The notes beneath the pieces were generated by a model. That model was given only the letters and a program-made list of their open reading frames with translations, was not told the DNA's origin and did not search any database. A stretch of DNA of 64,000 nt, from NCBI GenBank assembly GCA_009783465.1, contig WRDM01000002.1:42097-106096 (forward strand). Direction: 5' to 3'. How positions within the stretch are numbered: the first letter of the stretch is position 1; each line of letters begins with the position of its first letter. The translations under genes and the position numbers were made by a program. Source of the stretch: Phycisphaerae bacterium (GTDB taxonomy: Bacteria > Planctomycetota > Phycisphaerae > SM23-33). Below, one piece after another: positions 1 through 64,000 of the stretch.

Positions 1-1
1 G

Positions 2-211
2 CAGGCGGGGACGGCCTCGGCGCTGCTGGGCCTCTTCCAGTACACCCTCGGTGGACTCGCGAGCGGCCTGCTGGGCGTCATCGTCCGCCATGACACCGCC
101 GGCAAGTCCGCCCTGCCGATGGCCGCCATCATCGCCGCGTGCAGCGTCATCGGCTGCGCGGTGTACCTTGTCGGACGACGACGAAAACCGATTAACTCGT
201 TGATTCGTTAA
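2..211 (+). CDS. MFS-type transporter, C-terminal fragment (5' end outside window)
   Basis: Open frame from window edge reads ...LGLFQYTLGGLASGLLGVIVRHDTAGKSALPMAAIIAACSVIGCAVYLVGRRRKPINSLIR*; hydrophobic helices typical of Bcr/CflA-type MFS C-termini. Confidence 0.4.
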   Translation, partial: QAGTASALLGLFQYTLGGLASGLLGVIVRHDTAGKSALPMAAIIAACSVIGCAVYLVGRRRKPINSLIR

Positions 212-340
212 CTCGTTGATTCGTGTTAACGAGTTAACGAAAAGAGCTCCACGAACATACGGCATGGTTTTACCGTCGAGCAAACGAAAATCAGGATCCC
301 GTTTTTCTTCTCTGTGTCTCTGTGGTAAAAAACATATGAC

Positions 341-2011
341 ATGACCACACACAACCTCCAACCCGCGCAGCCGCTCATCCGACGGTATCTGTTCGTCGCG
401 GCGGCCCTGTTGGCGGCGGTGTATCTGGCGTGCGTCAACGACCGCTGGTATCCCACGCCCGACAGCGCCTTGTACGCCGGGCTGGGGCGGTCGCTCGCTG
501 AAGGGCGAGGGTACGTTTTCAATGGCGGAGTGGACAACACGGCCACGCCGGGCCTGCCGGCCGTCATCGCGGCGGCGAGGCTCCTCACCGGCGGCGACGG
601 CTGGTGGGTGTGCAACCTGTTCATCACGGCCTCGGGGTTGGCGGCGTTATTATTCATCCGGGCCGTGTTGCGAAAACTGCTGCCCGCCGACGCGCCGCCA
701 TCGACGAACTCATCGCCGTCACCGCCCACATCACGGCTGCGTGACACGATCGCATCGCCCGCGCCGGCGAAGTTATCCGCCGACCTGGCCACGCTCATGT
801 TGGCCGGCTCGTTTTTGTTCTTCGAGCATTCACACTATATTTTGACGGACATTCCGCTGGTCGCGTTGGCGTGGGCTGCCTTCTATGCCGCGCTGCGGGC
901 GACGCACGGACACTGGGCCTGGCTGGCGCTGGCGGCAGGGCTGTGCGTCGCCGCCATGACGATCCGCGCGCCGATGGCGCCGTTCCTGGCCTTGCTGGCA
1001 ACGGGACTGGTGTTTGGACCGTTGCCATGCGGAACGGTCCGCGAGGGCAAGTTATCCTCGCCACACGCGGGCGAGACGCCCGCGCCACGGGCCGCGCGAC
1101 GGCGTTGGTTCGCCGCCGCCGTGCTGCTGGCGGCCACCGCGGTCCCCTTCGCGTTCTGGTACGTTCTCGGCCGGTCGATCGGACCGCTGCCGTACGTCGA
1201 ATCCGCCACACGGCTGACGGCGGGATTTTTCGCGCGGGCAGGCGAGGCCGCGTGGGCGCAGGCCGGCGTCATGTCCACATTCCTCATCGGCGTGCCCAGC
1301 ATGCCCTGGCTGGGCTTGATCCTCTGGCCGGTGGCGCTGTTGGGATTGGCCGTGCTGTGGCGGGGCTTTTGGCTGGGCCTGCTCGTGCTCGTGCCGTACA
1401 CGCTGTTCATCGCCGTCATCCGCGCTGCCGACAACCCCGATCGCTTCATGCTGCCGGTGGCGCCGCTGGTCTACCTCGGCCTGACGCAGGGCGTCTGGTC
1501 GCTCGCGACGGCGGCAGGCCACCTCGCGCGAGCACGGCGAAATCACGCGACCACCGCGTTGATCGTCCTGACGGCGGCCATCCTGCTCGCCAACGTCGTG
1601 CCGATGGCCAAGTTGGTGCATCGCATGGCCTGGCTGGCCCACACCGACCGCTACGACACCGAGGCCAAACGCGGCTTCGTGGGCGAACACAAAAAAGTCG
1701 CCGAACTCCTCGCCAACGAACTGCCCGAAGAAGGCCGATTCCTCGCCACCCGAGGCCCCGGACGAATCGTGTACTATTACAGCGGGCGACCCTTCATCAC
1801 CCCGCCGCCGCACAATGACGGCCTGCTCGGCCCCGACGATGCACAGGAACTCTGGAACCTCTGGCAGGCAAACCCCGACATCCGCATCGCCGTCCTGCCC
1901 TGGCATGGCCGACAAAAACACCACGCCTACACCGCCCGCATCGCCGAACTCTTCGCCAGCGAACGCGAACTCCACCGCGGCAACACGATGATCGTCTTCG
2001 AACGTCGCTAA
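341..2011 (+). CDS. GT39/ArnT-like membrane glycosyltransferase (PMT_2 family), carries short in-frame palindromic element
   Basis: 556 aa polytopic membrane protein; N-terminal DSALYAGLGRSLAEGRGYVF motif typical of ArnT/PMT family; peptide PHAGETPAPR at nt ~1062-1092 encoded by a copy of the in-frame palindromic element. Confidence 0.55.
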   Translation: MTTHNLQPAQPLIRRYLFVAAALLAAVYLACVNDRWYPTPDSALYAGLGRSLAEGRGYVFNGGVDNTATPGLPAVIAAARLLTGGDGWWVCNLFITASGLAALLFIRAVLRKLLPADAPPSTNSSPSPPTSRLRDTIASPAPAKLSADLATLMLAGSFLFFEHSHYILTDIPLVALAWAAFYAALRATHGHWAWLALAAGLCVAAMTIRAPMAPFLALLATGLVFGPLPCGTVREGKLSSPHAGETPAPRAARRRWFAAAVLLAATAVPFAFWYVLGRSIGPLPYVESATRLTAGFFARAGEAAWAQAGVMSTFLIGVPSMPWLGLILWPVALLGLAVLWRGFWLGLLVLVPYTLFIAVIRAADNPDRFMLPVAPLVYLGLTQGVWSLATAAGHLARARRNHATTALIVLTAAILLANVVPMAKLVHRMAWLAHTDRYDTEAKRGFVGEHKKVAELLANELPEEGRFLATRGPGRIVYYYSGRPFITPPPHNDGLLGPDDAQELWNLWQANPDIRIAVLPWHGRQKHHAYTARIAELFASERELHRGNTMIVFERR

Positions 2012-3312
2012 CGCTGCGACGCCCGCAGCGCCTGGTCCAGATCGGCCTGGAGGTCGGAGAGGTCTTCGATGCCCACGCAGAGACGGATGAATTCCGGGCT
2101 GACGCCGGCGGCGCGTTGCTGGGCGTCGGTCATCTGCTGATGCGTCGTGCTGGCGGGATGGATCACCAGCGTGCGGGCGTCGCCGATGTTCGCCATGTGC
2201 GAGGCCAGTTTCACGCTCTTGATGAACCGCACGCCGGCGTCGCGGCCGCCCTTGATGCCGAACCCGACGATCCCGCCCGCGCCGTTGGGCAGGTATTTTT
2301 TGGCCAACTCATGATGCGAATGGCCGGCTAGCCCCGCGTAGTTGACCCACTCGACGGCCTCGTGCGATTGTAAAAATTTCGCCAGCGCCAGCGAATTTTC
2401 GCAGTGCCTCGGCATGCGGACGTGGAGCGTCTCCAGCCCGAGCAGGAACAAAAAGGCCGCGAACGGACTCATGCACGCGCCGGTGTCGTACAGCCAGTGC
2501 GTCCGCGCGTGCGAAACAAACGCCGCCCGGCCAAACGCTTCGACGAACGTCAACCCGTTGTACGCCTTGTCCGGCTCGGTAAACCGCGGCCAGCGGCCCG
2601 GTTCCTTCGACCAGTCGAACGCGCCGCCGTCGACGACCGCGCCGCCGACGTGCACACCATGGCCGCCGATGTATTTCGTCGTGGAATAGACCACGATGTC
2701 CGCGCCGTGCTCGATCGACCGAAGCAGCCAGGGCGTCGTCACCGTGTTGTCCACGATCAGCGGCACGCCGATGGCATGCGCGGCGTCGGCGGTCTTGCGA
2801 AAGTCCGGCACGTCGCCTCGGGGGTTGCCCATGCTCTCGACATAGACGCATCGCGTGTTGGCGTCGGCGAGCGCGGCGATCTCCTCGGGCCGATCGGCGT
2901 TGTAAAAACGGGCCTCGACGCCCAGCGTTTTCAGCGTGCGCGAGAACAGCATGTACGTGCCTCCGTAGAGGCTCGCGGACGTGATGATATTCTGTCCGGC
3001 CTGCGCGAGGGTCATCACGGCGGCGATGATGGCCGCCTGTCCGCTGGCCAACGCCACCGCGCCCACGCCGCCGTCCAGCGCGGCCAGCCGCTTCTCCAGC
3101 ACCTCATTCGTGGGATTCGTCAGTCGCGAATAAATGTTGCCCGGCTGCTTGAGCGCGTACAAATTGGCCGCGTCCTCGGGCGAGGCAAAATGATACGCCG
3201 CCGTCGCGTAAATCGGCACGGCGGAACAGTGCGTGGGCGAATCATCCGCCTGCCCCGCGTGCAACGCCAGCGTGCCCAACCGATACGCGTTGTTGTCGTT
3301 TGTGTTTGTCAT
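2008..3312 (-). CDS. metY: O-acetylhomoserine sulfhydrylase (PLP-dependent Cys/Met metabolism enzyme)
   Basis: ORF 2008..3543 trimmed to Met at MTNTNDNNAYRLGTLALHAG; strong MetY-family similarity (GNPRGDV, STTKYIGGHG PLP-lysine motif). Confidence 0.85.
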   Translation of the reverse strand: MTNTNDNNAYRLGTLALHAGQADDSPTHCSAVPIYATAAYHFASPEDAANLYALKQPGNIYSRLTNPTNEVLEKRLAALDGGVGAVALASGQAAIIAAVMTLAQAGQNIITSASLYGGTYMLFSRTLKTLGVEARFYNADRPEEIAALADANTRCVYVESMGNPRGDVPDFRKTADAAHAIGVPLIVDNTVTTPWLLRSIEHGADIVVYSTTKYIGGHGVHVGGAVVDGGAFDWSKEPGRWPRFTEPDKAYNGLTFVEAFGRAAFVSHARTHWLYDTGACMSPFAAFLFLLGLETLHVRMPRHCENSLALAKFLQSHEAVEWVNYAGLAGHSHHELAKKYLPNGAGGIVGFGIKGGRDAGVRFIKSVKLASHMANIGDARTLVIHPASTTHQQMTDAQQRAAGVSPEFIRLCVGIEDLSDLQADLDQALRASQR

Positions 3313-3619
3313 ACCGACTCCTTGCCTGTGTCCTGCACCAGTGTATGACAAATCGAACATGGATGCCATGTGTCGATCAAAAAGATGTCCGGCATGGATA
3401 TGGTTGAGACGACACGCCTGTCCCTCTGTGCACGTCGTCCGCCGCCGACTTCGCATGACGGTGCGCCCTCGGCCAGTGGCGTCAGGCACGAGGAAAGAAT
3501 CCTGAAAACGCCCGAAACCCAGGGCTCGCGGCGTACCGCTCACCCTGGGCTATAGCAGACGCCGCTGACGCGGCTGTGGCCCGGCCCTTCTGCGCCAGAC
3601 CGGGAAGGCCAACCAACTC

Positions 3620-3934
3620 CTACCGCCCGGTGTTGTCTTCGGGATGGTCCTTCACGGCGTTTTCGGCGTGATTTTCCACGAAATTCTTCGCGTTGTTGGC
3701 CGCGTTCTCCGCATGATCGACCGCCTTTTCCGCGTGATTGGCGACGAAATGTTCCGCGTGGTTGGCGGCGTGTTCCATCGCGTTGGCGGCGTGGTTGGCG
3801 GCGTTCTCCACCGCGCGGGCCGCGTTGACCCCCTTCTCGCGCGCCTTCTCCGCCTGCTCGCGACTACAGCCAACCGACACCACCAGCAATCCCGCCACCA
3901 CGATCGCGGCCAGGAAATTCAACCGACTCATCAT
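3620..3934 (-). CDS. small lipoprotein with eight His-containing heptad repeats (x-N-H-A-E-x-A)
   Basis: Signal peptide plus lipobox (LLVVSVGCS); body is ENAANHA/ANHAEHF/VANHAEK/AVDHAEN... heptads; DNA shows matching degenerate ~21-nt tandem repeats. Confidence 0.45.
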   Translation of the reverse strand: MMSRLNFLAAIVVAGLLVVSVGCSREQAEKAREKGVNAARAVENAANHAANAMEHAANHAEHFVANHAEKAVDHAENAANNAKNFVENHAENAVKDHPEDNTGR

Positions 3935-4055
3935 GCCTCCTCCGAGAAATACGGGCGTCCGCCGCCTCGCTTCTCCTTGACCCCGTTTGCGACATTATAG
4001 GCCGATGTTCTTCCATTTCTTATGACACAAATGAGAGACCCGTTCGAGGGAAATA

Positions 4056-4197
4056 AGCCAATAGCCAATAGCCAGCAGGTATGGAAAGACAAGGACAAAA
4101 AGGCAAGGAAAGCGGGAACAGGCACATGAGTAACAACATTCAGAATCGTGTGATTTGCAACAAAACCCGCCATACCTTCTGGCTACTGGCTACTGGC
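4056..4197 (+). repeat. operon-hairpin element (OPH family, 'gccagtagccaatagccagtagg...ccatacctactggctactggc'), forward orientation
   Basis: ~28-bp inverted terminal arms flanking ~90-nt conserved core (..acagcgggaaca..atcagaatcgtgtga..); same family as 11024, 12571, 13745, 27752, 28293, 55981. Confidence 0.8.
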
Positions 4198-4358
4198 GAA
4201 ATGATTCCTTCGATCAGATCGCCCGCCCGCGCCACGAGAAATGAAAGCCCTTGTTTTTCCTCTGCCCCATTTGCGAATCCCGTTCGCCGTTCCTACACTG
4301 AGGCCGAGGGCGTCGGCGTGGGGTCGGCGTCGCGTGGGGCGTCTTCGCGGGGGCGGTC

Positions 4359-7300
4359 ATGCTGGGGTTGTCGCGTCGAGCGTTTCTTCAAGTCACCGCC
4401 GGCTCCGCGGGCGCCGTGGCCGCCTCCATGGGCCTGCGACAGGCGGGAAAACTCATCCCCTACGTCGTGCCCCCCGAGGAAATAAAACCAGGCCAGTGGG
4501 CGACCTTCGCGACCACCTGCCGCGAGTGCCCCGCCGGCTGCGGGCTGCACGCGCGGCACCGCGACGGCCGGGCCATCAAAGCCGAAGGCAACCCGCAAAG
4601 CCCCGTCAACCGCGGCGCGCTGTGCGCCCGCGGGCAATCCGCCGTGCAAGGCCTGTACGACCCCGACCGGCTGCGACACCCGCTGCGACGCGTCCACCGC
4701 GACGCGACGCTCGAACACGCCGCCTGGGCCGATGCCATTGCTGCCGTCATCGAAATCCTGAAAAAACCACAGAAAAACGTCCACATTGTCAGCGACTTGC
4801 AAACCGGCGCACTGGCGGAAGTGCAAACCGCCTTCGCCGCACTCCACGGCAGCGAGCCCGTGCTGTACTTCGAGCCGTGCAACTACGAACCGCTTCGCGA
4901 CGCCCACCGCATCGCCCTGGGCCTGGACGCAATCCCGCGATACCGCATCGAGCGAAGCCGCTACATTCTCAGCCTCGGCGCGGACTTCCTCGAAACGTGG
5001 ATCTCGCCCGTGGAGTTCGCTCGCGGCTTCGCAAACGCTCGCGAAATCCGCCCCGCCGAATACGGCCGCGATCCGTACGAGTCGCCGCCGCGCAGGCCCG
5101 GAAAATTGGTATACGTCGGGCCTCGACTGTCCATGACGGCCGCCAACGCGGATGAGTTTTTCCAATGCCAAAGCGGTGCCGAAGGCTGGATTGCCCTGGC
5201 GATTCTTCACGAACTGCTCGCCGCGGATTGGGTGCAAAACCAACGCGACGCGATCGCGGCAGCCGCGAAAATAGTGGGCGCCGAGCACGCGCTCAATCAC
5301 GCGGGGTTAGAAAAATCCACCGTCGCCCGCCTGGCCCACGAGTTCGCCGCCGCGCGCGGCGCGGTCGCGCTGGCGTGTCCGACCGCCGCCACGGGCGATG
5401 CGGCACGATGGGCTTCGCTGGCGGCCATCCTTCTCAACGTCGCCGTCGGCAGCGGCGGCAACGATGCGGAGAACAACGGCGTCATCGTCGATTTCTCGCA
5501 GCCGCACGCGCTGAGCGCCGCCGCCAAACTACGCGAAGTCGCCGATCGGTTGGCCTCGCTGGGGCCAAACGACGTCGTGATTCTGCACAACGCCAACGTG
5601 GCGTTCGCCCTGCCGGCAGCGGCGGCGGGATTACAAAACGCCGCCGCCGTGATTTATCTCGGCCCGCAGCTCGATGAAACCGCCGAACTCGCCGACGTCG
5701 TGCTGCCCACCGATTCGCCTCTGGAAGCCTGGGGCGACTACGAACCGTACGCGGGCATGCACAGCCTGATTCAGCCGACGACGGCCCGGCTGTACAATTC
5801 GCGAAACGCAGGCGACATCCTGCTGGCGCTCGCGCAGGCGACGAACCGCCCGCTCACTCCGCCGTACGCGTCAAGCCCGCCGGAAGATTTCCTGCACTGG
5901 CTGCGGCTGCGATGGCAACATTTTCACCCGCAACACGACTGGCAGGACGCCCTCCGCGCCGGCGGGGAGTTTGACGAGACGCCAGGTGGCGAGATGCCCG
6001 CTTCACGTGACGCGGGCGTCTCGCCCGCGTTGTGTGTTCCACTGTCCTGGCCTATGGAATACAGTAAATCTGTTCCACAGCACAGCGCGGGCAAGATGCC
6101 CGCGAGACACGAGGGCGAGACGCCCTCGTCACGTGAAGCAGACACCCGCGCCGCAGACGACCATTTCCATCTCTGGCTGTGGCCTTCGGTGTTCCTCTTC
6201 GACGGCCGGTCAGCCAACAGGCCGTGGTTGCAGGAGGCGCCCGATCCGACGACCCAGGCCACCTGGAGCAGTTGGGCGGACATGCATCCCGACCGTGCCG
6301 CCGCGCTGGGCCTGCGCGGCGGCGACGCCATTCGCATCCAACTGTACGACGCCACGGACAAATCCGCCGCCATCACCCTGCCCGTGCGAATCACCGCCGA
6401 CGTCGCCGACGACACCCTCGCCGTCGTCCTGGGCCAGGGGCACTGGGCGATGGGCAACACCGCCCGCAACCTCGGCGCCAACGCCTTCCGCCTCCGCCCG
6501 ATTCAACCGACGCGCGACAACTTCCCCGCCGTACGCGTCCGCCGTGCCGCCGGGGCCAATCCATTGTCCTATCATCCAACATCCGCCATGCAGGATCAGC
6601 ATCGCCGCGAACTGCTCCAGTGGACATCACTCGCGCAGGCGTCGGCCGACCCGCCCCCGCCGCGCGACGACGCGTTTCGCATGCCGCTGCCGGAAGGCTA
6701 CCGCACCGACGCCTACGCACCGCACGAACACCGCAACCACCGCTGGGCGATGGCGATCGACCTGCACCGATGCGTCGGCTGTGGCGCGTGCGCGGTCGCG
6801 TGCTACGCGGAGAACAACATCCCCGTCGTCGGGCCCGCCGAAGTGGATCGAGGCCGCGAAATGGCCTGGCTGAAAATCGTCCCCTACCGCTCGCCCCACG
6901 ACGCGGGCCGGCTGGGCTTCCTGCCGATGCTCTGCCAGCACTGCGACGCCGCCCCGTGCGAACCGGTCTGCCCCGTCTACGCGTCCATGCACACCGAGGA
7001 AGGCCTCAACGCCCAAGTCTACAACCGCTGCATCGGCACGCGGTACTGCAACAACAACTGTCCCTACAAGGCCCGGCGGTTCAACTGGTTCGACCGCGAC
7101 TGGCCGGAGTCGTCGCGATGGCAGCACAATCCCGAAGTCACCGTTCGCGAGCGCGGCGTGATGGAAAAATGCACCTTCTGCATTCAGCGAATCCGCCACG
7201 CCCAGCACCGCGCCCTCCGCGAAGACAGGCCGCTGCGAGACGGCGAAATCCAGCCCGCGTGCGTCGCCACCTGCCCGACCTCGGCCATGATCTTCGGCGA

Positions 7301-7427
7301 CCTGCTCCGCGGCGACAGCCTCGTGACACGACTCTTCCGCAACGACCCGCGACGCTACCAGGTGCTGGGGGAATTGAACACCAAACCGGCCGTGGTGTAC
7401 TTGCGGCGTGTGACATGGAACGCCTGA
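4359..7427 (+). CDS. actB: Alternative complex III subunit ActB (Tat-signal, molybdopterin-oxidoreductase-like domain fused to 4Fe-4S ferredoxin domain), with in-frame palindromic element
   Basis: MLGLSRRAFLQ twin-arginine signal; N-terminal MopB-like domain; C-terminal CVGCGACAVAC / CQHCDAAPCEPVCP Fe-S motifs; followed by actC; 44-codon element insert at ~5975-6140. Confidence 0.8.
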   Translation: MLGLSRRAFLQVTAGSAGAVAASMGLRQAGKLIPYVVPPEEIKPGQWATFATTCRECPAGCGLHARHRDGRAIKAEGNPQSPVNRGALCARGQSAVQGLYDPDRLRHPLRRVHRDATLEHAAWADAIAAVIEILKKPQKNVHIVSDLQTGALAEVQTAFAALHGSEPVLYFEPCNYEPLRDAHRIALGLDAIPRYRIERSRYILSLGADFLETWISPVEFARGFANAREIRPAEYGRDPYESPPRRPGKLVYVGPRLSMTAANADEFFQCQSGAEGWIALAILHELLAADWVQNQRDAIAAAAKIVGAEHALNHAGLEKSTVARLAHEFAAARGAVALACPTAATGDAARWASLAAILLNVAVGSGGNDAENNGVIVDFSQPHALSAAAKLREVADRLASLGPNDVVILHNANVAFALPAAAAGLQNAAAVIYLGPQLDETAELADVVLPTDSPLEAWGDYEPYAGMHSLIQPTTARLYNSRNAGDILLALAQATNRPLTPPYASSPPEDFLHWLRLRWQHFHPQHDWQDALRAGGEFDETPGGEMPASRDAGVSPALCVPLSWPMEYSKSVPQHSAGKMPARHEGETPSSREADTRAADDHFHLWLWPSVFLFDGRSANRPWLQEAPDPTTQATWSSWADMHPDRAAALGLRGGDAIRIQLYDATDKSAAITLPVRITADVADDTLAVVLGQGHWAMGNTARNLGANAFRLRPIQPTRDNFPAVRVRRAAGANPLSYHPTSAMQDQHRRELLQWTSLAQASADPPPPRDDAFRMPLPEGYRTDAYAPHEHRNHRWAMAIDLHRCVGCGACAVACYAENNIPVVGPAEVDRGREMAWLKIVPYRSPHDAGRLGFLPMLCQHCDAAPCEPVCPVYASMHTEEGLNAQVYNRCIGTRYCNNNCPYKARRFNWFDRDWPESSRWQHNPEVTVRERGVMEKCTFCIQRIRHAQHRALREDRPLRDGEIQPACVATCPTSAMIFGDLLRGDSLVTRLFRNDPRRYQVLGELNTKPAVVYLRRVTWNA
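5975..6140 (+). repeat. in-frame palindromic element (IPE family) inside actB
   Basis: TCACGTGACGCGGGCGTCTCGCCCGCGTTGTG...CGCGGGCAAGATGCCCGCGAGACACGAGGGCGAGACGCCCTCGTCACGTGA; terminal inverted repeats; near-identical DNA in 8 other genes; encodes ...RDAGVSPALCVPLSW...AGKMPARHEGETPSSRE. Confidence 0.85.
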
Positions 7428-9382
7428 CCTACGCACAAATCGACGATGCCGTTCTCGGCGCGATGGCGCCGGCGAGGCGGCGGTATGTCGTCATCATGCT
7501 CGTGCTGGGCGGGCTTGTGGCGATGTTTTTCACCCTATGGATTCACCAGGCCCGCACGGGCATGGGCGTGGCCGGGATCAACTCGCCGGTCGGCTGGGGC
7601 GTGTACATCGCGTCGTTTGTGTTCTGGGTGGGCATCGCGCACAGCGGGACGTTGATTTCCGCCATCCTGCACCTGGTCCGCGCGAAATGGCGCACCGCGG
7701 TGGCCAGGTCCGCCGAGGCCATGACGATTTTCGCCGTCATGACCGCGGGGCTGTTCCCGCTGATCCACCTCGGTCGGGTGGGCGTGTTTTATTACATTCT
7801 GCCGTACCCGACCACGCGGCAGATTTACCCGAATTTCCTCAGCCCGCTGGTGTGGGACGTCGTGGCCATCTCGACCTACTTCACGGTCAGCCTGGTCTTC
7901 TGGTATGTCGGCCTGCTGCCGGATCTGGCCAGCGCCCGCGACCGCTGGCACCGCCTGGTCGGCCCCCATCACCCGCGCACGCGATTCTATCACGCCCTGG
8001 CCATGGGATGGTCCGGCAGCGGCAACCAGTGGCGGCATCACGGGCGGGCATACCTGTTCTTCGCCGCCCTGGCCACGCCATTGGTCATCAGCGTGCATTC
8101 GGTCGTCTCGTGGGATTTCGCGATGTCCATCCTGCCGGGATGGCACACGACGATGTTTCCGCCGTACTTCGTCGCCGGGGCCATTCACTCGGGACTGGCC
8201 ATGGTTATCGTGCTCCTGCTGCCGATGCGGAAACTTCTGCGGCTGGAAAGCCTCGTCACCGACTGGCACTTCGACTGCCTGGCCAAGACCCTCCTCGTCA
8301 CCACGTGCATCATGGGCTATTCGTATATCATCGAGCCGTTCACCGCCTGGTACAGCGGCAACGTGATCGAGCGGCAATTCATCCACTGGCGGGCGTTCGG
8401 CGACACCTGGCTGACGCCGGGCTACTGGTCGATGTGGCTGCTGAACGTCATCGTTCCGCTGGCGTTTTTCGTGCCCCGCCTCCGCCGCAGTCCCACCGCG
8501 CTGATGCTCATTTCCCTTGGCATCACGATCGGCATGTGGCTGGAGCGCGGCGTGATCGTGCCGGCAAGCCTCGCCCACGACTTCATGCCCCACGCCTGGG
8601 GCCAATACGTCCCCAGGCCAATCGAATGGGGAATTCTCCTGGGCTCGTTCGGCTGGTTTTTCTTCTGGTTTTTCGGCTTCGCGAAATTTTTACCGACCAT
8701 CGCGGCGAACGAGGTGAAAGAAGAAACGCATCGCGATGGCTTGCCGGCACCACGTGACGCGGGCGTCTCGCCCGCGTTGTGCGCTCCATGTGACTGGCTA
8801 CTGGAAAACGCCAAGTCGTCTTCAACATCGGACGCGGGCAAGATGCCCGCGAGACACGAGGACGAGACCCCCGCGTCACGTTACGTCTGGGGAACATTCG
8901 ACACGCCCGCCGCGTTGATCGCCGCCGTGCGGCAACTGCGTGACGACGGCGTGACGGGCATGGAGACGTACACGCCGTTTCGGTTACAGGAGGTGGAAAA
9001 ACTGCTCGGACGCGGCCCCAGCCCGGTGCGGCTGTGGACGTTGGCGGGCGCGTTGGCGGGCGCGGCGGGCGGATTCGCGTTGGCGATCGGCCTGGCGGCG
9101 ATTAACGGGCTTGTCGTCGGCGGGCGGATTTCCTACGCCGTCATCGTGCCGTACTGCGTGATCGCTTTCGAAGGCACGATCCTGCTGGGCGTGCTGGCGA
9201 ACGTGACGGGATTGTTTTTTCATGGCCGCCTCGGCAGCGCGAGGCCGTTGCCGCGCGGATACGTCCGGCGGATTTCGGAAGACCGTTTCGGCCTGCTCAT
9301 CCCGTGTGATCGCGAGCAGGTCGGCGCGATGCGGGAGCGGCTGAGCACCCTGTGCGCGGAGGCGATCCATGTCGTCGAATGA
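7415..9382 (+). CDS. actC: Alternative complex III ActC (NrfD-like polytopic subunit) fused in-frame to ActD via a palindromic element linker
   Basis: Starts MERLTYAQIDDAVLGAMAPARRRYVV (ATG overlapping actB stop); ~10 TM NrfD/PsrC-like body; after element (8749-8883) reading frame continues into YVWGTFDTPAALIAAVRQLRDDGV... (ActD/DUF3341-like) with C-terminal TM; no stop or restart between. Confidence 0.7.
   Translation: MERLTYAQIDDAVLGAMAPARRRYVVIMLVLGGLVAMFFTLWIHQARTGMGVAGINSPVGWGVYIASFVFWVGIAHSGTLISAILHLVRAKWRTAVARSAEAMTIFAVMTAGLFPLIHLGRVGVFYYILPYPTTRQIYPNFLSPLVWDVVAISTYFTVSLVFWYVGLLPDLASARDRWHRLVGPHHPRTRFYHALAMGWSGSGNQWRHHGRAYLFFAALATPLVISVHSVVSWDFAMSILPGWHTTMFPPYFVAGAIHSGLAMVIVLLLPMRKLLRLESLVTDWHFDCLAKTLLVTTCIMGYSYIIEPFTAWYSGNVIERQFIHWRAFGDTWLTPGYWSMWLLNVIVPLAFFVPRLRRSPTALMLISLGITIGMWLERGVIVPASLAHDFMPHAWGQYVPRPIEWGILLGSFGWFFFWFFGFAKFLPTIAANEVKEETHRDGLPAPRDAGVSPALCAPCDWLLENAKSSSTSDAGKMPARHEDETPASRYVWGTFDTPAALIAAVRQLRDDGVTGMETYTPFRLQEVEKLLGRGPSPVRLWTLAGALAGAAGGFALAIGLAAINGLVVGGRISYAVIVPYCVIAFEGTILLGVLANVTGLFFHGRLGSARPLPRGYVRRISEDRFGLLIPCDREQVGAMRERLSTLCAEAIHVVE
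8749..8883 (+). repeat. in-frame palindromic element (IPE family) at actC/actD junction
   Basis: CCACGTGACGCGGGCGTCTCGCCCGCGTTGTG...GACGCGGGCAAGATGCCCGCGAGACACGAGGACGAGACCCCCGCGTCACGTT; encodes PRDAGVSPALCAPCDWLLENAKSSSTSDAGKMPARHEDETPASR. Confidence 0.85.
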
Positions 9383-10508
9383 GCCTCATCGCGCGCAGAC
9401 GATCGCGTTGGCCCTGCTGGCGACGGTTGGCGTGGCGGCGTGGGTTGTCATGTATTGGCTTGGCGACCGCGCGAGGTTGTGGCAGTCGTTGTTGGTGGCG
9501 TTTGTGTATTTCTCGCCGCTGGCGGGCGGGCTGGTCGTCTGGTCGGCGGTCGTGAATCTTTCCAACGGGCGATGGACGGGGACGATGGAAAAGGCCGCCC
9601 TGTGGGGCCTGGGCGGCTGGGCGGTGGCGATCGCGCTGTTCGTGCTGCTGGCGGCGCTGTTCGTGCCGTCGTGGGCTTCGCGATGCGAAAACCCAACCTG
9701 GGCCTGCTGGCAGAGCGATCGGCGGGCCGACGCGGGGAAGGATTTCTGGCTGTCGTCCGAGTTCCTCTTCGCGAGAAACGCGGCGGCGCTACTGGCGTTC
9801 TGGGCCGTGGCCGCGTGGTATGTCCGCCGGCGAATGCGAGGCCTGCCCGCCCGAGGCCTCGCCACCGGCGTGGTCCTGCTGTACGTGCTGAGCATGACGC
9901 TGATCGGCTACGATCTGGTGATGAGCCTGGACCCGGTCTGGTTCAGCTCGCTGCTGGCGCCATACGTGTTCATCTCGGGCATGTACACCGCGACAGCCGC
10001 CTGGGCGATCGTCGCCGCCGACAGCGGCCTGCTCGAGCCGACCGACCGCCGGCACGACCTCGGCAAGCTGATCGTCACGTTCAGCCTGCTCACCATGTAC
10101 ATGATGTACGGTCAACTATTGTGCATCTGGTACGGCAACCTGCCGCCAGAATTGCGGTTCGTCGTGCCGCGGCTGCGACATCCGCCGATGCAGTACGTCA
10201 GCCTGCTCCTGCTGGGCACGGTCTACCTCGGCCCGCTGGTGCTCATGCTGCCGCGATGGGTCAAACGCCGCCCCGCGCCGCTGCGGCTGATGGCCGTGTG
10301 GGTGCTCGTGTTCATGTACGTCGAGCGATGGTGGCTGATCGTGCCGACGTTCCATCAAGGCCACGACGTGATCAGCCTGCCCATCGACCTGCACGCCGGC
10401 GACGCCGCTGTCGCACTCGCCGCCGTCGCGGGGACGGCCCTGGGAATCCGCCACGTACGACGCGCCGGGCCGGACCATGACGTCGCGGAGAAAGGCGGCG
10501 CGACATGA
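9369..10508 (+). CDS. actF: Alternative complex III ActF-like polytopic membrane subunit
   Basis: 379 aa, ~10 predicted TM helices, position after ActC/D and before pentaheme ActA; ATG overlaps upstream stop. Confidence 0.6.
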   Translation: MSSNEPHRAQTIALALLATVGVAAWVVMYWLGDRARLWQSLLVAFVYFSPLAGGLVVWSAVVNLSNGRWTGTMEKAALWGLGGWAVAIALFVLLAALFVPSWASRCENPTWACWQSDRRADAGKDFWLSSEFLFARNAAALLAFWAVAAWYVRRRMRGLPARGLATGVVLLYVLSMTLIGYDLVMSLDPVWFSSLLAPYVFISGMYTATAAWAIVAADSGLLEPTDRRHDLGKLIVTFSLLTMYMMYGQLLCIWYGNLPPELRFVVPRLRHPPMQYVSLLLLGTVYLGPLVLMLPRWVKRRPAPLRLMAVWVLVFMYVERWWLIVPTFHQGHDVISLPIDLHAGDAAVALAAVAGTALGIRHVRRAGPDHDVAEKGGAT

Positions 10509-11017
10509 CGAGTCATCGCCCCGCCGCCGTGCTCGCGCTGGTGCTCTTCCTGACGCTGCTGGCCGCGGCGGCGGTGTATTTCCTGCCCTGGCCCGCCGCC
10601 ATCGGACCGGCCCAACCCGTCGCGTTCAGCCATCGCGTCCACGCGGGCGTCAAACAGATCAGTTGCATCTTCTGCCACCCCGGCGTGATCGACGGCCCGC
10701 ACGCCACCGTGCCGCCCGTGGCCAAGTGCATGCTCTGCCACCAGAAAATCATTCCGAAACACCCGGAAATCGTCAAAATCCGCCAGGCCTACGAACGCGA
10801 CACGCCCATCGCGTGGGTCAAAGCAAACGACGTCCCCGAGTTCGTCTACTTCACACACGAGCGGCACATTCGCGAGGGCATCGACTGCGGCCGATGCCAC
10901 GGCAACGTCACCGCCATGGATCGCCTCGCCGCCGCGACCGAACTGAACATGGGTTTCTGCATCCCCTGCCACCGGGACAACAAGGCGAGTGTGGATTGCT
11001 ATGTGTGCCATAGGTAG
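10505..11017 (+). CDS. actA: Alternative complex III ActA, membrane-anchored pentaheme cytochrome c
   Basis: N-terminal TM helix; five CxxCH motifs (CIFCH, CMLCH, CGRCH, CIPCH, CYVCH); start overlaps actF stop. Confidence 0.7.
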   Translation: MTSHRPAAVLALVLFLTLLAAAAVYFLPWPAAIGPAQPVAFSHRVHAGVKQISCIFCHPGVIDGPHATVPPVAKCMLCHQKIIPKHPEIVKIRQAYERDTPIAWVKANDVPEFVYFTHERHIREGIDCGRCHGNVTAMDRLAAATELNMGFCIPCHRDNKASVDCYVCHR

Positions 11018-11023
11018 GGAAGA

Positions 11024-11172
11024 AGCCAGTAGCCAATAGCCAGTAGGTATGGAACGGCATCGGCAAAAAACAACGACAGCGGGAACAGATAACGATGCGG
11101 CCAAAATCAGAATCGTGTGTTTTGCAACTGGCTTCGCCATACCTACTGGCTACTGGCTATTGGCTACTGGCT
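11024..11172 (+). repeat. operon-hairpin element (OPH family), forward orientation, between actA and ccoN
   Basis: agccagtagccaatagccagtaggtatggaacggcatcggcaaaaaacaacgacagcgggaacagataacgatgcggccaaaatcagaatcgtgtgttttgcaactggcttcgccatacctactggctactggctattggctactggct. Confidence 0.85.
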
Positions 11173-11192
11173 AAAACCGTGCCCTGTAAACA

Positions 11193-12593
11193 ATGAATCG
11201 ACGACAAACCATCTTCCGCAAACCCAACTCCGCCGCGTTGGCCTGGCTTCTCGCCGGCGCGGTGTGGTTTGCCATGGGGACGACCTGGGGGCTGTTTTCG
11301 GCGGCCCATCTCATCGCGCCGGAATTGTTCGATAATATTAGCTGGCTGGTATTCGGGCGGACCAGGCCTGTGCATGTCAACACGGTGATTTTCGGATTCG
11401 TCGCGCCCATGTTGATCGGGGCGGCGCTGCATTACGTGCCCGCCCTGCTCAAAACGAGGCTGTGGTCCGAGCCGCTGGGCTGGCTTGCCTGGCTGGCGTG
11501 GAACGCCGCCGTCGCCAGCGGATTCATCCTGCTGCCGCTGGGCATCACGCAGGGCCGGGAGTACGCCGAGTATATTTTCCCCTTCGACGTGTGCATCATG
11601 GTCGCGCTGGTGCTGCTGATCGTGAATCTGGTGATGACCATCGCCACCCGCCGCGAGCCGCTGCTGTATGTGAGCGTGTGGTACGTGGTGGGCATGGCCG
11701 TGTGGACGGCAGGCGTGTATCCGATCGGCAACGTGATGTGGCAGCCCGCCACCGGCGCGATGCCCGGCGTGCTGGACTCGATTTTCCTGTGGTTTTACGG
11801 CCATAATCTCGTCGGCCTGCTGCTGACGCCGCTGGCGACCGCGGCGGCGTATTTCGTCGTCCCCCGCGTCACGCGCACGCCGCTCTACAGCCACACGCTC
11901 AGCCTGGTGGGCTTCTGGATCCTGCTGACGCTCTACACGCACATCGGGGCGCACCACCTTCTCCAGGCGCCGGTGCCGAATTGGCTCAAGACCCTCTCCG
12001 TCGTCGATTCCATGGCCATGATGCTGCCGGTTTTCACCGTGCTGATGAATCTCTGGCTGACCGCGCGAGGCCGGGGCGGCAGGCTGTGGCGCGACGTCGG
12101 CGGGCGGTTCGTGATGTTCGGGCTGATCCTGTATTTCGTCACCTGCGTGCAAGGCCCGCTGCAAAGCCTGCCCAGCGTGCAGCGTGTCACGCACTTCACC
12201 AACTGGACGATCGGCCACGCGCACATCGCCGTGCTGGGATTCGCGGGGTTCATCGCGCTGGGGGCGATGTGGCACACGCTGCCGGGCATCCTCGGCCGTC
12301 GGCTGTTTTCGACCCGACTCGTCAGCGTCCAGTTCGGCCTGCTGATGACGGGCGTGGTGGGCTTCTTCCTCGTGCTGTCGATCGCAGGCCTGGTGCAGGG
12401 TACCAACTGGGCCAACGGCAACGTGGAATACAACACCCTGCCGATGATGCCCCCCTACATGATCCTCCGCGGCGCGATGGGCCTGCTGATCGTCACCGCC
12501 GCGTGGGTAGGGCTGTACAACTGCGTGAAAACGATACGCCGTAAGGAACGTGCAACCGAGTTGGCGACAAAGCCAGTAGCCAATAGCCAGTAG
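11193..12593 (+). CDS. ccoN: cbb3-type cytochrome c oxidase subunit I (CcoN)
   Basis: 466 aa, 12 TM; HLIAPELFDNISWLVFGRTRPVHVNTVIFGF and FLWFYGHNLVGLLLTPL match CcoN signature helices; last 7 codons (KPVANSQ*) are supplied by the OPH repeat arm. Confidence 0.75.
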   Translation: MNRRQTIFRKPNSAALAWLLAGAVWFAMGTTWGLFSAAHLIAPELFDNISWLVFGRTRPVHVNTVIFGFVAPMLIGAALHYVPALLKTRLWSEPLGWLAWLAWNAAVASGFILLPLGITQGREYAEYIFPFDVCIMVALVLLIVNLVMTIATRREPLLYVSVWYVVGMAVWTAGVYPIGNVMWQPATGAMPGVLDSIFLWFYGHNLVGLLLTPLATAAAYFVVPRVTRTPLYSHTLSLVGFWILLTLYTHIGAHHLLQAPVPNWLKTLSVVDSMAMMLPVFTVLMNLWLTARGRGGRLWRDVGGRFVMFGLILYFVTCVQGPLQSLPSVQRVTHFTNWTIGHAHIAVLGFAGFIALGAMWHTLPGILGRRLFSTRLVSVQFGLLMTGVVGFFLVLSIAGLVQGTNWANGNVEYNTLPMMPPYMILRGAMGLLIVTAAWVGLYNCVKTIRRKERATELATKPVANSQ

Positions 12594-12720
12594 GTAAGGC
12601 ACGACATTGGCGAAACGGCAGTGACAGCGGGAACGGATACAAAAATGGCAACGGCCAGGATCGTATGACTGGCGACAGGCTTCGCCATACCTACTGGCTA
12701 TTGGCTATTGGCTACTGGCT
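12571..12720 (+). repeat. operon-hairpin element (OPH family), forward orientation, overlapping ccoN stop codon
   Basis: agccagtagccaatagccagtaggtaaggcacgacattggcgaaacggcagtgacagcgggaacgg...ggatcgtatgactggcgacaggcttcgccatacctactggctattggctattggctactggct. Confidence 0.85.
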
Positions 12721-12738
12721 TTTTCCAAAAGGATTCCC

Positions 12739-13731
12739 ATGAAAATGACCCCAGCCTTCCTCATCCTCGGCGGGTTGCTGATTTTCTGGACCAGCACGTT
12801 TATCGCCGTCATCTTGCCGGCGATGACGTTGGGCGACGAGCCGTCGGCGATCTGGAGGCCTCGCGAAGCCGATGAGGCGCGCGGGGCACAGCTCTACATC
12901 GACAACGGCTGTTCGTACTGCCACAGCCAGTTCGGGCGCACGTTCGACTGGGGACTGGGGCGGCAGCGCGTCGCCGAACAAGGCGACTACTACGCCATGC
13001 AGCCGGTCATCCTCGGCACTGAACGCTGGGGACCCGACCTCCAGCAGGCCGGCGGCGAACACCCCGACGGCTGGCACCACGCGCACTTCCTCAACCCGCG
13101 AAACACACGACCGCTCTCCCTCATGCCGTCGTGGGAATTTCTCGGCGAAAAAAATATCGAAGCCCTCACGCGATACGTGCAGTCCAACTGGGGCACGCTC
13201 GCCGACGAACGCATGGCCAGACAGCGGCACTGGGAGACCCAGTTCGTGGCCGCGTACGAATCCGGCGCCGACGCCAACGTCGCGTTCCTGCACGCCAACG
13301 TCCCGCCGACCTGGCGGGCCATGCCAAATCCCTACCCCGCCGACGAAGCCGCCCTCCAGCGCGGACAATTGATTTACCAATGGTACTGCATCGCCTGTCA
13401 CGGCGAAGTCGGCGACGGCAAAGGCCGGGGCGGACTTGCGACCTTCCGAGGCCGCCCCGCCATCTATCCGCCGCCGATGAACTTCACCACGCTACGGCGA
13501 AACCTGATCGAGGACAAATACATCGGCGGCATTTTTTATTACCAGATCATGAACGGCATCACGGGCACGGCCATGCCGTACTTTAAACACGAACTCACGA
13601 GCGAAAAAATCTGGGACGTCTCCAATTACATCGCGGTGCGCTTCGTAGGCTACACCGACGCGGGCCTGGAACCCCGCGGCATCGAGGCGTCGTATGAATC
13701 TGCGGGAGACGACGGTGAAAACAAACCGTAA
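12739..13731 (+). CDS. ccoO: cbb3 oxidase monoheme subunit CcoO fused to an extra C-terminal class-I cytochrome c domain (CcoP-like)
   Basis: N-terminal TM; CSYCHSQ heme motif; ERWGPDLQQAGG...DGWHHAHFLNPR matches FixO/CcoO (GPDL...WH..H.LNPR); second CIACHGEVGDGKG heme site in C-terminal ~130 aa. Confidence 0.65.
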   Translation: MKMTPAFLILGGLLIFWTSTFIAVILPAMTLGDEPSAIWRPREADEARGAQLYIDNGCSYCHSQFGRTFDWGLGRQRVAEQGDYYAMQPVILGTERWGPDLQQAGGEHPDGWHHAHFLNPRNTRPLSLMPSWEFLGEKNIEALTRYVQSNWGTLADERMARQRHWETQFVAAYESGADANVAFLHANVPPTWRAMPNPYPADEAALQRGQLIYQWYCIACHGEVGDGKGRGGLATFRGRPAIYPPPMNFTTLRRNLIEDKYIGGIFYYQIMNGITGTAMPYFKHELTSEKIWDVSNYIAVRFVGYTDAGLEPRGIEASYESAGDDGENKP

Positions 13732-13744
13732 TGTCGAAGGAACA

Positions 13745-13889
13745 AAGCCACAAGCCACTAGCCACCAGCCACGAGGTAAGGAACGACAACGGCGAAATGA
13801 CAATGAACGCGGGAATAAATACGAACATGGCGATAATTTGTGATCGTGTAATTCACAACAGATTTCGCCATACCTGGTAGCTAGTGGCT
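13745..13889 (+). repeat. operon-hairpin element (OPH family, 'ccacaagccactagccac' arm variant), forward orientation
   Basis: aagccacaagccactagccaccagccacgaggtaaggaacgacaacggcgaaatgacaatgaacgcgggaataaat...gatttcgccatacctggtagctagtggctt. Confidence 0.75.
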
Positions 13890-13907
13890 TTCTTCAGGAG
13901 GCAACGA

Positions 13908-14090
13908 ATGAACCCTGACCAGATCGACGCGTTGTTCAGCACGCGGTTTGTGATTATCTGCGTGACCTTCTCCAGCCTGGCGATGGTGGCGATTATCGTC
14001 ATGCTGGTCTGGGCAACCCGCCGCCGTCAATTCACCGACCAACACCGCGCCCGCCGGCTGGCATTGGAGGCGAAGATTCCACCTGAGTAA
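13908..14090 (+). CDS. small single-TM membrane protein (possible CcoQ-like oxidase accessory peptide)
   Basis: MNPDQIDALFSTRFVIICVTFSSLAMVAIIVMLVWATRRRQF...; GGAGG RBS 10 nt upstream; location directly after ccoO. Confidence 0.3.
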   Translation: MNPDQIDALFSTRFVIICVTFSSLAMVAIIVMLVWATRRRQFTDQHRARRLALEAKIPPE

Positions 14091-14142
14091 CAATCAGGAC
14101 AATCGCATGTGCATGCCTTATTCCACACAGGATTCGCATTTC

Positions 14143-14254
14143 GGCGCCACTGGCCACAGGCCCTGCCATTTTGCGTTGTCGATCGTTGTGACAGACGAAG
14201 CGTTCAGTCGCTCACACCGTCTTACAACGCAAAATGGCAGGGCCTGTGGCCAGT
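14143..14254. repeat. large perfect-ish palindrome (BPAL family, 'ggcgccactggccacaggccctgccattttgcgttg...caacgcaaaatggcagggcctgtggccagtg')
   Basis: ~35-bp arms around ~40-nt core; family copies at 34674, 36198, 62041 and shorter variants at 19001, 33165, 58334. Confidence 0.8.
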
Positions 14255-14347
14255 GATGCCGAGTACGAAGGTCACGCGAAAACCGGAAAATATACATGCG
14301 TTCGCCCTGGAGTAGCCATCACCTATACTGTATTGGGGGAGCGTCGC

Positions 14348-14623
14348 ATGTGGACATACAGCGTTTTGCAAAACCAGAGGCTTGTGCTCGCGATTTTCGG
14401 CGGGACGGTGGTGCTGCTGAGCATCGTGCTGGTTTACATGGCCTTGTGGAAACCTCGCGAGGGCGAGATTCACGAGGACGCCGTCGTTGCCTCGCGACAA
14501 AACGCCCCGCTACGGGAATGGCTGGCGTCGATGCCCTGGCTGCTCGCGGTGACGGCCGCCGCGATCGTCGTGTACGGCGTCGGCTACGTGCTGTACCTGG
14601 CCCACAGGCCTCCAAACTGGTGA
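14348..14623 (+). CDS. small two-TM membrane protein of unknown function
   Basis: MWTYSVLQNQRLVLAIFGGTVVLLSIVLVYMALW...WLLAVTAAAIVVYGVGYVLYLA; within cco/act operon. Confidence 0.3.
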   Translation: MWTYSVLQNQRLVLAIFGGTVVLLSIVLVYMALWKPREGEIHEDAVVASRQNAPLREWLASMPWLLAVTAAAIVVYGVGYVLYLAHRPPNW

Positions 14624-14630
14624 CGCAACC

Positions 14631-15038
14631 ATGGCCAAAACCTTCGAAGAGTATCGCGTGCTTTCTCAACCGGCGGCGTGGGCGTTGCTGTTTCTGCTGG
14701 CCGGTGGCATTCTCGCGTGGGGCCTGTTCGTGAAATCCGTCATTCCCAACACACCGCGCGTCCACAACTACGGCGCCCTGCCCGACGCACCGGGACAATC
14801 CATCTACTCCACAAACCCCACGCCGCGCGACACCACCGCACCGCCGCAATATCAAACGCTCCCCGAAGCCAAACGTGACGCGGGCGTCTCGCCCGCGTTG
14901 TGCGTTCCATTGGCCGAGGCACCGGAAAACGATCTCTCGACTTCGCCATCCGGCACGGGCAAGATGCCCGCGGGACACGAGGGCGGGACGCCCTCGTCAC
15001 GTGAGACGCCCACATCACACGCAGAGGCGTCGCCATGA
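14631..15038 (+). CDS. small membrane protein whose C-terminal third is encoded by an in-frame palindromic element
   Basis: N-terminal TM (AWALLFLLAGGILAWGLFV); C-terminal ...AKRDAGVSPALCVPLAEAPENDLSTSPSGTGKMPAGHEGGTPSSRETPTSHAEASP*; stop overlaps next start (ATGA). Confidence 0.35.
   Translation: MAKTFEEYRVLSQPAAWALLFLLAGGILAWGLFVKSVIPNTPRVHNYGALPDAPGQSIYSTNPTPRDTTAPPQYQTLPEAKRDAGVSPALCVPLAEAPENDLSTSPSGTGKMPAGHEGGTPSSRETPTSHAEASP
14874..15004 (+). repeat. in-frame palindromic element (IPE family) forming the C-terminus of a small membrane protein
   Basis: AAACGTGACGCGGGCGTCTCGCCCGCGTTGTG...CACGGGCAAGATGCCCGCGGGACACGAGGGCGGGACGCCCTCGTCACGTGA. Confidence 0.85.
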
Positions 15039-15532
15039 ACACGCGTCGCCTGCGACGGCTCATCCACGTCGCCATCGCCGCCGGCACGCTCGGGCTGGGC
15101 GCGGTCGCGATCGGGCTGTTCACCCATGTGCCGGAAATGAAAACCCAACCGAAACTGCAAACGCACGCCGCCCGCATGCCGCTTCCGCCGGCCGGGGCCG
15201 TGACCGTCGAACGACCCGCGCCCGTGCGATTCCCCGACCCCGCCGACACGCGTCCCCTGGCCAGCGGGCAAGTCTACTATGGCTATTACTGCCTGCCGTG
15301 CCACGGCCAAACCGGCGACGGCAGAGGTCCCGTCGGCGAAAGCTACCACCCCGTCCCGCGCGATCTGCGATCAGCCGCCATCCAAGCCCGCACCAACAAA
15401 CAACTCCTCCGCGCCATCGCCGAGGGCACAGGCCATCAACTCGAAAACGACGGCCCGCGAATCCTCCACCTCACCGTCCCCCCACAACACGCAGGCCCGC
15501 TCATCGCCTACGTGCGGACGCTGAAAAAGTAA
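15035..15532 (+). CDS. membrane-anchored monoheme cytochrome c (ActE-like / class I)
   Basis: N-terminal TM; single CLPCHGQ heme motif; terminal gene of the act/cco operon. Confidence 0.6.
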   Translation: MNTRRLRRLIHVAIAAGTLGLGAVAIGLFTHVPEMKTQPKLQTHAARMPLPPAGAVTVERPAPVRFPDPADTRPLASGQVYYGYYCLPCHGQTGDGRGPVGESYHPVPRDLRSAAIQARTNKQLLRAIAEGTGHQLENDGPRILHLTVPPQHAGPLIAYVRTLKK

Positions 15533-15622
15533 CGAGTGACCCGCAATGAATAACGAAGACTGCGAAATTCCGCATTTTGCCCGGAATTCCGCAGTCCTCG
15601 TCAGTCATCACTCGTTACTTTT
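15527..15622. terminator. long imperfect inverted repeat (aagtaacgagtgac...gtcatcactcgttactt) followed by TTTTG; candidate bidirectional terminator between cytochrome c gene and tRNA-Ser
   Basis: IR arms ~15 nt at 15527-15540 and 15605-15621, inner EcoRI-type palindrome cggaattccg. Confidence 0.35.
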
Positions 15623-15629
15623 GTAAAAC

Positions 15630-15719
15630 CGGAGAGGTCGGGATTCGAACCCGAGGTACGGCGTTAAACCGTACACCGGTTTAGCAAACCGGCGCTTTCA
15701 GCCGCTCAGCCACCTCTCC
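15630..15719 (-). tRNA. tRNA-Ser (anticodon GCU)
   Basis: Reverse complement GGAGAGGTGGCTGAGCGGCTGAAAGCGCCGGTTTGCTAAACCGGTGTACGGTTTAACGCCGTACCTCGGGTTCGAATCCCGACCTCTCCG: 7-bp acceptor stem, anticodon loop TTGCTAA, long variable arm, GGTTCGAATCC T-loop; architecture matches E. coli tRNA-Ser(GCU). Confidence 0.85.
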
Positions 15720-16052
15720 AACAAGCGGCCGTGTGCGTACGCCACGACCGCTCGGCCCTAAAGTATATCGTCACGTCGTATAAAGGTCAATAACACCAAC
15801 AGGACAATCGTATCGAAATTTCCGTAGTTTTTCGCGAAAAGACCGAAGGCCGAAGGCTGCAGGAACGACATGGCGTTGCGGAGAATCATTCGCAAAGGCA
15901 GGTCGCGTCTACAGCCCACAGCCTTCAGTCTACAGCCTGTTTTTCTGCTCGATTTGAAAGCGGGCGGTCTCGCTGCCTACCATATGCCCGGACGCACGCG
16001 ACGACGGCTGGCCGTCACGAAAAACCCAACACAAAAACCACGAGGACATGCG

Positions 16053-16652
16053 ATGGACATTTTCGAAACCATTCGGACCGATCACGCCCTGTGCCGCGAA
16101 ATCATGGAGCAAATGGAAGAATCCTCGCCGCGAGGCAAAACGAGGGAACGCCTGCTGACCAAACTGGCCGACGAATTCACGATGCATCAGGAGGCGGAGG
16201 AGGCGGTGTTTTACCCCACCGTGCTCGACGAAAAGGAAACTCGCGACGCCGCCCTCGAAGCCATCGAGGAACACCACGTGCTGGCGATGATTTTGCAGGA
16301 CCTGGAGGGCACGGCCACCGACGACGAACGCTGGCTGCCCAAACTGGTCGTATTCCGCGAAATCTTCGAGCACCACGCCGAGGAAGAAGAAGAAGAAATC
16401 TTCGACGAAGTCCAAGACCTCCTCACCGAAGACGAAGCCGACGACATGGGCAAAGAATTCGCCCAGGCAAAAGAAAAGGAAACCCCAAAGAAAGCCGCCA
16501 CAAAACGCGGTGCCGCCGTGGAGGCCGACGAAGAAGAAGAGGAGGAAGAGGAAGAAGAAGACATCGACGAAGGCCCGGAGGAGGAGGAAGAGTATGAAGA
16601 GGAGGACGAAGACGATGACGACCTGCCCGACGTGGAGGAGGAGGACGAGTAA
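16053..16652 (+). CDS. hemerythrin HHE cation-binding domain protein with ~60-aa poly-Glu/Asp C-terminal tail
   Basis: MDIFETIRTDHALCREIMEQ...MHQEAEEAVFYP...EEHHVLAMIL...FEHHAEEEE (H/HxxxE pairs); tail EADEEEEEEEEEEDIDEGPEEEEEYEEEDEDDDDLPDVEEEDE encoded by (GAA/GAG)n. Confidence 0.55.
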   Translation: MDIFETIRTDHALCREIMEQMEESSPRGKTRERLLTKLADEFTMHQEAEEAVFYPTVLDEKETRDAALEAIEEHHVLAMILQDLEGTATDDERWLPKLVVFREIFEHHAEEEEEEIFDEVQDLLTEDEADDMGKEFAQAKEKETPKKAATKRGAAVEADEEEEEEEEEEDIDEGPEEEEEYEEEDEDDDDLPDVEEEDE

Positions 16653-16741
16653 TTGGTTTCAGCAACCGTTTTCAGCGGCTTGCCTCTTTGCGCTGCAGGA
16701 CGTTCTGTACTGCAAGACCATGCCGTAGCGGAAGTGCGGCG

Positions 16742-17785
16742 TCACGCCTCGGCAGCACCTTGGGCAGCCCTTGCCTCTTCCATGCGTTGCAGGAGCGCAC
16801 GGGTTTCGAGAGTCTTGGGATGATCCTTCCCGAGCACATCTTCTCGCAGTGTCAGCACGGCCTGGCACTCCGTTTCCGCTTCGACATGCCGGCCCTGACC
16901 GTGTAACGCCTCGGCCAACCGGTGGCGGCTGACCAGCGTGTCGGGATGCCGTGACCCCACAACCTCCTCCTGAAGTATCAGCACGGCCCGACACTCCGCC
17001 TCCGCCTCGACATGCCTGCCCTGACCTTGCAACGCCTCCGCCAAATTGCTGCGACCAAGAAGCGTATACGGATGCCTGGCCCCGAAAACCTCCTCCAGCC
17101 GTTTCTGTGCATCCAGACACAGGGCTTCCGCCTCGACGTCTTTTCCCTGACCGTGTAACGCCCCGGCCAAATTGATGTGCATGAGGAGCGCGACGGGGTG
17201 CGTAGCGTCCGAACCCGCCTCGTGTTGTTGGATGACCTGCCGACATTCCGCCTCGGCCTCGACGTGTTTATCCTGGTCCACCAGCGCAGCCGCCAGATTG
17301 ATATGGAGCATCATCGCGGAAGGATCCGTAATATTCCATTGGCGCTTCCACTCCAGCGCCGTCCGGCTCTGGGCTTCGGCCTCGGCATATCGGCCTTGGC
17401 CAAGCAGCGCAAACGCCAGATTGTTGTGAAGATTCAGCGTGGAAAGCCGCCTGACGTTGCCCCTCGTTGGCAACTCCTGCGTCAGTGCCGTCCGACACTC
17501 GATTTCCGCCTCGACGTATCGCCCCTGGTCCAGAAGCGCAGCCGCCAGATTACCGCGGAGGATCTGCACGCAAACAGGACTGACGATCCAGACCCGCTCC
17601 TGAGATGTCAACATCGCCCGGCACGCGATTTCCGCCTCGACATATCGGCCCTGACCATGCAGCGCAACCACCCGTTTACAGTGACGGGAAATACGATGTG
17701 CACGCCACAGCCCCACCAACAGAAACCCGGCGAAAACCGCGACGAAGACGGCTCCGAAAACGACCCACATGTTGTCCATCTGCAC
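16742..17785 (-). CDS. N-terminally membrane-anchored tetratricopeptide-repeat protein
   Basis: N-terminal TM (VFGAVFVAVFAGFLLVGLW) then ~8 degenerate TPR units of form LxGQGRYVEAEAECRxVL. Confidence 0.55.
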   Translation of the reverse strand: MQMDNMWVVFGAVFVAVFAGFLLVGLWRAHRISRHCKRVVALHGQGRYVEAEIACRAMLTSQERVWIVSPVCVQILRGNLAAALLDQGRYVEAEIECRTALTQELPTRGNVRRLSTLNLHNNLAFALLGQGRYAEAEAQSRTALEWKRQWNITDPSAMMLHINLAAALVDQDKHVEAEAECRQVIQQHEAGSDATHPVALLMHINLAGALHGQGKDVEAEALCLDAQKRLEEVFGARHPYTLLGRSNLAEALQGQGRHVEAEAECRAVLILQEEVVGSRHPDTLVSRHRLAEALHGQGRHVEAETECQAVLTLREDVLGKDHPKTLETRALLQRMEEARAAQGAAEA

Positions 17786-17836
17786 ACCTTCTTCTTCTCA
17801 CCATTCTGCTGCATTTTCGCGTGAAGGCAAGGCCGT

Positions 17837-18982
17837 TTATAGTGAATGGAGATTTTCCCCCAGCATCCACTTCGCGACGGTCTGGGCGGCGTTGGGTTTT
17901 CCTGCGTGGGTGGCGGCTTGTTGCATTTGGAGCAGCGTGGTCTCGTCGCGGAGGATTGGCAGGAGGTGTTCGCGGAGGCTGGCGGCGTTGGTGGTTGGGG
18001 TTTTTGTGTCGGAGACGATGACGGCGGCGCTGGCGTGTTCCAGCGCGGCGGCGTTGCGTTTTTGTTGTTGGTCTTTGTGGTGCGGGTAGGGCATGATGAC
18101 GCTCGCCCGGCCTGCGGTGGCGATTTCGGCGACGGTGCCGGCGCCGCCGCGGCTGAGCACCACGTCGGCGGCTCCGTAGGCCAATTCCATGCGGTCGCAG
18201 TAAGGCAGGGTTGTCGTGTGCATGCCGGCGGCGCGGAGGCGGGTTTCGATGTCCTTCGCCGCCGGCAGGTGGCTGATGTGCAGCACCTGCCAGCGATCGG
18301 CCAGCGGGGCGAGGTCGTCGGCCAATTGGCCCAGGGCTGCACTGATGGACTCCGACGACAAACTGCCGCCGAAGACCAGCAGCGTTCGCCGCGACGGGTG
18401 CAGATGGAATGTTCGAATGGCTTCATCGCGTGCAGCCGCCGTCGAGGCCTCGTCGCCAAACGCGGCGGCGAAGGCGGGGCGAATCGGGCAGCCGACGCAC
18501 CGCACCTTGTCGCGATGCCGCGAGGCGAACGCCTCCGCCGTGCTCTCGAACTGCGTGAAAATCACCTCCGCGTGCCGGGCGAGCATTTGGTTGGCCTTGC
18601 CGGGCACGGCATCGGGATTCAAAAACGCCCGCCGAACGGACGCCCGCGCCGCCTGCACCATCACCGGACCGGCCGCGAAGCCGCCCAAACCGAGCACGGC
18701 AGCCGGCCGCAAATCGGCAATCAGCCGCTTGGCCATCGATCGACTGCGAAGATACGTCGTCACGAAAGGCCAAAGTTTTCCCAGCGAACTCGGCAGCGGC
18801 TGAATCGGCTGCGGCGCGACGACGTACGACAGCGGGCTGAGGATTTGTCGATCAATGTCGCGTGACGAACACGCAAAGACGATCGTGGCGTCGGGTTCTC
18901 TGTTTACCAACTCTTGTGCGACGGCCAATCCCGGATACAGGTGACCGCCAGTACCGCCACCGGCGAAGATATAAACGCTCAT
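17837..18982 (-). CDS. murG: undecaprenyldiphospho-muramoylpentapeptide beta-N-acetylglucosaminyltransferase
   Basis: MSVYIFAGGGTGGHLYPGLAVAQEL N-terminal G-loop, GT28 family architecture, dcw cluster context. Confidence 0.85.
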   Translation of the reverse strand: MSVYIFAGGGTGGHLYPGLAVAQELVNREPDATIVFACSSRDIDRQILSPLSYVVAPQPIQPLPSSLGKLWPFVTTYLRSRSMAKRLIADLRPAAVLGLGGFAAGPVMVQAARASVRRAFLNPDAVPGKANQMLARHAEVIFTQFESTAEAFASRHRDKVRCVGCPIRPAFAAAFGDEASTAAARDEAIRTFHLHPSRRTLLVFGGSLSSESISAALGQLADDLAPLADRWQVLHISHLPAAKDIETRLRAAGMHTTTLPYCDRMELAYGAADVVLSRGGAGTVAEIATAGRASVIMPYPHHKDQQQKRNAAALEHASAAVIVSDTKTPTTNAASLREHLLPILRDETTLLQMQQAATHAGKPNAAQTVAKWMLGENLHSL

Positions 18983-19000
18983 AGTAGACTACACTTTCGC

Positions 19001-19090
19001 GATGGCTCCGCCGGTTTGCGCTGTAGAACGTTGTGGACTACAAAACATTTTTTTGTACGCAACGTTCTACAACGCAAACCGGCGGAGCCA
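19001..19090. repeat. palindrome (short BPAL variant: gcgatggctccgccggtttgcgctgtagaacg...cgttctacaacgcaaaccggcggagccat)
   Basis: Between murG and ftsW; related copies at 33165-33230 and 58334-58423. Confidence 0.8.
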
Positions 19091-19104
19091 TATCAACCAT
19101 TCGT

Positions 19105-20364
19105 TTATTCCGCCGGTTTGGCCGCGATCGCCGCCGCGGTGCTGCCGGTTTGCGACAGTTCGTCGCCGGGCGCCCGGCTGCGGGAGGTGACCGAGACGAT
19201 CAGCGCCACCGCGGCGGCCATGATGAGCATGCTCGTGCCGCCGGCGGAAACAAACGGCAGGCCGATGCCTTTGGGCGGCAGATACACCGCCAGGTTCACG
19301 CTGATGTGGAGCAAACTCTGCATGGCGACGACGAATCCCACGCCGCCCGCCAGCGCCAGGCCGAAACGATCCGGCGCACGCAGCGCCGCCCGGCGGACCT
19401 GGAACATCCACGTCACCAGCAGGCAGATCAGCAACGCCCCGCCGAACAGCCCCAACTCTTCGCACAGCGTGGAAAAAATATAATCCGTCGACCGCTCGGG
19501 CAGATAGCCCTGCTTGAAGGTGCCGTACCCCAGCCCCTTGCCCCACCAGCCGCCGCTGAGAATCGCAATCAACGACTGCTTGGTGTGGTAGGTGCCCCAG
19601 GGATCCATCATCGCTTCGAATCGCGACCAGCGGTACGGCACGTGCACCACCAGCAGCCAGAACACGCCCGCCGCCGGCGGAATGAACGCGCCAAGATAAT
19701 ACCACGGCACGCCGGCGAGGATCATCGTGACGGCCGCCGACAGCCCCACCACGGCGGCGGTGCCGAAATCCTGCGTGACAATCACGCCCACACACGCGCC
19801 CGTGACCATCGCCGCCGACAGAAATGTCCAGCCGCTGCGGGGCTTCGTCGCCGGATGCGCCAGCCAGGCGGCCAGGAAAACGATCAGCGACAACTTGATG
19901 AACTCCGACGGCTGAACGGACAACTCCACGCCGCCGACAGGCACGCGGAGCCAGCGGGCGTAGTCGCCCACTTTGTGTCCGACGAACAGCACCAGCACGC
20001 CCAGGCCGACGGAGATCAACAGCAACGCCAGCGCGAACGTGGGCATCGCCCCCGCCAGCGGCAGACGGAACGATTTCGCCGCCAGCCACCGGTAGTCCAA
20101 CCGCCAGAACGTCAGCAGCACCACGGCGGCCGCGACGGCGAACACGATGTGACGATTGCTGACCTGCGCCCACCAGTGCGCGTCGACGACCTTCAGGCTG
20201 GCCACGGCGGAAGGCACCATCACGGCGCCAATCGCCAGCAGGGCCAGCGTCATGATGAGAATGCTGGTACCCGTGGCGTTCCGCCGTAACGGCAAGCGGT
20301 CAGGTTGTGATGGCGTCCGTGCCATGGTGGGAGTCCATTCTATCACAAAATCTTTTTTTACCAC
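19105..20364 (-). CDS. ftsW: SEDS-family peptidoglycan glycosyltransferase FtsW
   Basis: 419 aa, ~10 TM, FtsW/RodA family motifs; between murG and mraY. Confidence 0.8.
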   Translation of the reverse strand: MVKKDFVIEWTPTMARTPSQPDRLPLRRNATGTSILIMTLALLAIGAVMVPSAVASLKVVDAHWWAQVSNRHIVFAVAAAVVLLTFWRLDYRWLAAKSFRLPLAGAMPTFALALLLISVGLGVLVLFVGHKVGDYARWLRVPVGGVELSVQPSEFIKLSLIVFLAAWLAHPATKPRSGWTFLSAAMVTGACVGVIVTQDFGTAAVVGLSAAVTMILAGVPWYYLGAFIPPAAGVFWLLVVHVPYRWSRFEAMMDPWGTYHTKQSLIAILSGGWWGKGLGYGTFKQGYLPERSTDYIFSTLCEELGLFGGALLICLLVTWMFQVRRAALRAPDRFGLALAGGVGFVVAMQSLLHISVNLAVYLPPKGIGLPFVSAGGTSMLIMAAAVALIVSVTSRSRAPGDELSQTGSTAAAIAAKPAE

Positions 20365-20386
20365 AGAGACACAGAGGACTCAGAGA
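20354..20386. repeat. 'ggtaaaaa/cacagagacacagag' palindromic repeat family copy
   Basis: tttttttaccacagagacacagaggactcagag; other copies 307-333, 20544-20568, 41485-41607 (full palindrome), 61202-61227. Confidence 0.7.
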
Positions 20387-20402
20387 AAAAGACACGTGGT
20401 GT

Positions 20403-20500
20403 TCGATGGACTGTTTTCAGCGGCTTGCCTCTTTGCGCAGCAGGATATTAAAAACTAAAAACGTTTCGGTTCACCCATCCTACGGCGCAAAGAGGCAAGC
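20403..20500. repeat. palindrome cagcggcttgcctctttgcgc...gcgcaaagaggcaagccc
   Basis: IR arms at 20403-20430 and 20470-20500; half-copy at 16662-16700. Confidence 0.65.
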
Positions 20501-20569
20501 CCTTACGAAATATCCACCGCATACCCACGTCTACATTTCTGTACCCTCTGTGTCTCTGTGGTAAAAAGA

Positions 20570-21727
20570 TCAGTCCACCAGCGCCGTCGGCTGGAACTCC
20601 AGCCGCATGGCCGCCAGGGCGAGCACGGCCAGCAGGATGCCGATGATCCAGAATCGCGTGACGACCTTGGTTTCCGCCCAGCCGCCCAGGTGAAAATGAT
20701 GATGCAGCGGCGCGCAGCGAAAAACCCGCTTGCCCGCGATGCCGCCTTTTTTCTTGGTGAGCTTGAACACGCTCACCTGGATGATGACGCTGAAGGCCTC
20801 GGCCACGAAGATGCCGCCCGCGATGAACAGCACGATCTCCTGCCGACAGACGACCGCGACGAACCCCAGCAGCCCGCCGAGCGTCAGGCTGCCCGTGTCG
20901 CCCATGAACACCTGCGCGGGATGCGCGTTATACCAGAGAAATCCCAAACACGCGCCAATCATGGCCGCACAGACAATCGCCATCTCCTGCGCGCCGTACA
21001 CCAGCGGCACGCCCAGGGCCATCGACCACTCCCGCACGCCCGCCACCCACGCCACCACGACGAAGACCGCCGACACGATAATCACGCACCCGGTGGCCAA
21101 ACCGTCCATGCCGTCGGTGAGGTTCACCGCATTCGACGTGGCCACCATCGTCAGCGTCGAAATCATCACATAGTAATAAATCGTCAGCACGATCGGCGAG
21201 GCCAGGAACGGCAGGTAAAAATGATGCGAAGGCCTCAACTGCCCCACACCCGCCTGCCCGCCGTAATGATACATGTATACCGACAACACCACGCCAAGCC
21301 CGATCTGGAAGAGCAGCTTCTCGCCGCTGGTCAGGCCGTCGCGATTGCCCTTGCCCGCAGCGCGGCGAAGCTTGAGCCAATCGTCAAAGCCCCCCAGCAC
21401 GCCCAGCCAGACGGCCGCGAGAATCGCCGCCCACACGTACAAGTTCCGCAAATCGGCGAAAAACAGCACCGCCAACACAATGGCCACCACGATCAGCACG
21501 CCCCCCATCGTCGGCGTGTTGGATTTGTGCTTGGTGATCTCGTTCAGGTCGATGTGATTAAACTCAGGCCGGTCGCCGACCTTCTTCTTGATGAGAAACC
21601 GAATCAGGCTCGGGCCGAGCATCATGACCACCGCAAAACTCATGAACGCCGCCGCGCCCATCCGCACCGTCAACAACGAGCCGGGCTTGATGTCCAACGA
21701 CAAAAAATTGAGAAGCCAGTAGATCAT
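20570..21727 (-). CDS. mraY: phospho-N-acetylmuramoyl-pentapeptide transferase
   Basis: 385 aa, 10 TM, MraY family (DGMDGLA, NLTDGLDGL-like motifs). Confidence 0.9.
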   Translation of the reverse strand: MIYWLLNFLSLDIKPGSLLTVRMGAAAFMSFAVVMMLGPSLIRFLIKKKVGDRPEFNHIDLNEITKHKSNTPTMGGVLIVVAIVLAVLFFADLRNLYVWAAILAAVWLGVLGGFDDWLKLRRAAGKGNRDGLTSGEKLLFQIGLGVVLSVYMYHYGGQAGVGQLRPSHHFYLPFLASPIVLTIYYYVMISTLTMVATSNAVNLTDGMDGLATGCVIIVSAVFVVVAWVAGVREWSMALGVPLVYGAQEMAIVCAAMIGACLGFLWYNAHPAQVFMGDTGSLTLGGLLGFVAVVCRQEIVLFIAGGIFVAEAFSVIIQVSVFKLTKKKGGIAGKRVFRCAPLHHHFHLGGWAETKVVTRFWIIGILLAVLALAAMRLEFQPTALVD

Positions 21728-21731
21728 TCTC

Positions 21732-21840
21732 GTTAACCCGGTAACTGGTTAACTAGTTGACTAGTTAACTGGTTGACTGGTCCCTTCGCCAAACGGTTCC
21801 TCTTCACTAGTTAACCAGTTAACGAATTAACCAGTTAACA
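21732..21840. repeat. GTTAAC-rich palindromic repeat (ggttaactagttgactagttaactggttgac...ctagttaaccagttaacgaattaaccagttaac)
   Basis: Family copies at 192-240, 25311-25400, 42461-42522. Confidence 0.75.
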
Positions 21841-21909
21841 AAAATGCTTCCCTCGAACAACCGGTTCACCTTCACCCACACGCTTCGCAAATCCTACGTG
21901 GCTGCGTGG

Positions 21910-23454
21910 CTACGTAGCCGCCGCTCCAAAACGTACGATCGGTCCAACCAGGCGCTCCATCGCCATGCCTCGCGAGCCTTTGATCAGGATCGTGTCGCCC
22001 GCTCGCAGCAGCGCGGGCAAGGCCTCGATGGCGGACTCGACGGAATCGAACTCCGCCGTCCGCGCCGTCGCGCCCGCCGACGCGGCGCCTCGCGCGATAT
22101 ATCGTCCCAACAGGCCGATTCCAATGAGAAAATCCACCCGCCCAGACGCGATCTCCCTGCCCGTCCGTTCGTGCAGCGAAATCGTCGACTCGCCAAGCTC
22201 TCGCATGTCGCCGGCGATCATCACGCGACGCGCGCCCGGCTGGTCGCCCAGCACGTCCGCGGCCGCGGCCATGCTGGCGGGGTTGGCGTTGTACGCGTCG
22301 TTAATCAGCCGCACGCTGCCGGCGGGCACGGCCTCCAGCCGCATCTCCACGCCACCGAAATCCGCCAACGCCGCCGCCGCGTCCTCCGCGCTCACGCCCA
22401 GACACGCCGCGGCCGCCATCGCCGCCGTCGCGTTGCTCGCACTGTGACGTCCCGGCTGCGGCAACACCACGCGCACGTCCCGCCCGCCAACGCGAACGGA
22501 AAACCGCACGCAGTCCGCGCCACCCTCGAAATCCACCAGCCGCCAATGGGCATCCGCCGACTGGCCAAACCATGTCACCGCCGCTCCACCCGTCGCCGCA
22601 ACCGCTTCGCGACGCAACGACTCGTTGTCCGCCCACACCACCGCCTGGCCCGCTCCGCGCAGCCCTGCGTAGCTCAACGAGCGAAGCAGGGACGCCTTCT
22701 CCTTCGCCACCAATTCCAGGCTGCCAAGTTTTTCCAGGTGCGTCTCGCCCACCGACGTAATCACGGCCACGTCGGGCCGGCAGATCTCGCCCAATTGCGT
22801 GATCTCGCCCGGCGCGTTCGTACCGACCTCGCACACGACGTACTGATCGCACTCGCCAACGCCCAACAGCGTCAGCGGCACGCCGATGTTGTTATTAAAA
22901 CTCTTCGGACTGCACGTTCCGTGTAAACGTGACGCGGGCGTCCCGCCCGCGACACGACTCAGAATGTGATGCAACATCCGCTTGGTGGTCGTCTTTCCGT
23001 TGGACCCCGTGACGGCGATCACGCGGGCGGGCATCGCGTCGCGGTGCCACCGTCCCAGCCTGCCCAACGCCGCCAGCGTGTCCGACACGCCAATCAACCG
23101 ATCGCCAAACCGCCGCGCCAAATCAGCCGGCAGCGGCACGCGAACATCCACCAGCGCCCCGCCCGCGCCGGCGGCGAACGCCTGCGGAAGAAAATCGTGC
23201 GCGTCGAATGTCTCGCCCTTGATCGCGATAAACAACGGCCCGTCCGGCCCAATCTTCCGACTGTCCATTTCGACGGCCTCGACACTCACCGCCGCCAGCG
23301 AACGTACGGCAGCGCTGGCGACATTCACATCCGCGCCGGCGCAGTCCGCGCCAGGCCACCAGAACGATTGGCCGTCCACGATTTTTCGAATGTCTTCCAG
23401 CGACGTCCGCTTCATAACAACACACCTGGCAATACATTCTGCTATCACATCCAA
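21910..23454 (-). CDS. murF: UDP-N-acetylmuramoyl-tripeptide--D-alanyl-D-alanine ligase, carrying a partial in-frame palindromic element
   Basis: Mur ligase domains (GSNGKTTTK P-loop, NNNIGVPLTLL); peptide SRVAGGTPASRLHG encoded by element fragment at 22927-22956. Confidence 0.8.
   Translation of the reverse strand: MDVIAECIARCVVMKRTSLEDIRKIVDGQSFWWPGADCAGADVNVASAAVRSLAAVSVEAVEMDSRKIGPDGPLFIAIKGETFDAHDFLPQAFAAGAGGALVDVRVPLPADLARRFGDRLIGVSDTLAALGRLGRWHRDAMPARVIAVTGSNGKTTTKRMLHHILSRVAGGTPASRLHGTCSPKSFNNNIGVPLTLLGVGECDQYVVCEVGTNAPGEITQLGEICRPDVAVITSVGETHLEKLGSLELVAKEKASLLRSLSYAGLRGAGQAVVWADNESLRREAVAATGGAAVTWFGQSADAHWRLVDFEGGADCVRFSVRVGGRDVRVVLPQPGRHSASNATAAMAAAACLGVSAEDAAAALADFGGVEMRLEAVPAGSVRLINDAYNANPASMAAAADVLGDQPGARRVMIAGDMRELGESTISLHERTGREIASGRVDFLIGIGLLGRYIARGAASAGATARTAEFDSVESAIEALPALLRAGDTILIKGSRGMAMERLVGPIVRFGAAAT
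22927..22956 (-). repeat. in-frame palindromic element fragment (single hairpin unit) inside murF
   Basis: acgtgacgcgggcgtcccgcccgcgacacg. Confidence 0.7.
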
Positions 23455-23465
23455 TGCCTACACGA

Positions 23466-23704
23466 CCGCTTGATTCTTTTAGCCCCGGCAGGGGCGCCTT
23501 GGGTAGCCCAGGGTGAGCCGTACTCGGCGAACCCTGGGGACAAGGCGTTTCATTCCGTCCAAGCCCCGTAGGGGCGCCTTGGATTCTCGCAACCTCCAAG
23601 GCGCCCCTGCCGGGGCTTTTTCTTCTTGGGCCGCTATCCCAGGGTTCGCGGAGTACCGCTCACCCTGGGCTACCCAAGGCGCCCCTTCCGGGGCTTGATA
23701 CCGG
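23466..23704. repeat. complex inverted repeat in murF-murE spacer (arms gccccggcaggggcgccttgggtagcccagggtgagccgtactcggcgaaccctgg / ccagggttcgcggagtaccgctcaccctgggctacccaaggcgccccttccggggc with inner hairpin)
   Basis: ~55-nt arms at 23466-23530 and 23640-23704; partial copy at 3518-3556. Confidence 0.75.
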
Positions 23705-23759
23705 CACACTCGTCAGGAAAGACCTTCGAGCTTGAGGTTGCGAATGAACTCCTTCTTAT

Positions 23760-25304
23760 TCATCGTTTCACCAACATCTCGCGCACCACTTCGGCATCAT
23801 CAAAATGATGTTTGGTTTCCTCGACAATCTGGTACGTTTCGTGCCCTTTGCCGGCTAACAAAATCACGTCGCCTTCGCGGGCGTGCTGAATCACCCGCTC
23901 GATCGCCTTGCGGCGGTCGGGTTCGACGTGCGTTTTGGCCAGGCCTGCCGGTGTGAAGCCGGCGAGGATTTCGTCGATGATCGCGCGGGGGTCTTCCGTT
24001 CGCGGGTTGTCGCTGGTGACGACGACGGCGTCAGCAAGTTCTTCTGCCACGCGGGCCATCCGAGGCCGTTTGAGTCGGTCGCGATCGCCGCCACAGCCGA
24101 ACATCACGATCAGCCGCCCCCGCGTCACGGGCCTGACCGCCGACAGCACGTTCGCCATCGCGTCGTCCGTATGAGCGTAATCCACGTACACCGTGAACGG
24201 CGCGTCCACCGGCACGCGGTCAAGCCGCCCCGGCACGCGAACGCCCTTCGTCAACGTCGAGGCGATCACGTCCCACGACACGCCCAACCCGCGACAAATA
24301 CCCGCCGCCGCGAGACCGTTCCGCACGTTGTGCTTGCCGATCAGCGGGCTGGCAATCATGATCTCACGTGACGCGGGCGTCTCGCCTGCGTTGTGCGTGC
24401 CATGGGATTGGCCATTAGAAGACGTCAAACCGTCTTCGCCCGACGCGGGCAAGATACCCGCGTCACGCATCACAAACTCCGTGCCGCGGTCGCTGATGTC
24501 GCGAATCACAGCGCCGAGCGTTCTCGGCCCGTCCAGGCCGTAACTCACCACACGGCCTCGCGTCACCGCCGCCATCGCCTCGCCCGACGGATCGTCAAAA
24601 TTAATCACCGCCGTCGCGGAGGCGGGCAACTCCGCAAAGAGAATCCGCTTGGCCGCGAGATAATTCGCCATCGTCTTGTGATAGTCCAAATGCTCGCCGG
24701 TCAAATTCGTGAACGCCGCCGCCGCGTACTCCACGCCGGCCACCCTGCCCTGATCCAGCGCGTGCGACGACACCTCCATCACCAGGTGCGTTCGACCGGC
24801 CTGTACCATCTCGGCCATCATCTCCGCCAAGTCCACCGCGCCGGGCGTGGTGTTGTTGGCCTCGACGCTGGTTTTTCCGGTTTCGTAGGCAATCGTGCCC
24901 AGCAGCGCCGGCCGATGGCCCGCCGCCTCCAGGATCGCCCGCACCAGCAGCGTGATGGTGCTTTTTCCCTTCGTGCCCGTCACGCCGATGTTGATCAACT
25001 TCCGCGCCGGCCAGCCGTGAAACGCCTGCGCCATCGGCCCGAGCGCCCGCGCGGAACTCGACACCACAGCCCACGGCACGGACGCGGGCACGGCAGCGGC
25101 ATCCTCGCACACCACCGACGTCGCCCCGCCCGCCAACGCCGCCGCGATAAAATCATGCCCATCCACCACAGGCCCGCGCACGGCCACGAAACACGCCCCC
25201 GCGGCGCAGCGTCGCGAGTCGCTCACCAGCGAGGCCACAGGCCCGTCGCCGCGGCGAACGACCACGTCCACCCCCGCCGATGCCAACAATTCCGACAGAC
25301 GCAT
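23760..25304 (-). CDS. murE: UDP-N-acetylmuramoyl-L-alanyl-D-glutamate--2,6-diaminopimelate ligase, carrying in-frame palindromic element
   Basis: Mur ligase domains (GVTGTKGKSTIT P-loop, DNPRTEDP); internal ...SSNGQSHGTHNAGETPASREIMIA... encoded by element at 24364-24469. Confidence 0.85.
   Translation of the reverse strand: MRLSELLASAGVDVVVRRGDGPVASLVSDSRRCAAGACFVAVRGPVVDGHDFIAAALAGGATSVVCEDAAAVPASVPWAVVSSSARALGPMAQAFHGWPARKLINIGVTGTKGKSTITLLVRAILEAAGHRPALLGTIAYETGKTSVEANNTTPGAVDLAEMMAEMVQAGRTHLVMEVSSHALDQGRVAGVEYAAAAFTNLTGEHLDYHKTMANYLAAKRILFAELPASATAVINFDDPSGEAMAAVTRGRVVSYGLDGPRTLGAVIRDISDRGTEFVMRDAGILPASGEDGLTSSNGQSHGTHNAGETPASREIMIASPLIGKHNVRNGLAAAGICRGLGVSWDVIASTLTKGVRVPGRLDRVPVDAPFTVYVDYAHTDDAMANVLSAVRPVTRGRLIVMFGCGGDRDRLKRPRMARVAEELADAVVVTSDNPRTEDPRAIIDEILAGFTPAGLAKTHVEPDRRKAIERVIQHAREGDVILLAGKGHETYQIVEETKHHFDDAEVVREMLVKR
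24364..24469 (+). repeat. in-frame palindromic element (IPE family) inside murE (opposite orientation to host gene)
   Basis: TCACGTGACGCGGGCGTCTCGCCTGCGTTGTG...GACGCGGGCAAGATACCCGCGTCACG. Confidence 0.85.
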
Positions 25305-25310
25305 GTTTTC

Positions 25311-25400
25311 GTTAACTGGTGAACTCGTTAACTCGTTAACTGGTTAACTCGTTGGCGCACGTCGCAACTTCACGAGTCAACCAGTTAACGAATCAACGAA
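25311..25400. repeat. GTTAAC-rich palindromic repeat
   Basis: gttaactggtgaactcgttaactcgttaactggttaactcgttgg...cgagtcaaccagttaacgaatcaacg. Confidence 0.75.
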
Positions 25401-25523
25401 ACTGTATCAAAACCAGCCCGACGGACAAAATCCGCCGTGAGGCCGGGGAGTTTCCGAGGCCCAGGAACAACGCCACCCCAAGTGACGTCAAGAGCCTGAG
25501 CCTACGCTGGGAATATTGAACAG

Positions 25524-25716
25524 CAAGCCACTAGCCATCAGCCACTAGCCACCAGGGTTTTCGTGACTCGGCTGTAAAATCGCTCCTCCTGTTCGAGAGA
25601 GTGATCTCGTGGCTTCGCTGACTCGTAGATCAATTCTCACACGCACACCAGCAGTATGCCCTGGCTTCTGGAAAGCTTCGCCCTACCTTGTGGCTTGTGG
25701 CTAGTGGCTTGTGGCT
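25524..25716. repeat. divergent OPH-type element (gccactagccatcagccactagccacc...ccttgtggcttgtggctagtggcttgtggctg)
   Basis: Shares arm motifs with OPH family but core not conserved. Confidence 0.55.
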
Positions 25717-25721
25717 GCGGG

Positions 25722-27695
25722 TTAATCGCGATTCCTCACCCACGCGCGCCGGATGACCGGTTCGGTCCGGTCGGGCGAGACGTTCAGGTACGCGAGCGTT
25801 TTTTCCACCACGTCTTTGAATACAGGCCCCGCCACCGTGCCGCCGTAGTAGCCGCCCGTACGCGGGTGGTGTACCGAGATCAGGCACACCACGCGCGGAT
25901 GGCTGGCCGGCGCGCCACCGACGAACGAACCAGTGTACACCCCGGTGGCCAATTGCCCGCCGCGGGCCACCTGGGCCGTGCCGGTCTTGCCGAAACTCGT
26001 CCAGCGGTCCATCTGCGTCGTCGCGTGCCCGGTGCCGTATTCCTTCTCCACCACGCTCGCCATCACGGCCAGCGTGCTGCGACTGGTCTGCTCCGAAATC
26101 ACGCGGCGGATCACTTTTCGTTCGCTCTGCCACGTCACGCTGCCGTCGGGGGCGACGATGCAATCCACCAGCCGAGGCTGAAGCAACTCGCCGCCGTTGG
26201 CCAACGCACAGAACGCGTTGGTCAGTTGCAGCGACGTGACGGCGACCTCCTGTCCGAACGGCACGCGGGGCAGCGAAAAACCGTCCCAGTCCGAAAGCCG
26301 CCGGACAATGCCCGCCGACTGCCCCGGCCAGGCGCGACCGTCGGGCAACTGGATCGGCACACGGCTGCCGAATCCGAACCGCTTCACCACCTCGTGAACG
26401 CGGGTCTTGCCCATCATCAACCCCAGCTTGGACATGCCGATATTGCTCGAACGGATGATCACGTCCGACATGCTCAGCACACCGTACGCGTTGCCGTGGT
26501 CGCCGACCTTGCCGCCGTTGGGCGGGTAAAACGTGCCCCCGCCGCAGTCGATCGTCGTGTTCCACGAAATCAGCCCCGCGTCCACGAACGCCGCCGCGAT
26601 GATCGGCTTGAACGAGCTGCCGGGCTCGTACGGACTCACCAGGGGGCGGTTCTGCCGCTGCTCCGGGTTGTCGACCTCGTTGAATTTGTTGGGGTCGAAC
26701 CCTGGCGTGCCGTACATCGCCAGGATCCGCCCGCTGTGCGGGTCCATCACCACGCCCGCGACCCAGGCGGCCTTGTGCTTGTCCTTCGCGCGATTGGCGG
26801 CCTTTTCCAGAATGTCCTGGATCACCGGATCAATCGTCAGATAGACGTTCGAGCCGTCGACGGGAGGCACGTCGCGTAGCGCGGAGAGTTGCCGCCGGCC
26901 TGAATCGCCGAGGTTCTCCCGCACGCCCGCCTTCGGCGCGATGTACTTGTGCAACACGGCCTCGATGCCTTCGCCCGCTTCGCCGCTTTTCAATTGATAC
27001 CCAAGCGTCGCCGAGGCCAGGTTGCCGTTGGGATAATCGCGGTGCCACTGCCACTCGATGCCGATGCCCCGGTAATTTTTGTTCTTGCGAAGCGCATTGA
27101 TCGCCTCGACCTCGACCTCGTCCAGGTCCTTCTTGATCCACACGAATTTCGAGCCGCGACGCTCGCGAAACGCCTGCCGCACGCGCTCGGCGTCGACGGC
27201 CAAAATGGCGGCCACCTTCTGGCTGGCGTCGTCCAACTGGTCGTCGGGAATGTCGCGCGGGAGATTCAGGTCGCCGATGGCTTCGAGTTGTTCCGGCGTG
27301 ATGTCGCTCTTGATCCAGCGGTAGGTCGTGTCGCGTTTGGCGAGGATGATGTTCTGGATTTCGCGGGCGTCCATTCGGAGGACGTTGGCCAGCGCGGTCG
27401 CGGTGAGCGGGAGTTTTTCGTTGTCCAGCAGGCTGGGGTCGGCGTAGCAGGCCGGCGATAGCTTGCTCGTGGCGGCGATAAAATCGCGATTGACGCCGCG
27501 GAAATACACGTCGCCAGGGCGGCCTGGGACCGGAATGACGATCCGCTCCTGAACCAGCGCCGCCTCCCGCGCGTACTGGGCGGAGTGCACAATCATGTCC
27601 GCGTGCTGAACGATCAGGCAGAGCGCCGTCACGATCAACCCGCCAAACAGGAGGTTCACAATCCACTTACTCGATGATGAAAGGTTCGCGTCCAT
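25722..27695 (-). CDS. ftsI: peptidoglycan D,D-transpeptidase FtsI (class B PBP)
   Basis: ORF trimmed to MDANLSSSSKWIVNLLFGGLIV (upstream codons are repeat-encoded); PBP dimerisation plus transpeptidase domains (SxxK-like STGK..., KTGTA). Confidence 0.8.
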   Translation of the reverse strand: MDANLSSSSKWIVNLLFGGLIVTALCLIVQHADMIVHSAQYAREAALVQERIVIPVPGRPGDVYFRGVNRDFIAATSKLSPACYADPSLLDNEKLPLTATALANVLRMDAREIQNIILAKRDTTYRWIKSDITPEQLEAIGDLNLPRDIPDDQLDDASQKVAAILAVDAERVRQAFRERRGSKFVWIKKDLDEVEVEAINALRKNKNYRGIGIEWQWHRDYPNGNLASATLGYQLKSGEAGEGIEAVLHKYIAPKAGVRENLGDSGRRQLSALRDVPPVDGSNVYLTIDPVIQDILEKAANRAKDKHKAAWVAGVVMDPHSGRILAMYGTPGFDPNKFNEVDNPEQRQNRPLVSPYEPGSSFKPIIAAAFVDAGLISWNTTIDCGGGTFYPPNGGKVGDHGNAYGVLSMSDVIIRSSNIGMSKLGLMMGKTRVHEVVKRFGFGSRVPIQLPDGRAWPGQSAGIVRRLSDWDGFSLPRVPFGQEVAVTSLQLTNAFCALANGGELLQPRLVDCIVAPDGSVTWQSERKVIRRVISEQTSRSTLAVMASVVEKEYGTGHATTQMDRWTSFGKTGTAQVARGGQLATGVYTGSFVGGAPASHPRVVCLISVHHPRTGGYYGGTVAGPVFKDVVEKTLAYLNVSPDRTEPVIRRAWVRNRD

Positions 27696-27751
27696 GCGGG
27701 TCTCATCTTCGTTGGGCGACGGTAAAATCGCACCGTCAGTTCGAGGGAACC

Positions 27752-27896
27752 AAGCCAGTAGCCAATAGCCAGTAGCCACAAGGTATGGTAAAGCCTGTTA
27801 CGAATCATCCGATCTTGAACTTCGCCACGTTCGTGTCTATTCCCGCTTTCACTGCCATTTCGCCACCGACGTTCCTTACCTTGTGGCTAGTGGCTG
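27752..27896 (-). repeat. operon-hairpin element (OPH family), reverse orientation, between ftsI and ftsL-like gene
   Basis: Reverse complement aligns with forward copies (..ggtaaggaacgtcggtggcgaaatggcagtgaaagcgggaataga...ctttaccataccttgtggctactggc). Confidence 0.85.
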
Positions 27897-27905
27897 TTTT
27901 TCGGC

Positions 27906-28277
27906 TTACCGTCCTCGCAGAATCGGCCGATCGTTTCGTTGTGGCGGCGTTGTGGTTTCGCGGGGCGGGGCCGCTTCGCGACGTTGCACCACGGCGCGAC
28001 GGGTCGGTTCGGGGGCTTTTAAGCCCTTGGCCAGGGCATCGCGATGCGTGGGGTCGATCAGTTTCGCCGCCACCGCCTCACCGCGCTCGCCGACCTGCCG
28101 AAACGACGCCAGGCGGGAAATCTCCACATCCTGTGTCCAGACCTGCCGTGGCACTTCGATATCGCAGTAATTCCGCAACGACAGCGTCTCATTGCGCACA
28201 CGGGCTTCCTCGGCGCGAAACTGAACCAGCACCACGCCGATGGCCGCAAAGCACACGATGATAAACGCGATTCGCAT
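27906..28277 (-). CDS. FtsL/FtsB-like bitopic cell-division protein
   Basis: 123 aa; N-terminal TM (IAFIIVCFAAIGVVLV) followed by predicted coiled coil; canonical ftsL position upstream of ftsI. Confidence 0.4.
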   Translation of the reverse strand: MRIAFIIVCFAAIGVVLVQFRAEEARVRNETLSLRNYCDIEVPRQVWTQDVEISRLASFRQVGERGEAVAAKLIDPTHRDALAKGLKAPEPTRRAVVQRREAAPPRETTTPPQRNDRPILRGR

Positions 28278-28292
28278 AACCGCTCCGACAAC

Positions 28293-28436
28293 AGCCAGTA
28301 GCCATCAGCCAATAGCCAGTAGGTATGGCCACGCCTGATGTCGATCACACGATCCAGATCTTGGCTACCTGTACACCCGTTCCCGCTGCCGCTGCCATTT
28401 CGCCGACGTCGTGCCGTACCTATTGGCTACTGGCTA
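28293..28436 (-). repeat. operon-hairpin element (OPH family), reverse orientation
   Basis: acagccagtagccatcagccaatagccagtaggtatggccacgcctgatgtcgatcacacgatcc...gttcccgctgccgctgccatttcgccgacgtcgtgccgtacctattggctactggctac. Confidence 0.85.
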
Positions 28437-28445
28437 CATCAACCG

Positions 28446-29462
28446 TCAGTTTCCCAGCATCAGCTCCTGGCCGACGCGGATGCTGTTGGCGTCCTTGATG
28501 CCGTTGAGTTTGGCCAGGTCGTCGGTGGTCAGTCCGCTTTTGCGGGCGATGGCGAAGAGCGTGTCGCCCTTCTTGACGACGTACTTTTCCTTCGCCGCCG
28601 CCGGCGCGGGCGTGGGCTGATCCACGACCACCAGCGGCGGAGTCCGCGAAGCGGCGCCCGCGGGCGTCAGGCCGACAATCACCGTCTCCGTCGCGCGGAT
28701 GGGAACGGTCGGCTTCGGGGCCGGTGCCGGCGCCGCCAGCGGCGGAATGGTCAACTCCATGCCGACCTTCAGGTTGTTCGGGTTGCCAATGACCGACTTG
28801 TTCACGTCGAAAATCTTGGTGTGCTGCGACGCGTTGGCGTCGCCGTAGAGTGTTCTCGCGATGCCGTACAGCGTGTCGCCCTGCTTGACGACGTATTTCT
28901 GTCCGACGACGGCCGGTTGAACAACGGGTACAGGCGTAGGGCCGAGCATTGTGTCCACCACCGCGACAGCCGGCACGGGCTGGCGGACAGGCGCGGGCGG
29001 TGTGTTATTCACGCGCGACTCCGCCGCCAGCACGTCGGCCAGCGTGTCGTACGTCACCGTCACCGTCCGGTTGCCCGACGGCACGGGCGGCGCCACGACC
29101 GGCGCAACCGCCACCGGCGTGTCATTTACGACCGGGCTTGTCTGGGCCGGCCCGACGACCGCCGACTCCACCCGGCCTGGATTCATCTGAGCGACAGGTC
29201 CGACGCTCGCATCCCACACCGACGCGGAATCCGCCGTGCCGACAACGCGATGGTCGCCGCTGGCTTCCGACGACACCGTCAACGGGCGAGTCGGCACCGG
29301 GGGCGACCCGGTGCCCTGCGCCAGTTTCTTCATCTCCGGCGACAAGGCCGACGGCCCGTCCTCCTTGGGCATGATGCCGCTGAGCACCAACCCGAAGGCC
29401 ACGATAAACAACAATCCGACGAGCAAACCAATCTTCGTCTCTCTCGTCATGTCCGACTCCAT
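28446..29462 (-). CDS. bitopic membrane protein with two C-terminal LysM peptidoglycan-binding domains
   Basis: N-terminal TM (IGLLVGLLFIVAFGLVLSGIM), Pro/Val/Thr-rich linker, LysM 1 (YVVKQGDTLYGIARTLYGD...LKVGMELTIP) and LysM 2 (YVVKKGDTLFAIARKSGLTTDDLAKLNGI...IRVGQELML). Confidence 0.6.
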   Translation of the reverse strand: MESDMTRETKIGLLVGLLFIVAFGLVLSGIMPKEDGPSALSPEMKKLAQGTGSPPVPTRPLTVSSEASGDHRVVGTADSASVWDASVGPVAQMNPGRVESAVVGPAQTSPVVNDTPVAVAPVVAPPVPSGNRTVTVTYDTLADVLAAESRVNNTPPAPVRQPVPAVAVVDTMLGPTPVPVVQPAVVGQKYVVKQGDTLYGIARTLYGDANASQHTKIFDVNKSVIGNPNNLKVGMELTIPPLAAPAPAPKPTVPIRATETVIVGLTPAGAASRTPPLVVVDQPTPAPAAAKEKYVVKKGDTLFAIARKSGLTTDDLAKLNGIKDANSIRVGQELMLGN

Positions 29463-29517
29463 TCGGTGCGACTGTTCCCAGTTTTCCAGTAGTTTTTCGT
29501 AAAGTCCCGCCGAGCGG

Positions 29518-30423
29518 CTAGCCTTGTGTTTTTTCGATCCCGCGAAGTTTCGCCGAGCGGCTTCGCGGGTTGTCCCGCGACTCCGTCTCGCTCGCCTGGA
29601 GCGGCTTTTTCGTCAGCAGCCTCGCCAAGCCTGTCGATTCCCACTTCGCAAACGCCTGCTTGACCATCCGATCTTCCAGCGAATGAAAGCTGATGATCGC
29701 CGCGCGCCCGCCCACCGCCAGCACGTCCGGCAGGGCGGCCAACAAACGCTCCAGATTGTCCATCTCCCGGTTCACCGCGATCCGCAAGGCCTGGAACGTC
29801 CGCGTGGCCGGGTGCACCCCGACGCGGGACTTGCGGGCCATCGCGGGAACCGCGGACAGTACTATGTCGGCCAGGCACCCGGTGGTTTCTATACTGTTTT
29901 TTTCGCGTTCGTACACGATCGCCCGGGCAATCCGTCGGCTGAGCCGTTCCTCGCCGTACGCGTAGATCAAATCCGCCAGCTCGCGCTCGCCGTACGTGTT
30001 GACAATCGTCGCCGCCGTCAGGCCCTGCGAGCGGTCCAGCCGCATGTCCAAAGGCCCGGACGCCTGGAACGATAAGCCACGCTCGGGATCATCCAACTGA
30101 CTCGACGCCACGCCCAGATCCGCCAACAAGCAATCCGCGTGCGAAACGTCCGCCTCGACAAGCACGTCACGCACGTCGCCAAAATTGGCCTGAAAATACC
30201 GCACGCGAGTGCCAAACCCCTCCAACCGACGCCGCGCCCGCCGCAGGTTCGCCTCATCCAAATCAATGAGAACCGCCCGCGCCCTCTCCGACGCCGCACG
30301 CAACAACGCATCGCTGTGCCCGCCAAGCCCCGCCGTGCAGTCGACAATCACCAACCGCGACGCCGGCCCCAACAGACCCAGCACCTCATCCACCATCACG
30401 GGCGTGTGCCCAAAATCTTCCAT
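29518..30423 (-). CDS. rsmH: 16S rRNA (cytosine1402-N4)-methyltransferase
   Basis: ORF trimmed to MEDFGHTPVMVDEVLGLL; SAM-MTase motifs (VDCTAGLGGHS), MraW family. Confidence 0.85.
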   Translation of the reverse strand: MEDFGHTPVMVDEVLGLLGPASRLVIVDCTAGLGGHSDALLRAASERARAVLIDLDEANLRRARRRLEGFGTRVRYFQANFGDVRDVLVEADVSHADCLLADLGVASSQLDDPERGLSFQASGPLDMRLDRSQGLTAATIVNTYGERELADLIYAYGEERLSRRIARAIVYEREKNSIETTGCLADIVLSAVPAMARKSRVGVHPATRTFQALRIAVNREMDNLERLLAALPDVLAVGGRAAIISFHSLEDRMVKQAFAKWESTGLARLLTKKPLQASETESRDNPRSRSAKLRGIEKTQG

Positions 30424-30430
30424 AACATTG

Positions 30431-30575
30431 GTCGCTGACAACGAAGCGACAAGCGACTGGTGACAAACGACAAGAGAAGGCAACGTTTTTCGTATTCGTC
30501 GTTCTCGCGACAAGCCATCGCTCTGAAAGACAAGACACTCCTGCTCCAGTCGCTTGTCACCTGTCGCTTGTCGCT
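30431..30575. repeat. 'gacaagcgac' palindromic repeat (gacaacgaagcgacaagcgactggtgacaaacgacaag...cagtcgcttgtcacctgtcgcttgtcgc)
   Basis: Second copy at 49805-49935. Confidence 0.75.
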
Positions 30576-30585
30576 GGTTTTCCCG

Positions 30586-30897
30586 TCACACCGCCGCTGC
30601 CTCCGCCTGCTCCACCACGCCCGCCGCCATGGGCGAGAGCGTGATCCCGGCATACTCATCCCCCAGGGCCTGAATGCGGGCCAGCCGTTGTGCCAAATCC
30701 AGCAGGCGCTGCCGGTGGCCGTCGCCAGGCGACGACCCGTTGGCCAATTGGCTCCGCAGTTCCGAAAGAGCAATCGTCGGCCTTCCATGGCCATCGACCG
30801 TCTTACGCCGGGCCTTCTGAGGGATGAGCATGTGCGAATCCTTTCGTCCGGGAATGCCAGACCCACGTTCATCCATGACAGTGGGCCCGCGTCTCAC
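30586..30897 (-). CDS. hypothetical basic small protein, GTG start overlapping mraZ stop (GTGA)
   Basis: 103-aa ORF, Arg-rich N-terminus; start/stop overlap suggests translational coupling with mraZ; no recognisable domain. Confidence 0.2.
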   Translation of the reverse strand: MRRGPTVMDERGSGIPGRKDSHMLIPQKARRKTVDGHGRPTIALSELRSQLANGSSPGDGHRQRLLDLAQRLARIQALGDEYAGITLSPMAAGVVEQAEAAAV

Positions 30898-31352
30898 TCG
30901 CCGGCGTGCAACTTCGCGCCGGCTTCATACAACATCTGGCCATAGGACGGCAGCGACTCCTTCACATACCGTTCCCAAGCCTCCGTCGGCCAAATCTCGA
31001 TCCGTTCGTTCATGCCGACCAACGTCACCTTCTCCGAAATCTCCGCCCGCTCCAGCGACTTCTCCGGCAACACCACCCTGCCCTGCGAGTCGCTCTTGAG
31101 AGGCCTGGCCATCGCCAGCATCAACGACAGCGTCCTCTCCTCGGGCGTCGGAAACACCGACGGCTTCCGCGACGCGACCATCTTCTGGTACACCAGGTTC
31201 GGATACAGCCGCAAGTGCTTGTCAGGACCCACGACGAGAACCCAACTCTCGCCATCCACCTCGGGCACGACCTGATCCCGGAATATCGAGCCGATCGCCA
31301 AACGATGTTTGGCGTCAATCGTCGTCTCAAATTCCCCAAGAAAAAACGCCAT
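30894..31352 (-). CDS. mraZ: transcriptional regulator MraZ
   Basis: MAFFLGEFETTIDAKHRLAIGSIFRDQ...; two MraZ/SpoVT-AbrB repeats (DxxxR motifs); head of dcw cluster. Confidence 0.8.
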   Translation of the reverse strand: MAFFLGEFETTIDAKHRLAIGSIFRDQVVPEVDGESWVLVVGPDKHLRLYPNLVYQKMVASRKPSVFPTPEERTLSLMLAMARPLKSDSQGRVVLPEKSLERAEISEKVTLVGMNERIEIWPTEAWERYVKESLPSYGQMLYEAGAKLHAGE

Positions 31353-31685
31353 GGCCGTCAGATCCTGAAATCCCCTTCAGCGACAGGGAATAACAGGGAG
31401 AATACACCATTCTCAGGGACTGTCTAGTAAAATCTCGCTAAAATTTCCATGGCCTGCAAAGAAAATTGCGGGAAAACCACCAGCCCTGCCGCCCCAAACC
31501 CCAAGTTGTAGTAGCCGCCACCCCAGACAATGCCAGAATTGGTACCCACTGCTGCCAGGACGGAACCAAAAAAAAATTTGTAACATTTCGTCAAGTTTTT
31601 CCACCACACCAGAAAACAGGGACAGAAAACACAACGCCCGCAGCCATCGGCCGCGGGCGCTGAGGAGCTCGATCAACAACCGATC

Positions 31686-32777
31686 TTAACGACGCCGTCG
31701 CAGCAGCGCCAGGCCGCCCAGGGCCAGCAGGCTCATCGTCACCGGTTCGGGAATCGGCGCGCCGAACAGTTGCACCTCGTTGATGTAGTTCGCGCTGCCG
31801 CCACCGTCCACCATCGTCAGCATGATGGCCGTGCCGATGATGCCTTCGGACAAATCGAAATAGCCATACAAAACCGGCAGAAACTGCGTCGTCGTGCCGT
31901 CGGCGAACGTCACGGGATGCCACGCGTCGTCGTCGCCGTTGCGATAGAACAGATTGAACGTCGCCGTCGCGCTGTTATAACCCGTTCCCGCCCCGGACAG
32001 GCCCAGCTTGGTGAATTCATACTCGACGCCGTTGGTGAAGTTCACGATGAAGCCCTTGCCCGCCTCGTTGAGGCTGTACATCACCGTTCGGCCCAGTGGG
32101 TTGTACGCGTCGTCCACAAAGCCGAGGTTGGGGCTGATGGCAACGCCGCCCACTGGTGTGATCGTCACCGCCGGCGAGCCGGGCGTCGCGCCCGCCAGGC
32201 CGGTGCTGGAAATCAAGTCGATGTTGTTGTTCTTCGGGCTGAGCGTGCCCACGTCGCCGAACACGCGGATGCCATGGATAATCATCCGGCCAGGCTCGTT
32301 CCCTCCGGGGCCGTTTTGATATCCGGTCGGGACAATTTGCAGATGCCGCGTGTCCAGCCCGCCCTCGGTCTTCAACACCAGGGTGCCCGTGCCCGAAGCA
32401 TACGAATATTCGCACTCGACGGGAATCGTGAACGTCACGCCGCCGTCGTTACTCGCGAACACGTCAAAGCTGCTGGCCTGATACCCGGCCCAGTAGTGCA
32501 GGCGGATCGTCTTGATGTTCTGGACTTCGCCGAAATCGAAGGTGATATCGTTGTCATAGGCATGGGCGCTGTCGCGATATTCGTAGGAAATGGCCTCGCT
32601 GTAGATCCGCCAACTGGTCGCCGGCATCGTTCCGTACGCCGAGGTAATCTTCAGATCCGGGTTCCATGTATTGAGAATGTTCACATTCTCCCGATGGTCG
32701 AAAATCGCCGCCACGGCGCTGCCACACCACGCCAATGACACTGCCGCCACGAGAACCGTCGAAATGAGAATACGCAT
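31686..32777 (-). CDS. PEP-CTERM sorting-domain secreted protein
   Basis: Signal peptide MRILISTVLVAAVSLAWCGSAVA; C-terminus PIPEPVTMSLLALGGLALLRRRR (PEP motif, TM, basic tail). Confidence 0.7.
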   Translation of the reverse strand: MRILISTVLVAAVSLAWCGSAVAAIFDHRENVNILNTWNPDLKITSAYGTMPATSWRIYSEAISYEYRDSAHAYDNDITFDFGEVQNIKTIRLHYWAGYQASSFDVFASNDGGVTFTIPVECEYSYASGTGTLVLKTEGGLDTRHLQIVPTGYQNGPGGNEPGRMIIHGIRVFGDVGTLSPKNNNIDLISSTGLAGATPGSPAVTITPVGGVAISPNLGFVDDAYNPLGRTVMYSLNEAGKGFIVNFTNGVEYEFTKLGLSGAGTGYNSATATFNLFYRNGDDDAWHPVTFADGTTTQFLPVLYGYFDLSEGIIGTAIMLTMVDGGGSANYINEVQLFGAPIPEPVTMSLLALGGLALLRRRR

Positions 32778-32951
32778 AACCACTCCTTTACGATGCACAT
32801 AAACGGAAAATGAATGCCGCGCCACGAAGGCCGACTCTATATATCGTACCACAGCATGCCAACACGTCAAGGCCGCGAATGAAGAAATCGGGGCCATCGC
32901 ATCTAAATTCCTTCATTTTCGTATGATTTTCCGCAAAGGGCCGTTTTTGAA

Positions 32952-33055
32952 GGCTGTTAGACTGTTAGGCTGTTAGGGAGAGGCTTATGGAAAATTAGGC
33001 CCAATCTCACATCAGCCGGCGCCTAACAGTCTAACAGCCTAATAGTCTAACAGTC
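32952..33055. repeat. 'ctaacag' palindromic repeat (aggctgttagactgttaggctgttaggg...cctaacagtctaacagcctaatagtctaacagtct)
   Basis: Inverted tandem arrays of GYTGTTAG units flanking ~40 nt. Confidence 0.75.
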
Positions 33056-33087
33056 TCTTGTACGAAAAAATGGGCGAATGTAGATGC

Positions 33088-33292
33088 GATGGCCCTGTGA
33101 AGAAATCAGGACGAACGCAGGTAAAATTCCAATGATTCGTGTGGGATTCGGGTTTGGCGGGAGTCGCCGCAGGCTTGCCGTTTTGCGCTGTAGAACGTTC
33201 GGAACAGCGCAAAACGGCAAGCCTGCGGCCATTCACGCCAAACCCGAAAAACGAACAAATATACATGCGTTTTCCCTGTGAAGAAATCACGC
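33088..33292. mobile_element. MITE-like composite element with 16-bp flanking direct repeats (ccctgtgaagaaatca) around a short BPAL palindrome
   Basis: Direct repeat at 33088-33103 and 33276-33291; internal IR cgccgcaggcttgccgttttgcgctgtagaacg/cgttc..gcgcaaaacggcaagcctgcggc at 33165-33230; no ORF. Confidence 0.5.
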
Positions 33293-33359
33293 CCGCAAAG
33301 CACAACGCCCGCAGCCATCGGCCACGGGCGTTGTGAAATGTGAACGAATGGGCAACGTT

Positions 33360-34520
33360 CTACCGCCGCCGTCGCAGCAGCGCCAGGCCGCCCAGGGCCA
33401 GCAGGCTCATCGTCGCCGGCTCGGGAATCGGATGAATATTGAACGTTTCCGTCAGATGGATCCCGATGCCGTTGCTGCTGACGGGGACGAATGCTTCCAG
33501 GTCCCCGTCCCACACGGTGGGCATCGCGTCGTACGGAACCATGATCCGCAGGCCGGTCACGCCCGTCAGGTCGCCCAGATCGTTATAGTACCACTTCGAT
33601 ACTGCGCCGTTGATGTTCAGTTCGGAGTAGAACGTCCCCGCGTTCAGCCAGCCTTGCGAATCTTCCGTCTGGTATTGGACCACCCAGTAACTCGGGATCG
33701 CCCGATCGCCGTTGTCGGAATTGGCCCGCCATGCGATGGAAAGGAGGTTGATGTCTTCCGGGGTGCTGAACGTCCGATCAACGAAGAAGAAATCGTGTCC
33801 CGCGTCGATGTTCGCCGCGATGCTCTGGGACAGCCAACGGTACTGACCGAGGGAGTCAAGACCACTCGCGCCCGCTCCGCCGATATTGGAACTGGCCAGC
33901 CAGCCGGTGGAACTGGGCTTTACCTGCTGGCTTTCGAGCGTGCCGCCGATGTCGCCGAACACGTCCATTTCGCCCAGCGAACGACGGTTGTCGCCACCGG
34001 GCGGTGTGCCGTAGGTCACGCGAACCCGGAGGCCCGCCGTCGTGTAGGCCTGTCCAAGGTCGACGCCATGAACCAAAACCTGCGCCAGGGCGCCGAAGTC
34101 GCTGCTGTCATATCGCTCCACCCAAACCCAACTATTCGGATCGTTCACGTCGCAGCCAGGCGCGAGCGTGTCCACACAGATATTCGTAATCCAGCCGCCC
34201 CAGTTCCAGTCCGCGAACAGCCGCAACACGCGGATATCCTGCGGCGTGTTCCATAGCATGTACGGTTCGAGCGAGGGCTGAGCGGGATCAGGATTCTCGT
34301 CGGTGGGCCTGATGTACTGGACCTGCGGCGCGTTGTTGTCGTGCCCCCACGACCAGATGGACCGGTCGGCGATATTCCGCACTTGTCCATTCGACAACGG
34401 GTGATCCACGCCGAAATGATCCGCCGACCAGGCAAGGCTGTCCAACGCCTGGACGCCGGGACCAAACGACAACGCCGCCACGGCAAGAACAACCAAAATA
34501 CGATTACGCATGACCACCAC
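33360..34520 (-). CDS. PEP-CTERM sorting-domain secreted protein (tandem paralog of 31686..32777)
   Basis: Signal peptide MRNRILVVLAVAALSFGPGVQA; C-terminus IHPIPEPATMSLLALGGLALLRRRR; the last ~75 nt and the 3' flank are near-identical at DNA level to the upstream paralog. Confidence 0.7.
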   Translation of the reverse strand: MVVMRNRILVVLAVAALSFGPGVQALDSLAWSADHFGVDHPLSNGQVRNIADRSIWSWGHDNNAPQVQYIRPTDENPDPAQPSLEPYMLWNTPQDIRVLRLFADWNWGGWITNICVDTLAPGCDVNDPNSWVWVERYDSSDFGALAQVLVHGVDLGQAYTTAGLRVRVTYGTPPGGDNRRSLGEMDVFGDIGGTLESQQVKPSSTGWLASSNIGGAGASGLDSLGQYRWLSQSIAANIDAGHDFFFVDRTFSTPEDINLLSIAWRANSDNGDRAIPSYWVVQYQTEDSQGWLNAGTFYSELNINGAVSKWYYNDLGDLTGVTGLRIMVPYDAMPTVWDGDLEAFVPVSSNGIGIHLTETFNIHPIPEPATMSLLALGGLALLRRRR

Positions 34521-34673
34521 TCCTTATGGTTTGAAACGCCGACAATGCAATAACGAAAATGGAGGACACCCTGATTGTACCCCGTCTGGCCAAAACGTCA
34601 AGCGGCGAAATGGGCGGATTCAGGGCAAACGCATGTGTATTTTCCGGTTTGCTACGTGACCTTTGTGGTTGGC

Positions 34674-34786
34674 GTGACTGGCCGCAGGCCCTGCCCGTTT
34701 GCGTTTCAAACGTCGCCATGGGCCGAGTTCTCCGCTTTTACCACGTTCTACAACGCAAACTGGCAGGGCCTGCGGCCAATCACGCC
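34674..34786. repeat. large palindrome (BPAL family)
   Basis: gtgactggccgcaggccctgcccgtttgcgtttcaaacg...cgttctacaacgcaaactggcagggcctgcggccaatcac; flanked by outer IR cagggcaaacgcatgtg / acattgcgtttgccctg (34621-34860). Confidence 0.8.
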
Positions 34787-34868
34787 ACGTGCGAAAATCA
34801 GCGAACAGCCAGGGAAACTACATTGCGTTTGCCCTGTGGGCGGTTTTTATGTGGCGGGGCGGGGCGGT

Positions 34869-36113
34869 TCAGTCCTGGCCCATCATCTCGAGATAGAGTT
34901 TTTCGTGGGCGGCGACCATGGTATCGACGGCGAAGGTTTCGGCGCGGCGGCGGGCGACGGTGGCCATGTGACGGCGGAGTGGCGTGTCGTGGGCGAGGCG
35001 TATCATGGCCTCGGCGAGGGCGGCAGGGTTTTCGGGCGGGATGAGCAGGCCGGTTTGGCCGGGGAGCATGACGTCGCGGAGTCCCTCGACGTCGGTGGCG
35101 ATCACGGGCAGCGAGGCGGCCATCGCTTCGACCGCCGACAGGCCAAACCCTTCCCAGCGGCTTGGCATGACCAGGAAATCGCCCGCAGAGTACAGGCCCG
35201 CGATCTCGTCAACAAACCCCGGAAACACCACCCGTACCGCCCCGTCGGCAGGCTGATTCCGCACAAATTCCTCGACCATCCCCTGCCAAGGCCCCTGCCC
35301 GGCGATGGCAACGACAAGCCGGGCCCGTGACGCGGGCGTCTCGCCCGCGTTGTGTGATCCATAGGCCTGGCCGTTAGAGGACGAACAAGCGTCTTCGCCT
35401 CCAGACGCGGACGAGACATCCGCGAGACACGCGGGCAAGATGCCCGCGTCACGTGGCCCCAACCGCTGGGCCGCCAGCGGCAACGCCTGGAGCAGAATGT
35501 CCAGCCCCTTCTGATCACATAACCGGCCGGCCCAGACGGCCAACCGATCCGCCTCGCCGACGCCAAGCCGCTCCCGCCACGCCAAGCCTCGCGACGCGTT
35601 CCGTGCATACGCGGCCAGGTCGATGCCGTTTTCGATCGTCACGCACCGCCGGGGCGAAATCCCCGACCGCCGAATGTGGTCCGCCCGCACGCTCTCCGAC
35701 ACGCACACGACAGGCCCGCGACGCTGGAACAGCCGACCGTACAGACTCCGCCACGGCAGAAACCGCCGCTCGGCTACGTGAACGGTGTGGGCCACGCGCG
35801 GCACGCCCGCCAGCCTCGCCGCCAGCCGCCCGGCCAGGTCGGCGTGGAACAAATGCGTGTGCACCATATCAAACCGCCCCGCCGCCAGCCATCGCGACAG
35901 CTCGCGAACCTTCAGCACGTCCCACTTGCCCGCCACGCCGAGCACGAACACCTCCACGCCGGCATCGCGAAGCCGCTCAGCGACGGCCCCGCCACGCAAC
36001 GCCGCCACACTCACACCAAACCGCGACCGGTCCAGCCGCGTCGCCAACTCATACACCACCCGCTCGGCGCCGGCGGGGGCAAGCTCGGTGATCATTTCAC
36101 ACACGCGAATCAT
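34869..36113 (-). CDS. GT4-family glycosyltransferase carrying in-frame palindromic element
   Basis: GT-B fold group-1 glycosyltransferase motifs (EGFGLSAVEAMAASLPVIATDVEG); internal ...ASGGEDACSSSNGQAYGSHNAGETPASRARLVV... encoded by element 35325-35456. Confidence 0.7.
   Translation of the reverse strand: MIRVCEMITELAPAGAERVVYELATRLDRSRFGVSVAALRGGAVAERLRDAGVEVFVLGVAGKWDVLKVRELSRWLAAGRFDMVHTHLFHADLAGRLAARLAGVPRVAHTVHVAERRFLPWRSLYGRLFQRRGPVVCVSESVRADHIRRSGISPRRCVTIENGIDLAAYARNASRGLAWRERLGVGEADRLAVWAGRLCDQKGLDILLQALPLAAQRLGPRDAGILPACLADVSSASGGEDACSSSNGQAYGSHNAGETPASRARLVVAIAGQGPWQGMVEEFVRNQPADGAVRVVFPGFVDEIAGLYSAGDFLVMPSRWEGFGLSAVEAMAASLPVIATDVEGLRDVMLPGQTGLLIPPENPAALAEAMIRLAHDTPLRRHMATVARRRAETFAVDTMVAAHEKLYLEMMGQD
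35325..35456 (+). repeat. in-frame palindromic element (IPE family) inside GT4 glycosyltransferase gene
   Basis: CCGTGACGCGGGCGTCTCGCCCGCGTTGTG...GACGCGGACGAGACATCCGCGAGACACGCGGGCAAGATGCCCGCGTCACGTG. Confidence 0.85.
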
Positions 36114-36197
36114 ATCGACGAATCATACCGGAGAACGCGACCGCTAGCCAACAGGCAGGGAAAACGCACAGGCGAACGCGTATGCGCTCCTCTTGCA

Positions 36198-36345
36198 CGC
36201 CCTTCGCCTTCAGGCGCCACTGGCCACAGGCCCTGCCAGTTTGCGTTGCAGATCGTTGTGACAACCGAAGCGTTCTGTCGCTCACGACGTTTTACAACGC
36301 AAACTGGCAGGGCCTGTGGCCAGTGGCGCCTGAAGGCGAAGGGCG
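36198..36345. repeat. large near-perfect palindrome (BPAL family, 148 nt)
   Basis: gcccttcgccttcaggcgccactggccacaggccctgccagtttgcgttg...caacgcaaactggcagggcctgtggccagtggcgcctgaaggcgaagggcg. Confidence 0.85.
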
Positions 36346-36357
36346 ATAGTGAAACAA

Positions 36358-36392
36358 AAAAGGGCCGCAGCCTCCTGAGGCTGCGGCCCCTG
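36358..36392 (-). terminator. rho-independent terminator for PEP-CTERM gene 36483..37712
   Basis: Minus-strand GGCCGCAGCCUCAGGAGGCUGCGGCC stem-loop followed by CUUUUUUGUUUC. Confidence 0.6.
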
Positions 36393-36482
36393 CGAACTTC
36401 CTGAGACCCTGCGAGGTAGGCGTCAGGAGCCGGCCCTGTGGAGGCCGTTTCGCGGTTGTGGCTGATGTGGCCCCTGGCCGCA

Positions 36483-37712
36483 TCAGACGATTCGACGACG
36501 GCGGCTCAGCATCGCCACCCCGCCCACCGCCAGCAACGCCATCGTCGCCGGCTCGGGAATGTACGCGGGGTCCCTGCCCATCACCACGAAGCCGTCATAG
36601 TCGTTCAGGTTGTTGCTGACGAACGTCAGTGTTCCGTCGGATTCATACATGAAGACGTCCGGCACGAACTGCACCCATCCTTCGCCGTCGGCGTTGGTGT
36701 AGTGCTGCCAGAACACAAGGTTCTCCACGTCCTGGCCAAGACCGATGTTGATCGTGAACGCGGCCTGGGCGTCGATGGCGATGTCATACCACCAGCCCGA
36801 CAACACGACGGAATCCGTGTCCGGCGCCCGCACGACATCGCGTTCGGCCTGCGACAGCACGTTGAACGTCGCCTGGAATTGCGCCATGCCGTTTTTGCCT
36901 TCCGAGTTGTACGTCAACTTCTGGCCGGTGGCGGTGTCGGTGATGACGACCCGATCGCCCCAGTACATCTGGAACGCCTGGCCCGTCTGGCCTGTTTGCA
37001 TGGCCGTGAGGACGCTAAAGCTCCCGCCGTTCAAGTATGCGGTCCATACGCCGCCAAAGGTTTTGACCGGCACATCCAGCAGGCCCGTGGGGCTCTTAAT
37101 GGGCTGATAGATTTTACCACTGGCCAGCGTGCTGTCGGCGATCAGAAACGTCGTTCCGAACATGCCGTTGAGCGACTCCACCGTCAACTGATTGTTGCCC
37201 GTGACCTTGATCCCAAGCCGACCCTGTCCGCCAACCGCCAATTCCTTGGTCGTCAACGTCGCCCCTCCGGACAATGTCAGCATGGCACCGTATTGACCGG
37301 ATTCTCCACTGCCCGAGGCTTCCACATGCACTTTGTTGGCGTTCAGATGCGTGCCAGCACCGTCCAGACGAACCGACGCCACCGACGCCCGATCGCCAAT
37401 GAACGAGACCGCCATCAATGAATCGATATTCATCGTGGCGCCGCCAAGCACGTGCATCCAACTGTCGCTGGAATACAAATAGATCCTGTGGGCCGGGCCG
37501 TTCCAGGCCGACCCAGGCCCCTGGACCGTCACCGTAGTCGGGCCGCTGGGACTGATGCCCAGGTAGATGTCGGATGTCTGGTCATAGACAAACCCGTCAT
37601 CGACCACGATGTCGTTCCCTGTTGCCGCCCATGCCGGCTGAGCCAACATCAACAACAGCGCCAAGGAAATCACGGCGAAACCAGGAATCATTCTATACTT
37701 ACGACTATTCAT
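36483..37712 (-). CDS. PEP-CTERM sorting-domain secreted protein
   Basis: Signal peptide MIPGFAVISLALLLMLAQPAWA; C-terminus IPEPATMALLAVGGVAMLSRRRRIV. Confidence 0.7.
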   Translation of the reverse strand: MNSRKYRMIPGFAVISLALLLMLAQPAWAATGNDIVVDDGFVYDQTSDIYLGISPSGPTTVTVQGPGSAWNGPAHRIYLYSSDSWMHVLGGATMNIDSLMAVSFIGDRASVASVRLDGAGTHLNANKVHVEASGSGESGQYGAMLTLSGGATLTTKELAVGGQGRLGIKVTGNNQLTVESLNGMFGTTFLIADSTLASGKIYQPIKSPTGLLDVPVKTFGGVWTAYLNGGSFSVLTAMQTGQTGQAFQMYWGDRVVITDTATGQKLTYNSEGKNGMAQFQATFNVLSQAERDVVRAPDTDSVVLSGWWYDIAIDAQAAFTINIGLGQDVENLVFWQHYTNADGEGWVQFVPDVFMYESDGTLTFVSNNLNDYDGFVVMGRDPAYIPEPATMALLAVGGVAMLSRRRRIV

Positions 37713-37951
37713 ACTTCCTCTCCTTATTGGAGGGCTGTCCTAAAAGCCCTCTAGTTCGTGTCTTTCGGTCTGACAGAAAAATACAATACACAGCACGAAA
37801 CGACAAAATTATTCACACACAAACCAGATAATTATATTGCGGATGATTTTCTTGCTACAGATGTGTACGTCTTATCGCCCCGCCGAGAGCAAATACCTCC
37901 ACCCCGGCGGCACGTTTTCACCAATGAACGCCCGATCGTGAAAGAAAAAAG

Positions 37952-37986
37952 GCCGCAACCTCCTAAGGCTGCGGCCTCTGTGAGCT
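37952..37986 (-). terminator. rho-independent terminator for PEP-CTERM gene 38049..39263 (paralogous to 36358..36392)
   Basis: Minus-strand GGCCGCAGCCUUAGGAGGUUGCGGCC hairpin followed by U-run; 3' flank conserved with the paralog. Confidence 0.55.
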
Positions 37987-38048
37987 TCCTGAAGCCCTGC
38001 GAGGTAGGCATCAGAGATCGGCCACTGTGGAGGCCGTTTCGCATCACA

Positions 38049-39263
38049 TTATCGTCGACGACGGCGACTCAGCAGCGCCGCCCCGCCTGCCGCCAGCAAC
38101 AGCACCGTCGCTGGCTCGGGAATGTTCGTAGGATCCATGCCCGTCACCACGAAGCCGTCATAGTTGCTGAGATTACTGCTGATGAAGGACAGCGTTCCGT
38201 CTTTCTCATACGTGTAGAGTTCCGGCGTGAATTGCTCCCACTGGCCTGTCGTGGAACGCTGCCAGAACACAAGGCCCTCCACGTCCTGACCCACGCCGAT
38301 GTTGAGTGTAAACATGGCTTGGCTGCTGCCAATGATATCGTGCCACCAGCCGGACAGTACCGTCAGTGTGTCATCCAGCGCCCGCACCGCGTCGAGTTCC
38401 GACTGTGACATCACGCTGAACACCGTCTGGATCGTCCCTGGGGTGCTGCTCCATTCAGCGCTGTACGTCAACTGTTTTCCGGTAGCGGAGTCGGTGATAA
38501 CGGCCCGATCGCCATGATTCATCGCAAACGTCTGGCCTGTGGCGCCCGCCACCGCGTCGGTGACGGTAAAGTTCCCCGTCTTCGCGTCCCATGTGCCACC
38601 AAACACTCGGACAGTACCCCCCGTGTTCGTGTACGTAATCTTGACGGGCGTATACGTGCCGTTGGCCAGATTGTTGTCGGCCATCAGGAAAATGGTTCCG
38701 CATTGCAACGTGTTTATTGTCAACTGATCGTTTCCCGTGACCTTGACACCGACTCGCCCATTTCCGTAAACATTCAGGGTCCCGATGTCCGCCGTGGCTC
38801 CGCCCGTAAACGTAAGCATGCATCGGCTTGTGCTAGTGCCCACATCCACCATGCCGGCATTCAGATACGTTCCGGCACCGTCGAAACGGGCCGCCGCCTT
38901 GCCGTGATCGGGATTGGCAGCTATCGACAAATCGTTGCCGACATACATCTTGGCGCCATCAGACACATGGACAAAGCTGCTTCTCACGAGAAGTGCATAG
39001 GCCGAGCCGTTCCATACCGTGCCAGGGCCTTTTACCGTCAACAGGCACTGGCCTTCGAAACGGCCCATGTCAAATGTGCCGGTTGGACTAAAGACCGACC
39101 CGTCGTCGATCACCATGCTCCCAACACCCGTCTTGCCCATGTACAAATCGCCCACGTCGCCTTCCTTAACAATCGCCGCCCAAGTTGGCAGGGCCGACAT
39201 CATCAGCAACACCAGGATGGCCATTACGACACTCGGAACAATGTAATTTCTACGACCGTTCAT
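38049..39263 (-). CDS. PEP-CTERM sorting-domain secreted protein (paralog of 36483..37712)
   Basis: Signal peptide MNGRRNYIVPSVVMAILVLLMMSALPTWA; C-terminus IPEPATVLLLAAGGAALLSRRRRR; ~45% identity to neighbour over full length. Confidence 0.7.
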   Translation of the reverse strand: MNGRRNYIVPSVVMAILVLLMMSALPTWAAIVKEGDVGDLYMGKTGVGSMVIDDGSVFSPTGTFDMGRFEGQCLLTVKGPGTVWNGSAYALLVRSSFVHVSDGAKMYVGNDLSIAANPDHGKAAARFDGAGTYLNAGMVDVGTSTSRCMLTFTGGATADIGTLNVYGNGRVGVKVTGNDQLTINTLQCGTIFLMADNNLANGTYTPVKITYTNTGGTVRVFGGTWDAKTGNFTVTDAVAGATGQTFAMNHGDRAVITDSATGKQLTYSAEWSSTPGTIQTVFSVMSQSELDAVRALDDTLTVLSGWWHDIIGSSQAMFTLNIGVGQDVEGLVFWQRSTTGQWEQFTPELYTYEKDGTLSFISSNLSNYDGFVVTGMDPTNIPEPATVLLLAAGGAALLSRRRRR

Positions 39264-39530
39264 GTTTCCTCTCCTTGTTATTCGAAGGTTGTCACAAAAA
39301 CCTTCTAGTTCGCAGCTTTCGGCCAATAGAAAAATACGATAGACACAGCGCGAATGTTAAATTATTCACAATCAATCTGAACAATTTATTAAAATCGTCG
39401 ACTCCGATGGATTCTTATAAACTGTCCGTCATATAACGTGAAGGCCGTAACAACAGGGAAAGCACGGCAAAAGTTTGTCCTGACTTTCGGCGGCTGGCAT
39501 GTTGTCGCCCCGCCGAGTACAATCGTCCGC

Positions 39531-41486
39531 ATGGCCGACGCCTCGAAACCCGTTGCCCTCGCCGATTCCATCGCCGCCATGCCCACGCGGGGCGGAGCAT
39601 CCTTGCGGGGGGTGCTGTTGAAGGAGTTGCTCGTTGTCAGCCGGCGGGGGCGGAGTTATGTGTTGCGGGCGGCGTACCTGGTTGCGCTGGGCGTCTACGT
39701 CGTGGGCGTATATCTTTCGCTCGTGTCCGGCGACGGTGTCAGCAGTTACGACAGCTATCAGATGGCCCAACTGGGCAAAACCGTCACCGCGTACATTGTT
39801 TTCTTTCAGTTGGCCGGGGCGACGCTCGTGGCCGTCGCGCTGGCGAGCACCGCGCTGCACGAGGAGATCCGTCGCCGCACGCTGACAGCCCTGCTCGTCA
39901 CACCCTTGAGCGACTGGCAGATCGTCGTCGGCAAGCTCCTCGGCAGGCTGATGCCGCTGCTGACGCTGGTCCTGCTGATTCTCCCGCTGCTGGGCGTGGT
40001 GCGGGTCTTCGGCGGCGTGGAGTTCACGTACCTTCTCGCGGCCACGGGGTTGACGCTTTGTTGGGCGGCGTTGGCGGGCGCGTTCACGATGTACGTTTCG
40101 TTGCGTTGTCGAGGCCCGTTCGTCACCGCCGCCACGTCGGTCGGCCTGATCGCCGTCCACTGCCTGATGACGGGTTTGATGCCGGTTTGCTGCATCATGA
40201 CCATCCTGCCGGGCCTGATGGCCAATCCGTTCCTCGCGATGACGGCGTTGACGATCGATCTTCTCCATCCCGGAAGCGGCATCCTCTCCGCGTACGTGCA
40301 TACGCTGTGGCCAATCCAGTGCGTCATCATGCTCGGTTTGGCGTGGCTGTTCACGTACCTGACAGGCCAGCGGCTCCGCGTTGTCGCGGCGGAACGGCTG
40401 TTCGGCGGCGAGGTCCGCGAGGCCCCGCTCTTCGACGCGACCTCGCAACAACGCGTCCTGCACGCCCTCGGATCGACGCCCGCCGTGCTCATGCCGCCGC
40501 TGCCAGCCACGGCCTCGCCGCCACCTGCGAGCATCGCGACGGCCGCCCCACCGCCATGGCCGCTCGCCTCGCCACCGCTGCCCTACTCCGCCGAAATCCC
40601 GAGGCCTGTCCCCGCGCCGCCGGGCCCGACGCGACAACCCGACCGACGCGAGACCATCCGCTCCGTCCGCGGATCGCCCGTTCTCTGGAAAGAACTCCGC
40701 CAACAACTCCACCATCGTCTGCCGAAGTGGCTGTTCCTGGCCATCATGTTCGTCATCACCGTCACGTACACCGTGCTCATCACGACGGGCGCCATCACCT
40801 CGCGAATCACGCAGGCCTACATGATGAACATCTGGCTGGGTGTCCTGCTCGTGCCGCTGCTGTTGGCCCTGTCCAACGCGCTCGCCGGCGAACGCGAAAG
40901 TCGAAGCCTCACCGCCCTGCTCACCACGCCCCTGAGCGACTGGCGAATCCTGCGCGACAAAGCCGTCGGCGCGTTCCTGACCGCCTGGCCTGGCTGGATG
41001 ATCTTCGCCATCCACCTGATCATCTTCGGCCTGCTGGGCGTGCTGCATCCGCTCGGACTGGCGCTGGCGGGGCTGGCCATCCTCAGCGTGGTCGGGCTGC
41101 ATCTGGGCGCGGGGTTGTGGCTGGGATCAAAACTCAAACGCCCCGCCGCCGTGCTGATGGGAAACGCCCTGCTGGCCGGCACGCTCTGGGCGGGCCTGCC
41201 GGCCGTGGCGAAACTCCTCCGCCGCGTGCTGCCATGGGACGGCTGGGACACCGTGCTCCGTTCCAACCCGTTCATGCAAATCTACGTCGCGATCAAGGGG
41301 GTCCATTGGGACCCCACAACGGCGTTCAAAACCATAATCCATTTCCAATGGCCAGGCTATGATTGGCCAGACCAGGATTTCACCTTCACCGCCCTGACCA
41401 TCGTCGGCTGGTCCGCACTCTACCTCGCCGCCGCAGCCGTCATGGTCGTTCTGGCGAAACGGAATTTACGGAACGATATGCTGTAG
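39531..41486 (+). CDS. tandem-duplicated ABC-2 family transporter permease (two 6-TM halves)
   Basis: Both halves carry LLxTPLSDW(Q/R)I(V/L) signature of ABC-2 permeases (res ~90 and ~420 of ORF) with a Pro/Ala-rich linker between. Confidence 0.45.
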   Translation: MADASKPVALADSIAAMPTRGGASLRGVLLKELLVVSRRGRSYVLRAAYLVALGVYVVGVYLSLVSGDGVSSYDSYQMAQLGKTVTAYIVFFQLAGATLVAVALASTALHEEIRRRTLTALLVTPLSDWQIVVGKLLGRLMPLLTLVLLILPLLGVVRVFGGVEFTYLLAATGLTLCWAALAGAFTMYVSLRCRGPFVTAATSVGLIAVHCLMTGLMPVCCIMTILPGLMANPFLAMTALTIDLLHPGSGILSAYVHTLWPIQCVIMLGLAWLFTYLTGQRLRVVAAERLFGGEVREAPLFDATSQQRVLHALGSTPAVLMPPLPATASPPPASIATAAPPPWPLASPPLPYSAEIPRPVPAPPGPTRQPDRRETIRSVRGSPVLWKELRQQLHHRLPKWLFLAIMFVITVTYTVLITTGAITSRITQAYMMNIWLGVLLVPLLLALSNALAGERESRSLTALLTTPLSDWRILRDKAVGAFLTAWPGWMIFAIHLIIFGLLGVLHPLGLALAGLAILSVVGLHLGAGLWLGSKLKRPAAVLMGNALLAGTLWAGLPAVAKLLRRVLPWDGWDTVLRSNPFMQIYVAIKGVHWDPTTAFKTIIHFQWPGYDWPDQDFTFTALTIVGWSALYLAAAAVMVVLAKRNLRNDML

Positions 41487-41607
41487 GGTAGCGTTATTTT
41501 TACCACAGAGGCACAGAGAACCACAGAGAGAAGAGGAAAACGTCTACACTATTTCCTCTTCTCTCTGTGGTTCTCTGTGCCTCTGTGGTAAAAATAACGC
41601 TACCCTC
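41485..41607. repeat. 'ggtaaaaa/cacagag' family, full 123-nt palindrome
   Basis: agggtagcgttatttttaccacagaggcacagagaaccacagagagaagaggaaa...tttcctcttctctctgtggttctctgtgcctctgtggtaaaaataacgctaccct. Confidence 0.85.
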
Positions 41608-42293
41608 TAGGCACGTCGTCCCCGCCGTCGCCACAGGGCCAGCGCACCGCCGGCGGCCAGCAGTGTCAGCGTGGCCGGTTCGGGGACCTCCGCCTTGACG
41701 TAATCCTTCGGCGTCAGCGCGATGCCGGCGATGCCGGTGACGTCATAGGGCGCCGTCGAGTTGAAGGCGGCTTCGACGGTGATTTGAACTCCCTTCACAT
41801 TGCGAAGGATCATCTGCCAGACCAGCTCCCCCCCCGTGATGCCCCAGGCCGACGCCGTCATCGGCACCTCGAAATGTTCCCATTCCGTGGTCCCCAGCGC
41901 CGCCACGTCCGCCGCCGAGGCCACCGTGTACTTGTACGAGCCGCTCGACGTCACGAGCGTCAACACGATGGGAAGATGCTCCATAACCCCTTCGCCATAC
42001 GTGAAGACCTTGAAATCGAACGCAAGGATGCCTCCGTTGTAATCCAGCAGATTGCCGACGAACTTGTCGGGAGCGACGATCGTTCCCCACCCGTCGCCCA
42101 GATCGGTGAACCGGAGATACCCGTCGTCGCCGGACGGCCCTCCCGTGCTGACCCAATCCAGTTTCACGTTATTGATCCCGGTCCAGCCGTCCAGACCCGC
42201 GGCAAAGGTGCTCTCCACCGGAACCACCGCCGCGCCCGCAGAAACCGCCGCAACGGCCAACACCATCATGAGGCTTCCAACAACCCATTTCAT
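41607..42293 (-). CDS. PEP-CTERM sorting-domain secreted protein (small)
   Basis: Signal peptide MKWVVGSLMMVLAVAAVSAGAAVV; C-terminus VPEPATLTLLAAGGALALWRRRGRRA. Confidence 0.65.
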   Translation of the reverse strand: MKWVVGSLMMVLAVAAVSAGAAVVPVESTFAAGLDGWTGINNVKLDWVSTGGPSGDDGYLRFTDLGDGWGTIVAPDKFVGNLLDYNGGILAFDFKVFTYGEGVMEHLPIVLTLVTSSGSYKYTVASAADVAALGTTEWEHFEVPMTASAWGITGGELVWQMILRNVKGVQITVEAAFNSTAPYDVTGIAGIALTPKDYVKAEVPEPATLTLLAAGGALALWRRRGRRA

Positions 42294-42460
42294 TTCAATT
42301 CTCCTCCACGTCCACATGAATTAATGAGTAAAACCACTCAGGATATTCCCACTATACAAGCACCCATGAGGTCCGGCAAGGGGATCGCGTCGCAACGCAG
42401 GGCGAACACGTTCCCGTGACTCGACGGTAAAATCGCATGGCCAGTTCGAGGGACCCCCTC

Positions 42461-42522
42461 GTTACCTCGTTAACTGGTTGACTCGTTAACTCGGGAAACG
42501 CCGCCAGTCAACGAGTTAACGA
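42461..42522. repeat. GTTAAC-rich palindromic repeat
   Basis: gttacctcgttaactggttgactcgttaactcgggaaacgccgccagtcaacgagttaacgaag. Confidence 0.7.
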
Positions 42523-42651
42523 AGATGTCCCCTCAAAGAAACGGCACCTGTTCACCCCGACGCCACGAGAATGCGTTTGCCCTGAATCGCTGTGTCGAAA
42601 TCTTGAACTCCCGTTATCCCTATGGTAATCTGCGTAAATTCGGAGTCTTGT

Positions 42652-45168
42652 ATGAGCGATAAATCGTCATTGACGGCCGCTACGGCGGGATCGAAAGCCC
42701 ATCCGTGGATCTGGGTGGACGAGGACGTTCTCGGTCCAGGCCAGGTGGCATGGTTTCGGCTGCGATTCGATGCCCGCCGGGGCCAGGACGTGCGGTGGAC
42801 AGGCTTTGCCGACAGCATGTACACGTTGTATTTCAACGGGCGTGAAATGGGCGTCGGTCCGTGCACGGGATTGGCCGCCAAGCCGAGGCTGACGACGTGG
42901 AACCTGTCCTCGCTGATCTCCGACGGCAGCAACGTGCTGGCGTTGGAGGTGTGGTTCGACGACCCCAACTCGCCGCCGACCGACGTGGACATCATTCAAG
43001 CCGGCGTGCTGGGCTGGCTGAGCGTGGACGATCAGATCACGCCCACCGGCACGCAGTGGAAGGCCTGCCGGATCGCCCGCGCGGGGCTGGCCAGGAAAGA
43101 ACGCCGCAGTTTCGCCGCCCGGCGGATCACCGTGCTGGATCTGCGAGGCCGACGCAGCGACTGGCACGAACCCTTCTTCGACGACTCCCGCTGGGCGTCG
43201 GCCGTCGTGGTCGGCCGACCCGACCCGTACGAATTGCGGCACGACCCGCTCGGGCCTCTGACGTCGACGGTCCGTCCGGTGGCCTCCCTCATCGACGCGG
43301 GCGTCGCCACCGGCGGAGGCGAGGTGCAATTCGCCGACGACGTCGCCGCCCGGATGAAATCGCAGTCACACCGCAGCCTGGTGCGGAACGTCCACCGCTT
43401 CACCGTCCTCTCCACCGAGGAACGCGAAGGGCTGGCCATCTCACTGCCCCGCCCGCACCGCCTGCCGAACCTCCAGTGGACCAACGCCAACGCCGCCCCC
43501 ACAGGCCCGGTCCGCATCCCGCCCTGCGACGGCGAATTCTATCTCTGCGTCGACTTCGGCATGCAAACCAGCGGGCAGGTCTGGCTGGATATCGACTGCG
43601 CCAACACCCTCAGCGTCGACCTCGGCTACGCCGACCACCTCCGCAACGGCCGCGTCGATCCCCTGCTCCAACAGCACGCTTTCGCGGACCGCCTGATCCT
43701 CTCCAAGGGCCGGCAGTACGTCCATCTGCCGACCGATCGCGGCTTTCGCTACCTGCAAATGACCTTCAGCGGCGAGGCCACGCTGCACGAAATCTCCGTG
43801 CGCGAGCACGTCTATCCCATCGACACCCGGACACGGTTCGCGTGCAGCGACCCCACGCTCAACAGTGTGTTCGCGTTGGCCCAGACGACGGCGAGGCAGT
43901 GCTCGCTCCACTCGCACGTGGACAACGCCCGCCGCGAACGCCAGGGCTGGGGCGGGCCCGATCTCTACGCGCAGGCGCACGGCTTTTTCCACATCGCCGG
44001 CGACTTGCGGCTGACGCGGAAAATGCTCGAGGATTACGTCGATTCCTTCGACACGCACGGATTCATCCCGAATTTCTGCCCGTCGTCCATTCTGTTCCTC
44101 AAGTGGATCTCCGCGCACGACCTGTGGTTCCCTATCGTCGCGTGGGATTACATCATGTATTCCGACGACCGCGAGTTGGCCCCGCGCCTGCTGGCCGCCA
44201 GCCAGGCCGTCCTGGACTTCTACCGCCCCGACGCCAGCGGGCTGATCCTTCGCGCCCACGAAAACGCCTGCCGGTGGACCGAATGGAACATGAACTCCGC
44301 GTTCAACGCCTCGACGTGGGAGAATCTGCTGGCGATCGTCGCGTGGCGGTCCGTCTCGACCTTGCAGCGGTATCTCGGTGTGTCGGACGCCGACCAGGCC
44401 GCCGACGCCGCCAACGCGCTGGCCGCCGCCGTCAACGCCCGGCTGTGGCACGAGGAACACAACGCCCTCGCGCAGGGTACGATGGAAGACGGCAGCCTGT
44501 CGGATTTCTGTGCCCAGGTCGACAACGCCTTCGCGCTGCGGCACGACATCATCCCGCCCGACCGTGCCGAGGCGGCCTACCGATTCTGCGCCGGACGCAG
44601 CGGCACGTGGCCGACCTCGCGCAGCGGCTGGCAGGGCTACGGCCAAGGCGAACGCGTCCGCTACGACCCGCGAAAGCCCGTCGTCGCGGGCACGCCCTTC
44701 ACCAGTTCCCTGTGCGCCCAGACCATCGCGCACCTCGGCTCGCCCGCCGAGGTCGTCCAGTATCTGCGGTACAACTTCGGCGCCATGATCGACGAAGGCG
44801 AAGGCGGGCTGTGGGAGATGTGGCCGATTTTCATGCGCGAGGACGTGGCCTCGACGTGCTTCAGCCAGGGGTACGGCATCCACATCGCGGCGACGCTGAT
44901 TGGCGACGTGCTGGGGCTGCGTTTCGCCTCGCCGGGCGGTCGCGAGCTGACCTTCACGCCGCGGAACACCGGCCTGGCGTGGATCGAGGGCGAGGTGCAG
45001 ACCGTTCACGGCATCGCGCACGTCCGCCGCGAGGGCGCGAAATTCCAGTACAATCTCCCCGCCGGCGTGACGCTGCGGATCATCACGGGCCCGGCGAAAT
45101 CCGACCAGAAAATCACCGGCCAAGGCGTGGTAACCGTCCATGACCGACGTGCAAGCGACAGGCGATAG
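42652..45168 (+). CDS. glycoside hydrolase family 78-like (alpha-L-rhamnosidase-type six-hairpin) protein
   Basis: ORF trimmed to MSDKSSLTAATAG; DNARRERQGWGGPD resembles GH78 catalytic-domain DxxxRERxGWxGD motif; ~840 aa multi-domain. Confidence 0.5.
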   Translation: MSDKSSLTAATAGSKAHPWIWVDEDVLGPGQVAWFRLRFDARRGQDVRWTGFADSMYTLYFNGREMGVGPCTGLAAKPRLTTWNLSSLISDGSNVLALEVWFDDPNSPPTDVDIIQAGVLGWLSVDDQITPTGTQWKACRIARAGLARKERRSFAARRITVLDLRGRRSDWHEPFFDDSRWASAVVVGRPDPYELRHDPLGPLTSTVRPVASLIDAGVATGGGEVQFADDVAARMKSQSHRSLVRNVHRFTVLSTEEREGLAISLPRPHRLPNLQWTNANAAPTGPVRIPPCDGEFYLCVDFGMQTSGQVWLDIDCANTLSVDLGYADHLRNGRVDPLLQQHAFADRLILSKGRQYVHLPTDRGFRYLQMTFSGEATLHEISVREHVYPIDTRTRFACSDPTLNSVFALAQTTARQCSLHSHVDNARRERQGWGGPDLYAQAHGFFHIAGDLRLTRKMLEDYVDSFDTHGFIPNFCPSSILFLKWISAHDLWFPIVAWDYIMYSDDRELAPRLLAASQAVLDFYRPDASGLILRAHENACRWTEWNMNSAFNASTWENLLAIVAWRSVSTLQRYLGVSDADQAADAANALAAAVNARLWHEEHNALAQGTMEDGSLSDFCAQVDNAFALRHDIIPPDRAEAAYRFCAGRSGTWPTSRSGWQGYGQGERVRYDPRKPVVAGTPFTSSLCAQTIAHLGSPAEVVQYLRYNFGAMIDEGEGGLWEMWPIFMREDVASTCFSQGYGIHIAATLIGDVLGLRFASPGGRELTFTPRNTGLAWIEGEVQTVHGIAHVRREGAKFQYNLPAGVTLRIITGPAKSDQKITGQGVVTVHDRRASDRR

Positions 45169-46846
45169 CGATAGTGCGTTCATGGCCGCCGCGTTGGCGT
45201 GTGCGGCCTTGGGTCGCGGGCACGTCGAACCGAACCCGATGGTCGGCGCGGTGTTGGTACGCGACGGGCGGGAGATCTCCCGCGGGTTTCATCGGCGATT
45301 CGGCGGGCATCACGCGGAGGTGGAGGCCGTGCTCGCCGCCCGCGCCGCCGGGACCGACCTGCGCGGCGCGACGCTCTATGTCACGCTCGAGCCGTGCTGC
45401 CACACCAACAAAAAAACACCCCCCTGCGCGCCGATGCTCGCGGGGCTGGGCCTGCGACGCGTCGTCGTCGCGATGGAGGATCCCGACCCCAACGTGCGAG
45501 GCCGCGGATTGGCCATGCTTCGCGACGCGGGCGTGGCGATAACAACCGGCGTGTGCGAAGCGGCCGCGAAAACTCTGTTGCGTGCGTACGTCAAACTGCG
45601 AACGCAGGGCAGGCCGTGGGTGATCTGTAAATGGGCGCAGACCGCCGACGGCTATCTCGCGCTGCCGCCGTCGGCGGGGCGATGGATCAGCGGCGAGGCG
45701 TCGCGGCGGGACGTCCACCGCCTGCGGGGCCTGTGCGACGCGATCCTCGTCGGCGTGGGCACGGTGCTCGCCGACGACCCCCTGCTCAACAACCGCTCCG
45801 GCGAAGGCAAACAGCCAACCCGCATCGTGCTGGACACCCATCTCCGCACGCCGCCAACCAGCCGACTCGTCCAGACCGCCCGCGAGTTCCCGCTGATGAT
45901 CGTCACACAAGCACACAACGCGGGCGAGACGCCCGCGCCACGTAGCACGGGCGTCCCGCCCGTGAGTCGCATGGGCGTCTCGCCCATGCAACCGCAGCCG
46001 ATCAGCGAAACGTTCCTGATGCAAGCCGACGCGCTCCGCAACGCCGGCGTGGAACTCCTCGAACTGTCCACCGACGACAGCTTCGGTGGCAAAATCCACC
46101 TCCCCGCCCTGCTGGACGAACTGGGCCGGCGACGCATGACGTACCTGCTCGTCGAAGGCGGACACCGCGTGCTGCAACGTTTCCTCCACGCCGGCCTGGC
46201 GGACGAAATGCGAACGTACACCTCGCCACGAACCCTCCGCGACGAGTTCCTGTCCGAAGCCCTCGCCACGCTGCCGCACATGGACACACGGGAATTTCCG
46301 TCGCCAGGCATGGACTTGGAAGTCAGCCAGCCGCTCGGCGAGGATACGCTGCGCGGCTACGCGCGGGCAGCCGCGACCGTCCGTTCAGGCGAGGACAAGC
46401 GAAAACATGGCGAAGATGACGGCGGCGTTACTCGTCTGACAGGCAACGAATTAGGCGATGGCCTGGTGTTCGACCGGCTTTTGGAGGAAGCACGGAAGTA
46501 CGCCAGAACGAATTTTTTCGACAAAAAAGTGGCCATCGAGTCCGAAGGCGTTGAGGTTCTGGTTGCGATGAGTGGGATCAAACACACGCTGACAGCCGCT
46601 AAAACGAATGAGGATATCTATGCGGTTATCGCATTGCCTCAACTTCTACAGCGTGCCGTCAAGACAGGAGAATCGCCCGACAAACGCAACCGGAATAACG
46701 TCGTTGCCGTTGAGCGATATCGGGCTCCGCTCCGCATTGGCGACAATACGTACATGGCCGAGATGATTGTGAGAGTGGAGAAAAAAAGCACGAGAATGCT
46801 GGGCCATCTTCGCGTGTTCCACCACCAAGAACTGAAGGGCCTGTAG
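45140..46846 (+). CDS. ribD: riboflavin biosynthesis deaminase/reductase RibD with in-frame palindromic element and a ~150-aa low-GC C-terminal extension
   Basis: CMP/dCMP deaminase zinc motif (HAEVEA...PCCH...C) and RibD_C reductase domain; QAHNAGETPAPRSTGVPPVSRMGVSPMQPQP insert (45914-45988); residues after ~420 (nt ~46400-46846) have markedly lower GC and no RibD homology. Confidence 0.75.
   Translation: MTDVQATGDSDSAFMAAALACAALGRGHVEPNPMVGAVLVRDGREISRGFHRRFGGHHAEVEAVLAARAAGTDLRGATLYVTLEPCCHTNKKTPPCAPMLAGLGLRRVVVAMEDPDPNVRGRGLAMLRDAGVAITTGVCEAAAKTLLRAYVKLRTQGRPWVICKWAQTADGYLALPPSAGRWISGEASRRDVHRLRGLCDAILVGVGTVLADDPLLNNRSGEGKQPTRIVLDTHLRTPPTSRLVQTAREFPLMIVTQAHNAGETPAPRSTGVPPVSRMGVSPMQPQPISETFLMQADALRNAGVELLELSTDDSFGGKIHLPALLDELGRRRMTYLLVEGGHRVLQRFLHAGLADEMRTYTSPRTLRDEFLSEALATLPHMDTREFPSPGMDLEVSQPLGEDTLRGYARAAATVRSGEDKRKHGEDDGGVTRLTGNELGDGLVFDRLLEEARKYARTNFFDKKVAIESEGVEVLVAMSGIKHTLTAAKTNEDIYAVIALPQLLQRAVKTGESPDKRNRNNVVAVERYRAPLRIGDNTYMAEMIVRVEKKSTRMLGHLRVFHHQELKGL
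45914..45988 (-). repeat. in-frame palindromic element (IPE family, three hairpin units) inside ribD
   Basis: cacaacgcgggcgagacgcccgcgccacgtagcacgggcgtcccgcccgtgagtcgcatgggcgtctcgcccatgc; left end is exact reverse complement of the IPE terminal repeat. Confidence 0.8.
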
Positions 46847-47033
46847 ATCGTCGACCCACAAGCCCTTCCCGAAGCCGGGCACGCATATACGGTAGACATG
46901 AGCAGCCGCTCAAGCTATCCCGAGTCATTGCCCGGCTTCATAAACATTATCGGCTTCTACTCGGAAAAAATCAAGCCCGCACGGTCGTTTTCTTCCGCCG
47001 GGACGTTAGACTTTATAGATCGGGAAACCACCT

Positions 47034-48575
47034 ATGACAAACCGAGTGACGTTTTTCGTGGCGTTGGGGGCGGGCTGGTTGGTGTGTGTCGCGTTTTTCG
47101 TCGCGCGGGCGGAAACGCCGCCGGTCGCCGCGACAACTTCTACGCCGACCTCCGCACCGACGTCGCTGCCCTCGGCGGAAGCGGCGCGTATTGCGGAGTG
47201 GGTGGTGCAGTTGGGCGACGGCCGGGCCACCCGGCGGGAGCAGGCGTCGAAAGCGTTGGCCGACATCGGCCTGCCGGCGCTGCCGGCCCTTCGCGTCGCC
47301 ACCACCCACCGAGACCCCGAAGTCGCCGCCCGCGCCTCCCTCCTGATCACCTCCATCCGCGCCGCCGCCATCGACGACTGCCTGCTCTGGAAAACCGAAC
47401 TCCCCGTCAGCGTCTGGGGACACCGGGACACCCTCATCAACGACGAGCTGCTCTTCCTCCCAGGCCGTAACCAAACCGTCTTCGCCGTCAAACGAACCGA
47501 CGGCAGCGTCGTGTGGGAATACCAAGCCGACCACATGAACTCCCCGCGCCTGGAACTAGCCGGCAACACGCTGATCTGTAGTTCCTCGTCAGGGTTCTGT
47601 CCCATCACGGCCCTGGACGCGGCCACGGGAAAGGAACGTTGGCAGACCGAAGACCGTTACTTTCCCTACGACGCGGGGACGACGCATCTCCTCGTCGGGC
47701 AGGGCGACAATCTTCAGACGCTCATCGGCCTGTCGCTGGAGGACGGCACGGTCGCGTGGCGGCTGGATGTACCGGAGTTGTTCGGCAGCCAGTACGGCGG
47801 AATGCACAGCAGCGTGCTCACGAAGGACGCGTATCGGTTGACTTCCTATCACGGGGAGAACGCGAAGTCGGTCTCGTGGGGCATGGCGGCGGTCGACCCG
47901 GCCACCGGCGAAAAACAGTGGCTGCTGACCGGTCCGGCCGGCCCGAACTACGTCCGCGGCGGAGTCGGCGACTATCTGTACACCTTCACGCCGGACCCGA
48001 ACACGCAAACGCCAGCCGCCACGGTATACAGCCTGAAAACCGGAAAAAAACTGGAGAAAGGCCCGTACACGGTTGACGTCAAGGCCCTCACCGGCCACGG
48101 CGTTCTTGTCACGGACAAGATTCTGCTGAGCACCGCGTACGCCGGACTGGTCGCGTACGATCTCGCCAGCGGCAAGGAACTGTGGCGGTACGCGCCGTAC
48201 GGTGATCTCGACTTTTCCGTCAAACTCGACGGTCGAAAAATGCCTGTCGAGGACATCAAACGGACGCGGGCGCAACTGCGGGCATCGCACAGCTACGCCG
48301 TCATCACCAACATCACGGTGTGCGACGGCGAGGTGATTTTTCCCGTCGGTGACGGCCTGCTGGCGCTGGATCTCGCCACGGGCAAGCCGCTGTGGAAATA
48401 CCCGGCTGAGGAGTTCGTCGGCGGCGCGATGGTCGTGCGGGACGGCGTCGCCTACTTCAAAGCCGGCGGCGGCCAACTCGGAAACTTCCGTGGCGAGACC
48501 ATCATCCAAGGCGCCGAAAAAACCCACCTCTACGCCCTGGACCTGGCCAAGGCGAGGCAACTGGGCATGCCCTGA
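47034..48575 (+). CDS. secreted PQQ-like beta-propeller repeat protein with N-terminal HEAT-like segment
   Basis: Signal/TM (VTFFVALGAGWLVCVAFFVARA); repeated GxxxW(R/K)(Y/L) propeller blades (GTVAWRL, GEKQWLL, GKELWRY, GKPLWKY). Confidence 0.5.
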   Translation: MTNRVTFFVALGAGWLVCVAFFVARAETPPVAATTSTPTSAPTSLPSAEAARIAEWVVQLGDGRATRREQASKALADIGLPALPALRVATTHRDPEVAARASLLITSIRAAAIDDCLLWKTELPVSVWGHRDTLINDELLFLPGRNQTVFAVKRTDGSVVWEYQADHMNSPRLELAGNTLICSSSSGFCPITALDAATGKERWQTEDRYFPYDAGTTHLLVGQGDNLQTLIGLSLEDGTVAWRLDVPELFGSQYGGMHSSVLTKDAYRLTSYHGENAKSVSWGMAAVDPATGEKQWLLTGPAGPNYVRGGVGDYLYTFTPDPNTQTPAATVYSLKTGKKLEKGPYTVDVKALTGHGVLVTDKILLSTAYAGLVAYDLASGKELWRYAPYGDLDFSVKLDGRKMPVEDIKRTRAQLRASHSYAVITNITVCDGEVIFPVGDGLLALDLATGKPLWKYPAEEFVGGAMVVRDGVAYFKAGGGQLGNFRGETIIQGAEKTHLYALDLAKARQLGMP

Positions 48576-48690
48576 ACAGGGAAACGCATGTGCGTCATCC
48601 GGTTTTTCGTGTGACCTTATATTCAGGCGCCTGAATAGGAATCCTGTGCAATCAGAAGAAGTGTACATGCATTTGCCCTGTGAATTCCGC
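48575..48690. repeat. solo outer inverted repeat of BPAL composite element (cagggaaacgcatgtgcgt...gtacatgcatttgccctg) with minimal ttcaggcgcctgaata core
   Basis: Same outer IR as around 14093-14312, 34621-34860 and 61993-62212. Confidence 0.6.
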
Positions 48691-48751
48691 GTATCCCTCT
48701 CCGCGCCCTCTGTGTCTTGTGATAAGATAGTTTTCCCGAAAGGAGCGGCGA

Positions 48752-49768
48752 ATGCGTAACGGTAAACCCCTGCGGTTTGCGGTGATTGGGTGCGGCGTGG
48801 TGAGTGAGTATGGACACTTGCCGACGATATCGGCCCTGGCGGGCAAGGCCGAACTGGTGGCCGTGGCGGATGTGGACGAGACGGCCCTGGGCAAGGCGAA
48901 GGCGGTGTATCCGCATGCGAAGGCGTGCACGGATTATCGCCAGGCGCTTCGCGAAAACGTGGATGTCGTCACCGTCGCGACGCGGACCGACACACACGTG
49001 GAGATCGCGTTGGCGGCCTTCGACGTCGGGGCGCACGTCATGCTCGAAAAACCGCCCGCCACCACGCTCGCCGACGCCCAGCGGCTGCTGGACGCCCAAC
49101 GCCAGCACGCCGGCAGAATCTGCGCCGTGAATTTCATCCTGCGATATCACACGGGCAACCGGCAGATCAAGCAGTGGATCGACGCCGGCGAGATCGGCCG
49201 CGTCAGGGCCATCCATATCGTCGACGCCTGGTTCGGCGCCGACCACCGGGGCCGATTCGTCGATCGCGCCGCCCGAATCCTCAAGGACGACGGCAGCGTC
49301 ATCGTCGCCGAGGGCATCCACCAGGCCGACCTGATCCGCTGGCTGGGCGGCAGCGACTTCGGCGCCATCCACTGCCTCGGCACCTGCGTCCATCACGGCC
49401 CGCACCAGGATTACCAGGTGCTCACCAGCCTCCTCCGCAACGGCGTCGTCGCCAGCCTCGAAAGCAGTTGGGCCTACGCGGTCAAGTCCAAGGACGGCGC
49501 GCTGGACCGCCAGGTCGACGTCATCGGCGAAGAGGGCGCCATCAAGTGGAACGAGTCCCTCGGCAAAATCACCCTGCTGGGCCGCGACAAAACCGTCGAA
49601 ACCCAGGCCGCCGACGATAAACATTTCCACGACATCTACGAGGATCTCCTCGCGTCCATCCACGCCGGCAACCCCGTCGCCAACCTGCCCACGCTCGAAG
49701 ACAGCGTCCACGCCATGGCCGCCGTCACCCGAGCCCACCAGGCGGCCTACGGCGACGGCGTGGCGTGA
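48752..49768 (+). CDS. Gfo/Idh/MocA family NAD(P)-dependent oxidoreductase
   Basis: LRFAVIGCGVVSEYGHLP Rossmann start, EKP motif (VMLEKPPATT), family-typical length. Confidence 0.75.
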   Translation: MRNGKPLRFAVIGCGVVSEYGHLPTISALAGKAELVAVADVDETALGKAKAVYPHAKACTDYRQALRENVDVVTVATRTDTHVEIALAAFDVGAHVMLEKPPATTLADAQRLLDAQRQHAGRICAVNFILRYHTGNRQIKQWIDAGEIGRVRAIHIVDAWFGADHRGRFVDRAARILKDDGSVIVAEGIHQADLIRWLGGSDFGAIHCLGTCVHHGPHQDYQVLTSLLRNGVVASLESSWAYAVKSKDGALDRQVDVIGEEGAIKWNESLGKITLLGRDKTVETQAADDKHFHDIYEDLLASIHAGNPVANLPTLEDSVHAMAAVTRAHQAAYGDGVA

Positions 49769-49804
49769 CGGACTATCGCTTCATAACGGCCCTTTTTCTC
49801 AAAA

Positions 49805-49935
49805 AGTGACAAGCGACAAGTGACAAGCGACTAGAGAAGGAATCTCTGGTCTTTCAAAGCGTTTGTTCCGTATAAAAACACCTGAAAACCAAGCCGATTC
49901 CTTCTCTTGTCACTTGTCGCTTGTCGCTTGTCACT
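49805..49935. repeat. 'gacaagcgac' palindromic repeat
   Basis: agtgacaagcgacaagtgacaagcgactagagaagg...ccttctcttgtcacttgtcgcttgtcgcttgtcact. Confidence 0.75.
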
Positions 49936-49955
49936 GGCCGCCGTACACTACGCCC

Positions 49956-51098
49956 ATGAACACAACCTTCGACTTCAACCCGCGTGACAGCCGGTTTGCC
50001 GATTCCGCCCGACGCCTTCGCAACGCGTTCGACCGCGTGAGCGGCGCCGCCGTTCCCGTGGTCGAGCCGGGCGGGTATGCGCGAAAATTTTCCACCAAGC
50101 AGCGGCTGGAGGATTTCGAAAAGATGGCCGTCGACGCGGTCGGCTGGGCCAACGCCCAGGCCGCCAACGGCAGTGACTGGCTGCCGTTCCTCGACACCTT
50201 CGTCGACGTCGTGATGATCGCCGAGGCGTTCGGCTGCGAGGTCGTCTACACCGAAGGCGCCGACCCGTGGTGCACCGCCGCCCTGCCGGACATCTCCGGC
50301 GTATGGAATCTCAAGCCCGCCCCGCTGGGCACGAGCTACATGGTCCGCCGGCTCAACGAATGGGTGGACTACGCCCAGCGCCATCTCGGCACCGACGTGC
50401 CCCTCTGGACCGTCGACGTCCAAAGCCCCTTCTCCGTGGCCGCCCACATCGTCGAACCCACCGAGTTGATGATGGCCTGCGTCACCGACCCCAAGGCCGT
50501 CCACCACCTCGTCAACATGGTGGCGGAATATTCCATCCAGCAGATGCAGCAGCACATCCAACAGATGGAGCATCCGAATTTCCCAGGGCGAAATTACCCG
50601 AGCATCAGCGACAACATCGGCATCTGCATCGCCGACGACACGCCGCTGATCATGCTCAGCCCGGAGATGTATCGCGAATTCGCGCTGCCGTACAACAGCA
50701 TGGTCAGCCGGGCACTGGGCGGCTGCCACATCCACTCCTGCGGCAACTACAGCCACAACATGGACAACCTGCTGCGGATCGACGGCGTGCGGTCGGTGCA
50801 GTTCCACGCCGGCGAAGGCGAGTACCCGCTGCCGCGAAACGCCACCGACGACGCAGCCGTCAACCGCGCCCGCCGCAACATGACCTGCCTCGTCGACGTC
50901 AACGACATCAGCCGCGGCGACGCCTGGCGAGGCCGGGCGAGAGAACACTACACCCACTACGTCCTGGACCGCCTCTTCACCGGCGACACCACAGGCCACA
51001 TCTTCCAACCCCCCGGCGGCGGCAACGTCCCCGCCTGCCAGGAAGCCGTCGCCTGGACGCGGCAGGAACTCGCAAAACGCGGAGCGAAAGTGGAGTAG
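49956..51098 (+). CDS. uroporphyrinogen decarboxylase (URO-D)/MtaA-like family protein
   Basis: ORF trimmed to MNTTFDFNPRDSRF; URO-D fold signatures; function uncertain. Confidence 0.45.
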   Translation: MNTTFDFNPRDSRFADSARRLRNAFDRVSGAAVPVVEPGGYARKFSTKQRLEDFEKMAVDAVGWANAQAANGSDWLPFLDTFVDVVMIAEAFGCEVVYTEGADPWCTAALPDISGVWNLKPAPLGTSYMVRRLNEWVDYAQRHLGTDVPLWTVDVQSPFSVAAHIVEPTELMMACVTDPKAVHHLVNMVAEYSIQQMQQHIQQMEHPNFPGRNYPSISDNIGICIADDTPLIMLSPEMYREFALPYNSMVSRALGGCHIHSCGNYSHNMDNLLRIDGVRSVQFHAGEGEYPLPRNATDDAAVNRARRNMTCLVDVNDISRGDAWRGRAREHYTHYVLDRLFTGDTTGHIFQPPGGGNVPACQEAVAWTRQELAKRGAKVE

Positions 51099-51698
51099 AA
51101 AACCGTTTCACGCTGGCTCGCCTTTTTACGGTGTAGGACATTGGAGACAATCGATCGGCCTCCCCGGTCTCGCGATGGAGTGCCGGTACAACGCCGTAAA
51201 CCACACACGCATAACGCCACAGTCTGGGCTTTCGTCATTGATTCGGAATTCGGGCTTCGTCATTCGGGTTTTAGACTCCACCGACAAACGTGACGTACCC
51301 CCTGAGGACGTGACCGTTCGATTTTCTTCCTTGCTAGGCCGCTTGTTGAGATGGATAATAAACCCATTGAGCATTCGTTTCGAAGGCCACCAACAGGAGA
51401 CGACAACGCGAGTATAATGTAGTGACATAACATCACGCCGACAACATCGGCGTCACGACTCGGGCATTTTACCTGTGAGTCTGTTCGGAGATTTTCGGAC
51501 AGGCTCGGAAACCGCCAAATTTCATTGTCAAAAGATGACCGAGAACCGGGACGCGCTCCCCTAGGGGGCGTGGCTCGTTCTCGCGTTTTTGACGGGCCTT
51601 GGCGGGCCTCAGGTAAGCGCGTGGCGGGCGGCCCCCGATTTTTTTCCCTCCTCCCTCCCTACACGCAACACATTTTGTGAACGGATTGGATACGACTT

Positions 51699-51740
51699 TG
51701 CCCGAGTCCGGCACCGTGCCGGATTCGGGCTTTTTTATTT
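51699..51740 (+). terminator. rho-independent terminator-like hairpin (GCCCGAGUCCGGCAC-CGU-GCCGGAUUCGGGC + UUUUUUAUUUU) immediately upstream of ORF 51779
   Basis: 15-bp stem with one G.U pair, 3-nt loop, 6-U tract; ends a 600-nt ORF-free low-GC stretch. Confidence 0.55.
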
Positions 51741-51778
51741 TCGTTTTGATTTTCCCCAACAAAAAATCGAGGTAATCC

Positions 51779-52399
51779 ATGGAAACCGTCAACGTTACGG
51801 ACGTTCCCAAACGGCGGGCGACACCAGCCGCGTTTTCCGTTGCCGTCGAAGCCTGTCTCTGCGGCGTCTTCATATTGTCCATGGTGGTTGGCATGGTTCG
51901 GTTCGTGAACCCGCCGCTCACCGGGGTATGGAGCGGCGAAGTGGAACGCGGCGATTCTGGAAACACCTCCCAATACAAATTGCTCTTGAATCATGATGGG
52001 ACATTCGAACTTCTTAACGCGACGGAGTTGCTCCTGGTCAGCCGAGGCCGATACGACATGGCCAAAGAAACCCAAGGCATACAGCACATTCGGCTTCTCG
52101 TGAAGGACTATGAGATCACGCATGCCATACCGACGAAATGCGCTCTCATCGATCGAAAACTGATCGTGTATACGGAAATGGTCGCCCGCGTTGAGTCGGA
52201 GTCGCCAGCGGTCGTCCACTACCACGAGGAATCGGTTTACCGCAAAGACATGGATTCGGCATCGTATTTTTGCATCGCTTCTCTCTGCTGCTCCTTCCTG
52301 GGATTGGTGGCATGGCGCGTGAGAAAAAAGCGCATAACTGACAAACAGAACGCCGCAAGGAAACATGAAGAGAAGAACGTTATTGTTACTCCCGTTTGA
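51779..52399 (+). CDS. hypothetical two-TM membrane protein in low-GC island
   Basis: 206 aa; TM1 (AFSVAVEACLCGVFILSMVVGMV) and TM2 (YFCIASLCCSFLGLVAW) flank a ~130-aa domain; GAGG RBS; region ~52% GC vs ~68% background. Confidence 0.35.
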   Translation: METVNVTDVPKRRATPAAFSVAVEACLCGVFILSMVVGMVRFVNPPLTGVWSGEVERGDSGNTSQYKLLLNHDGTFELLNATELLLVSRGRYDMAKETQGIQHIRLLVKDYEITHAIPTKCALIDRKLIVYTEMVARVESESPAVVHYHEESVYRKDMDSASYFCIASLCCSFLGLVAWRVRKKRITDKQNAARKHEEKNVIVTPV

Positions 52400-53711
52400 T
52401 CACCTCAACGTCCGCGCCGAAGCTGTTCAGCGCCGCCAGTCGATTCGTGGGCATGGTCGCGTCGATGACGGCGGTGCTTTCCTCGTAGGTTTGCCGCTCG
52501 ACCTGCGCGTGTTGGGCGATGTATTGCATCAGTTTCCCGTTGCGGCAGTTGGCGCGCAGGGTCACGCGGACCGTGCCGCCGCCGCTGCGTTGGAGGACCG
52601 TCGACAGCAGGGCGTCGGCGCCCGCGCCGGTGGCGGCGGAGAGGAACATCGCGCCCGGATACTTCTGCCGCAAAATCGTGTACGTCGTGGGGTCGACGAT
52701 GCGGTCGGTTTTATTCAGCACCAGCAGCACGTTGGCGCGGTTGATCTTCAGTTCATCCAGCACGGACTCGACGGCTTCGATCTGCATGTCCACGCGTTCG
52801 TGCGACGCGTCGGCGACGTGCAGCAGCAAATCACCGTGGACGGCCTCCTCGAGCGTGGCGCGGAAACTGGCCACCAGATGGTGCGGCAGGTCGCGGATGA
52901 AGCCCACCGTGTCCGAGAGCAGCACGCTCTGGCCTTCGCCGACGTTCCACCGCCGCGTCTTCGTGTCCAGCGTGGCGAAGAGTTTGTCGGCCGCGTACGT
53001 CTGGGCGCCCGTCAGCAGATTCATCAGCGTGCTCTTGCCCGCGTTGGTGTAGCCGACGAGGCAGACGCCGAAGGTGTCCTTGCGGCTTTTGACGGTCCGC
53101 ACTTTCCGCTGCTGGATTTCGCGGAGTTCCCGCTTGAGCGCGCTAACGCGTTTCTGGACGAGTCGGCGGTCGATTTCGAGCTGCTTTTCGCCGGGCCCGC
53201 GCGTGCCGATGCCGCCGACCGACCCCGCGCCGGTGGATCCGCCTCCGGCGAGGCGTTCGAGGTGCGTCCACATTCGCCGCAGCCGGGGGTAGGTATATTC
53301 GAGCTGGGCCAGTTCGACCTGGAGGCGGGACTCGCTGGTGCGGGCATGGGCGGCGAAGATGTCGAGAATCAGCTCGCTGCGGTCGATGACTTTTCGCTTG
53401 GTGATTTCCTCAAGGTCGCGGATTTGGTTCGGCGACAGATCGTTGTCGAAGATGATCGTGTCGACGTCGTTCTGGTCGCAGCGCAGGGCGATTTCCTGGG
53501 CCTTGCCCGTGCCGATGTACAGCGCAGGGCTGACGTCCTGCCGTTTGGCGACCATTTCATCGACGACGACGGCCTTGACCGTCTTGGCCAGACTCCGCAG
53601 TTCGTCGAGCGGGTCGTTGGGGTTGGCCTTGCTTTTGGGCAGCATCACGCCCACCAGCAGCACGCGCTCGTGCTGGACCGTTTCATTGTCACTTCGTAGG
53701 GTTTCTTCCAT
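52386..53711 (-). CDS. hflX: GTPase HflX
   Basis: HflX N-terminal domain plus G-domain (GYTNAGKSTLMN P-loop, DTVGF switch, NKTD). Confidence 0.85.
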   Translation of the reverse strand: MEETLRSDNETVQHERVLLVGVMLPKSKANPNDPLDELRSLAKTVKAVVVDEMVAKRQDVSPALYIGTGKAQEIALRCDQNDVDTIIFDNDLSPNQIRDLEEITKRKVIDRSELILDIFAAHARTSESRLQVELAQLEYTYPRLRRMWTHLERLAGGGSTGAGSVGGIGTRGPGEKQLEIDRRLVQKRVSALKRELREIQQRKVRTVKSRKDTFGVCLVGYTNAGKSTLMNLLTGAQTYAADKLFATLDTKTRRWNVGEGQSVLLSDTVGFIRDLPHHLVASFRATLEEAVHGDLLLHVADASHERVDMQIEAVESVLDELKINRANVLLVLNKTDRIVDPTTYTILRQKYPGAMFLSAATGAGADALLSTVLQRSGGGTVRVTLRANCRNGKLMQYIAQHAQVERQTYEESTAVIDATMPTNRLAALNSFGADVEVIKRE

Positions 53712-53713
53712 TC

Positions 53714-54442
53714 CTATCCTTTATCCACATACCGCTGCAACGACAGCTTCAAGTTCCCGCGTGCCCGGCTAAGGAGGCTTTTGACGGCCATGGTGGTGCA
53801 GTCGAGGATGTCGGCGATTTCTTCGTAGCTCTTTTGTTCGTATTTATTGAGGATGATGGCGACTTTCTGGTTTTCGGGCAGTTGGTCGATGGCCGCGGAG
53901 ACGTGCTCTCGCAGTTCGGCGGCATCCAGTTGGATGTACGGGGGTTCGTGATGCGTGTCGGGGATTTCCTGGGAGAAATCTTCGCCGTCGTTTCCCTCGG
54001 CCTTGATCTGGCGGATCTGCCCTTTTTTTCGCGACCGCAGCACGTTGAAGCACAGATTGGCCGTGATGCGATACAGCCAGGTGCTGAACTTGGCGGTCGG
54101 CTGATATCGGCCGACGGTGCGGTAGATTCGCAGGAAGACCTCCTGCGTGAGGTCCTCGACCTGCCCGGCGTCGCCGAGGAACCGGAAGACCAGCGCGTGC
54201 ACCTTGGCGGTGTTCCGCTCGACGAGTTCCTCGAACGCGTTGGGGTCGCCGGCGCGGAACCGCAGCATGATCTGCACGTCTTCATCCTGCTGCGCCCAGG
54301 GGGCGAGCTTGATGCGGCTGTCCTTGTTATGCCACGGTTCAGAAATAACATCTCCTCCGCGTTCAGGCCACCGGTGCAGTATAGCGAAAATCCCCGTGCC
54401 GGAGGTAGGGTTTTTCCATTCTCGCGGCACGGAGGGATGCAC
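53714..54442 (-). CDS. ECF-type RNA polymerase sigma-70 family factor
   Basis: Region 2 (FEELVERNTAKVHALVFRFLGDAGQVEDLTQEVFLRIYR) and region 4 HTH (SYEEIADILDCTTMAVKSLLSRAR). Confidence 0.7.
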   Translation of the reverse strand: MHPSVPREWKNPTSGTGIFAILHRWPERGGDVISEPWHNKDSRIKLAPWAQQDEDVQIMLRFRAGDPNAFEELVERNTAKVHALVFRFLGDAGQVEDLTQEVFLRIYRTVGRYQPTAKFSTWLYRITANLCFNVLRSRKKGQIRQIKAEGNDGEDFSQEIPDTHHEPPYIQLDAAELREHVSAAIDQLPENQKVAIILNKYEQKSYEEIADILDCTTMAVKSLLSRARGNLKLSLQRYVDKG

Positions 54443-54480
54443 ATCCTGTTTGTGGGTGGAAAATCGTGGCGGAAATCCAA

Positions 54481-54620
54481 ATGACGAAGCCCGAATGTCG
54501 AATCAATGACCAAAACCCAATGACGAATGGTTTTTCGTCTGCCTTATCGTGCGGCGGGCAAGTCAATCGCCATTGGGGCTTCGTCATTGTTTCGGAATTC
54601 GGGTTTCGTCATTCGGGCTT
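54481..54620. repeat. inverted repeat of 'ttcgtcattcggg' elements in divergent sigma-factor/M16 promoter region
   Basis: atgacgaagcccgaatgtcgaatcaatgaccaaaacccaatgacgaatgg ... gggcttcgtcattgtttcggaattcgggtttcgtcattcgggctt; single-arm copy at 51229-51270. Confidence 0.7.
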
Positions 54621-54716
54621 GGCGATGGTTCCGCCCACAAACGTGATGCGTACTCTCACGTCCTCACGTCACGAGAATCGAAAGACCCTGTTGCACATCC
54701 GTCCCCGCCGCATACA

Positions 54717-55991
54717 ATGGGCCGATTCCGCGTTACTATCGAGGTGACCGTGACAGAACGATTTCATATTCACGAGCTTCCCAACGGCCTGACGTTGCTG
54801 GGCCAGCCGATGGACGGCGTGTCGTCGGCGTCGATGTCGGTCCTGATCCCCATGGGCGCCGCCCACGACCCCGCCGACGCTGCCGGGGCCGCCGCCGTCA
54901 CGGCGGAGTGGCTCATCCGAGGCGCCGGCGACCGCAACAGCCGACAACTCAACGACGCCCTCGACGCGCTCGGCTGCCAACACGACGAAAGCGCCCAGGG
55001 CGAACACCTGCACGTCTCCACCGCGCAACTGGGCCGAAACCTCCCCGATATCCTCGCCATCGTCGCGGACATGCTCCGCAGGCCGAGGCTGGAAGACGAC
55101 ACCTTCGACCCCTGCCGGCAACTCATCCTCCAGGATCTCGAAACCCTCGAGGACGAGCCCGCCCGCAAGTGCAACATCCTGCTTCGCGAACGATTTTACC
55201 CGCACCCGCTGGGGCGAAACGTGCTCGGCCACGCCGACTGCCTCGCCGTCATGCAGCCGGCCGACGTGCGTCGCCACGCCCGTGCCGCCATGACGCCCGC
55301 CAAGGCCATCCTCGCCGTCGCCGGCAACATCGACTGGGACCGCTTCGTCAGCCTCGCCACGCAACTTTTCGGCGATTGGCAGGCCGCCCCCGCCAAGCCC
55401 GTCGACATCGCCGCCCAGCCACGCGGCGAAACACATATTCAAAAGGACACCGCCCAGACGCACATCGCGATGGCCCACGCCAGCGTCACCGTGCGACACC
55501 CGATGTACTACGCAGCCCGCGTCGCCGAAATCGTCCTCTCCGGAGGCATGAGCAGCCGGCTGTTCACCGAAGTCCGCGAAAAGCGAGGCCTTGTCTACGG
55601 TGTCTCCAGCCGATACCACAGCCTCAAGGACTACGCGGGCATGTTCACCTACGCCGGCACGCGCCCGGAGGTCGCCCAAACCACCTTCGACGTGACCGTG
55701 GGCGAAATCCGACGACTCGCCGAAGGCGTCACCGCCGACGAGATGGCCCGCGCCCGCACGCAGCTCAAAGCCGCCCTCATCATGCAGGGCGAATCCACCG
55801 GAGCCCGCGCCGGCGCCATCGCCGCCGACTACTACCACCTCGGCCGACTGCGAAGCCTCGACGAAATCGCCGCCGCCATCGAACACGTCACCGCCGACGA
55901 AGTCGCCGAATACCAAAAAGCGTTCCCGCCAGACAACCTCACGGTTCTCGTGCTCGGACCCGAGCCGGTGGAGATAGTCACAAGCCACTAG
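54717..55991 (+). CDS. M16 (pitrilysin) family peptidase-like protein, zinc-site motif absent (probable non-catalytic partner)
   Basis: M16 fold similarity across both halves but HxxEH replaced (…GAAHDPADAAG…); followed by active paralog. Confidence 0.6.
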   Translation: MGRFRVTIEVTVTERFHIHELPNGLTLLGQPMDGVSSASMSVLIPMGAAHDPADAAGAAAVTAEWLIRGAGDRNSRQLNDALDALGCQHDESAQGEHLHVSTAQLGRNLPDILAIVADMLRRPRLEDDTFDPCRQLILQDLETLEDEPARKCNILLRERFYPHPLGRNVLGHADCLAVMQPADVRRHARAAMTPAKAILAVAGNIDWDRFVSLATQLFGDWQAAPAKPVDIAAQPRGETHIQKDTAQTHIAMAHASVTVRHPMYYAARVAEIVLSGGMSSRLFTEVREKRGLVYGVSSRYHSLKDYAGMFTYAGTRPEVAQTTFDVTVGEIRRLAEGVTADEMARARTQLKAALIMQGESTGARAGAIAADYYHLGRLRSLDEIAAAIEHVTADEVAEYQKAFPPDNLTVLVLGPEPVEIVTSH

Positions 55992-56133
55992 CCACAAGAC
56001 ACCAGGTAAGGAACGACGACGGCAAAAAAACAACAACAGCGGGCCAAAATGGACAATGTGACGACGATCAGGATCGTATGACTCACAACAAAACTGGCCA
56101 TACCTTGTGGCTAGTGGCTGGTGGCTTGTGGCT
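55981..56133 (+). repeat. operon-hairpin element (OPH family, 'ccacaagccactagccac' variant), forward orientation, between the two M16 genes
   Basis: caagccactagccacaagacaccaggtaaggaacgacgacggcaaaaaaacaacaacagcgggccaaaatgg...atcaggatcgtatgactcacaacaaaactggccataccttgtggctagtggctggtggcttgtggctc. Confidence 0.8.
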
Positions 56134-56166
56134 CTTGCCCACCAGACGTTGTGTAAGGAAAAACCA

Positions 56167-57393
56167 ATGAATTTCCACGAAATCACGCTCGATAACGGTT
56201 TGCGGATCATCGCGGAGGTCAACCCGGCCGCCCAGAGCATGGCCGCGGGGTTTTTCGTCCGCACAGGGTCGCGCGACGAAACGCCCGGCGTCGCGGGCGT
56301 CAGCCATTTCCTCGAACACATGATGTTCAAGGGCACCGCCAAACGATCCGCCGCCGACGTCAACCTCGAGTTCGACAACATGGGCGCCAACTACAACGCC
56401 TTCACCTCCGAGGAATCCACCGTCTACTACGGCGCCGTCCTGCCCGAATTCCAGGACCGACTCATGGACCTGCTGTGCGACATGCTTCGGCCGGCCCTGC
56501 GGCAAGAGGACTTCGACGTCGAAAAAAACGTCATCCTCGAAGAAATCGCCCTCTACGACGATCAGCCGAGATTCCGCGTATACGACGGCCTGATGGGCCA
56601 CTTCTTCCACAGCCATCCGCTGGGACAAAGCATCCTCGGCTCGCGGCAGTCGATCGGTGAACTTCAGCGCGATCAGATGAAAGCGTACTTCGATGCCCGC
56701 TACGCGGCGGACAACATCACCGTCGTCACGGTAGGCCACGTCGACCTCGACGCGTTCGTGAAAAAAGTCCACGCCCTGTGCAGCCCGTGGAAGCCCAGCC
56801 AGGCCGGCCGAGCGACGCCGCCCCAACCGTCGCCGGTGGGCGTGAAAATCCTCCACGACGAAAAAATCGTCCGCGAACACCTCGGCCTGATGAGCCCCGC
56901 CCCCACCGCGCAGGCCGACAACATCCACGCCGCGCAACTGCTCGCCGCCATCCTCGGCGACAGCACGGGAAGCCGACTCTACTACGCCCTCGTCGAACCC
57001 GCCCTCGTCGACGAAGCCTCCATGACCTACGACGCCCTCGACCAGGCCGGCGGATTCATGACCTTCCTCTCCACCGACCCCGACCGCGCCGCACGCGTCC
57101 TCGAAATCGCCCACACGGAATTCCGCCGATTCATGGCCGAGGGCCCCACCGACGCCGAATTGGCCGCCGCCAAAAACAAACTCGCCTCCGCCGCCACGCT
57201 CAAAGGCGAACTCCCCATGGGACGGCTCACCGCGGTCGGATTCGACTGGGTATACCGCCACGAATACCTGCCGCTCCCCCAACGCATCGAACACATGTTC
57301 GCCGTGACAGGCCAACAAATCCACGAACTGGCCAACACCTTCGACCTGACAAAAACCGCCTGCCTGGCCCTGGGCCCGCTGGAGAACATCTAG
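56167..57393 (+). CDS. M16 (pitrilysin) family zinc peptidase, catalytic subunit
   Basis: Intact inverted zinc motif HFLEHMMFKGT; M16 N- and C-domains. Confidence 0.7.
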   Translation: MNFHEITLDNGLRIIAEVNPAAQSMAAGFFVRTGSRDETPGVAGVSHFLEHMMFKGTAKRSAADVNLEFDNMGANYNAFTSEESTVYYGAVLPEFQDRLMDLLCDMLRPALRQEDFDVEKNVILEEIALYDDQPRFRVYDGLMGHFFHSHPLGQSILGSRQSIGELQRDQMKAYFDARYAADNITVVTVGHVDLDAFVKKVHALCSPWKPSQAGRATPPQPSPVGVKILHDEKIVREHLGLMSPAPTAQADNIHAAQLLAAILGDSTGSRLYYALVEPALVDEASMTYDALDQAGGFMTFLSTDPDRAARVLEIAHTEFRRFMAEGPTDAELAAAKNKLASAATLKGELPMGRLTAVGFDWVYRHEYLPLPQRIEHMFAVTGQQIHELANTFDLTKTACLALGPLENI

Positions 57394-57555
57394 AGCGGTT
57401 CCAGCTTGCATGGTGACTGCTGGCCGTCGCCGAGGACGAGCCAGGCCAGGAGGCCGAAGCAGCCGATGCATCGCATCGGCGATGCAGGCCGACGCCGCCT
57501 GGCGACGCCGCAGGCAGGCCAGCAGGCACCATGCAAGCTGGAACCGCTCTAGGGT

Positions 57556-58299
57556 TTATTGCGGCGCCGGCGGCAGTTCCGCCAGGTTTTGTCGGATGGT
57601 TTGGTAGAGTGTGTTCGTCCACTCCGGCGTGGGCGGCATGGTGGCGGGCAAGTCGCGGACGCGGAAATCCACGGGCGTCAGGATGATCGAACAATTTTTG
57701 ATGCCCGTGTCGGCGGCGAGGATGAAGAGTTCCTCGGCCACGTCGTCGCCCATGGCGAGGCAGCCGATGGACGCGGTGCCGCCGTGGATCATGATGTCGC
57801 CTCCGAGGTTTCGTCGGCCGTCGGCGGTGCCCATGCGGCGGTCGAACGCGTTGGGGTAGCTCACGCGGAGCGAGAGGTGGAAGCGGCTGTTGGGGTTGAG
57901 CGACTCGACGTCGTAGATCCCTTCGGGCACCTGCCGGTCGCCCTCGCGGAGTTTAGGCCCGAGCGTGCCGCTGGCGCCGAGGATCGGGTAGGTCACGATC
58001 CATCGGAACGGCTGATCCGTGGCCGCCCGTCCCCAGACCTCCAGTTTCGCCGTGTCCTTGATGCCGACGAAGAGGACCTCCTTCGGCGGATAGTCCAGCC
58101 CCGCCTGACGAAAAGGCCCCGCCAGCCGCCCCCTCGCCGCCGCCCCGTACTGTTCCACGCGCTGCACCACCGTCGCCTTGCCGCCCCGCGCGGGATCTGT
58201 AACGTCTGGTGAATTAAAACGCACGAAATACACGAGAATTCCCAACAATAATAGGATCAGGACGAGACCGGCCGCTTGGGTGTACGGATTGCGGGACAT
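57556..58299 (-). CDS. L,D-transpeptidase (YkuD family) with N-terminal membrane anchor
   Basis: MSRNPYTQAAGLVLILLLLGILVYFV anchor; catalytic HGGTASIGCLAMGDD (His...Ser-x-Gly-Cys). Confidence 0.7.
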   Translation of the reverse strand: MSRNPYTQAAGLVLILLLLGILVYFVRFNSPDVTDPARGGKATVVQRVEQYGAAARGRLAGPFRQAGLDYPPKEVLFVGIKDTAKLEVWGRAATDQPFRWIVTYPILGASGTLGPKLREGDRQVPEGIYDVESLNPNSRFHLSLRVSYPNAFDRRMGTADGRRNLGGDIMIHGGTASIGCLAMGDDVAEELFILAADTGIKNCSIILTPVDFRVRDLPATMPPTPEWTNTLYQTIRQNLAELPPAPQ

Positions 58300-58333
58300 G
58301 TCAATCTTTCGAGTATACGAATAACATTTCGCG

Positions 58334-58423
58334 ATGGCTTTGCCTGTTTGCGCTGTAGAACGGTGTGAGCGAAAGAATATTCTTTCGCTCACACCGTTCT
58401 ACAGCGCAAACAGGCAAAGCCAT
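58334..58423. repeat. palindrome (short BPAL variant: atggctttgcctgtttgcgctgtagaacggtgtgagcgaaagaatattctttcgctcacaccgttctacagcgcaaacaggcaaagccat)
   Basis: Perfect 40-bp arms. Confidence 0.85.
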
Positions 58424-58430
58424 ATCCGTG

Positions 58431-61160
58431 TCACTCTTTTTCCGGTTGTTTTTCCGATGGTTCCCGCACAAAGATTGCCGTGCGGGCTTCGGTTTTGTTG
58501 CCGTCTTTGTCGGTGGCGACGGCGGACAGGCCATGCCAGACGCCCGGTTTGGCCTTCGACGCGTCCCAGACGGCCTCGAAGCCGCATTCGGTTTTCTTCA
58601 CGCCCTCCAGCGCGACGCCGCCGACAAAGATGTCCACTTTCACGTCTTCGACGAGGGTGTTGCTGGCCGCGGCCACCACCACGTTCACCTTGCCGCGGAC
58701 GTGCGCGTCGGTCAACGGTGAGGCGAATGCGCACGTCACGCCTTTGATGAAATGTCGTTTGCCGTCTTTCATCGGCGCGATGCGCACCACCGCTTCGCCC
58801 GGCTTGAGCGTGAGCGGTCCGCCGGTGTACTTGTCGGCCCGCAACGTCATGCCGTGCACGCGATGCACGACATACGTGGCACTGGCGCGTATGCCCATCC
58901 GCGAGATGACGCGATCCTCGGCATCCACCGTGACATCATCCGTGGCGTCAGCGGATGGAAACGGCAGGTTGTCAATCGTCCGCACACCGTTCGTCATATT
59001 AATCGCGATCACCATCTCGCCGTCCTTGCCTTTTCGCGCGCCGGTGAAGATGCCTTCGCCAAGGTATGGCGCGTGGGTTTGTGGCAGGAGCATGTAGGGT
59101 TCGAGGTTTTCGATCAGCCGGAACGCGGCGGCCATGGACAGCCAGCGGTCCGTGCCCGCTTCGAACGGGTGGGCGCCGGTCTGGAGTTCGGCCTCGCTGC
59201 CGGGCTTGTTCATCCGCCGTTCGTCGCGCCAACCCTGGTAGTCGAAGCTGTAGACCCGCACGCCCGCCATGCCGGCGGCGGGGGCGTACATCAGGATCGT
59301 GCTATTGGTGGGCGTGGCGGGCTGGCCCGGCGGACAAAGCGAGAGGTCCTGGCCGGGCACGTACTGCGAACCTTCGCCGCGCTTCTTGTAGAACGGCCCG
59401 CATCCGCTGGCGAGCAGGAGCATGGGCTTGTCGCGCTGAAGGCCGTAGAGGCGGTCGTCGACGCAGCGGCGGAGGGCGTCGAGTTCCTGCGGATGGCTGC
59501 CGCCGGTGTTGTACGCGCGTCGCCAGGCGAGGATGTCCCAGAAGAGCGTCGCGTAATCGCTGAACCGCGGGTCGCCCATCCACGCCGAGGAGGCCTGGTG
59601 CGAGCTGATCCCGCCGATCGGCCAGGTGATGCCGGGGCGGCCCTTGACTCCGTTGATCGTCTTCATCAATCGGAGGAAGGCGTCGTCCTTGAACGGAAAC
59701 TCGCCTCTATCCCATCGGCCGTCGGTGGGCACGGGCGTGTCGCCCCAGAGGAAGGAGACCTCGTCGATCATCTCGATGCCGACGACGCGTTTGGAGTCCG
59801 CGGCGGCCTGGAAGGCAGCCTGGACGGCCTTGGGTCCCCATTCGAGGTTGATGCTTCCGTTCATTTCGTTGCGTGTGCGTGCGACGTCGTCGCCGTGCAG
59901 CAGCATCGGCATGTCCAGTTTTTCGCTCAAGGCGAGTTGTGCATCCCAGCGGGATTTCCAGCCGGGGAACCACTCGTCAAAACTTTTCGCGCCGCCGTCA
60001 GCAGGGTTGTTGTAGAGTCCGCCGCTGAGGACGTTGAGGCCGGCGGCCCTGACGGCTTCGGGCAGGCCCGGCGTGCGGTCGATTTCGTGGGGTTCGAGCG
60101 TGAACATCGTGCGGACCCACAGCGATTTTTTCGGGTCGTATTCGGTCAGAATCGAGCCGTCGCGGCCAAAATGCGCGAACCCGTGCGGCTTGTCGACGAT
60201 GATCGTAATTTTTTTCTCGGTCGAGCCGTCCAGGAACGGACCCGTGATGGTGAGTGTCGTGACGCCCGGCGCGACGGCGGTAACGTCGCGCTTGTCGTCG
60301 ATGGTGGCGACGGCCGTGTCGGCGATGGGGCCGCAGGAGGACATGACGTTGCCTCCCTTGTCGTTAAAGACGGCAACCGGATTCAAGTTGATGCTCTCGC
60401 CGGGCGCGAGATAGACGCGGTTGAACCTGGGCTCGAGGTACGGTAACGGCGGTTCATTCTCCGTGACGAACATCCGCCGGAGCATGGCGCAGGTGGGGAC
60501 GTCTTTTTTGAACGCGGCCACCTGGACGAACAGTTCGTGCGGGCCGTTGGGCAGGCGGGCGGTGTCGAGTTCGACCTCGATCTCGGCGGCGCCGAATTTG
60601 TGCGTGTGCTGCACGCCGTCGATGAAGACCATGATGGATTCGATGGCCTTGTCGGGGTGCTGGCCGGCGGCTTGGTTGGCTTCGCGGTCGGCATCGGTCA
60701 TGGTTCGCTCGGCGTGGAGTTTCAGTTTGACGACGCCGGTGAGCGGCTTGGACAAATCCGCGCCGCTGACGGTGACGCGCCCGCCGAAGCCGTTGTCGAT
60801 CCGCATCGCGACGGGCTTGCTCGTGGCGACGGTTTCGCCCTTGCCGTTGACGACGACGGCCTCCAGCACGGCATCGGTGTCCCACACGTACGCGGTGTGC
60901 CACGCGAACGTAAACGGCGGTTGCATGATGGGGCCGCACAATGGCGCGCCGTCGAGGACAAACTGCACGCCGCCGCCTTCGGGCAGTTCGCCGTCGAGTT
61001 TCGCCTCCATCGCGACCGGCCCCTTGATCGTGCCCGCCTTGGGCGAGACGATGGAGACGGTCGGTGGATCATTATCCGGGTTTCTTCGCTCCAGGGCGTG
61101 GAACGAAGACGAACAGGCGACCGTCACAACCAAGGCCACCGCAATACTCGAACGTTTCAT
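58431..61160 (-). CDS. large secreted lipoprotein (909 aa) with Ig-like N-terminal repeats and a central glycosidase-like domain; function unknown
   Basis: Signal plus lipobox (VTVACSS); no confident family assignment from sequence alone. Confidence 0.4.
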   Translation of the reverse strand: MKRSSIAVALVVTVACSSSFHALERRNPDNDPPTVSIVSPKAGTIKGPVAMEAKLDGELPEGGGVQFVLDGAPLCGPIMQPPFTFAWHTAYVWDTDAVLEAVVVNGKGETVATSKPVAMRIDNGFGGRVTVSGADLSKPLTGVVKLKLHAERTMTDADREANQAAGQHPDKAIESIMVFIDGVQHTHKFGAAEIEVELDTARLPNGPHELFVQVAAFKKDVPTCAMLRRMFVTENEPPLPYLEPRFNRVYLAPGESINLNPVAVFNDKGGNVMSSCGPIADTAVATIDDKRDVTAVAPGVTTLTITGPFLDGSTEKKITIIVDKPHGFAHFGRDGSILTEYDPKKSLWVRTMFTLEPHEIDRTPGLPEAVRAAGLNVLSGGLYNNPADGGAKSFDEWFPGWKSRWDAQLALSEKLDMPMLLHGDDVARTRNEMNGSINLEWGPKAVQAAFQAAADSKRVVGIEMIDEVSFLWGDTPVPTDGRWDRGEFPFKDDAFLRLMKTINGVKGRPGITWPIGGISSHQASSAWMGDPRFSDYATLFWDILAWRRAYNTGGSHPQELDALRRCVDDRLYGLQRDKPMLLLASGCGPFYKKRGEGSQYVPGQDLSLCPPGQPATPTNSTILMYAPAAGMAGVRVYSFDYQGWRDERRMNKPGSEAELQTGAHPFEAGTDRWLSMAAAFRLIENLEPYMLLPQTHAPYLGEGIFTGARKGKDGEMVIAINMTNGVRTIDNLPFPSADATDDVTVDAEDRVISRMGIRASATYVVHRVHGMTLRADKYTGGPLTLKPGEAVVRIAPMKDGKRHFIKGVTCAFASPLTDAHVRGKVNVVVAAASNTLVEDVKVDIFVGGVALEGVKKTECGFEAVWDASKAKPGVWHGLSAVATDKDGNKTEARTAIFVREPSEKQPEKE

Positions 61161-61408
61161 CGGAAGTCTCCTTGAAATGTATTGTGCCGTGGGACCAAGT
61201 GTTTTTTACCACAGAGACACAGAGAAAAGAAGGTGCTCGTGCTTGTCGTGCTCGCAAAATGTTTTCAACGACTTGGCCTTTTTGTGTTGCAGGGTATTGA
61301 CAATAACAGGGTGCTCCCCGGTCTCGCGTGGACGTGTTGGCACGTAGCCGCGACGGGGCGGCCGACCATTGGGTATTCATGCAACAAGGCTACCGTCTGA
61401 AATCCAGC

Positions 61409-61897
61409 TCACTCTCGTTTGCCGAGTTGGTGGTCGATGACGAGGAGGGCGGCGTTGTTGTCGCCGGCGAGTTTGAGTTGTTCGACGTTTCGGGTGGCGG
61501 AGGCTTCTTCTTCGACCTGGTGGATGAGGAACCACTGGAGGAACGCGCCGGCGGCGTGGTCTTTTTCGGCGGCGGCCAGCGTGTGGAGGTCGTTAACGGC
61601 GGCGGTGGTTTTTTGTTCGTGCTTCAGCGCGGTCTCGAAGGCGGCCAGCGGCAGCGGCCACTCGAACGGCGGGGCCTCGACCGCGCCGATTTTCACCTGC
61701 CCGCCTCGATCGACGAGGTAGTGGAAAAATTTCATCGCGTGCGCGCGTTCTTCCCCGGCCTGGGCGTGCATCCACCGCGCCATGCCGGACAACCCGGCGG
61801 ATTCGAAACTGGCGGCCATCGACAGATACAGATTCGACGAAAACATCTCATGAACAAGCTGCCGATTGAACGCGTCCTGTAGCCGCTGGCTGATCAT
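61409..61897 (-). CDS. non-heme ferritin (ferritin-like diiron four-helix bundle)
   Basis: ORF trimmed to MISQRLQDAFNRQLVHEMFSSNLYLSMAASF; diiron ligand pattern E..ExxH...E...ExxH (EERAHAMKF, HEQKTT). Confidence 0.7.
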   Translation of the reverse strand: MISQRLQDAFNRQLVHEMFSSNLYLSMAASFESAGLSGMARWMHAQAGEERAHAMKFFHYLVDRGGQVKIGAVEAPPFEWPLPLAAFETALKHEQKTTAAVNDLHTLAAAEKDHAAGAFLQWFLIHQVEEEASATRNVEQLKLAGDNNAALLVIDHQLGKRE

Positions 61898-62040
61898 ACG
61901 AACTCCTTGGTTCCCATTACTTTTTATATACGCCAATCGCGATACGGGCAACAGGGAAAGCGGGAAATCTCAGGCCATCGCCGTGTATTTACCCCAGGGC
62001 GAATGCGTGTGCATTTTCCAGTTTTCACGTATTTCTTCAT

Positions 62041-62170
62041 ATTCAGGCGCAATTGGCCACAGGCCCTGCCAGTTTGCGTTGCAAAACGGTATGAGCGACA
62101 GAACGCTTCGGTTGTCACAACGATCGACAACGCAAACTGGCAGGGCCTGTGGCCAATTGCGCCTGAATAT
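62041..62170. repeat. large palindrome (BPAL family)
   Basis: attcaggcgcaattggccacaggccctgccagtttgcgttgcaaaacgg...caacgcaaactggcagggcctgtggccaattgcgcctgaatat. Confidence 0.85.
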
Positions 62171-62256
62171 GAACCCCCTGTGAAAAGAGGGCTGTATATG
62201 CGTTTGTCGTGGCATTTCCTCTTGGCCAATGGCTGAAACGACGGTACCTTTTCGGC

Positions 62257-63345
62257 ATGCATGATGTCGTGATTGAACGCGTGCCTTTGTCGCGTCGGCG
62301 GGCAGCGATGAGGTTTCTCATCGGCGGTTCGTCGCGCGACACGTTTACGCGGATGCAGGCGGATTCGTTGTATCAGCGCACGCTGGGCGCCGACGCGGGC
62401 CTGGCGGAATTGTGGTGGGCGCGGCGAGGGCGGACGGAGCTGGCGGCGGCGATGATCTATCACAACGTCGGACGGACAGGCACGCTGTTGGCCAGTCCGG
62501 CGGCAGCGCCGGACGTCGACGCCCAACAACTCGCCCGCCTCGTCGGCGAACTGTCGCGGGCCGAAATCCGCCGCGGGTTGTCGATGATCCAGACACTCCT
62601 GCCGGCCGAGGCGAAACCCGAATTGGCCATGCTCGGCCAGGCGGGTTATCACCGCTTGGCCGAACTGGCGTACATGCAGCTGGCCGTGCCGCTGGCGTGT
62701 AACACGGGCATCTTGCCCATGAGTCGCATGGGCGTCCCGCCCATGCAAACGCCGCCAGCAGATCAGGCCTTCACATCACAGATAAATACAAACGAAGCGA
62801 TTATGCCATATGCCGAGCATGGGCGAGACGCCCATGCGGCTCACGGGCAAGATGCCCGTGCTACGTTTCACGTCGCAGCCGAGTTTCCCGCGCGGGAGCT
62901 GGAACAGATCATCCGCCGCAGTTACGAGGACTCGCGGGATTGTCCGGGACTGGCGGGCGTGCGCGATCTCGGCGACGTCGTCGCGGGGCATCGCGCCAGC
63001 GGGCTGTTCTCGCCCGAAAGCTGGTGGATCGTCCACGTCGAGGGCCAATCGGCAGGCTGCCTGCTGCTGAACGAATCCCTCACCGGGCAGGACGGCGAAA
63101 TCGTCTACCTCGGCGTGGCGCCGGAATTTCGCCGCCAGGGCATCGCACGGACCATGCTCGTCCAGGCGATTTCGCACGCACAGCGCGTCTCCTGGCGGCG
63201 GTTGACGCTGGCCGCCGACTCGTCAAACCTGCCTGCCGTCAGGCTTTACGAATCGTTCCAGTTCGCCGTCTCGCACCGTCGCGACGCCTGGATTTTCACG
63301 CGGCGCGACGTGGCTGAGGGTTTCCCCTCAAAAAACCGCTGTTAA
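62257..63345 (+). CDS. GNAT-family N-acetyltransferase with in-frame palindromic element in N-terminal half
   Basis: C-terminal GNAT core (VYLGVAPEFRRQGIARTML, acetyl-CoA Q/RxxGxA motif); insert CNTGILPMSRMGVPPMQTPPADQAFTSQINTNEAIMPYAEHGRDAHAAHGQDARATFHVA at 62705-62872. Confidence 0.55.
   Translation: MHDVVIERVPLSRRRAAMRFLIGGSSRDTFTRMQADSLYQRTLGADAGLAELWWARRGRTELAAAMIYHNVGRTGTLLASPAAAPDVDAQQLARLVGELSRAEIRRGLSMIQTLLPAEAKPELAMLGQAGYHRLAELAYMQLAVPLACNTGILPMSRMGVPPMQTPPADQAFTSQINTNEAIMPYAEHGRDAHAAHGQDARATFHVAAEFPARELEQIIRRSYEDSRDCPGLAGVRDLGDVVAGHRASGLFSPESWWIVHVEGQSAGCLLLNESLTGQDGEIVYLGVAPEFRRQGIARTMLVQAISHAQRVSWRRLTLAADSSNLPAVRLYESFQFAVSHRRDAWIFTRRDVAEGFPSKNRC
62705..62872 (+). repeat. in-frame palindromic element (IPE family, catgggcg/cacgggca hairpin-unit variant with AT-rich centre) inside GNAT gene
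   Basis: gggcatcttgcccatgagtcgcatgggcgtcccgcccatgc...(AT-rich 45 nt)...gagcatgggcgagacgcccatgcggctcacgggcaagatgcccgtgctacgtttcacg. Confidence 0.8.
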
Positions 63346-63350
63346 TCCCC

Positions 63351-63359
63351 TGTGGATAG
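63351..63359. promoter_or_regulatory. DnaA box (tgtggatag = cTATCCACA, one mismatch)
   Basis: ~210 nt upstream of dnaA start. Confidence 0.4.
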
Positions 63360-63407
63360 AAGTTTTTTTTTCGCGGTAAGTTCCCGCATGCATCGGCACT
63401 TGAATAC

Positions 63408-63416
63408 TGTGGATAA
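63408..63416. promoter_or_regulatory. DnaA box, perfect consensus (tgtggataa = TTATCCACA)
   Basis: ~150 nt upstream of dnaA start; pairs with box at 63351. Confidence 0.55.
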
Positions 63417-63567
63417 TCGTAAGCCAATTCACCCCCTTGCAGATCGGGGAATTCCGCAGTAAAACCTCATCCACTTCGGCAGCAAGCCGCTGTCGAAGTT
63501 CGTGTGGCATGAGGCCGCGCGGCGTTGGCTGTCATGACGGATCGCCCCGTTCGACAAGGACCGAAAC

Positions 63568-64000
63568 ATGAACAGTGTGACGCCCGTGGTGCGCGCCAAA
63601 ACCAAACCCGACAGGCCTGCCGACGCGAACGGCTCCTCGCCCGTCTGCGAAATCTCGCCCAACCTGCAAGCCGTGCTGTCGGCTTTGGAAAAACGTCTCG
63701 GCACGCAGAAATTCAACGCGTGGTTCCGGCACGGGCTTCGGCTGACGCTGGAAGGCGACGTGCTCCGCGTGTTCGCCTCGAACGCGTTCGCGGCGAACTG
63801 GATCGACACGCACTACTCTCGCGATTTGTCGGCCGTCGCGACGGAACAACTTGCCTTGGCGGTGACGGTTTCGGTGGCGGTCGATCACGGCCTGACGGGC
63901 GACCTGCGGAAGCGGCAACGCGATTCGCAGGCGACGGCGGTAGACATGGCCGTGCAGGGGCGCGCCCGGTCGCGGCAGGCGGGCGAAGCATCGCCGTTGC
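63568..64000 (+). CDS. dnaA: chromosomal replication initiator DnaA, N-terminal part (runs off window)
   Basis: MNSVTPVVRAKTKPD...LQAVLSALEKRLGTQKFNAWFRHGLRLTLEGDVLRVFASNAFAANWIDTHYSRDL matches DnaA domain I; open to window end; not in ORF track because no stop. Confidence 0.75.
   Translation, partial: MNSVTPVVRAKTKPDRPADANGSSPVCEISPNLQAVLSALEKRLGTQKFNAWFRHGLRLTLEGDVLRVFASNAFAANWIDTHYSRDLSAVATEQLALAVTVSVAVDHGLTGDLRKRQRDSQATAVDMAVQGRARSRQAGEASPL

Follow-up and report, generated by a model that had tools for sequence, protein, structure and literature searches.

Introduction

Bacterial MITEs such as Correia/NEMIS, ERIC, RUP, BOX, SMAG and Nezha are 100–200 nt long, carry terminal inverted repeats, form RNA hairpins and insert beside or within operons, where orientation-dependent effects are possible. 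Eukaryotic Foldback (FB) transposons are kilobase-scale and transposase-linked, and Rickettsia palindromic elements (RPEs) are palindromic repeats situated in frame within essential genes. REPs tagged GTAG and CGTC are on record for the Planctomycetes/PVC group (PMC3733652), and the TAACTGA repeats of a Beggiatoaceae genome occur as 169 direct sets and one inverted set (PMC4679880). [quoted passage not shown]

Here, we analyzed a 64,000-nt stretch of DNA from an uncultured Phycisphaerae bacterium (the window), a lineage that appears to carry a large population of small non-autonomous hairpin elements of a 'foldback' or MITE-like kind. On balance, we favor the view that these are miniature IVS-like foldback derivatives that share the transcripts of operons and are probably cleaved there by RNase III.

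Abundance of the elements

With gaps defined by the gene calls of the public assembly record, curated elements were found in 32 of the 37 gaps that measure 80 nt or more, the other five being element-free (31353–31685, 37713–38048, 39264–39530, 46847–47033, and 63346–63537). The curated set accounts for 52% of the intergenic bases (48% by an automatic repeat-plus-inverted-repeat measure) and for 7.9% of the window, to which intragenic copies of family K add 1.6%. The initial annotation had described near-saturation of the gaps; most gaps of this size are indeed filled, but with five of them empty and coverage at about half of the intergenic bases, the term saturation does not apply. The motifs that it listed were all recovered in place from gap sequences, a repeat search, and self-BLAST. 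Its statement that gaps within the dcw operon and among respiratory genes are filled was likewise borne out, with elements occupying the internal gaps of both the dcw cluster (mraZ to murG, 17.8–31.4 kb) and the ACIII-cbb3 cluster.

The density and diversity, which had also been called unusual, are far above those of a control set comprising 80 dcw-containing loci (1.38 Mb) from other bacteria. Local inverted-repeat structures number 43.8 per 100 kb in the window and 7.5 in the controls (∼sixfold), their coverage is 5.0% against 0.45%, and inverted pairs of 6–10-nt arrays number 15.6 against 1.15 per 100 kb (13-fold). Relative to dinucleotide shuffles, 24 of the 39 gaps of at least 60 nt have a folding z below −3. 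The elements match no Rfam family and, when tested as intrinsic terminators, proved not to be such. Two Logan contigs match the window at 100% identity and the same families occur in independent JGI samples; the sequence is thus not an assembly artefact.

Architecture of the elements

Three architectures cover the sequence families, of which there are roughly 11. The first, shared by families A, C, D, E, F/I, and G, uses inverted arrays of 7–8-nt units as hairpin arms, with 3–6 tandem units per arm around a short loop or cargo. The second consists of plain palindromes that are long and nested (B, O, P, and H), and the third of the REP-like GC hairpin doublets of family K, which also occur in frame within genes. 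The nine families of the initial annotation are therefore not independent of one another: six share one architecture, B1, B2, and B3 have a common core, and family F is family I with a 1-nt insertion per unit in both arms. Moreover, O, P, and the array arms are interchangeable wrappers of other modules, and the resulting composites are thus nested and onion-like.

Family C, with (GTTAACNN)n arms, forms GTTAAC arrays at 182–245, where the hairpin provides the stop codon of an MFS gene, at 21725–21846 in the mraY/murF spacer, at 25305–25400 in the murE/ftsI spacer, and upstream of a rhamnosidase gene at 42415–42530 (array 42458–42525), where a P-layer half lies in front. The arms of family D are composed of GGTAAAAA/CACAGAG. 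A D palindrome at 41485–41606, with 55-nt arms that are 100% complementary (z = −28), occupies the entire spacer of two convergent genes. At 20350–20569, in the ftsW/mraY spacer, D arms (20355–20377 and 20545–20567; 23 nt, 100% complementary) surround a B3 palindrome (20422–20501). D half-arms are located at 300–335 (CTCTGTGTCTCTGTGGTAAAAAA) and at 61195–61230, the latter joined to a B-type half (61195–61305) upstream of a 909-aa Big_7 gene. Family E, with (GACAAGY)n arms, is found at 30431–30580 between rsmH and an 81-aa gene and at 49804–49935 in the GFO/hemE spacer. The F copy at 32880–33105 has (CTGTTAGR)n arms (the CTAACAG array, 32951–33056) within O-layer arms, and a degenerate I-type element with (CYGWAGG)n arms at 15850–15945 has related copies in L086 (4585–4720 and 7075–7170). 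Family G is represented at two TTCGTCATTCGGG motif sites, by a half at 51225–51275 (TTCGTCATT/CGGRATT units) and by a hairpin at 54473–54625 in the divergent sigma/M16 spacer (47-nt arms, 83% complementary); the latter has a 92% match over 38 nt in L021, a Phycisphaerales MAG locus.

Among the plain palindromes, B1 lies in O-layer arms at 14100–14314 (B1, 14141–14262), 34615–34840 (B1, 34670–34787; arms, 34621–34633 and 34824–34836), and 61990–62208 (B1, 62036–62173), and behind an O-left arm at 36150–36345 (B1, 36198–36345; 64-nt arms, 94% complementary). B2 is found in the murG/ftsW spacer (18995–19094) and, with 45-nt perfect arms, at 58327–58426 (z = −26); B3 (33147–33248) is combined with an O-right arm at 33140–33290, and B-type half copies are located at 16660–16712 (GTTTTCAGCGGCTTGCCTCTTTGCGCTG...) and 51099–51150. 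The two H sites, both with the CCCAGGGTGAGCGGTAC motif, are a unit with a CCCAGGG...CCCTGGG sub-hairpin at 3506–3575 and a 215-nt compound palindrome at 23466–23697 in the murF/murE spacer. Two further palindromes, L (162 nt, 57390–57552, filling a convergent spacer) and J (15525–15622, adjoining tRNA-Ser), were rejected as families, each having one copy. An O-layer palindrome at 48576–48700 has only TTCAGGCGCCTGAA, the outermost stem of B1, at its center; this is an 'empty' form or, alternatively, one produced by central deletion.

The resemblance of this last element to a central deletion of an O+B1 composite would fit palindromes that grow in situ by slippage and template switching at stalled forks, without transposition. 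So would the range of 2 to 7 units per arm across array copies, and the single-base difference between F and I, which is present in every unit and is a concerted change. Near-identical sequences of 100–150 nt at dozens of unrelated loci are, however, beyond the reach of local growth, and we consider this explanation very improbable; such growth probably adds variation to the elements and leaves their spread unexplained.

At variable positions, mirrored arm units are complementary in 58% of cases compared to 46% in shuffles, a weak excess. The arm stems consequently consist of 5-bp blocks with 2-nt mismatches, a less than ideal substrate for RNase III, which counts against the view that we favor. 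The heptamer repeats of cyanobacteria (STRR) and Beggiatoaceae (TAACTGA) are similarly intergenic, tandem, lineage-specific, and frequently located just 5′ of start codons, but they are direct arrays, whereas the arrays described here are inverted pairs that form hairpins around a loop or cargo. Long inverted arms of short tandem sub-repeats, with variable arm length and central cargo, are also a feature of FB transposons; as those are eukaryotic, kilobase-scale, and transposase-linked, the analogy is one of architecture only.

Family A

Family A has the layout (AGCCANT)n-AGGTAWGG, an ∼85-nt core, and CCATACCT-(ANTGGCT)n. A profile search yielded a total of at least 165 matches, of which more than 140 come from 0.5 Mb of JGI contigs; families B, C, D, E, F, H, and K have 6–34 further sites each. 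Five window copies are on the forward strand: 4049–4199, upstream of ActB and with P-layer remnants around it (4032–4215); 11018–11173, in the cytochrome c/ccoN spacer and ending 20 nt ahead of the ccoN start; 12564–12722, between ccoN and ccoO/P, where the left array supplies the ccoN stop codon; 13746–13892, 3′ of ccoO/P; and 55975–56135, between two M16 peptidase genes, where the left array overlaps the stop codon of the first. Two are on the reverse strand, at 27712–27898 in the ftsL/ftsI spacer, together with a P-layer half (GACGGTAAAATCG..GTTCGAGGGAAC), and at 28291–28439 between a LysM gene and ftsL. An A′ element at 25524–25716, in the murE/ftsI spacer, has A-type arms ((AGCCACN)n and complement) and a different ∼140-nt core.

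The arms of A are conserved far above the core. Although the cores diverge by ∼30%, the span between the inner arm units is a very uniform 126–132 nt, which hints at selection that would be equally compatible with a host function and with a selfish element. Copies are sense to co-directional flanking genes in 33 cases and antisense in 8 (p = 1e-4), and in six of the seven window copies the 3′ end lies 16–58 nt ahead of the next start codon. Uniform length, orientation bias, and 3′ end position all speak for non-mobile, host-selected, cis-acting intercistronic RNA elements (for processing, stability, or translation-coupling), whose similarity would derive from a shared binding protein or RNase.

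Turnover at orthologous sites

A further point in favor of host-selected RNA elements is that occupancy at some sites is kept between relatives: A is conserved on both sides of ftsL (both copies have same-site counterparts in relative R1), as are B2 between ftsW and murG and D around B3. Other observations argue against it. In relatives of 78–86% identity, orthologous gaps hold other families or none, and elements have therefore been gained and lost. The murF/mraY gap contains C in the window, (GGAATGCG)n arrays in R2, and A in L146, and in R1 the genes overlap. The mraY/ftsW gap measures 244 nt in the window and 28 nt in R1, with L146 carrying the same D-around-B3 composite; the gap between the 81-aa gene and rsmH measures 162 nt compared to 33 nt in R1 and 40 nt in R2; and between murF and murE, R1 has 54 nt where the window has the H palindrome. 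Upstream of the Big_7 gene, R1 has a full D palindrome instead of a half-arm, and in the murG/ftsW gap it has a degraded B2 copy. Same-site copies are 66–72% identical, as compared to 81% between two neighboring R1 copies, and thus are not mutual closest relatives. Half or nested elements in many gaps, occupied convergent and divergent spacers, and the occurrence of the same arms around cargo as unrelated as an IVP gene (see below), a small membrane ORF, and the B2 palindrome also speak against host-selected RNA, which we regard as rather unlikely.

The initial annotation had invoked a genome-specific hairpin-propagation mechanism. Propagation or turnover is supported by the same families at unrelated loci and by the presence/absence differences between the window and R1, R2, and L146, but the qualifier does not hold: A, B, C, D, E, F, H, and K are present in related Phycisphaerae contigs from other samples, and the more distant Phycisphaerales MAGs L021 and L008 share the architecture but build it from different units.

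Gain and loss at orthologous sites would equally be expected of classical MITEs, with each family an IS deletion derivative moved in trans by a DDE or other transposase encoded elsewhere. The elements are MITE-like in size, in defined length with variable cores, in conserved terminal inverted repeats that form hairpins, and in operon-linked insertion, and the DNA inspected is part of the genome only. In contrast to MITEs, the arms are variable-number tandem 7–8-nt units, with many arm families of one architecture; to our knowledge, such terminal inverted repeats are unusual among bacterial IS ends. No transposase Pfam was found among the called genes in 84 kb of this contig. A target-site duplication was sought at element ends and none was definable, the array ends leaving the boundaries indistinct. 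No parent IS was seen and the candidate parent has an S23p gene, the array arms in 0.6 Mb enclosing as protein-coding cargo only two IVP genes and the small membrane ORF. Classical MITEs are thus an unlikely explanation.

Association with the IVP gene

Three loci link the arms to the gene for the 23S-rRNA-intervening-sequence protein (IVP, or S23p; a four-helix bundle, PF05635). In L136, A-type arms enclose a 138-aa ORF with a full-length PF05635 match (E = 7e-35); in L163, F-type arms (35 nt, 97% complementary) enclose a second IVP-like ORF; and in L214/L215, which belong to another Phycisphaerales bacterium, an IVP gene between gspE and gspF is enclosed by (TGGSAAC)n arms. All three IVP genes examined are wrapped in this way, whereas an inverted repeat of any kind flanks 10 of 344 genes; the three loci are all in relatives, and the parent link applies to families A and F/I only, with no parent found for C, D, E, G, B, O, P, and H. 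Neither the window nor the 84 kb read of its contig contains an IVP gene. Copies of A and F/I that lack an ORF can be aligned to the termini of the IVP-gene elements; for the F copy at 32880–33105, the aligned parts are its loop and, in the L163 element, the right subterminal end. The IVP ORF is on the A sense strand and points in the same direction as the host genes; this arrangement would account for the orientation bias of A.

Judged from these alignments, A and F/I, at least, look like stripped-down miniatures that may have arisen by internal deletion of larger elements with an S23p gene between the same arms. The putative parents resemble the intervening sequences of rRNA genes, whose anatomy they would share: a stem of paired terminal inverted repeats, heptamers in tandem, and an S23p ORF that may be present or absent. 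As in the IVSs of Coxiella and Leptospira (PMC4990558), the terminal inverted repeats pair into a long stem, the arm region contains tandem heptamers in varying number, a PF05635 ORF may occupy the loop (here in L136, L163, and L214), ORF-less versions measure 100–200 nt, and the elements would be tolerated inside a transcribed unit. Unlike IVSs, the elements are situated in spacers of protein-coding operons rather than in 23S rRNA helices, and occur in tens to hundreds of copies with several arm families and nesting; RNase III excision is here an extrapolation. In our favored model of IVS-like derivatives, elements would enter and leave spacers, including intercistronic ones of essential operons, on the time scale of divergence between relatives of ∼80% identity. 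They would be transcribed as part of the host operon, and their RNA would form long stem-loops that RNase III would probably cut, as it does IVSs in rRNA; the elements would therefore be tolerated and might split polycistronic mRNAs. The sole candidate seen for a spreading factor is the S23p-like protein. We know of no enzymatic or mobility function for S23p.

Family K and REP-like features

The initial annotation had pointed instead to RAYT/TnpA genes, an association for which we found no support. If the palindromes were REP doublets spread by a RAYT (Y1 HUH) transposase, the GTAG carried by the B core (GCGCTGTAGAACG) and by units of I and A would be accounted for, as it is a REP tag in this bacterial group, and K, made of inverted doublets of 7–8-bp GC hairpins, is REPIN-like. 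Like REP/BIME/REPIN systems (PMC3116915, PMC3733652), the elements are abundant extragenic palindromes, mosaic, clustered, and intra-operon, with several families per genome. Neither the B halves nor those of the array arms, however, are hairpins in their own right, let alone individual ones of 20–40 nt, and hence these families are not REP doublets; that likeness is confined to K. GTAG is absent from AGCCAC-type A units, C, D, and E. A search of 4485 ORF segments in 0.62 Mb of related DNA detected no IS200/IS608-like ORF, a weak negative result. Overall, a RAYT-driven origin appears quite improbable.

K (called IPE in the initial annotation) is found in frame within ActB at 5985–6139, with further copies at 1041–1093, 8750–8881, 14871–15004, 22925–22951, 24364–24467, 35322–35456, 45910–45999, and 62699–62866. 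In its in-frame insertion into ActB, ActC/D, MurE, MurF, and RibD, K alone among the families is similar to RPEs, from which it differs in its unrelated sequences, its phylum, and its units, which are short GC hairpins.

Density of palindromic elements in the window

Gene calls and Pfam hits, taken from the 104-kb metagenome contig k141_871801 (ENA ERZ27257304), cover the whole window and 9.7 kb upstream. The window has a G+C content of 58–68% and contains an alternative-complex-III/cbb3 oxidase cluster (4.4–13.7 kb), the division and cell-wall (dcw) cluster, which runs on the minus strand from mraZ (31.3 kb) to murG (17.8 kb), PEP-CTERM paralogues and housekeeping genes. Its MraY is identical to an NCBI protein of a 'Phycisphaerae bacterium' MAG, and the nearest GTDB species representatives in a genome scan share 47–48% identity in MurE.

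Each palindromic motif listed in the initial annotation was found where it had been placed. The accompanying view that such repeats nearly saturate the intergenic DNA is too strongly worded: 32 of the 37 gaps of at least 80 nt hold a curated element, and the five exceptions are for the most part promoter regions or lie between PEP-CTERM paralogues. Of the intergenic bases, 52% belong to curated elements, which make up 7.9% of the window; intragenic copies of one family (K) add a further 1.6%. Spacers of the dcw and respiratory operons are among those occupied, as had been noticed. Of the 39 gaps measuring 60 nt or more, 24 have folding z-scores below −3, and some reach −28. The density is indeed unusual: with 80 dcw loci from other bacteria as controls, local inverted-repeat structures occur ∼6 times as often and cover ∼11 times more DNA, and inverted pairs of 6–10-nt arrays are 13 times commoner (tandem arrays were located with TRF). 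Such inverted pairs number 10 in the window and 106 across 0.6 Mb. The palindromes are not assembly artefacts, as two Logan contigs match the window at 100% identity.

Few architectures, many sequence families

The elements fall into three classes. Class 1 consists of array-armed hairpins, in which each arm is composed of two to seven tandem 7–8-nt units and the two arms are in inverted orientation. It includes family A (AGCCANT units, junctions AGGTAWGG and CCATACCT, and an asymmetric 85-nt core), C (unit GTTAACNN), D (CACAGAGR adjoining GGTAAAAA), E (GACAAGY), F (CTGTTAGR), I (CTGTAGG), and G (a mixture of TTCGTCATT and CGGRATT). Class 2 comprises plain palindromes, often nested: B1, B2, and B3, which have a common core, TTTGCGYTGTAGAACGTT; O (CAGGGCAAACGCATGT...ACATGCGTTTGCCCTG); P (GGTAAAATCG..GTTCGAGGGAAC plus its complement); and the compound palindrome H. 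Class 3 is K, a doublet of short GC hairpins found in frame within nine genes. Two further palindromes, L and J, have a single copy each.

The count of 'at least nine' families is fair for sequence families; these are not independent of one another, however, and the number reduces to a few architectures. F corresponds to I with one base added to each unit of both arms, and the loops of the two are similar. In the window, B3 lies inside D, O encloses B1, F, or the outermost B1 stem alone, and a P layer surrounds A or C; in related contigs, A-type arms surround a B2 palindrome or protein-coding genes.

Arrays of A, C, F, and I fit a function as stop signals in all frames, each unit having TAG or TAA and the period not being a multiple of three. 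The idea does not hold generally: neither D nor the relatives' arrays of GGAATGCG and CGAAATY conform to it. Strict arm-to-arm compensation at variable unit positions is weak (58%, vs 46% in shuffles). ARAGORN called a 98-nt tRNA-Ala(tgc) at 33234–33331 on the minus strand, overlapping B3/O palindromes; it has no Rfam support even at E = 0.5 and is probably a false positive due to the hairpins.

Orthologous gaps differ in occupancy among relatives

Relatives were found through MraY in the protein database. They include R1 (L087, JGI 3300010167; 81% identity), R2 (L089, from another ENA sample; 78% identity), and loci L146 and L151, with 81–86% nucleotide identity to the window. All four have the same families, so that the propagation proposed in the initial annotation is not genome-specific; what does hold is dispersal, with gain and loss at orthologous sites. 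The murF/mraY gap contains C in the window (182 nt) and A in L146, is filled by (GGAATGCG)n arrays in R2, and does not exist in R1, where the genes overlap. Between mraY and ftsW, the 244 nt of the window consist of D around B3, an arrangement also present in L146, and R1 has 28 nt. E occupies the 162-nt gap between an 81-aa gene and rsmH, which measures 33 nt in R1 and 40 nt in R2. At murE/murF, H in the window (344 nt) corresponds to 54 nt in R1 and to a C-wrapped palindrome in R2.

Other sites are common to the relatives, namely A on either side of ftsL, B2 between ftsW and murG, and D upstream of the Big_7 gene. These orthologous copies do not behave as vertical relics: same-site copies are not mutually closest, and their history is therefore one of either independent insertion or local homogenisation. 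Families other than A occur at 6–34 further places each. Of the control loci, those that stand out most come from the Phycisphaerales MAGs L021 and L008, which are more distant from the window and have different units, among them CACGAAG, AACACAGATG, and CCTCTGCG.

Octamer arrays of the GTTAAC type in the inverted layout of C also occur in some IMG/VR contigs. In low-G+C viral contigs, (GTTAACNN)n arrays flank a loop of ∼40 nt (L200 7660–7770 and L207 6350–6450), and 33 viral stretches match the array pattern in all; common descent with C or convergence may lie behind the resemblance.

Properties of A elements

Family A has at least 165 profile matches, more than 140 of them in 0.5 Mb of JGI contigs; copies in JGI metagenomes were collected by a pattern scan for the A right end (at least 90 stretches). 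In most copies, 126–132 nt separate the inner units of the two arms. The arms hardly vary and form the most conserved part, and the cores of the window copies are 63–76% identical to each other. The right junction CCATACCT (for example, 11141–11148) is near-invariant, and its pairing partner in the left arm varies as AGGTA[T/A/C]GG. An ATG on the strand opposite CCATACCT is kept in about 62–66 of 68 copies. The antisense small ORF that runs through the core (MAKPVxxHTIL...) was considered as a gene and rejected, with a quarter of copies having a stop within 17 codons and frames shifting. RNAalifold yielded no conserved structure inside the core, giving the outer stem and two small, poorly supported helices only. 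The flanks of 60 copies have no common direct repeat of the kind expected from target-site duplication, and about half bear a further inverted layer (P).

All seven canonical window copies are oriented the same way relative to local transcription. Over all data, 33 copies are sense and 8 antisense (p = 1e-4), and outside the window the numbers are 28 and 8; these counts used independent gene calls that recovered 45 of 49 reference genes with no true false positive. Three genes upstream of elements take their stop codons from the arrays: the MFS gene (209–211), ccoN (12591–12593), and the first M16 peptidase gene (55989–55991). Their original 3′ ends thus seem to have been replaced by C or A insertions.

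Comparison with known element kinds

Intergenic palindromic repeats in general are well known, and the phenomenon described here belongs among REP, BIME, MITE, and IVS (23S rRNA intervening sequence) elements. A REP unit is a 20–40-nt imperfect palindrome, usually arranged as inverted doublets, whereas array arms and the halves of B lack self-complementarity; K alone has a hairpin-doublet unit. The tetranucleotide GTAG (REP end tags are GTAG or CGTC) occurs in the core of B and in a subset of the I and A units and is absent from C, D, E, and AGCCAC-type A units. The gene calls for 84 kb of the contig include no RAYT (Y1 HUH) gene, and approximate query sequences retrieved no RAYT or IS200 gene from 4485 ORF segments of 0.62 Mb of related DNA; no transposase was seen in the same 84 kb or 0.62 Mb. 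With its terminal inverted repeats and defined short length A resembles a MITE, but longer elements with the same ends encode a PF05635 protein or a small membrane ORF rather than a transposase. By these defining features, the elements are probably neither REPINs nor IS-derived MITEs, and they lie outside rRNA. They also differ from STRR or TAACTGA-type repeats, which are direct heptamers without an inverted partner, in that the arrays here come as inverted pairs.

Intrinsic terminators (a GC-rich stem followed by a U-run) do not account for the main element stems: a scan of 17–36.9 kb flagged separate hairpins at 31632–31662 and 36360–36391 and, inside elements, short sub-hairpins only, such as 23603–23616 in H. 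The stems of D have a T-run at the 5′ and an A-run at the 3′ end. Rfam returned tRNA-Ser alone at gathering score, and the perfect hairpins give sub-threshold matches to eukaryotic miRNA-precursor models.

A structural link to intervening sequences

In relatives, array arms, at two of three loci of the window's A and F types, enclose genes for the 23S rRNA-intervening sequence protein (IVP or S23p, PF05635). At L136, a 138-aa ORF within A-type arms matches PF05635 over its full length (E = 7e-35), and at L163 a PF05635-like ORF lies within F-type arms of 35 nt that are 97% complementary. These are the only two PF05635-like ORFs in 0.62 Mb. In another Phycisphaerales bacterium (L214/L215), an IVP homologue between gspE and gspF is surrounded by (TGGSAAC)n arms. 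By comparison, 10 of 344 ordinary genes are flanked by an inverted repeat of 25 nt or more, most of them host genes between two complete elements. In its subterminal sequence, the L136 element aligns with the A core and the L163 element with the F/I loop. Judged from these alignments, A and F/I would stand to the IVP-carrying elements as internally deleted miniatures to the full element. The L136 ORF is on the 'sense' strand of A and co-oriented with host genes, which offers a reason for the orientation bias of A. No S23p ORF is present in the window; it was seen at the three relatives' loci only. A candidate parent element was identified for A and F/I and for none of C, D, E, G, B, O, P, and H. 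L100 (3017–3593) has cargo of another kind, a 577-nt insert between A-type arms whose opposite strand encodes an 88-aa hydrophobic ORF.

The 23S rRNA IVS of Coxiella has a 28-bp stem of terminal inverted repeats, an S23p ORF, and tandem heptamers whose number differs between strains, and is excised by RNase III (PMC4990558). The window elements likewise have an extended stem of terminal inverted repeats and, in some members, tandem heptamers; the optional S23p ORF in the loop is matched in relatives only. IVSs differ in residing in a 23S rRNA helix (9, 25, or 45), whereas all window copies lie between or within protein-coding genes.

By analogy with IVSs, the elements would be co-transcribed, folded, and cut by RNase III, and such cutting could explain why they are tolerated in essential operons. 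Slippage together with arm-to-arm homogenisation may give rise to new unit families. S23p is only a candidate for the spreading factor. It is conceivable, if on balance doubtful, that 23S IVSs are the rRNA-resident members of a wider, hitherto unrecognised class of bacterial foldback elements, with terminal inverted repeats of tandem 7–8-nt units and an S23p/four-helix-bundle (Avd-like) gene as their own factor, which would have colonised Phycisphaerales operon spacers and given rise to ORF-less miniatures, numbering in the hundreds and with many families of arms, that make up most of the intergenic hairpin load. If so, S23p would supply the function long sought to explain how IVSs spread or are maintained.

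Full-text literature searches returned no account of elements like these from Planctomycetes or Phycisphaerae. New relative to the papers searched are the derivation of many sequence families across a bacterial order from one architecture (inverted arrays of 7–8-nt units), the filling of about half of the intergenic DNA, dcw and respiratory operon spacers included, and the structural tie to elements that carry an S23p gene. Where rRNA IVSs come from, how they spread, and what S23p-family proteins do have been open questions since ∼1990, and a lineage with many diverse IVS-like elements and miniatures offers material on which comparative genomics and RNA mapping could test them. The lead on IVS origin, resting on three loci, could be important. 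In practice, the elements break metagenome assemblies, could be used as strain markers, and mislead gene callers, as the arrays supply stop codons and K copies lie in frame.

In-frame K copies and neighbouring genes

The GC-rich hairpin doublets of K (CACGTGACGCGGGCGTCTCGCCCGCG...), probably the family named IPE in the initial annotation, are located at 1041–1093, 5985–6139, 8750–8881, 14871–15004, 22925–22951, 24364–24467, 35322–35456, 45910–45999, and 62699–62866. They are in frame within ActB, ActC/D, MurF, MurE, a GT4 glycosyltransferase, RibD, and other genes, where they encode added peptides such as RDAGVSPA...GETPASR. At one and the same site in MurE, the insert amounts to 35 aa in the window and ∼59 aa in R1 and is absent from R2. 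Intergenic K units occur in relatives (L087 8097–8150 and L151 3697–3819). The MurF of R1 (L087 8151–10004) has 617 aa, vs 501 aa in the window, and no Pfam hit on record; it may contain large in-frame insertions. In other Planctomycetota MAGs (L006, L009, L031, and L037), MurE matches extend over 2.1–2.3 kb for a 1.5-kb gene, an extra ∼700 nt that hints at murE insertions in those lineages too.

Upstream of murE, a single-copy two-hairpin element of ∼115 nt with a U-rich tail is conserved in three genomes (window 25400–25525, minus strand; L087 6203–6335; L089 6232–6345), and the surrounding repeats differ in each. In four of its base pairs, both partners have changed and pairing is retained. 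No Rfam family matches the element, which may serve murE as a leader or attenuator. Between two A elements lies a 123-aa ORF (27906–28277, minus strand) that R1 and R2 also have; its product begins with a membrane helix, which a coiled-coil-like region follows, and it has no Pfam hit but is most likely FtsL.

Two sets of repeats are protein-level and have no relation to the hairpin elements: the hemerythrin gene ends in GAA/GAG-rich repeats (16374–16630) that encode an acidic tail, and a TPR gene (16800–17700) contains at least five repeats of 126 nt. Five PEP-CTERM-type paralogues between 31686 and 42293 have common 3′ coding ends (repeat family D11), and their near-identical GC hairpins with a T-run (31632–31662, 36360–36391, and ∼37950–37990) are ordinary terminators, distinct from the repeat families.

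Follow-up and report, generated by a model that had tools for sequence, protein, structure and literature searches.

The locus described here raises the question of why one GC-rich palindrome should recur inside unrelated protein-coding genes, and what kind of element it represents. The window, a 64-kb stretch of DNA from a Phycisphaerae (Planctomycetota) MAG, had been described in a first-pass annotation as carrying the same hairpin module within at least nine ORFs, and our repeat search recovers a single family of GC-rich hairpin units at all nine sites listed there (Table 1). Our preferred reading, to which we assign a probability of about 80%, is that these are REP/REPIN-type non-autonomous mobile elements that are translated as loops where they lie in coding DNA.

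A family of tagged hairpins at nine sites

The four 130-nt copies found by the repeat search (in ActB, ActC-ActD, the small one-TM ORF and GT4) show 75-81% identity to the reference copy, MurE carries a shorter composite copy and the other four sites hold shorter members; copy-to-copy identity across the family is 74-84%. The hairpin pattern CRYGGRCNNSNYRYCCRYG gives 36 strand-matches in the window against 0.26 expected (0/100 shuffles). A tenth regex match, at 52553-52579 in hflX, was set aside as a chance hairpin outside the family, and 70 metagenome pattern matches with no adjacent unit were discarded as chance as well.

Table 1. Elements of the hairpin family in the window, with their host ORFs
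Host and element	Position	Strand	Repeat-search match	Host ORF	Read as
PMT-like ORF, units	1041..1089	+	1041-1089	341-2011 (+), 556 aa	REGKLSSPHAGETPAPR
ActB insert	5975..6140	+	6005-6134	4359-7427 (+)	ETPGGEMPASRDAGVSPALCVPLSWPMEYSKSVPQHSAGKMPARHEGETPSSRE
ActC-ActD linker element, composite	8750..8884	+	8752-8881	7415-9382 (+), 655 aa	PRDAGVSPALCAPCDWLLENAKSSSTSDAGKMPARHEDETPASR
Small one-TM ORF, composite in C-terminal tail	14871..15005	+	14873-15002	14631-15038 (+), codons ~81-125 of 135	
MurF solo hairpin	22925..22956	-	22925-22956	21910-23454 (-)	VAGGTPAS (CGCGGGCGGGACGCCCGCG-TCAC on the - strand)
MurE shortened composite	24363..24469	+	24365-24467	23760-25304 (-), ~aa 280-313	RDAGILPASGEDGLTSSNGQSHGTHNAGETPASR (on the - strand)
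GT4 glycosyltransferase composite	35323..35457	+	35325-35454	34869-36113 (-), ~aa 220-263	
RibD element, three units	45912..45990	+	45914-45988	45140-46846 (+), aa 257-283	HNAGETPAPRSTGVPPVSRMGVSPM
GNAT ORF symmetric element	62699..62866	+	62699-62866	62209-63345 (+)	

Each basic unit is a GC-rich hairpin of 19 nt in which an 8-bp stem closes a 3-nt loop, with a GT-tag on its 5' side. Tags and stems go together, GTAG/GTAA with CAYGGGC stems and GTGN (GTGA, GTGG, GTGT or GTGC) with CGNGGNC stems, as illustrated in the window by GTAG-CACGGGCGTCCCGCCCGTG at 45941 and GTGA-CGCGGGCGTCTCGCCCGCG at 6007. When units were picked by stem only, GT stood at -4/-3 in all but about 5 of 212; when they were picked by tag, left arm and loop only, leaving the right arm unused, 176 of 209 had a perfect 7-bp stem. 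Pairing is kept in 96% of stem cells, against 31-55% in slid controls, and double-sided compensatory changes occur in 4 of 8 pairs (105 cells), a result that 0 of 500 shuffles reach.

The spacing between units is 24 nt, and they stand in inverted arrays either side of a spacer, an architecture also seen in 36 metagenome copies; at five of the nine window sites it takes the form of a composite palindrome of about 135 nt. These five copies fold end-to-end as ssDNA, with minimum free energies of -32.7 to -52.5 kcal/mol and z-scores of -4.3 to -9.6, the lowest z belonging to the ActB insert, which forms one long hairpin. The capacity of the whole element to fold into a single long hairpin is REPIN architecture. 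Tandem arrays with 126-nt and 99-nt periods were also observed. At the Rfam gathering threshold, the sole match in the window is one tRNA.

The host genes and the position of the inserts

The module had been described as in-frame and stop-free inside genes, and this holds throughout the window: all nine sites lie inside continuous ORFs, with no stop in any host frame. Codon-position GC indicates the same coding frame on either side of the element at eight sites, homology flanks the insert in one frame for ActB, ActCD, MurF, MurE, GT4 and RibD (Pfam, NCBIfam, PDB), and an independent gene caller run on the source contig gave matching gene calls.

The ActB insert is made up of degenerate units at 5975-6002 followed by a composite palindrome at 6003-6137, in which a 56-nt spacer separates the left unit (GTGA-CGCGGGCGTCTCGCCCGCG) from two right units ending in TCAC. 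The region is about 44-46 residues longer than in solved ActB chains and falls at a variable linker in the ortholog alignment. The next copy had been placed at an actC/actD junction; the copy is present, but it lies inside a single ActC-ActD ORF, and the gene caller likewise reports a 655-aa NrfD+ActD protein at this locus. An alternative ORF at 7537-8757, read as an ActC that ends on the element's TGA, was rejected, as codon-position GC and NCBIfam/Pfam matches support 7415-9382, which reads through the element. Homologs of 630-680 aa are also fused and have a different, variable linker at the insert position. We considered and rejected the element as the cause of the fusion: element-free fused ActCD proteins of this size are common in the clade, so that the fusion is native to it.

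In the two Mur ligases, the proposal that the inserts would map to structural loops is borne out. The MurE AlphaFold2 model has a mean pLDDT of 92.9, and its only stretch below 50 (residues 290-307) is the insert, between strands 274-281 and 313-319, which is predicted to form a disordered loop. The MurF copy, earlier taken for a fragment, is present as a solo hairpin in the loop after the P-loop helix, adding about 8 residues over E. coli MurF (1GG4), and in a relative the same site is filled by a full element.

The GT4 insert precedes the 'LVVAIAGQG' strand of the C-terminal Rossmann half. In RibD, one reverse and two forward units, GTAG-CACGGGCGTCCCGCCCGTG among them, stretch the RibD_C domain, and the gap between aligned blocks is about 35 residues longer than in solved RibD; an ORF on the opposite strand, 45113-46279 (-), has no family match and was rejected in favour of 45140-46846 (+). 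The GNAT ORF element has two GTAA/GTCG-tagged CAYGGGC units, a 72-nt spacer and two inverted units ending in CTAC, its right arm being read in the HGRDAHAAHGQDARAT frame, and it sits between an unassigned, putatively N-terminal part of 164 aa and the GNAT domain. The ORF at 341-2011, called on the source contig, does contain a degenerate unit at 1041-1060 followed by a perfect one at 1066-1084, but its earlier labelling as GT39 has a sub-threshold PMT (GT39-like) match as its only family evidence. The ORF at 14631-15038 has a stop that overlaps the next gene's ATG as ATGA, and gene calling on the source contig reports it as a gene of 135 aa; it matches no family and therefore has the weakest coding status of the nine hosts. 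Placement in permissive regions, seen directly for MurE, the ActB variable linker, the ActCD inter-domain linker and the MurF loop, probably extends to GT4, RibD and the remaining hosts.

Could the inserts nevertheless be missing from the mature proteins, with the hosts being spurious ORFs of high-G+C DNA or pseudogenes, or the repeats an assembly artefact of the metagenome bin? High-GC DNA does yield many long spurious ORFs, 7537-8757 being one, and homology support is lacking for two hosts (341-2011 and 14631-15038) as well as for the GNAT ORF's N-terminal part. We nonetheless consider this very improbable. The one-frame homology on both sides of the insert in six hosts involves solved structures or curated families, codon-position GC is continuous across the inserts, murE, murF and ribD are conserved biosynthetic genes that are otherwise intact, and gene-plus-insert structures, identical or orthologous, recur in independent NCBI, JGI and ENA assemblies. 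The open frames and the integrity of the genes suggest that the inserts are translated.

Reading frame, length and frequency in coding DNA

The hairpin had also been described as a codon palindrome that gives A-G-x-x-P-A whichever way it is read. We find this to be correct, the first stem base falling at codon position 3 in both orientations, and the resulting frame, which reads DAGVSPA or AGETPA, is nearly exclusive. A first intragenic set comprises 29 elements with 95 units, of which 88 follow the A-G-x-x-P-A phase and 7 the GRDARA phase; none uses the Arg-rich phase. In a second set, the A-G-x-x-P-A phase accounts for 57 of 67 units and the Arg-rich phase for a single forward unit. The Arg-rich phase is stop-free in 68% of readings, and selection against this open frame may have shaped the distribution. 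Insert lengths in multiples of three had been proposed as a check, and the spacer distance is a multiple of three in 27 of 28 intragenic copies (12 of 14 other copies), in line with the 24-nt unit period. Across orthologs the arrangements range from solo hairpins to multi-unit elements, with whole units gained or lost in frame.

Coding DNA is not avoided. In a Planctomycetaceae MAG, 16 of 31 multi-unit elements are intragenic, within continuous stop-free frames, as are 29 of 44 composite elements from the window and the metagenome loci; random segments of the same loci give an intragenic fraction of 0.38-0.51. About half to two thirds of copies are therefore inside genes. Classic REPs lie almost without exception outside genes, a defining habit from which this family departs.

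The near-exclusive frame could also be taken to mean that the peptide itself is selected, as a functional linker, a disordered segment or an interaction motif, and that the DNA repeat is a by-product. The retention of insert sites in relatives at 69-77% identity, the 3-nt length steps even in copies outside the intragenic class and the bias in the orientation in which composite elements are read (24 vs 5) would fit such a view. However, it is the pairing that is conserved and not the residues, since compensated stems turn AGVSPA into EGVSPS, TGVPPV, MGVSPM or ADILSA. The hosts are functionally unrelated, units also occur in intergenic, transposase-flanking and terminator-like positions, close orthologs manage without the insert, and the MurE insert is predicted to be disordered. 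Selection on the peptide is for these reasons an unlikely source of the family.

Orthologous sites in relatives

Comparison with orthologs had been suggested as a check, and the insert peptides are indeed missing from distant orthologs. For ActB, orthologs of about 50% identity lack the insert and a 75%-identical one (P0002) has a shorter version; between orthologous ActB inserts, the hairpins are identical and the spacers diverged, which could reflect gene conversion or selection. The MurE site is empty in an 81%-identical ortholog (P0123) and in many others; in P0122 it is occupied by a longer element and in P0147 by just one unit. At MurF, the relative that carries a full multi-unit element exactly at the position of the solo hairpin (L039) has another element at a second MurF site, where it alone is occupied. 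A 69%-identical GT4 ortholog (in L094) has an element at the identical site, internally in part frame-shifted. One locus, L042 (P0003), has the look of a rearranged or chimeric ACIII locus and served for alignment only.

The first-pass annotation had read the density of copies as a genome-wide burst. The copies are only 74-84% identical to one another, and the ActB, MurE, MurF and GT4 sites are common to a relative with 69-77% protein identity, from which we conclude that the insertions are old and inherited. The orthologous MurE and MurF sites show the presence and absence expected of mobile DNA, a pattern in which loss and gain look alike without a phylogeny. Filled and empty MurE and MurF sites show neither a target-site duplication nor a clean insertion boundary, the elements appearing to replace a few native loop residues, and no direct repeats or target-site duplications flank the five composite window copies.

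Association with RayT and the proposed mechanism

RayT genes of three related Planctomycetota genomes are flanked by units of this family: in L037 as GTAG-CATGGGCGTCCCGCCCATG ... CACGGGCGGGACGCCCGTG-CTAC, in L043 as CGCGGGC units tagged GTGT/ACAC, and also in L044 (Zavarzinella sp.). JGI gives homologs of this protein the name 'REP element-mobilizing transposase RayT'. We class the units as GTAG-type REPs, which here form REPIN-like inverted doublets. The likeness to Rickettsia palindromic elements (RPEs) proposed earlier stands for behaviour; as to identity, RayT-associated REP/REPIN is the better label because of the GTAG/GTGN tags and the hairpin-flanked RayT genes in relatives. Several observations count against our explanation. 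No RayT gene was found in the window, in the 5.5 kb upstream or in the REP-bearing loci of two related populations (a motif regex and tblastn, run on the window, L001-L036 and L153, matched only REP-encoded peptides), and the insertion sites show no target-site duplication or clean boundary. The extragenic habit of classic REPs and the identical hairpins of copies with diverged spacers also weigh on this side.

The lack of a duplication or clean boundary invites the proposal that the units were spread or homogenised mainly by recombination (gene conversion, slipped-strand or template-switch events at hairpins, unequal exchange of 24-nt units), with RayT only a neighbour. The identical hairpins and diverged spacers of the ActB inserts, the in-situ gain and loss of whole units with its solo hairpins and tandem arrays, and the repeated occupation of the same MurE loop across lineages, and of the paralogous MurF loop, would all be accommodated. 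On the other hand, the hosts are unrelated and offer no flanking homology to seed exchange, the conserved 5' GT-tag beside a hairpin is the signature of an HUH/Y1 transposase substrate, and exactly these units flank RayT in three genomes. IS200/IS605-type transposition makes no target duplication, so the missing duplication is expected. We therefore give recombination a small share of the probability, somewhat more than we allow a selected peptide.

On the REP/REPIN reading, the elements would be mobilised as ssDNA by RayT, an HUH Y1 transposase. Their tolerance in genes may stem from a unit period and spacers in multiples of three, from a palindrome that gives A-G-x-x-P-A in one codon phase in either orientation, and from the stop-free nature and small, flexible residues of that frame. 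Surviving copies lie in loops, linkers and tails. Comparison of orthologs shows that copies, once inserted, are long-lived, and that they gain or lose entire units without breaking the frame, in some cases until only a solo hairpin is left.

We further suggest, as a tentative proposal held at somewhat below even odds, that this is a REPIN lineage specialised for life inside coding DNA, which by its own propagation would supply PVC proteomes with disordered loops and linkers and would persist across species of only 69-77% protein identity, as opposed to a REP merely tolerated in genes now and then. We propose this because of the 24-nt period, the 3-nt spacer steps, the A-G-x-x-P-A reading in either orientation, the single frame and the lack of depletion in genes.

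Comparison with known systems

The first-pass annotation knew of no report of this behaviour for a planctomycete-like genome. Published cases exist in a sister phylum: some 70 GTAG-REP events inside real genes were described in Opitutus terrae, in the PVC superphylum (Di Nocera, De Gregorio & Rocco 2013, BMC Genomics 14:522, PMC3733652). That study assigns the O. terrae elements to families GTAG-17, -18 and -19, the peptides of GTAG-19 being GTGVPPV, HGRDARAT, TGGTPVP, WHGRPAR and VARASRP (PMC3733652). Judging from the peptides, these would be five-frame translations of GT(A/G)G-CACGGGCGTCCCGCCCGTG, the 19-mer stem-loop found in the window at 45946-45964. In both sets, short stem-loops rich in GC carry a GTAG-type tag on the 5' side, stand singly or as inverted dimers, are RayT-associated and lie in-frame in real genes. 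In contrast to O. terrae, the dominant subfamily here has CGCGGGC stems, GTGN tags and a composite of about 135 nt with a conserved spacer; one frame is nearly exclusive, whereas O. terrae uses several, Arg-rich included; and the host is a Phycisphaerae MAG. The REPs of that study are mostly intergenic, unlike the copies here, and for R. baltica, the one planctomycete in its table, only small hypothetical ORFs are listed (PMC3733652).

Inverted REP doublets that form a long hairpin, together with a RayT flanked by its REPs, are likewise found in the REPIN-RAYT systems of Pseudomonas and Enterobacteria (Bertels & Rainey 2011, PMC3116915; Nunvar et al. 2010), which are persistent, vertically inherited and diversifying within the genome. 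Those REPINs are extragenic by definition and observation, whereas the elements here are mostly intragenic, with lengths in multiples of three. Bacterial MITEs (Correia/NEMIS, Nezha, RUP) are also small and non-autonomous with terminal inverted repeats, and sometimes overlap or extend ORFs. Their origin lies in insertion sequences with a DDE transposase, and they duplicate the target site. Here, no such duplication accompanies the terminal inverted repeats, and each end is formed by tagged hairpins of the kind that HUH transposases use.

RPEs (RPE-1 and others) were reportedly described by Ogata and colleagues in 2000 and 2002 as palindromes inserted in-frame in genes. As with RPEs, we find in-frame, stop-free palindromes in many unrelated, often essential genes whose ORFs stay intact, adding extra peptides in permissive regions. 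RPE-4 and RPE-6 have been classed as CGTC-tagged REPs, in contrast to the GT-tags here; the likeness is one of behaviour. The host and, apparently, the sequence family are unrelated, and here a hairpin-flanked cognate RayT is seen in relatives and 24-nt units are gained and lost in frame.

The observation is confirmed, and it has already been published in like form for Opitutus terrae and for Rickettsia. What the present analysis adds is an extension from Verrucomicrobia and Rickettsia to Planctomycetota, and a direct tie between an RPE-like phenomenon and a RayT/REP system in a free-living, high-GC lineage. In PVC genome and MAG annotation, the elements make proteins appear longer, disturb alignments and domain models through the low-complexity loops that they add, and lead gene callers to fuse neighbours, as in a 'MurE' of 772 aa that continues into a RayT gene. 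Should the codon-periodic, frame-biased architecture prove to hold across the genome, the family would be a clean natural system for mobile DNA adapting to coding sequence and could show how proteins acquire new loops and linkers.

Two minor observations may be added. A second MurF site in the window (about 22470-22490), compared with a unit by eye, agrees at 16 of 19 positions and adds no length relative to E. coli MurF; it may be a decayed relic or a coincidence. Units of the family also occur between genes and, in Tepidisphaeraceae, as terminator-like hairpins.

A REP-like repeat family in the window

The GC-rich palindrome at 5975-6140 (TCACGTGACGCGGGCGTCTCGCCCGCG ... CGCGGGCAAGATGCCCGCGAGACACGAGGGCGAGACGCCCTCGTCACGTGA) belongs to a family that the first-pass annotation had placed at no fewer than nine sites, and our repeat search of the window recovers all nine: 130-nt copies at 6005, 8752, 14873 and 35325 share 75-81% identity with the reference copy, a shorter composite copy, the fifth, lies at 24365, and shorter members are found at 1041, 22925, 45914 and 62699. 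The hairpin pattern has 36 matches in the window against 0.26 expected, counting both strands, and an Rfam search of the window returned only a tRNA and no match to the element. The unit is a 19-nt stem-loop with an 8-bp stem, a loop of TCT/TCC or AGA/GGA and a GT-tag ahead of it, the tag being GTAG or GTAA with CAYGGGC stems and GTGN with CGNGGNC stems. A perfect 7-bp stem is present in 176 of 209 units picked by tag, left arm and loop only. Across 81 distinct units, 96% of stem cells are paired, and double-sided compensation occurs at four of the eight stem pairs (105 cells), a result reached by no shuffle. Units repeat with a 24-nt period in inverted arrays around a spacer, and the whole element folds into one long hairpin (z = -4.3 to -9.6). 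This is the architecture of REP/REPIN elements. Head-to-tail tandem arrays of the composite element are seen in three metagenome loci, L085 (126 nt, at least 4 copies), L067 (126 nt) and L072 (99 nt), with periods that are multiples of three.

Host genes and reading frames

At eight sites, codon-position GC content (GC3 > GC1 > GC2) assigns one strand and frame to both flanks of the element. The same genes are called by an independent gene caller on the contig from which the window comes, ENA ERZ27257304 k141_871801 (103,997 nt), homology identifies most hosts, and translation of the window hosts shows no stop within the elements in any host frame; the copies are thus in frame and stop-free inside genes, as had been proposed.

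Host ORFs of the elements in the window
Host	Position	Strand	Element	Basis or remark
ORF	341-2011		member at 1041	PMT match only, sub-threshold
ActB	4359-7427		copy at 5975-6140	Pfam, NCBIfam, four solved ACIII structures
ActC-ActD, single ORF, 655 aa	7415-9382		copy at 8752	homology
135-aa ORF			copy at 14873, in C-terminal tail	ORF stop overlaps next start codon
MurF	21910-23454	-	member at 22925	homology
MurE	23760-25304	-	copy at 24365	homology
GT4 enzyme	34869-36113	-	copy at 35325	homology
RibD	45140-46846	+	member at 45914	homology
GNAT-domain ORF	62209-63345		member at 62699	homology

One copy had been placed at an actC/actD junction, which needs correction, as it sits within a single ORF whose residues 29-441 match ActC and 491-631 match ActD. 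A fusion created by the element is ruled out: among 1.8 billion representatives searched, ActCD fusions of 630-680 aa occur commonly and have an unrelated, variable linker at the position of the element, which places this copy as an insertion into a linker native to the fusion. The RibD ORF runs about 170 residues beyond the RibD_C domain and contains a Pfam LPD3 domain (aa 448-551, E = 8e-17), representing either an unusual fusion or two genes read through.

A continuous stop-free frame spans 16 of 31 elements in a Planctomycetaceae MAG and 20 of 36 multi-unit clusters in metagenome loci; for composite elements, with window and metagenome loci taken together, the count is 29 of 44. Compared with 0.38-0.51 for random segments of the same loci, these fractions indicate that coding DNA is not avoided. 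Of the 95 units in a first set of 29 intragenic elements, the 44 forward ones all place their first stem base at codon position 3 (DAGVSPA), as do 44 reverse units (AGETPA), with 7 reverse units in the GRDARA phase and none of the 95 in the Arg-rich phase. The A-G-x-x-P-A phase likewise accounts for 57/67 units of a second set, and the Arg-rich phase is stop-free in 68% of readings despite its near-absent use. After correction of a +1 offset, the left unit and the nearest right unit are 72, 75, 78 or 99 nt apart, all multiples of 3, in 27/28 intragenic copies and also in 12/14 copies not classed as intragenic. The orientation reading 'GEDGLTSS...THNAGETPA' is taken by 24 of the 29 intragenic composite elements. 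Together, the high intragenic fraction, near-exclusive frame and three-nucleotide length periodicity suggest, without proving, that the element is adapted to coding DNA.

Age and position of the inserts

Orthologs show that the predicted peptides are additions. At the place of ~55 element-encoded residues in the window, ActB orthologs with ~50% identity possess only a short linker of variable sequence, and an ActB ortholog at 75% identity (P0002) carries a shorter version of the element at the same position. The MurE site is empty (RFDGGGGDESMEM) in P0123 (81% identity) and many other orthologs; P0122 (77%) has a longer element there, P0147 has one unit, and the loop of P0168 (55%) holds an array that differs but is built from the same type of unit. 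The window's solo hairpin in MurF (VAGGTPAS) occupies the exact site of a full element in the relative L039, and the GT4 ortholog in L094 (69% identity) has an element at the same site as window GT4. The AlphaFold2 model of MurE (mean pLDDT 92.9) falls below 50 only at residues 290-307, which are the insert, within a coil between strands 274-281 and 313-319, so the MurE model agrees with the expected loop location. The proposed likeness to Rickettsia palindromic elements (RPEs) is upheld; the genome-wide burst is not, since the inserts are old and inherited, and change in place as units are gained and lost.

MurF of L039 has a second full element, absent from window MurF, in a beta-hairpin loop homologous to the MurE site. 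The corresponding window stretch (22470-22490, minus strand) reads GGCGGGCGGGACGTGCGCG, which by eye agrees with a hairpin unit at 16/19 positions but leaves the protein no longer here than E. coli MurF; this stretch may be the remnant of a solo hairpin that has decayed, or a chance resemblance.

RayT association and distribution

A 772-aa MurE homolog, P0202 (L037 111-2429), is MurE reading through into a downstream RayT gene, for whose homologs JGI uses the name 'REP element-mobilizing transposase RayT'; this RayT has GTAG-CATGGGCGTCCCGCCCATG / GTAG-CACGGGCATCTTGCCCGTG on one side and inverted units ending in CTAC on the other. Two further RayT loci are bordered by the window's two sub-families, with CGCGGGC units flanking the gene in L043 and GTAG-CACGGGC units in L044 (Zavarzinella sp.). 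No RayT was found in the window or in the other loci examined. Stop-free REPs can lead gene callers to merge neighbors, as in the 772-aa 'MurE' of L037. In L043 (9163-13230), RayT and its REPs lie between pieces of a valyl-tRNA synthetase gene, and rho is also split in this assembly.

Scanning species-representative genomes with a 23-nt unit revealed a Planctomycetaceae MAG rich in unit arrays and single matches in Kiritimatiellae, Opitutaceae and other bins. The same scan found the Tepidisphaeraceae MAG DASRRR01, where the identical GTGA-CGCGGGCGTCTCGCCCGCG hairpin is solitary and followed by T-runs (L002, L012, L018, L022, L035, L036), mostly at positions not classed as within a continuous ORF, and resembles an intrinsic terminator. 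Scanning metagenomes with the unit-spacer junction gave 36 composite elements. They are spread over 27 unit-bearing loci, of which 26 are contigs from JGI metagenome Ga0123353, the home of the ~75% relative.

Relation to known REP families

The GTAG- and CGTC-tagged super-families of REPs were defined by Di Nocera et al. (2013; PMC3733652), who recorded both REP families and RayTs for a planctomycete, R. baltica, and described intragenic REPs in several species, mostly Opitutus terrae and R. conorii, those of the latter corresponding to RPE-4 and RPE-6. For O. terrae, ~70 events in real genes are given in Additional file 3 of that paper; for R. baltica, the listed events are in small hypothetical ORFs only. 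The O. terrae GTAG-19 peptides (GTGVPPV, HGRDARAT, TGGTPVP, WHGRPAR, VARASRP; same file) are five-frame translations of GT(A/G)G-CACGGGCGTCCCGCCCGTG, and the CACGGGCGTCCCGCCCGTG stem-loop is found in the RibD insert of the window. Judged from these peptides, the two would be equivalent at the DNA level. The element is a RayT-type REP/REPIN family of a kind whose entry into genes has been described before in the PVC superphylum, and therefore no new category. Literature searches brought up no description of such behavior in Planctomycetota. What the window family shows beyond published cases is its high intragenic fraction, near-exclusive reading frame and three-nucleotide length periodicity.

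Other repeats in the window

Long, near-perfect palindromes of a second and unrelated family (CTGGCCACAGGCCCTGCCAGTTTGCGTTG...), whose arms of 45-64 nt are 84-100% complementary, occur at 14141-14262, 36198-36345 and 62036-62173, with related copies at 18995-19094, 58334-58423 and 34621-34836; in appearance this is another REPIN/MITE-like family. An 8-nt unit (GTTAACTN / CTCGTTAAC) is tandemly arrayed at 188-226, 21729-21847, 25308-25397 and 42458-42496, in two cases just outside the murF and murE ORFs, and these might be arrays of protein-binding sites. A ~100-150-nt repeat bracketed by arms of 7-nt period (AGCCAGTAGCCA... / ...TGGCTACTGGCT) is present, in both orientations, at 4049-4205, 11017-11172, 12564-12720, 13746-13889, 25526-25702, 27753-27895, 28290-28437 and 55976-56133. 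The murF-murE spacer (23481-23695) holds an inverted repeat of 58 nt with 95% complementarity, to which a copy at 3506-3575 is related; another inverted repeat, separate from these, is perfect over 55 nt (41485-41606). Finally, minus-strand ORFs carry at their 3' ends a repeated 71-nt block (31687-31757, 33361-33431, 36493-36563, 38056-38126 and 41620-41690). Translated by eye, the reverse complement of this block reads PIPEPVTMSLLALGGLALLRRRR and a stop, a PEP-CTERM-type sorting signal, by which the ORFs would encode paralogous exported proteins.

Follow-up and report, generated by a model that had tools for sequence, protein, structure and literature searches.

A mobile palindromic element probably incorporated in frame as most of the linker of a native ActC-ActD fusion in a Phycisphaerae genome

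The 64-kb stretch of Phycisphaerae DNA that we analysed (the window) carries a fused actCD gene in an operon with the order ActB, ActCD, an unknown 379-aa protein and a QrcA-like multihaem cytochrome, with a cbb3-type oxidase adjoining (Table 1). In an open-reading-frame analysis the actCD frame runs from the start ATG at 7415 to the stop TGA at 9382 with no break, and the gene call is identical in the ENA contig. This bears out an earlier reading made from the letters alone (the sequence-only reading), which had the frame pass from ActC through a repeat into ActD without a stop and expected a product of about 650 aa; the predicted product has 655. Pfam places NrfD (PF03916) at approximately residues 54-386 and also finds ActD (PF11821), matched over profile positions 2-169, with position 2 falling exactly on Y490 (nt 8882). 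Chains in the PDB agree with this division, since ActC chains match residues 29-441 and ActD chains (6f0k_D, 6lod_D, 8k9e_D) match residues 491-648. The ActC part has 10 predicted transmembrane (TM) helices and an RRR motif ahead of TM1. In the AlphaFold2 (AF2) model the ActD part begins with a strand at 489-495, followed by helices at 538-568 and 574-603. In the ACIII structure of R. marinus (6F0K; PMC5928083), ActD has its two termini in the cytoplasm. Taking the model together with that literature, the ActC C-terminus and the ActD N-terminus would lie on the same cytoplasmic side, a topology compatible with a fusion, as the sequence-only reading had said they must.

Between the two domains lies a palindromic composite element that we describe as REPIN/BIME-like. 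Its terminal inverted arms are 26 nt long (8752-8777 and 8856-8881) and 88% complementary. The unit at its right end, REP-c, is partly decayed here and intact in sister copies, at 6110-6128 and 14978-14996. As RNA, the element folds into a single long hairpin (-70 kcal/mol, z = -5.45), and as DNA its fold has an energy of -42 kcal/mol (z = -5.08). The repeat is thus real and encodes the 44-residue peptide that had been quoted for it, as its 132-nt length, its arms and three more full copies in the window attest. AlphaFold2 assigns coil to residues 441-488, with pLDDT <50 over 444-485 and confident ActC and ActD folds on either side, so in the model the 44 element-encoded residues correspond to the predicted disordered segment. 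The statement that no Met stands between the domains was wrong: there is an in-frame ATG at 8843-8845 within the repeat (GKMPARH), and in-frame TTG codons occur at 8741 and 8777. We found no convincing Shine-Dalgarno sequence in the 20 nt upstream of this ATG. An Rfam search returned no known RNA family overlapping the element, and inspection of the flanks of the four full copies showed no target-site duplication. The predicted junction peptides of the fused product are DAGVSPALCAPCDWLLENAK or HEDETPASR, joined to YVWGTFDTPAALIAAVR.

Table 1. Features of the actCD locus and REP-bearing sites in the window
Feature	Position	Strand	Description
Fused actCD gene	7415..9382	+	655 aa: ActC (NrfD-like) + linker + ActD; uninterrupted open frame
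Native linker remnant	8720..8749	+	E436-A445, EETHRDGLPA; aligns with first part of P0001 linker (EEEYHLGGSH)
Palindromic composite element (REPIN/BIME-like)	8751..8882	+	132 nt = 44 codons, in frame = residues 446-489
REP-a	8754..8776	+	GTGA tag + hairpin CGCGGGCG-TCT-CGCCCGCG; encodes DAGVSPA
Element-internal spacer	8777..8832	+	LCAPCDWLLENAKSSSTS...; 56 nt; conserved in aligned copies
REP-b	8833..8851	+	Hairpin CGCGGGCA-AGA-TGCCCGCG; holds the in-frame ATG
REP-c	8856..8880	-	Inverted, partly decayed REP (ACGAGGACGAGACCCCCGCGTCAC); pairs with REP-a; minus-strand tag GTGA
ActD domain	8882..9382	+	Beta-alpha-beta, two TM helices, C-terminal beta-alpha-beta; Pfam + AF2
Full sister copy	6004..6135	+	In frame, ActB variable loop (SRDAGVSPA...GETPSSR); aligned to L105 ActB homologue
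Full sister copy	14872..15003	+	C-terminal tail of small predicted one-TM protein (14631-15038)
Full sister copy	35324..35455	-	Between both Rossmann domains of GT4 glycosyltransferase (34869-36113, minus)
Shorter copy	24365..24470	-	Inside MurE (23760-25304, minus)
Solo REP	1064..1091	+	Inside hypothetical gene 341-2011
Solo REP	22926..22951	-	Inside MurF (21910-23454, minus)
Three-REP cluster	45917..45988	+	Stems CGCGGGCG, CACGGGCG, CATGGGCG; inside RibD
Palindromic four-REP cluster	62703..62860	+	CATGGGCG / CACGGGCA stems; inside GNAT acetyltransferase gene

The element is not alone in the window. Its left-end 26-mer has 11 matches with up to 3 mismatches, against 0 expected, and besides the four full copies there is one short copy, with several further REPs standing alone or in clusters. 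In total there are 19 REP hairpins (8-bp stem, 3-nt loop, 0-1 mismatch) at 9 loci, and no REP units in the next 10 kb beyond the window. Their stems differ by compensatory pairs only (CGCGGGCG, CGAGGGCG, CACGGGCG, CATGGGCG, CGCGGGCA). Most copies, all four full ones among them, have the tag GTGA; the solo copies at 1091 and 45944 have GTGG. All 9 loci are intragenic, each in a predicted gene backed by Pfam or by high GC3. They share one reading phase, which gives AG(V/E/G/I)(S/T/L)PA. The genes that host these in-frame insertions are unrelated to each other (ActB, ActCD, MurE, GT4 and others). In the GT4 glycosyltransferase, the site of the copy falls within residues 167-263, which Pfam leaves unmatched.

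The organisation of actC and actD in relatives shows what the element entered. The 120 best homologues are 51-69% identical to the window protein and include named Geomonas, Geotalea and Pelotalea proteins; every one of them has PF03916 and PF11821 in a single protein of about 625 aa, and none has separate genes. Metagenome relatives give one continuous match over residues 5-644 of 655. In the alignment of homologues, conserved ActC and ActD blocks are separated by a variable linker. Counted from K435 to V491, the linker in the 120 best homologues has a minimum of 27 and a median of 29 aa, and 100 of the 120 fall at 27-30 aa. The closest homologue, P0001, which is 74% identical once the linker is excluded, lacks the element; its linker has the usual length, 28 aa (EVKEEEYHLGGSHSPTHGKPGFVLKDIRGAKSGVWGVF). 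The window linker has 55 aa because of the element: 11 are native (E436-A445 and Y490) and 44 are element-encoded, and therefore the repeat sits in a native linker from which approximately 18 native residues were displaced, either by insertion followed by deletion or by a one-step replacement. ActCD fusion is an old and widespread architecture and, as far as these comparisons of sequence go, it predates the repeat, which is not its cause. The ACIII structure papers and the NrfD review that we examined make no mention of an ActC-ActD fusion. We looked for an empty-site relative closer than 69% in the protein database, in a 90% cluster look-up and in a metagenome scan, and there was none. A related genome in the same sample (L106/L107, 80-88% nt) has a decayed locus with the whole linker region deleted, therefore loss of function in this lineage is not unthinkable.

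These results sort out what the sequence-only reading had proposed. It had offered two origins, and the second, an element within a native fusion linker, is the correct one, given the family linker of about 29 aa and the native remnant that aligns with it. Its view of the element as the only link is almost right: the element encodes 44 of the 55 residues, but not the other 11. That ActD can be made only as a fusion is probably right too, although this is a property of the whole family and is not due to the element.

The same linker has been invaded elsewhere. P0002, which is placed outside the pair formed by the window protein and P0001, carries a second REPIN (L108 6757-6885) with GTGG...CCAC ends and CATGGGCG-type stems. 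Judged by this sequence and placement, its linker was colonised independently by a REPIN of its own. In both REPIN-bearing linkers native residues were lost, and the final length is 55-56 aa.

We consider it very likely that the window protein is a native ActCD fusion, of a family whose cytoplasmic linker is poorly conserved and about 29 residues long, and that a 132-nt mobile palindromic element was incorporated in frame as most of the spacer. On this account an element with inverted REP hairpins at both ends and, between them, a third REP and a conserved spacer, in the manner of REPINs and BIMEs, has become part of the ActC-ActD linker of this Phycisphaerae genome. Because its length is divisible by three and it is read in the one phase that yields small, polar, proline-rich residues (..DAGVSPA..AGKMPA..ETPASR), translation would run through it. 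Some 18 original linker codons on the ActD-proximal side are missing, and the element peptide supplies most of the spacer from the last ActC helix to the first ActD strand. A REP-associated tyrosine transposase (RAYT) presumably mobilised the element in the form of single-stranded hairpin DNA. Selection may have acted on the reading phase of the element, and the loss of native codons may have been tolerated because the insert made them redundant. Taken by itself, the event is an insertion of a known kind, apparently tolerated by a respiratory membrane protein because it lies in a flexible linker.

How much the protein now depends on the element is a separate matter. If the element were taken out, 11 aa would be left to link the domains, where the shortest linker in the family has 27; the element peptide therefore supplies 80% of the link. 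It could still be a neutral passenger, in which case a linker of 11 residues would do no worse and loss of the 44 residues would change nothing. The linker sequence is unconserved across the family, and Di Nocera et al. argued that the REPs found in genes decorate loops and linkers neutrally (PMC3733652). However, the absence of any linker below 27 residues among the 120 best homologues, with 100 of them at 27-30, points to a length constraint, and the window and P0002 linkers both lost native residues and still reached 55-56 aa. We therefore regard neutrality as possible but doubtful. The linker between the domains seems to be constrained in length, and the element peptide seems to have replaced most of it.

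The REP core itself is far more widespread than the composite. The 23-mer core of REP-a is present in more than 103 public loci, with the tag GTGG in more than 100 public loci, and this 23-nt hairpin core is conserved at the nucleotide level across at least 8 phyla. Other genomes also have this core as inverted doublets, and approximately 18% of the matches there are intragenic by the same rough test as was used for the window. Part of the 132-nt composite recurs in a single Planctomycetaceae MAG (L014, L028, L069), with 90-96% identity over about 50 nt at the right end and 71% over 147 nt; elsewhere we found the 23-nt core alone. Pfam detected no RAYT (Y1_Tnp domain) among the approximately 45 predicted genes of the window, and there is no RAYT gene within 10 kb upstream of it. 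A tblastn search with an approximate RAYT query found one putative RAYT-like gene, in a Phycisphaerales MAG (L057 141-716), flanked by a different REP family (GTAGGGCAGGC...GCCTGCC). Weak tblastn matches in L002 and L021 were GC-rich noise, and the ORFs between the REP pairs of L033 are long and are not RAYT ORFs.

A bolder reading can be put on these data, which we offer only tentatively and hold to be less probable than its opposite. In this Phycisphaerae lineage the REP family might be an RPE-like selfish element adapted to coding sequence, surviving in genes only and in one phase; in ActCD it might now be a functionally required spacer, with the same linker colonised independently elsewhere and the core shared across at least 8 phyla. 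If this is true, conservation of the core over such a distance would suggest that these genomes share a mobilising enzyme or a host factor, which possibly spreads horizontally. If the intragenic-only, one-phase pattern holds genome-wide, the family would be a useful system for the co-evolution of selfish hairpin DNA with coding constraint.

The ATG at 8843 could instead be an internal start, so that ActD would also, or only, be made as a separate protein with a 13-residue N-terminal extension (MPARHEDETPASR-YVWGTF...). This codon is in frame and 39 nt upstream of the ActD domain, and canonical ACIII uses ActD as a separate subunit. Set against this, there is no recognisable Shine-Dalgarno in the 20 nt ahead of it, and the ATG belongs to the REP-b consensus (loop and 3' stem) and is buried in the -70 kcal/mol structure. 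The same ATG occurs in copies within ActB and other genes, which need no start there, and throughout the family ActD is made only as part of a fusion. We think an internal start very improbable.

Two further explanations deserve almost no credence. The first origin in the sequence-only reading was insertion at an actC-stop/actD-start junction that newly fused two separate genes; the ActD Pfam match does begin at the first codon past the element, and solved ACIII structures have separate chains, but 120 of 120 best homologues are already single polypeptides without such an element, including P0001 with its ordinary 28-aa linker, and EVKEETHRDG upstream of the element aligns with the start of the family linker rather than with the C-terminus and stop codon of an ActC. 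The second is a sequencing or assembly artefact (a misplaced repeat, a missed stop or a frameshift in the GC-rich hairpin), for which it can be said that short-read assemblers can be misled by interspersed repeats and that both database records are probably from the same sample; yet the identical 655-aa protein is found in two assemblies with differing contigs (protein MCL2700194.1 of an NCBI MAG, 117.6-kb contig; ENA, 104-kb contig), the insert is exactly 44 codons, ActC and ActD share a frame as in all homologues, substitutions private to the actCD copy (the decayed REP-c) show that it is no collapsed consensus, and the same behaviour is seen at eight other in-frame sites.

A native fusion with an element-derived spacer corrects a tempting misreading, namely that a mobile element made the ActC-ActD fusion. 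It also carries a warning for annotation: linkers and loops of this sort hold repeat-derived peptides, which should not be called domains. Beyond Rickettsia and Opitutus, this is a clear case of in-frame REP palindromes in essential genes (a respiratory complex, Mur ligases and RibD).

With respect to known systems, the protein resembles canonical ACIII in that its ActC and ActD parts match solved chains and ActD has two TM helices with cytoplasmic termini. It differs in being one polypeptide, whereas ActC and ActD are separate in R. marinus (6F0K), R. castenholzii (6LOD) and F. johnsoniae (6BTM). It belongs with the fused ActCD family, having NrfD PF03916 and ActD PF11821 in one chain, as do thousands of database homologues. 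The element is like classical MITEs in being small, non-autonomous and multicopy with terminal inverted repeats, but its copies have no target-site duplication and its arms are autonomous hairpins with a REP tag. GTAG-tagged REPs, REPINs and BIMEs are reportedly also treated by Nunvar et al. 2010 and Bertels & Rainey 2011. The window elements are short stem-loop palindromes with dispersed copies and inverted doublets that fold into a larger hairpin, as expected of REPs and REPINs; they are not predominantly extragenic, since 9 of 9 loci lie in predicted genes.

In the GTAG-tagged REP superfamily, in-frame intragenic copies are most abundant in Opitutus terrae, where REP peptides include GTGVSPV, VARASRP and TGGTPVP (Di Nocera et al. 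2013, PMC3733652), similar to the peptides in the window. Like the GTAG-19/-20 REPs of that species, the window units are hairpins about 20 nt long on a GC-rich stem of 8 bp; their 5' tetranucleotide partly resembles a GTxG tag. Both also have stem sub-families related by compensatory changes, inverted doublets with a spacer, dispersed copies, in-frame peptides such as G(T/A)GVSPV and ..GTPVP, and a host in the PVC superphylum. They differ in the stem (CGCGGGCG in the window against an inferred CACGGGCG type) and in the tag, which is mostly GTGA in the window; GTGG is an accepted variant of GTAG and GTGA is not listed among the variants (PMC3733652). Unlike O. terrae, the window has a 132-nt composite in which three REPs are combined with a conserved spacer of 56 nt, and its loci are intragenic and in a single phase at 9 of 9 sites in 64 kb.

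A second parallel in behaviour is with the Rickettsia RPEs (RPE-1 and others; Ogata et al. 2000), as far as they are described in the summary in PMC10969869. Like these, the window elements are palindromes of about 100-150 bp, in frame in unrelated housekeeping genes, where they would extend the protein by a conserved peptide at a permissive site, on the surface or in a linker, and leave it intact. As summarised there, RPEs are AT-rich and belong to an alphaproteobacterial endosymbiont, whereas the window element is GC-rich, built of REPs and found in a free-living planctomycete lineage. By analogy, then, the window element would work like an RPE, and we do not file it as one.

The homologue search covered 5.8 billion proteins and returned 8000 matches, of which we examined the best 120 (51–69% identity, full coverage). 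All 120 carry PF11821 and PF03916 on one polypeptide (about 608–737 aa, mostly about 625 aa); they include named Geomonas, Geotalea and Pelotalea proteins and one from a Verrucomicrobiae MAG. About 80 metagenomic loci gave one continuous match spanning both domains. The homologue alignment has two conserved blocks with an unconserved linker between them. The closest homologue among the matches listed, P0001 (74% identity outside the linker), is without the element and has the linker EVKEEEYHLGGSHSPTHGKPGFVLKDIRGAKSGVWGVF. Since the homologues are natively fused and P0001 does not have the element, the two genes were not fused by it. Judged from these sequences, the element sits in the pre-existing linker of a native fusion.

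The sequence-only reading had proposed that insertion at the actC stop/actD start junction produced the fusion. This is excluded because the best 120 homologues are already single proteins with both domains. Its fallback, a native fusion linker, fits both the element-free linker of P0001 and the linker found throughout the family, and the comparison of actC/actD organisation that it proposed gave native fusion in 120/120. It had also required that the joined termini lie on one membrane side. Both ActD termini are cytoplasmic in the R. marinus structure (PMC5928083), and in the AlphaFold2 model the window ActC has ten helices, then a short helix (431–440) and coil, with RRR preceding TM1. The modelled topology is compatible with this and agrees with an element lying in a pre-existing ActC–ActD linker.

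Linkers were measured between the invariant K435 and V491, where the first ActD strand begins. Their minimum in the family is 27 residues and the median 29, with 27–30 in 100 of the best 120 homologues. The window linker has 55 residues: E436–A445, which are native and align with the start of the P0001 linker, then 44 residues from the element and finally Y490. Removing the element would leave 11, far under the family minimum of 27, so about 18 native ActD-proximal residues are gone, and the element-encoded stretch abuts the first ActD strand. In the AlphaFold2 model, pLDDT is under 50 at residues 444–485 and there is no secondary structure at 441–488, with the ActC and ActD sides confidently folded. 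It is possible that the insert is purely neutral. However, linker length has a sharp lower bound, which argues that the protein now needs the residues from the element as a spacer, and we infer that the peptide now acts as the one between ActC and ActD.

Long linkers also occur in further homologues: P0080 (121 aa), P0104 (85 aa), P0042 (63 aa), P0022 (56 aa) and P0027 (52 aa, containing a tandem peptide repeat). The ActCD copy encodes a CxxC motif (CAPC, 8780–8791) that the sister copies do not have (LCVPLSW, LCVPLAE, LCVPWDW); it is probably due to chance.

The sequence-only reading was essentially right about the frame, which continues uninterrupted from ActC through the element into ActD. 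The start codon overlaps the ActB stop at 7427, NrfD (PF03916) lies in the first two thirds of the protein, and the ActD match (PF11821, profile positions 2–169 of 170) begins at residue 490 (nt 8882, the Y of YVWGTF). Between the two domains lies the 44-residue peptide that this reading gave (residues 446–489, nt 8750–8881). A read-through created by misassembly is unlikely: two assemblies agree on the protein (identical to NCBI MCL2700194.1 of a Phycisphaerae MAG), the insert measures 44 codons exactly, the ActCD copy carries private substitutions, and the frame agrees with the homologues. The same reading saw no Met between ActC and ActD, but there is an in-frame ATG at 8843 within the element (GKMPARH); translation is unlikely to start there, as it has no Shine-Dalgarno sequence, lies enclosed within the REP-b hairpin and recurs in element copies inside other genes.

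A second homologue, P0002 (~58–62% identical to the window protein, about 62% to P0001), falls outside the pair formed by those two. Its linker has 56 residues, of which about 14 native ones are left. The linker DNA (public locus L108, 6757–6885) belongs to the same superfamily: it is a REPIN that has GTGG...CCAC ends, has CATGGGCG / CATGGGCA stems and encodes GMGVSPE...GKMPMP. The total linker is 55–56 residues in both REPIN-bearing cases, and a separate REPIN in P0002 thus makes the ActCD linker a recurrent landing or survival site.

The element (8751–8882) has inverted arms of 26 nt, 88% complementary, and folds as a single long hairpin (RNA -70 kcal/mol, z = -5.45; DNA -42 kcal/mol, z = -5.08). 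Its left end has 11 matches in the window at ≤3 mismatches vs 0 expected. Three REP-type hairpins make up the element, and the 56-nt spacer between REP-a and REP-b is conserved between copies. Stem variants in the window (CGCGGGCG, CGAGGGCG, CACGGGCG, CATGGGCG, CGCGGGCA) differ solely by compensatory pairs, as REP sub-families do. Target-site duplications were not found beside the copies. By sequence, the anatomy resembles that of the GTAG-tagged REP superfamily and of REPINs.

Features of the window, with copies in the related genome where indicated
Feature	Position	Strand	Remarks
actCD	7415–9382	+	stop-free frame, ATG 7415 to TGA 9382, 655 aa
REP-a	8754–8776		GTGA tag + CGCGGGCG-TCT-CGCCCGCG
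REP-b	8833–8851		CGCGGGCA-AGA-TGCCCGCG
REP-c	8856–8880		inverted, partly decayed; intact in sister copies as CGAGGGCG-AGA-CGCCCTCG
Full-length sister copies	6004–6135; 14872–15003; 35324–35455		aligned over whole 132 nt
Shorter copy	24365–24470		
Hypothetical gene	341–2011		REP-bearing
Small one-TM protein	14631–15038		REP-bearing
RibD	45140–46846		REP-bearing
ActB, ActCD, MurF, MurE, GT4 glycosyltransferase, GNAT acetyltransferase			REP-bearing
Operon	4359–13731		ActB (QrcB+QrcC-like, Tat signal), fused ActCD, 379-aa protein, 170-aa QrcA-like multihaem cytochrome, cbb3-type CcoN, FixO/CcoP fusion
Second repeat family	4063–4197; 11031–11173; 12578–12720; 27753–27896; 28293–28435; 55976–56133		
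Third repeat	30436–30575; 49805–49935; related genome L107 5841–5981		
tRNA gene	15630–15719	-	just upstream of ORF 15870–16652

All 19 REP hairpins of the window (9 loci) lie inside predicted genes, and none in its non-coding DNA (about 15% of the window). The reading phase is identical at every locus, AG(V/E/G/I)(S/T/L)PA, even though none of the three phases of the hairpin contains a stop. At loci with homologues or Pfam profiles to compare, the inserts fall in a variable loop or interdomain region: a variable loop in ActB (vs public locus L105), between two Rossmann domains in GT4 (Pfam), and in MurE a middle domain about 30 residues longer than the Pfam profile. By an approximate coding test (GC3 excess in a long stop-free frame), which is crude and chose a shadow frame at 8754, 22 of 120 public matches are intragenic vs 6 of 7 in the window (Fisher p about 4e-4); 18 of the 22 public ones use the same phase. 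The distribution in this genome is apparently exclusively intragenic and single-phase, which would set it apart from ordinary REP behaviour. RibD (deaminase + reductase) has three in-frame REPs at residues about 260–283 and an added C-terminal LPD3 domain (PF18798, residues 448–551).

In its gene order the operon differs from a textbook ACIII. Its 379-aa protein has no family match, and no pentahaem ActA was recognised upstream. A related genome from the same sample holds a decayed copy of window 4358–12593 (L107 / L106 3796–7720; 80–88% nt identity). It has an in-frame ActB deletion (window 5020–6109) whose junction is a REP (GTHNAGETPAPR), and a second deletion between the middle of ActC (window 8244) and the middle of COX1 (window 11701), in which the linker, ActD and two genes downstream have been lost. 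The second repeat family (about 150 nt) is palindromic and strictly intergenic, with arms of tandem heptamers (GCCAGTA GCCAATA GCCAGTA ... TACTGGC TATTGGC TACTGGC) and no Rfam match; most copies lie directly upstream of gene starts (COX1, FixO/CcoP, PBP, others). The third repeat (about 135 nt, intergenic, palindromic) shares this architecture with other heptamers (GCGACAA GCGACAA GTGACAA ... TTGTCGC TTGTCAC TTGTCGC). ORF 15870–16652 has at its end a long tail that is acidic and of low complexity (EEEEEEEEEDIDEGPEEEEEYEEEDEDDDD).

The degenerate 23-nt core GTGRCGCGGGCGTCYCGCCCGCG occurs at >103 loci in the species-representative genome collection, often in inverted doublets, for example GTGGCGCGGGCGTCTCGCCCGCG-spacer-CGCGGGCGAGACGCCCGCGCCAC. 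Among the hosts are Terriglobia and other Acidobacteriota, Tepidisphaeraceae, Phycisphaerales, Planctomycetaceae, Verrucomicrobiota (including Geminisphaera colitermitum), Chloroflexaceae, Armatimonadia, Sumerlaeia, Binataceae and others. At the nucleotide level the core (public loci L002–L104) is conserved across MAGs and isolates of at least eight phyla (Acidobacteriota, Planctomycetota, Verrucomicrobiota, Chloroflexota, Armatimonadota, Sumerlaeota, Binatota, Eisenbacteria), with further occurrences in Trinickia and in a Clostridia MAG. REP families are normally lineage-specific, and a spread over at least eight phyla is unusually broad.

The cognate transposase (RAYT) was not found in the window or 10 kb upstream. 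We infer from the REP family that a RAYT may mobilise the element. A Phycisphaerales MAG (L057, 141–716) has a RAYT-like gene (45% identity over 181 aa to an approximate RAYT query; HUH motif LPDHLHVIW), followed by REPs of another family (GTAGGGCAGGCTATTGCCTGCC), so at least two REP families occur in that MAG.

Earlier work has already described, in related bacteria, REPs or REPINs inserted in frame into permissive linkers. Di Nocera et al. 2013 described GTAG-tagged REP families, with GTGG-tagged variants in Opitutus terrae (PMC3733652), the verrucomicrobium in which intragenic REPs are most numerous; its single REPs, dimers and groups encode peptides such as GTGVSPV, VARASRP and TGGTPVP, usually of 20–30 aa and up to 43–82 aa (PMC3733652). 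Rickettsia RPEs are the classic parallel to our in-frame element (PMC10969869). Three points are modestly new: native linker residues have been displaced, the ActCD linker was hit independently a second time, and the REPs of this genome are apparently all intragenic and read in a single phase.
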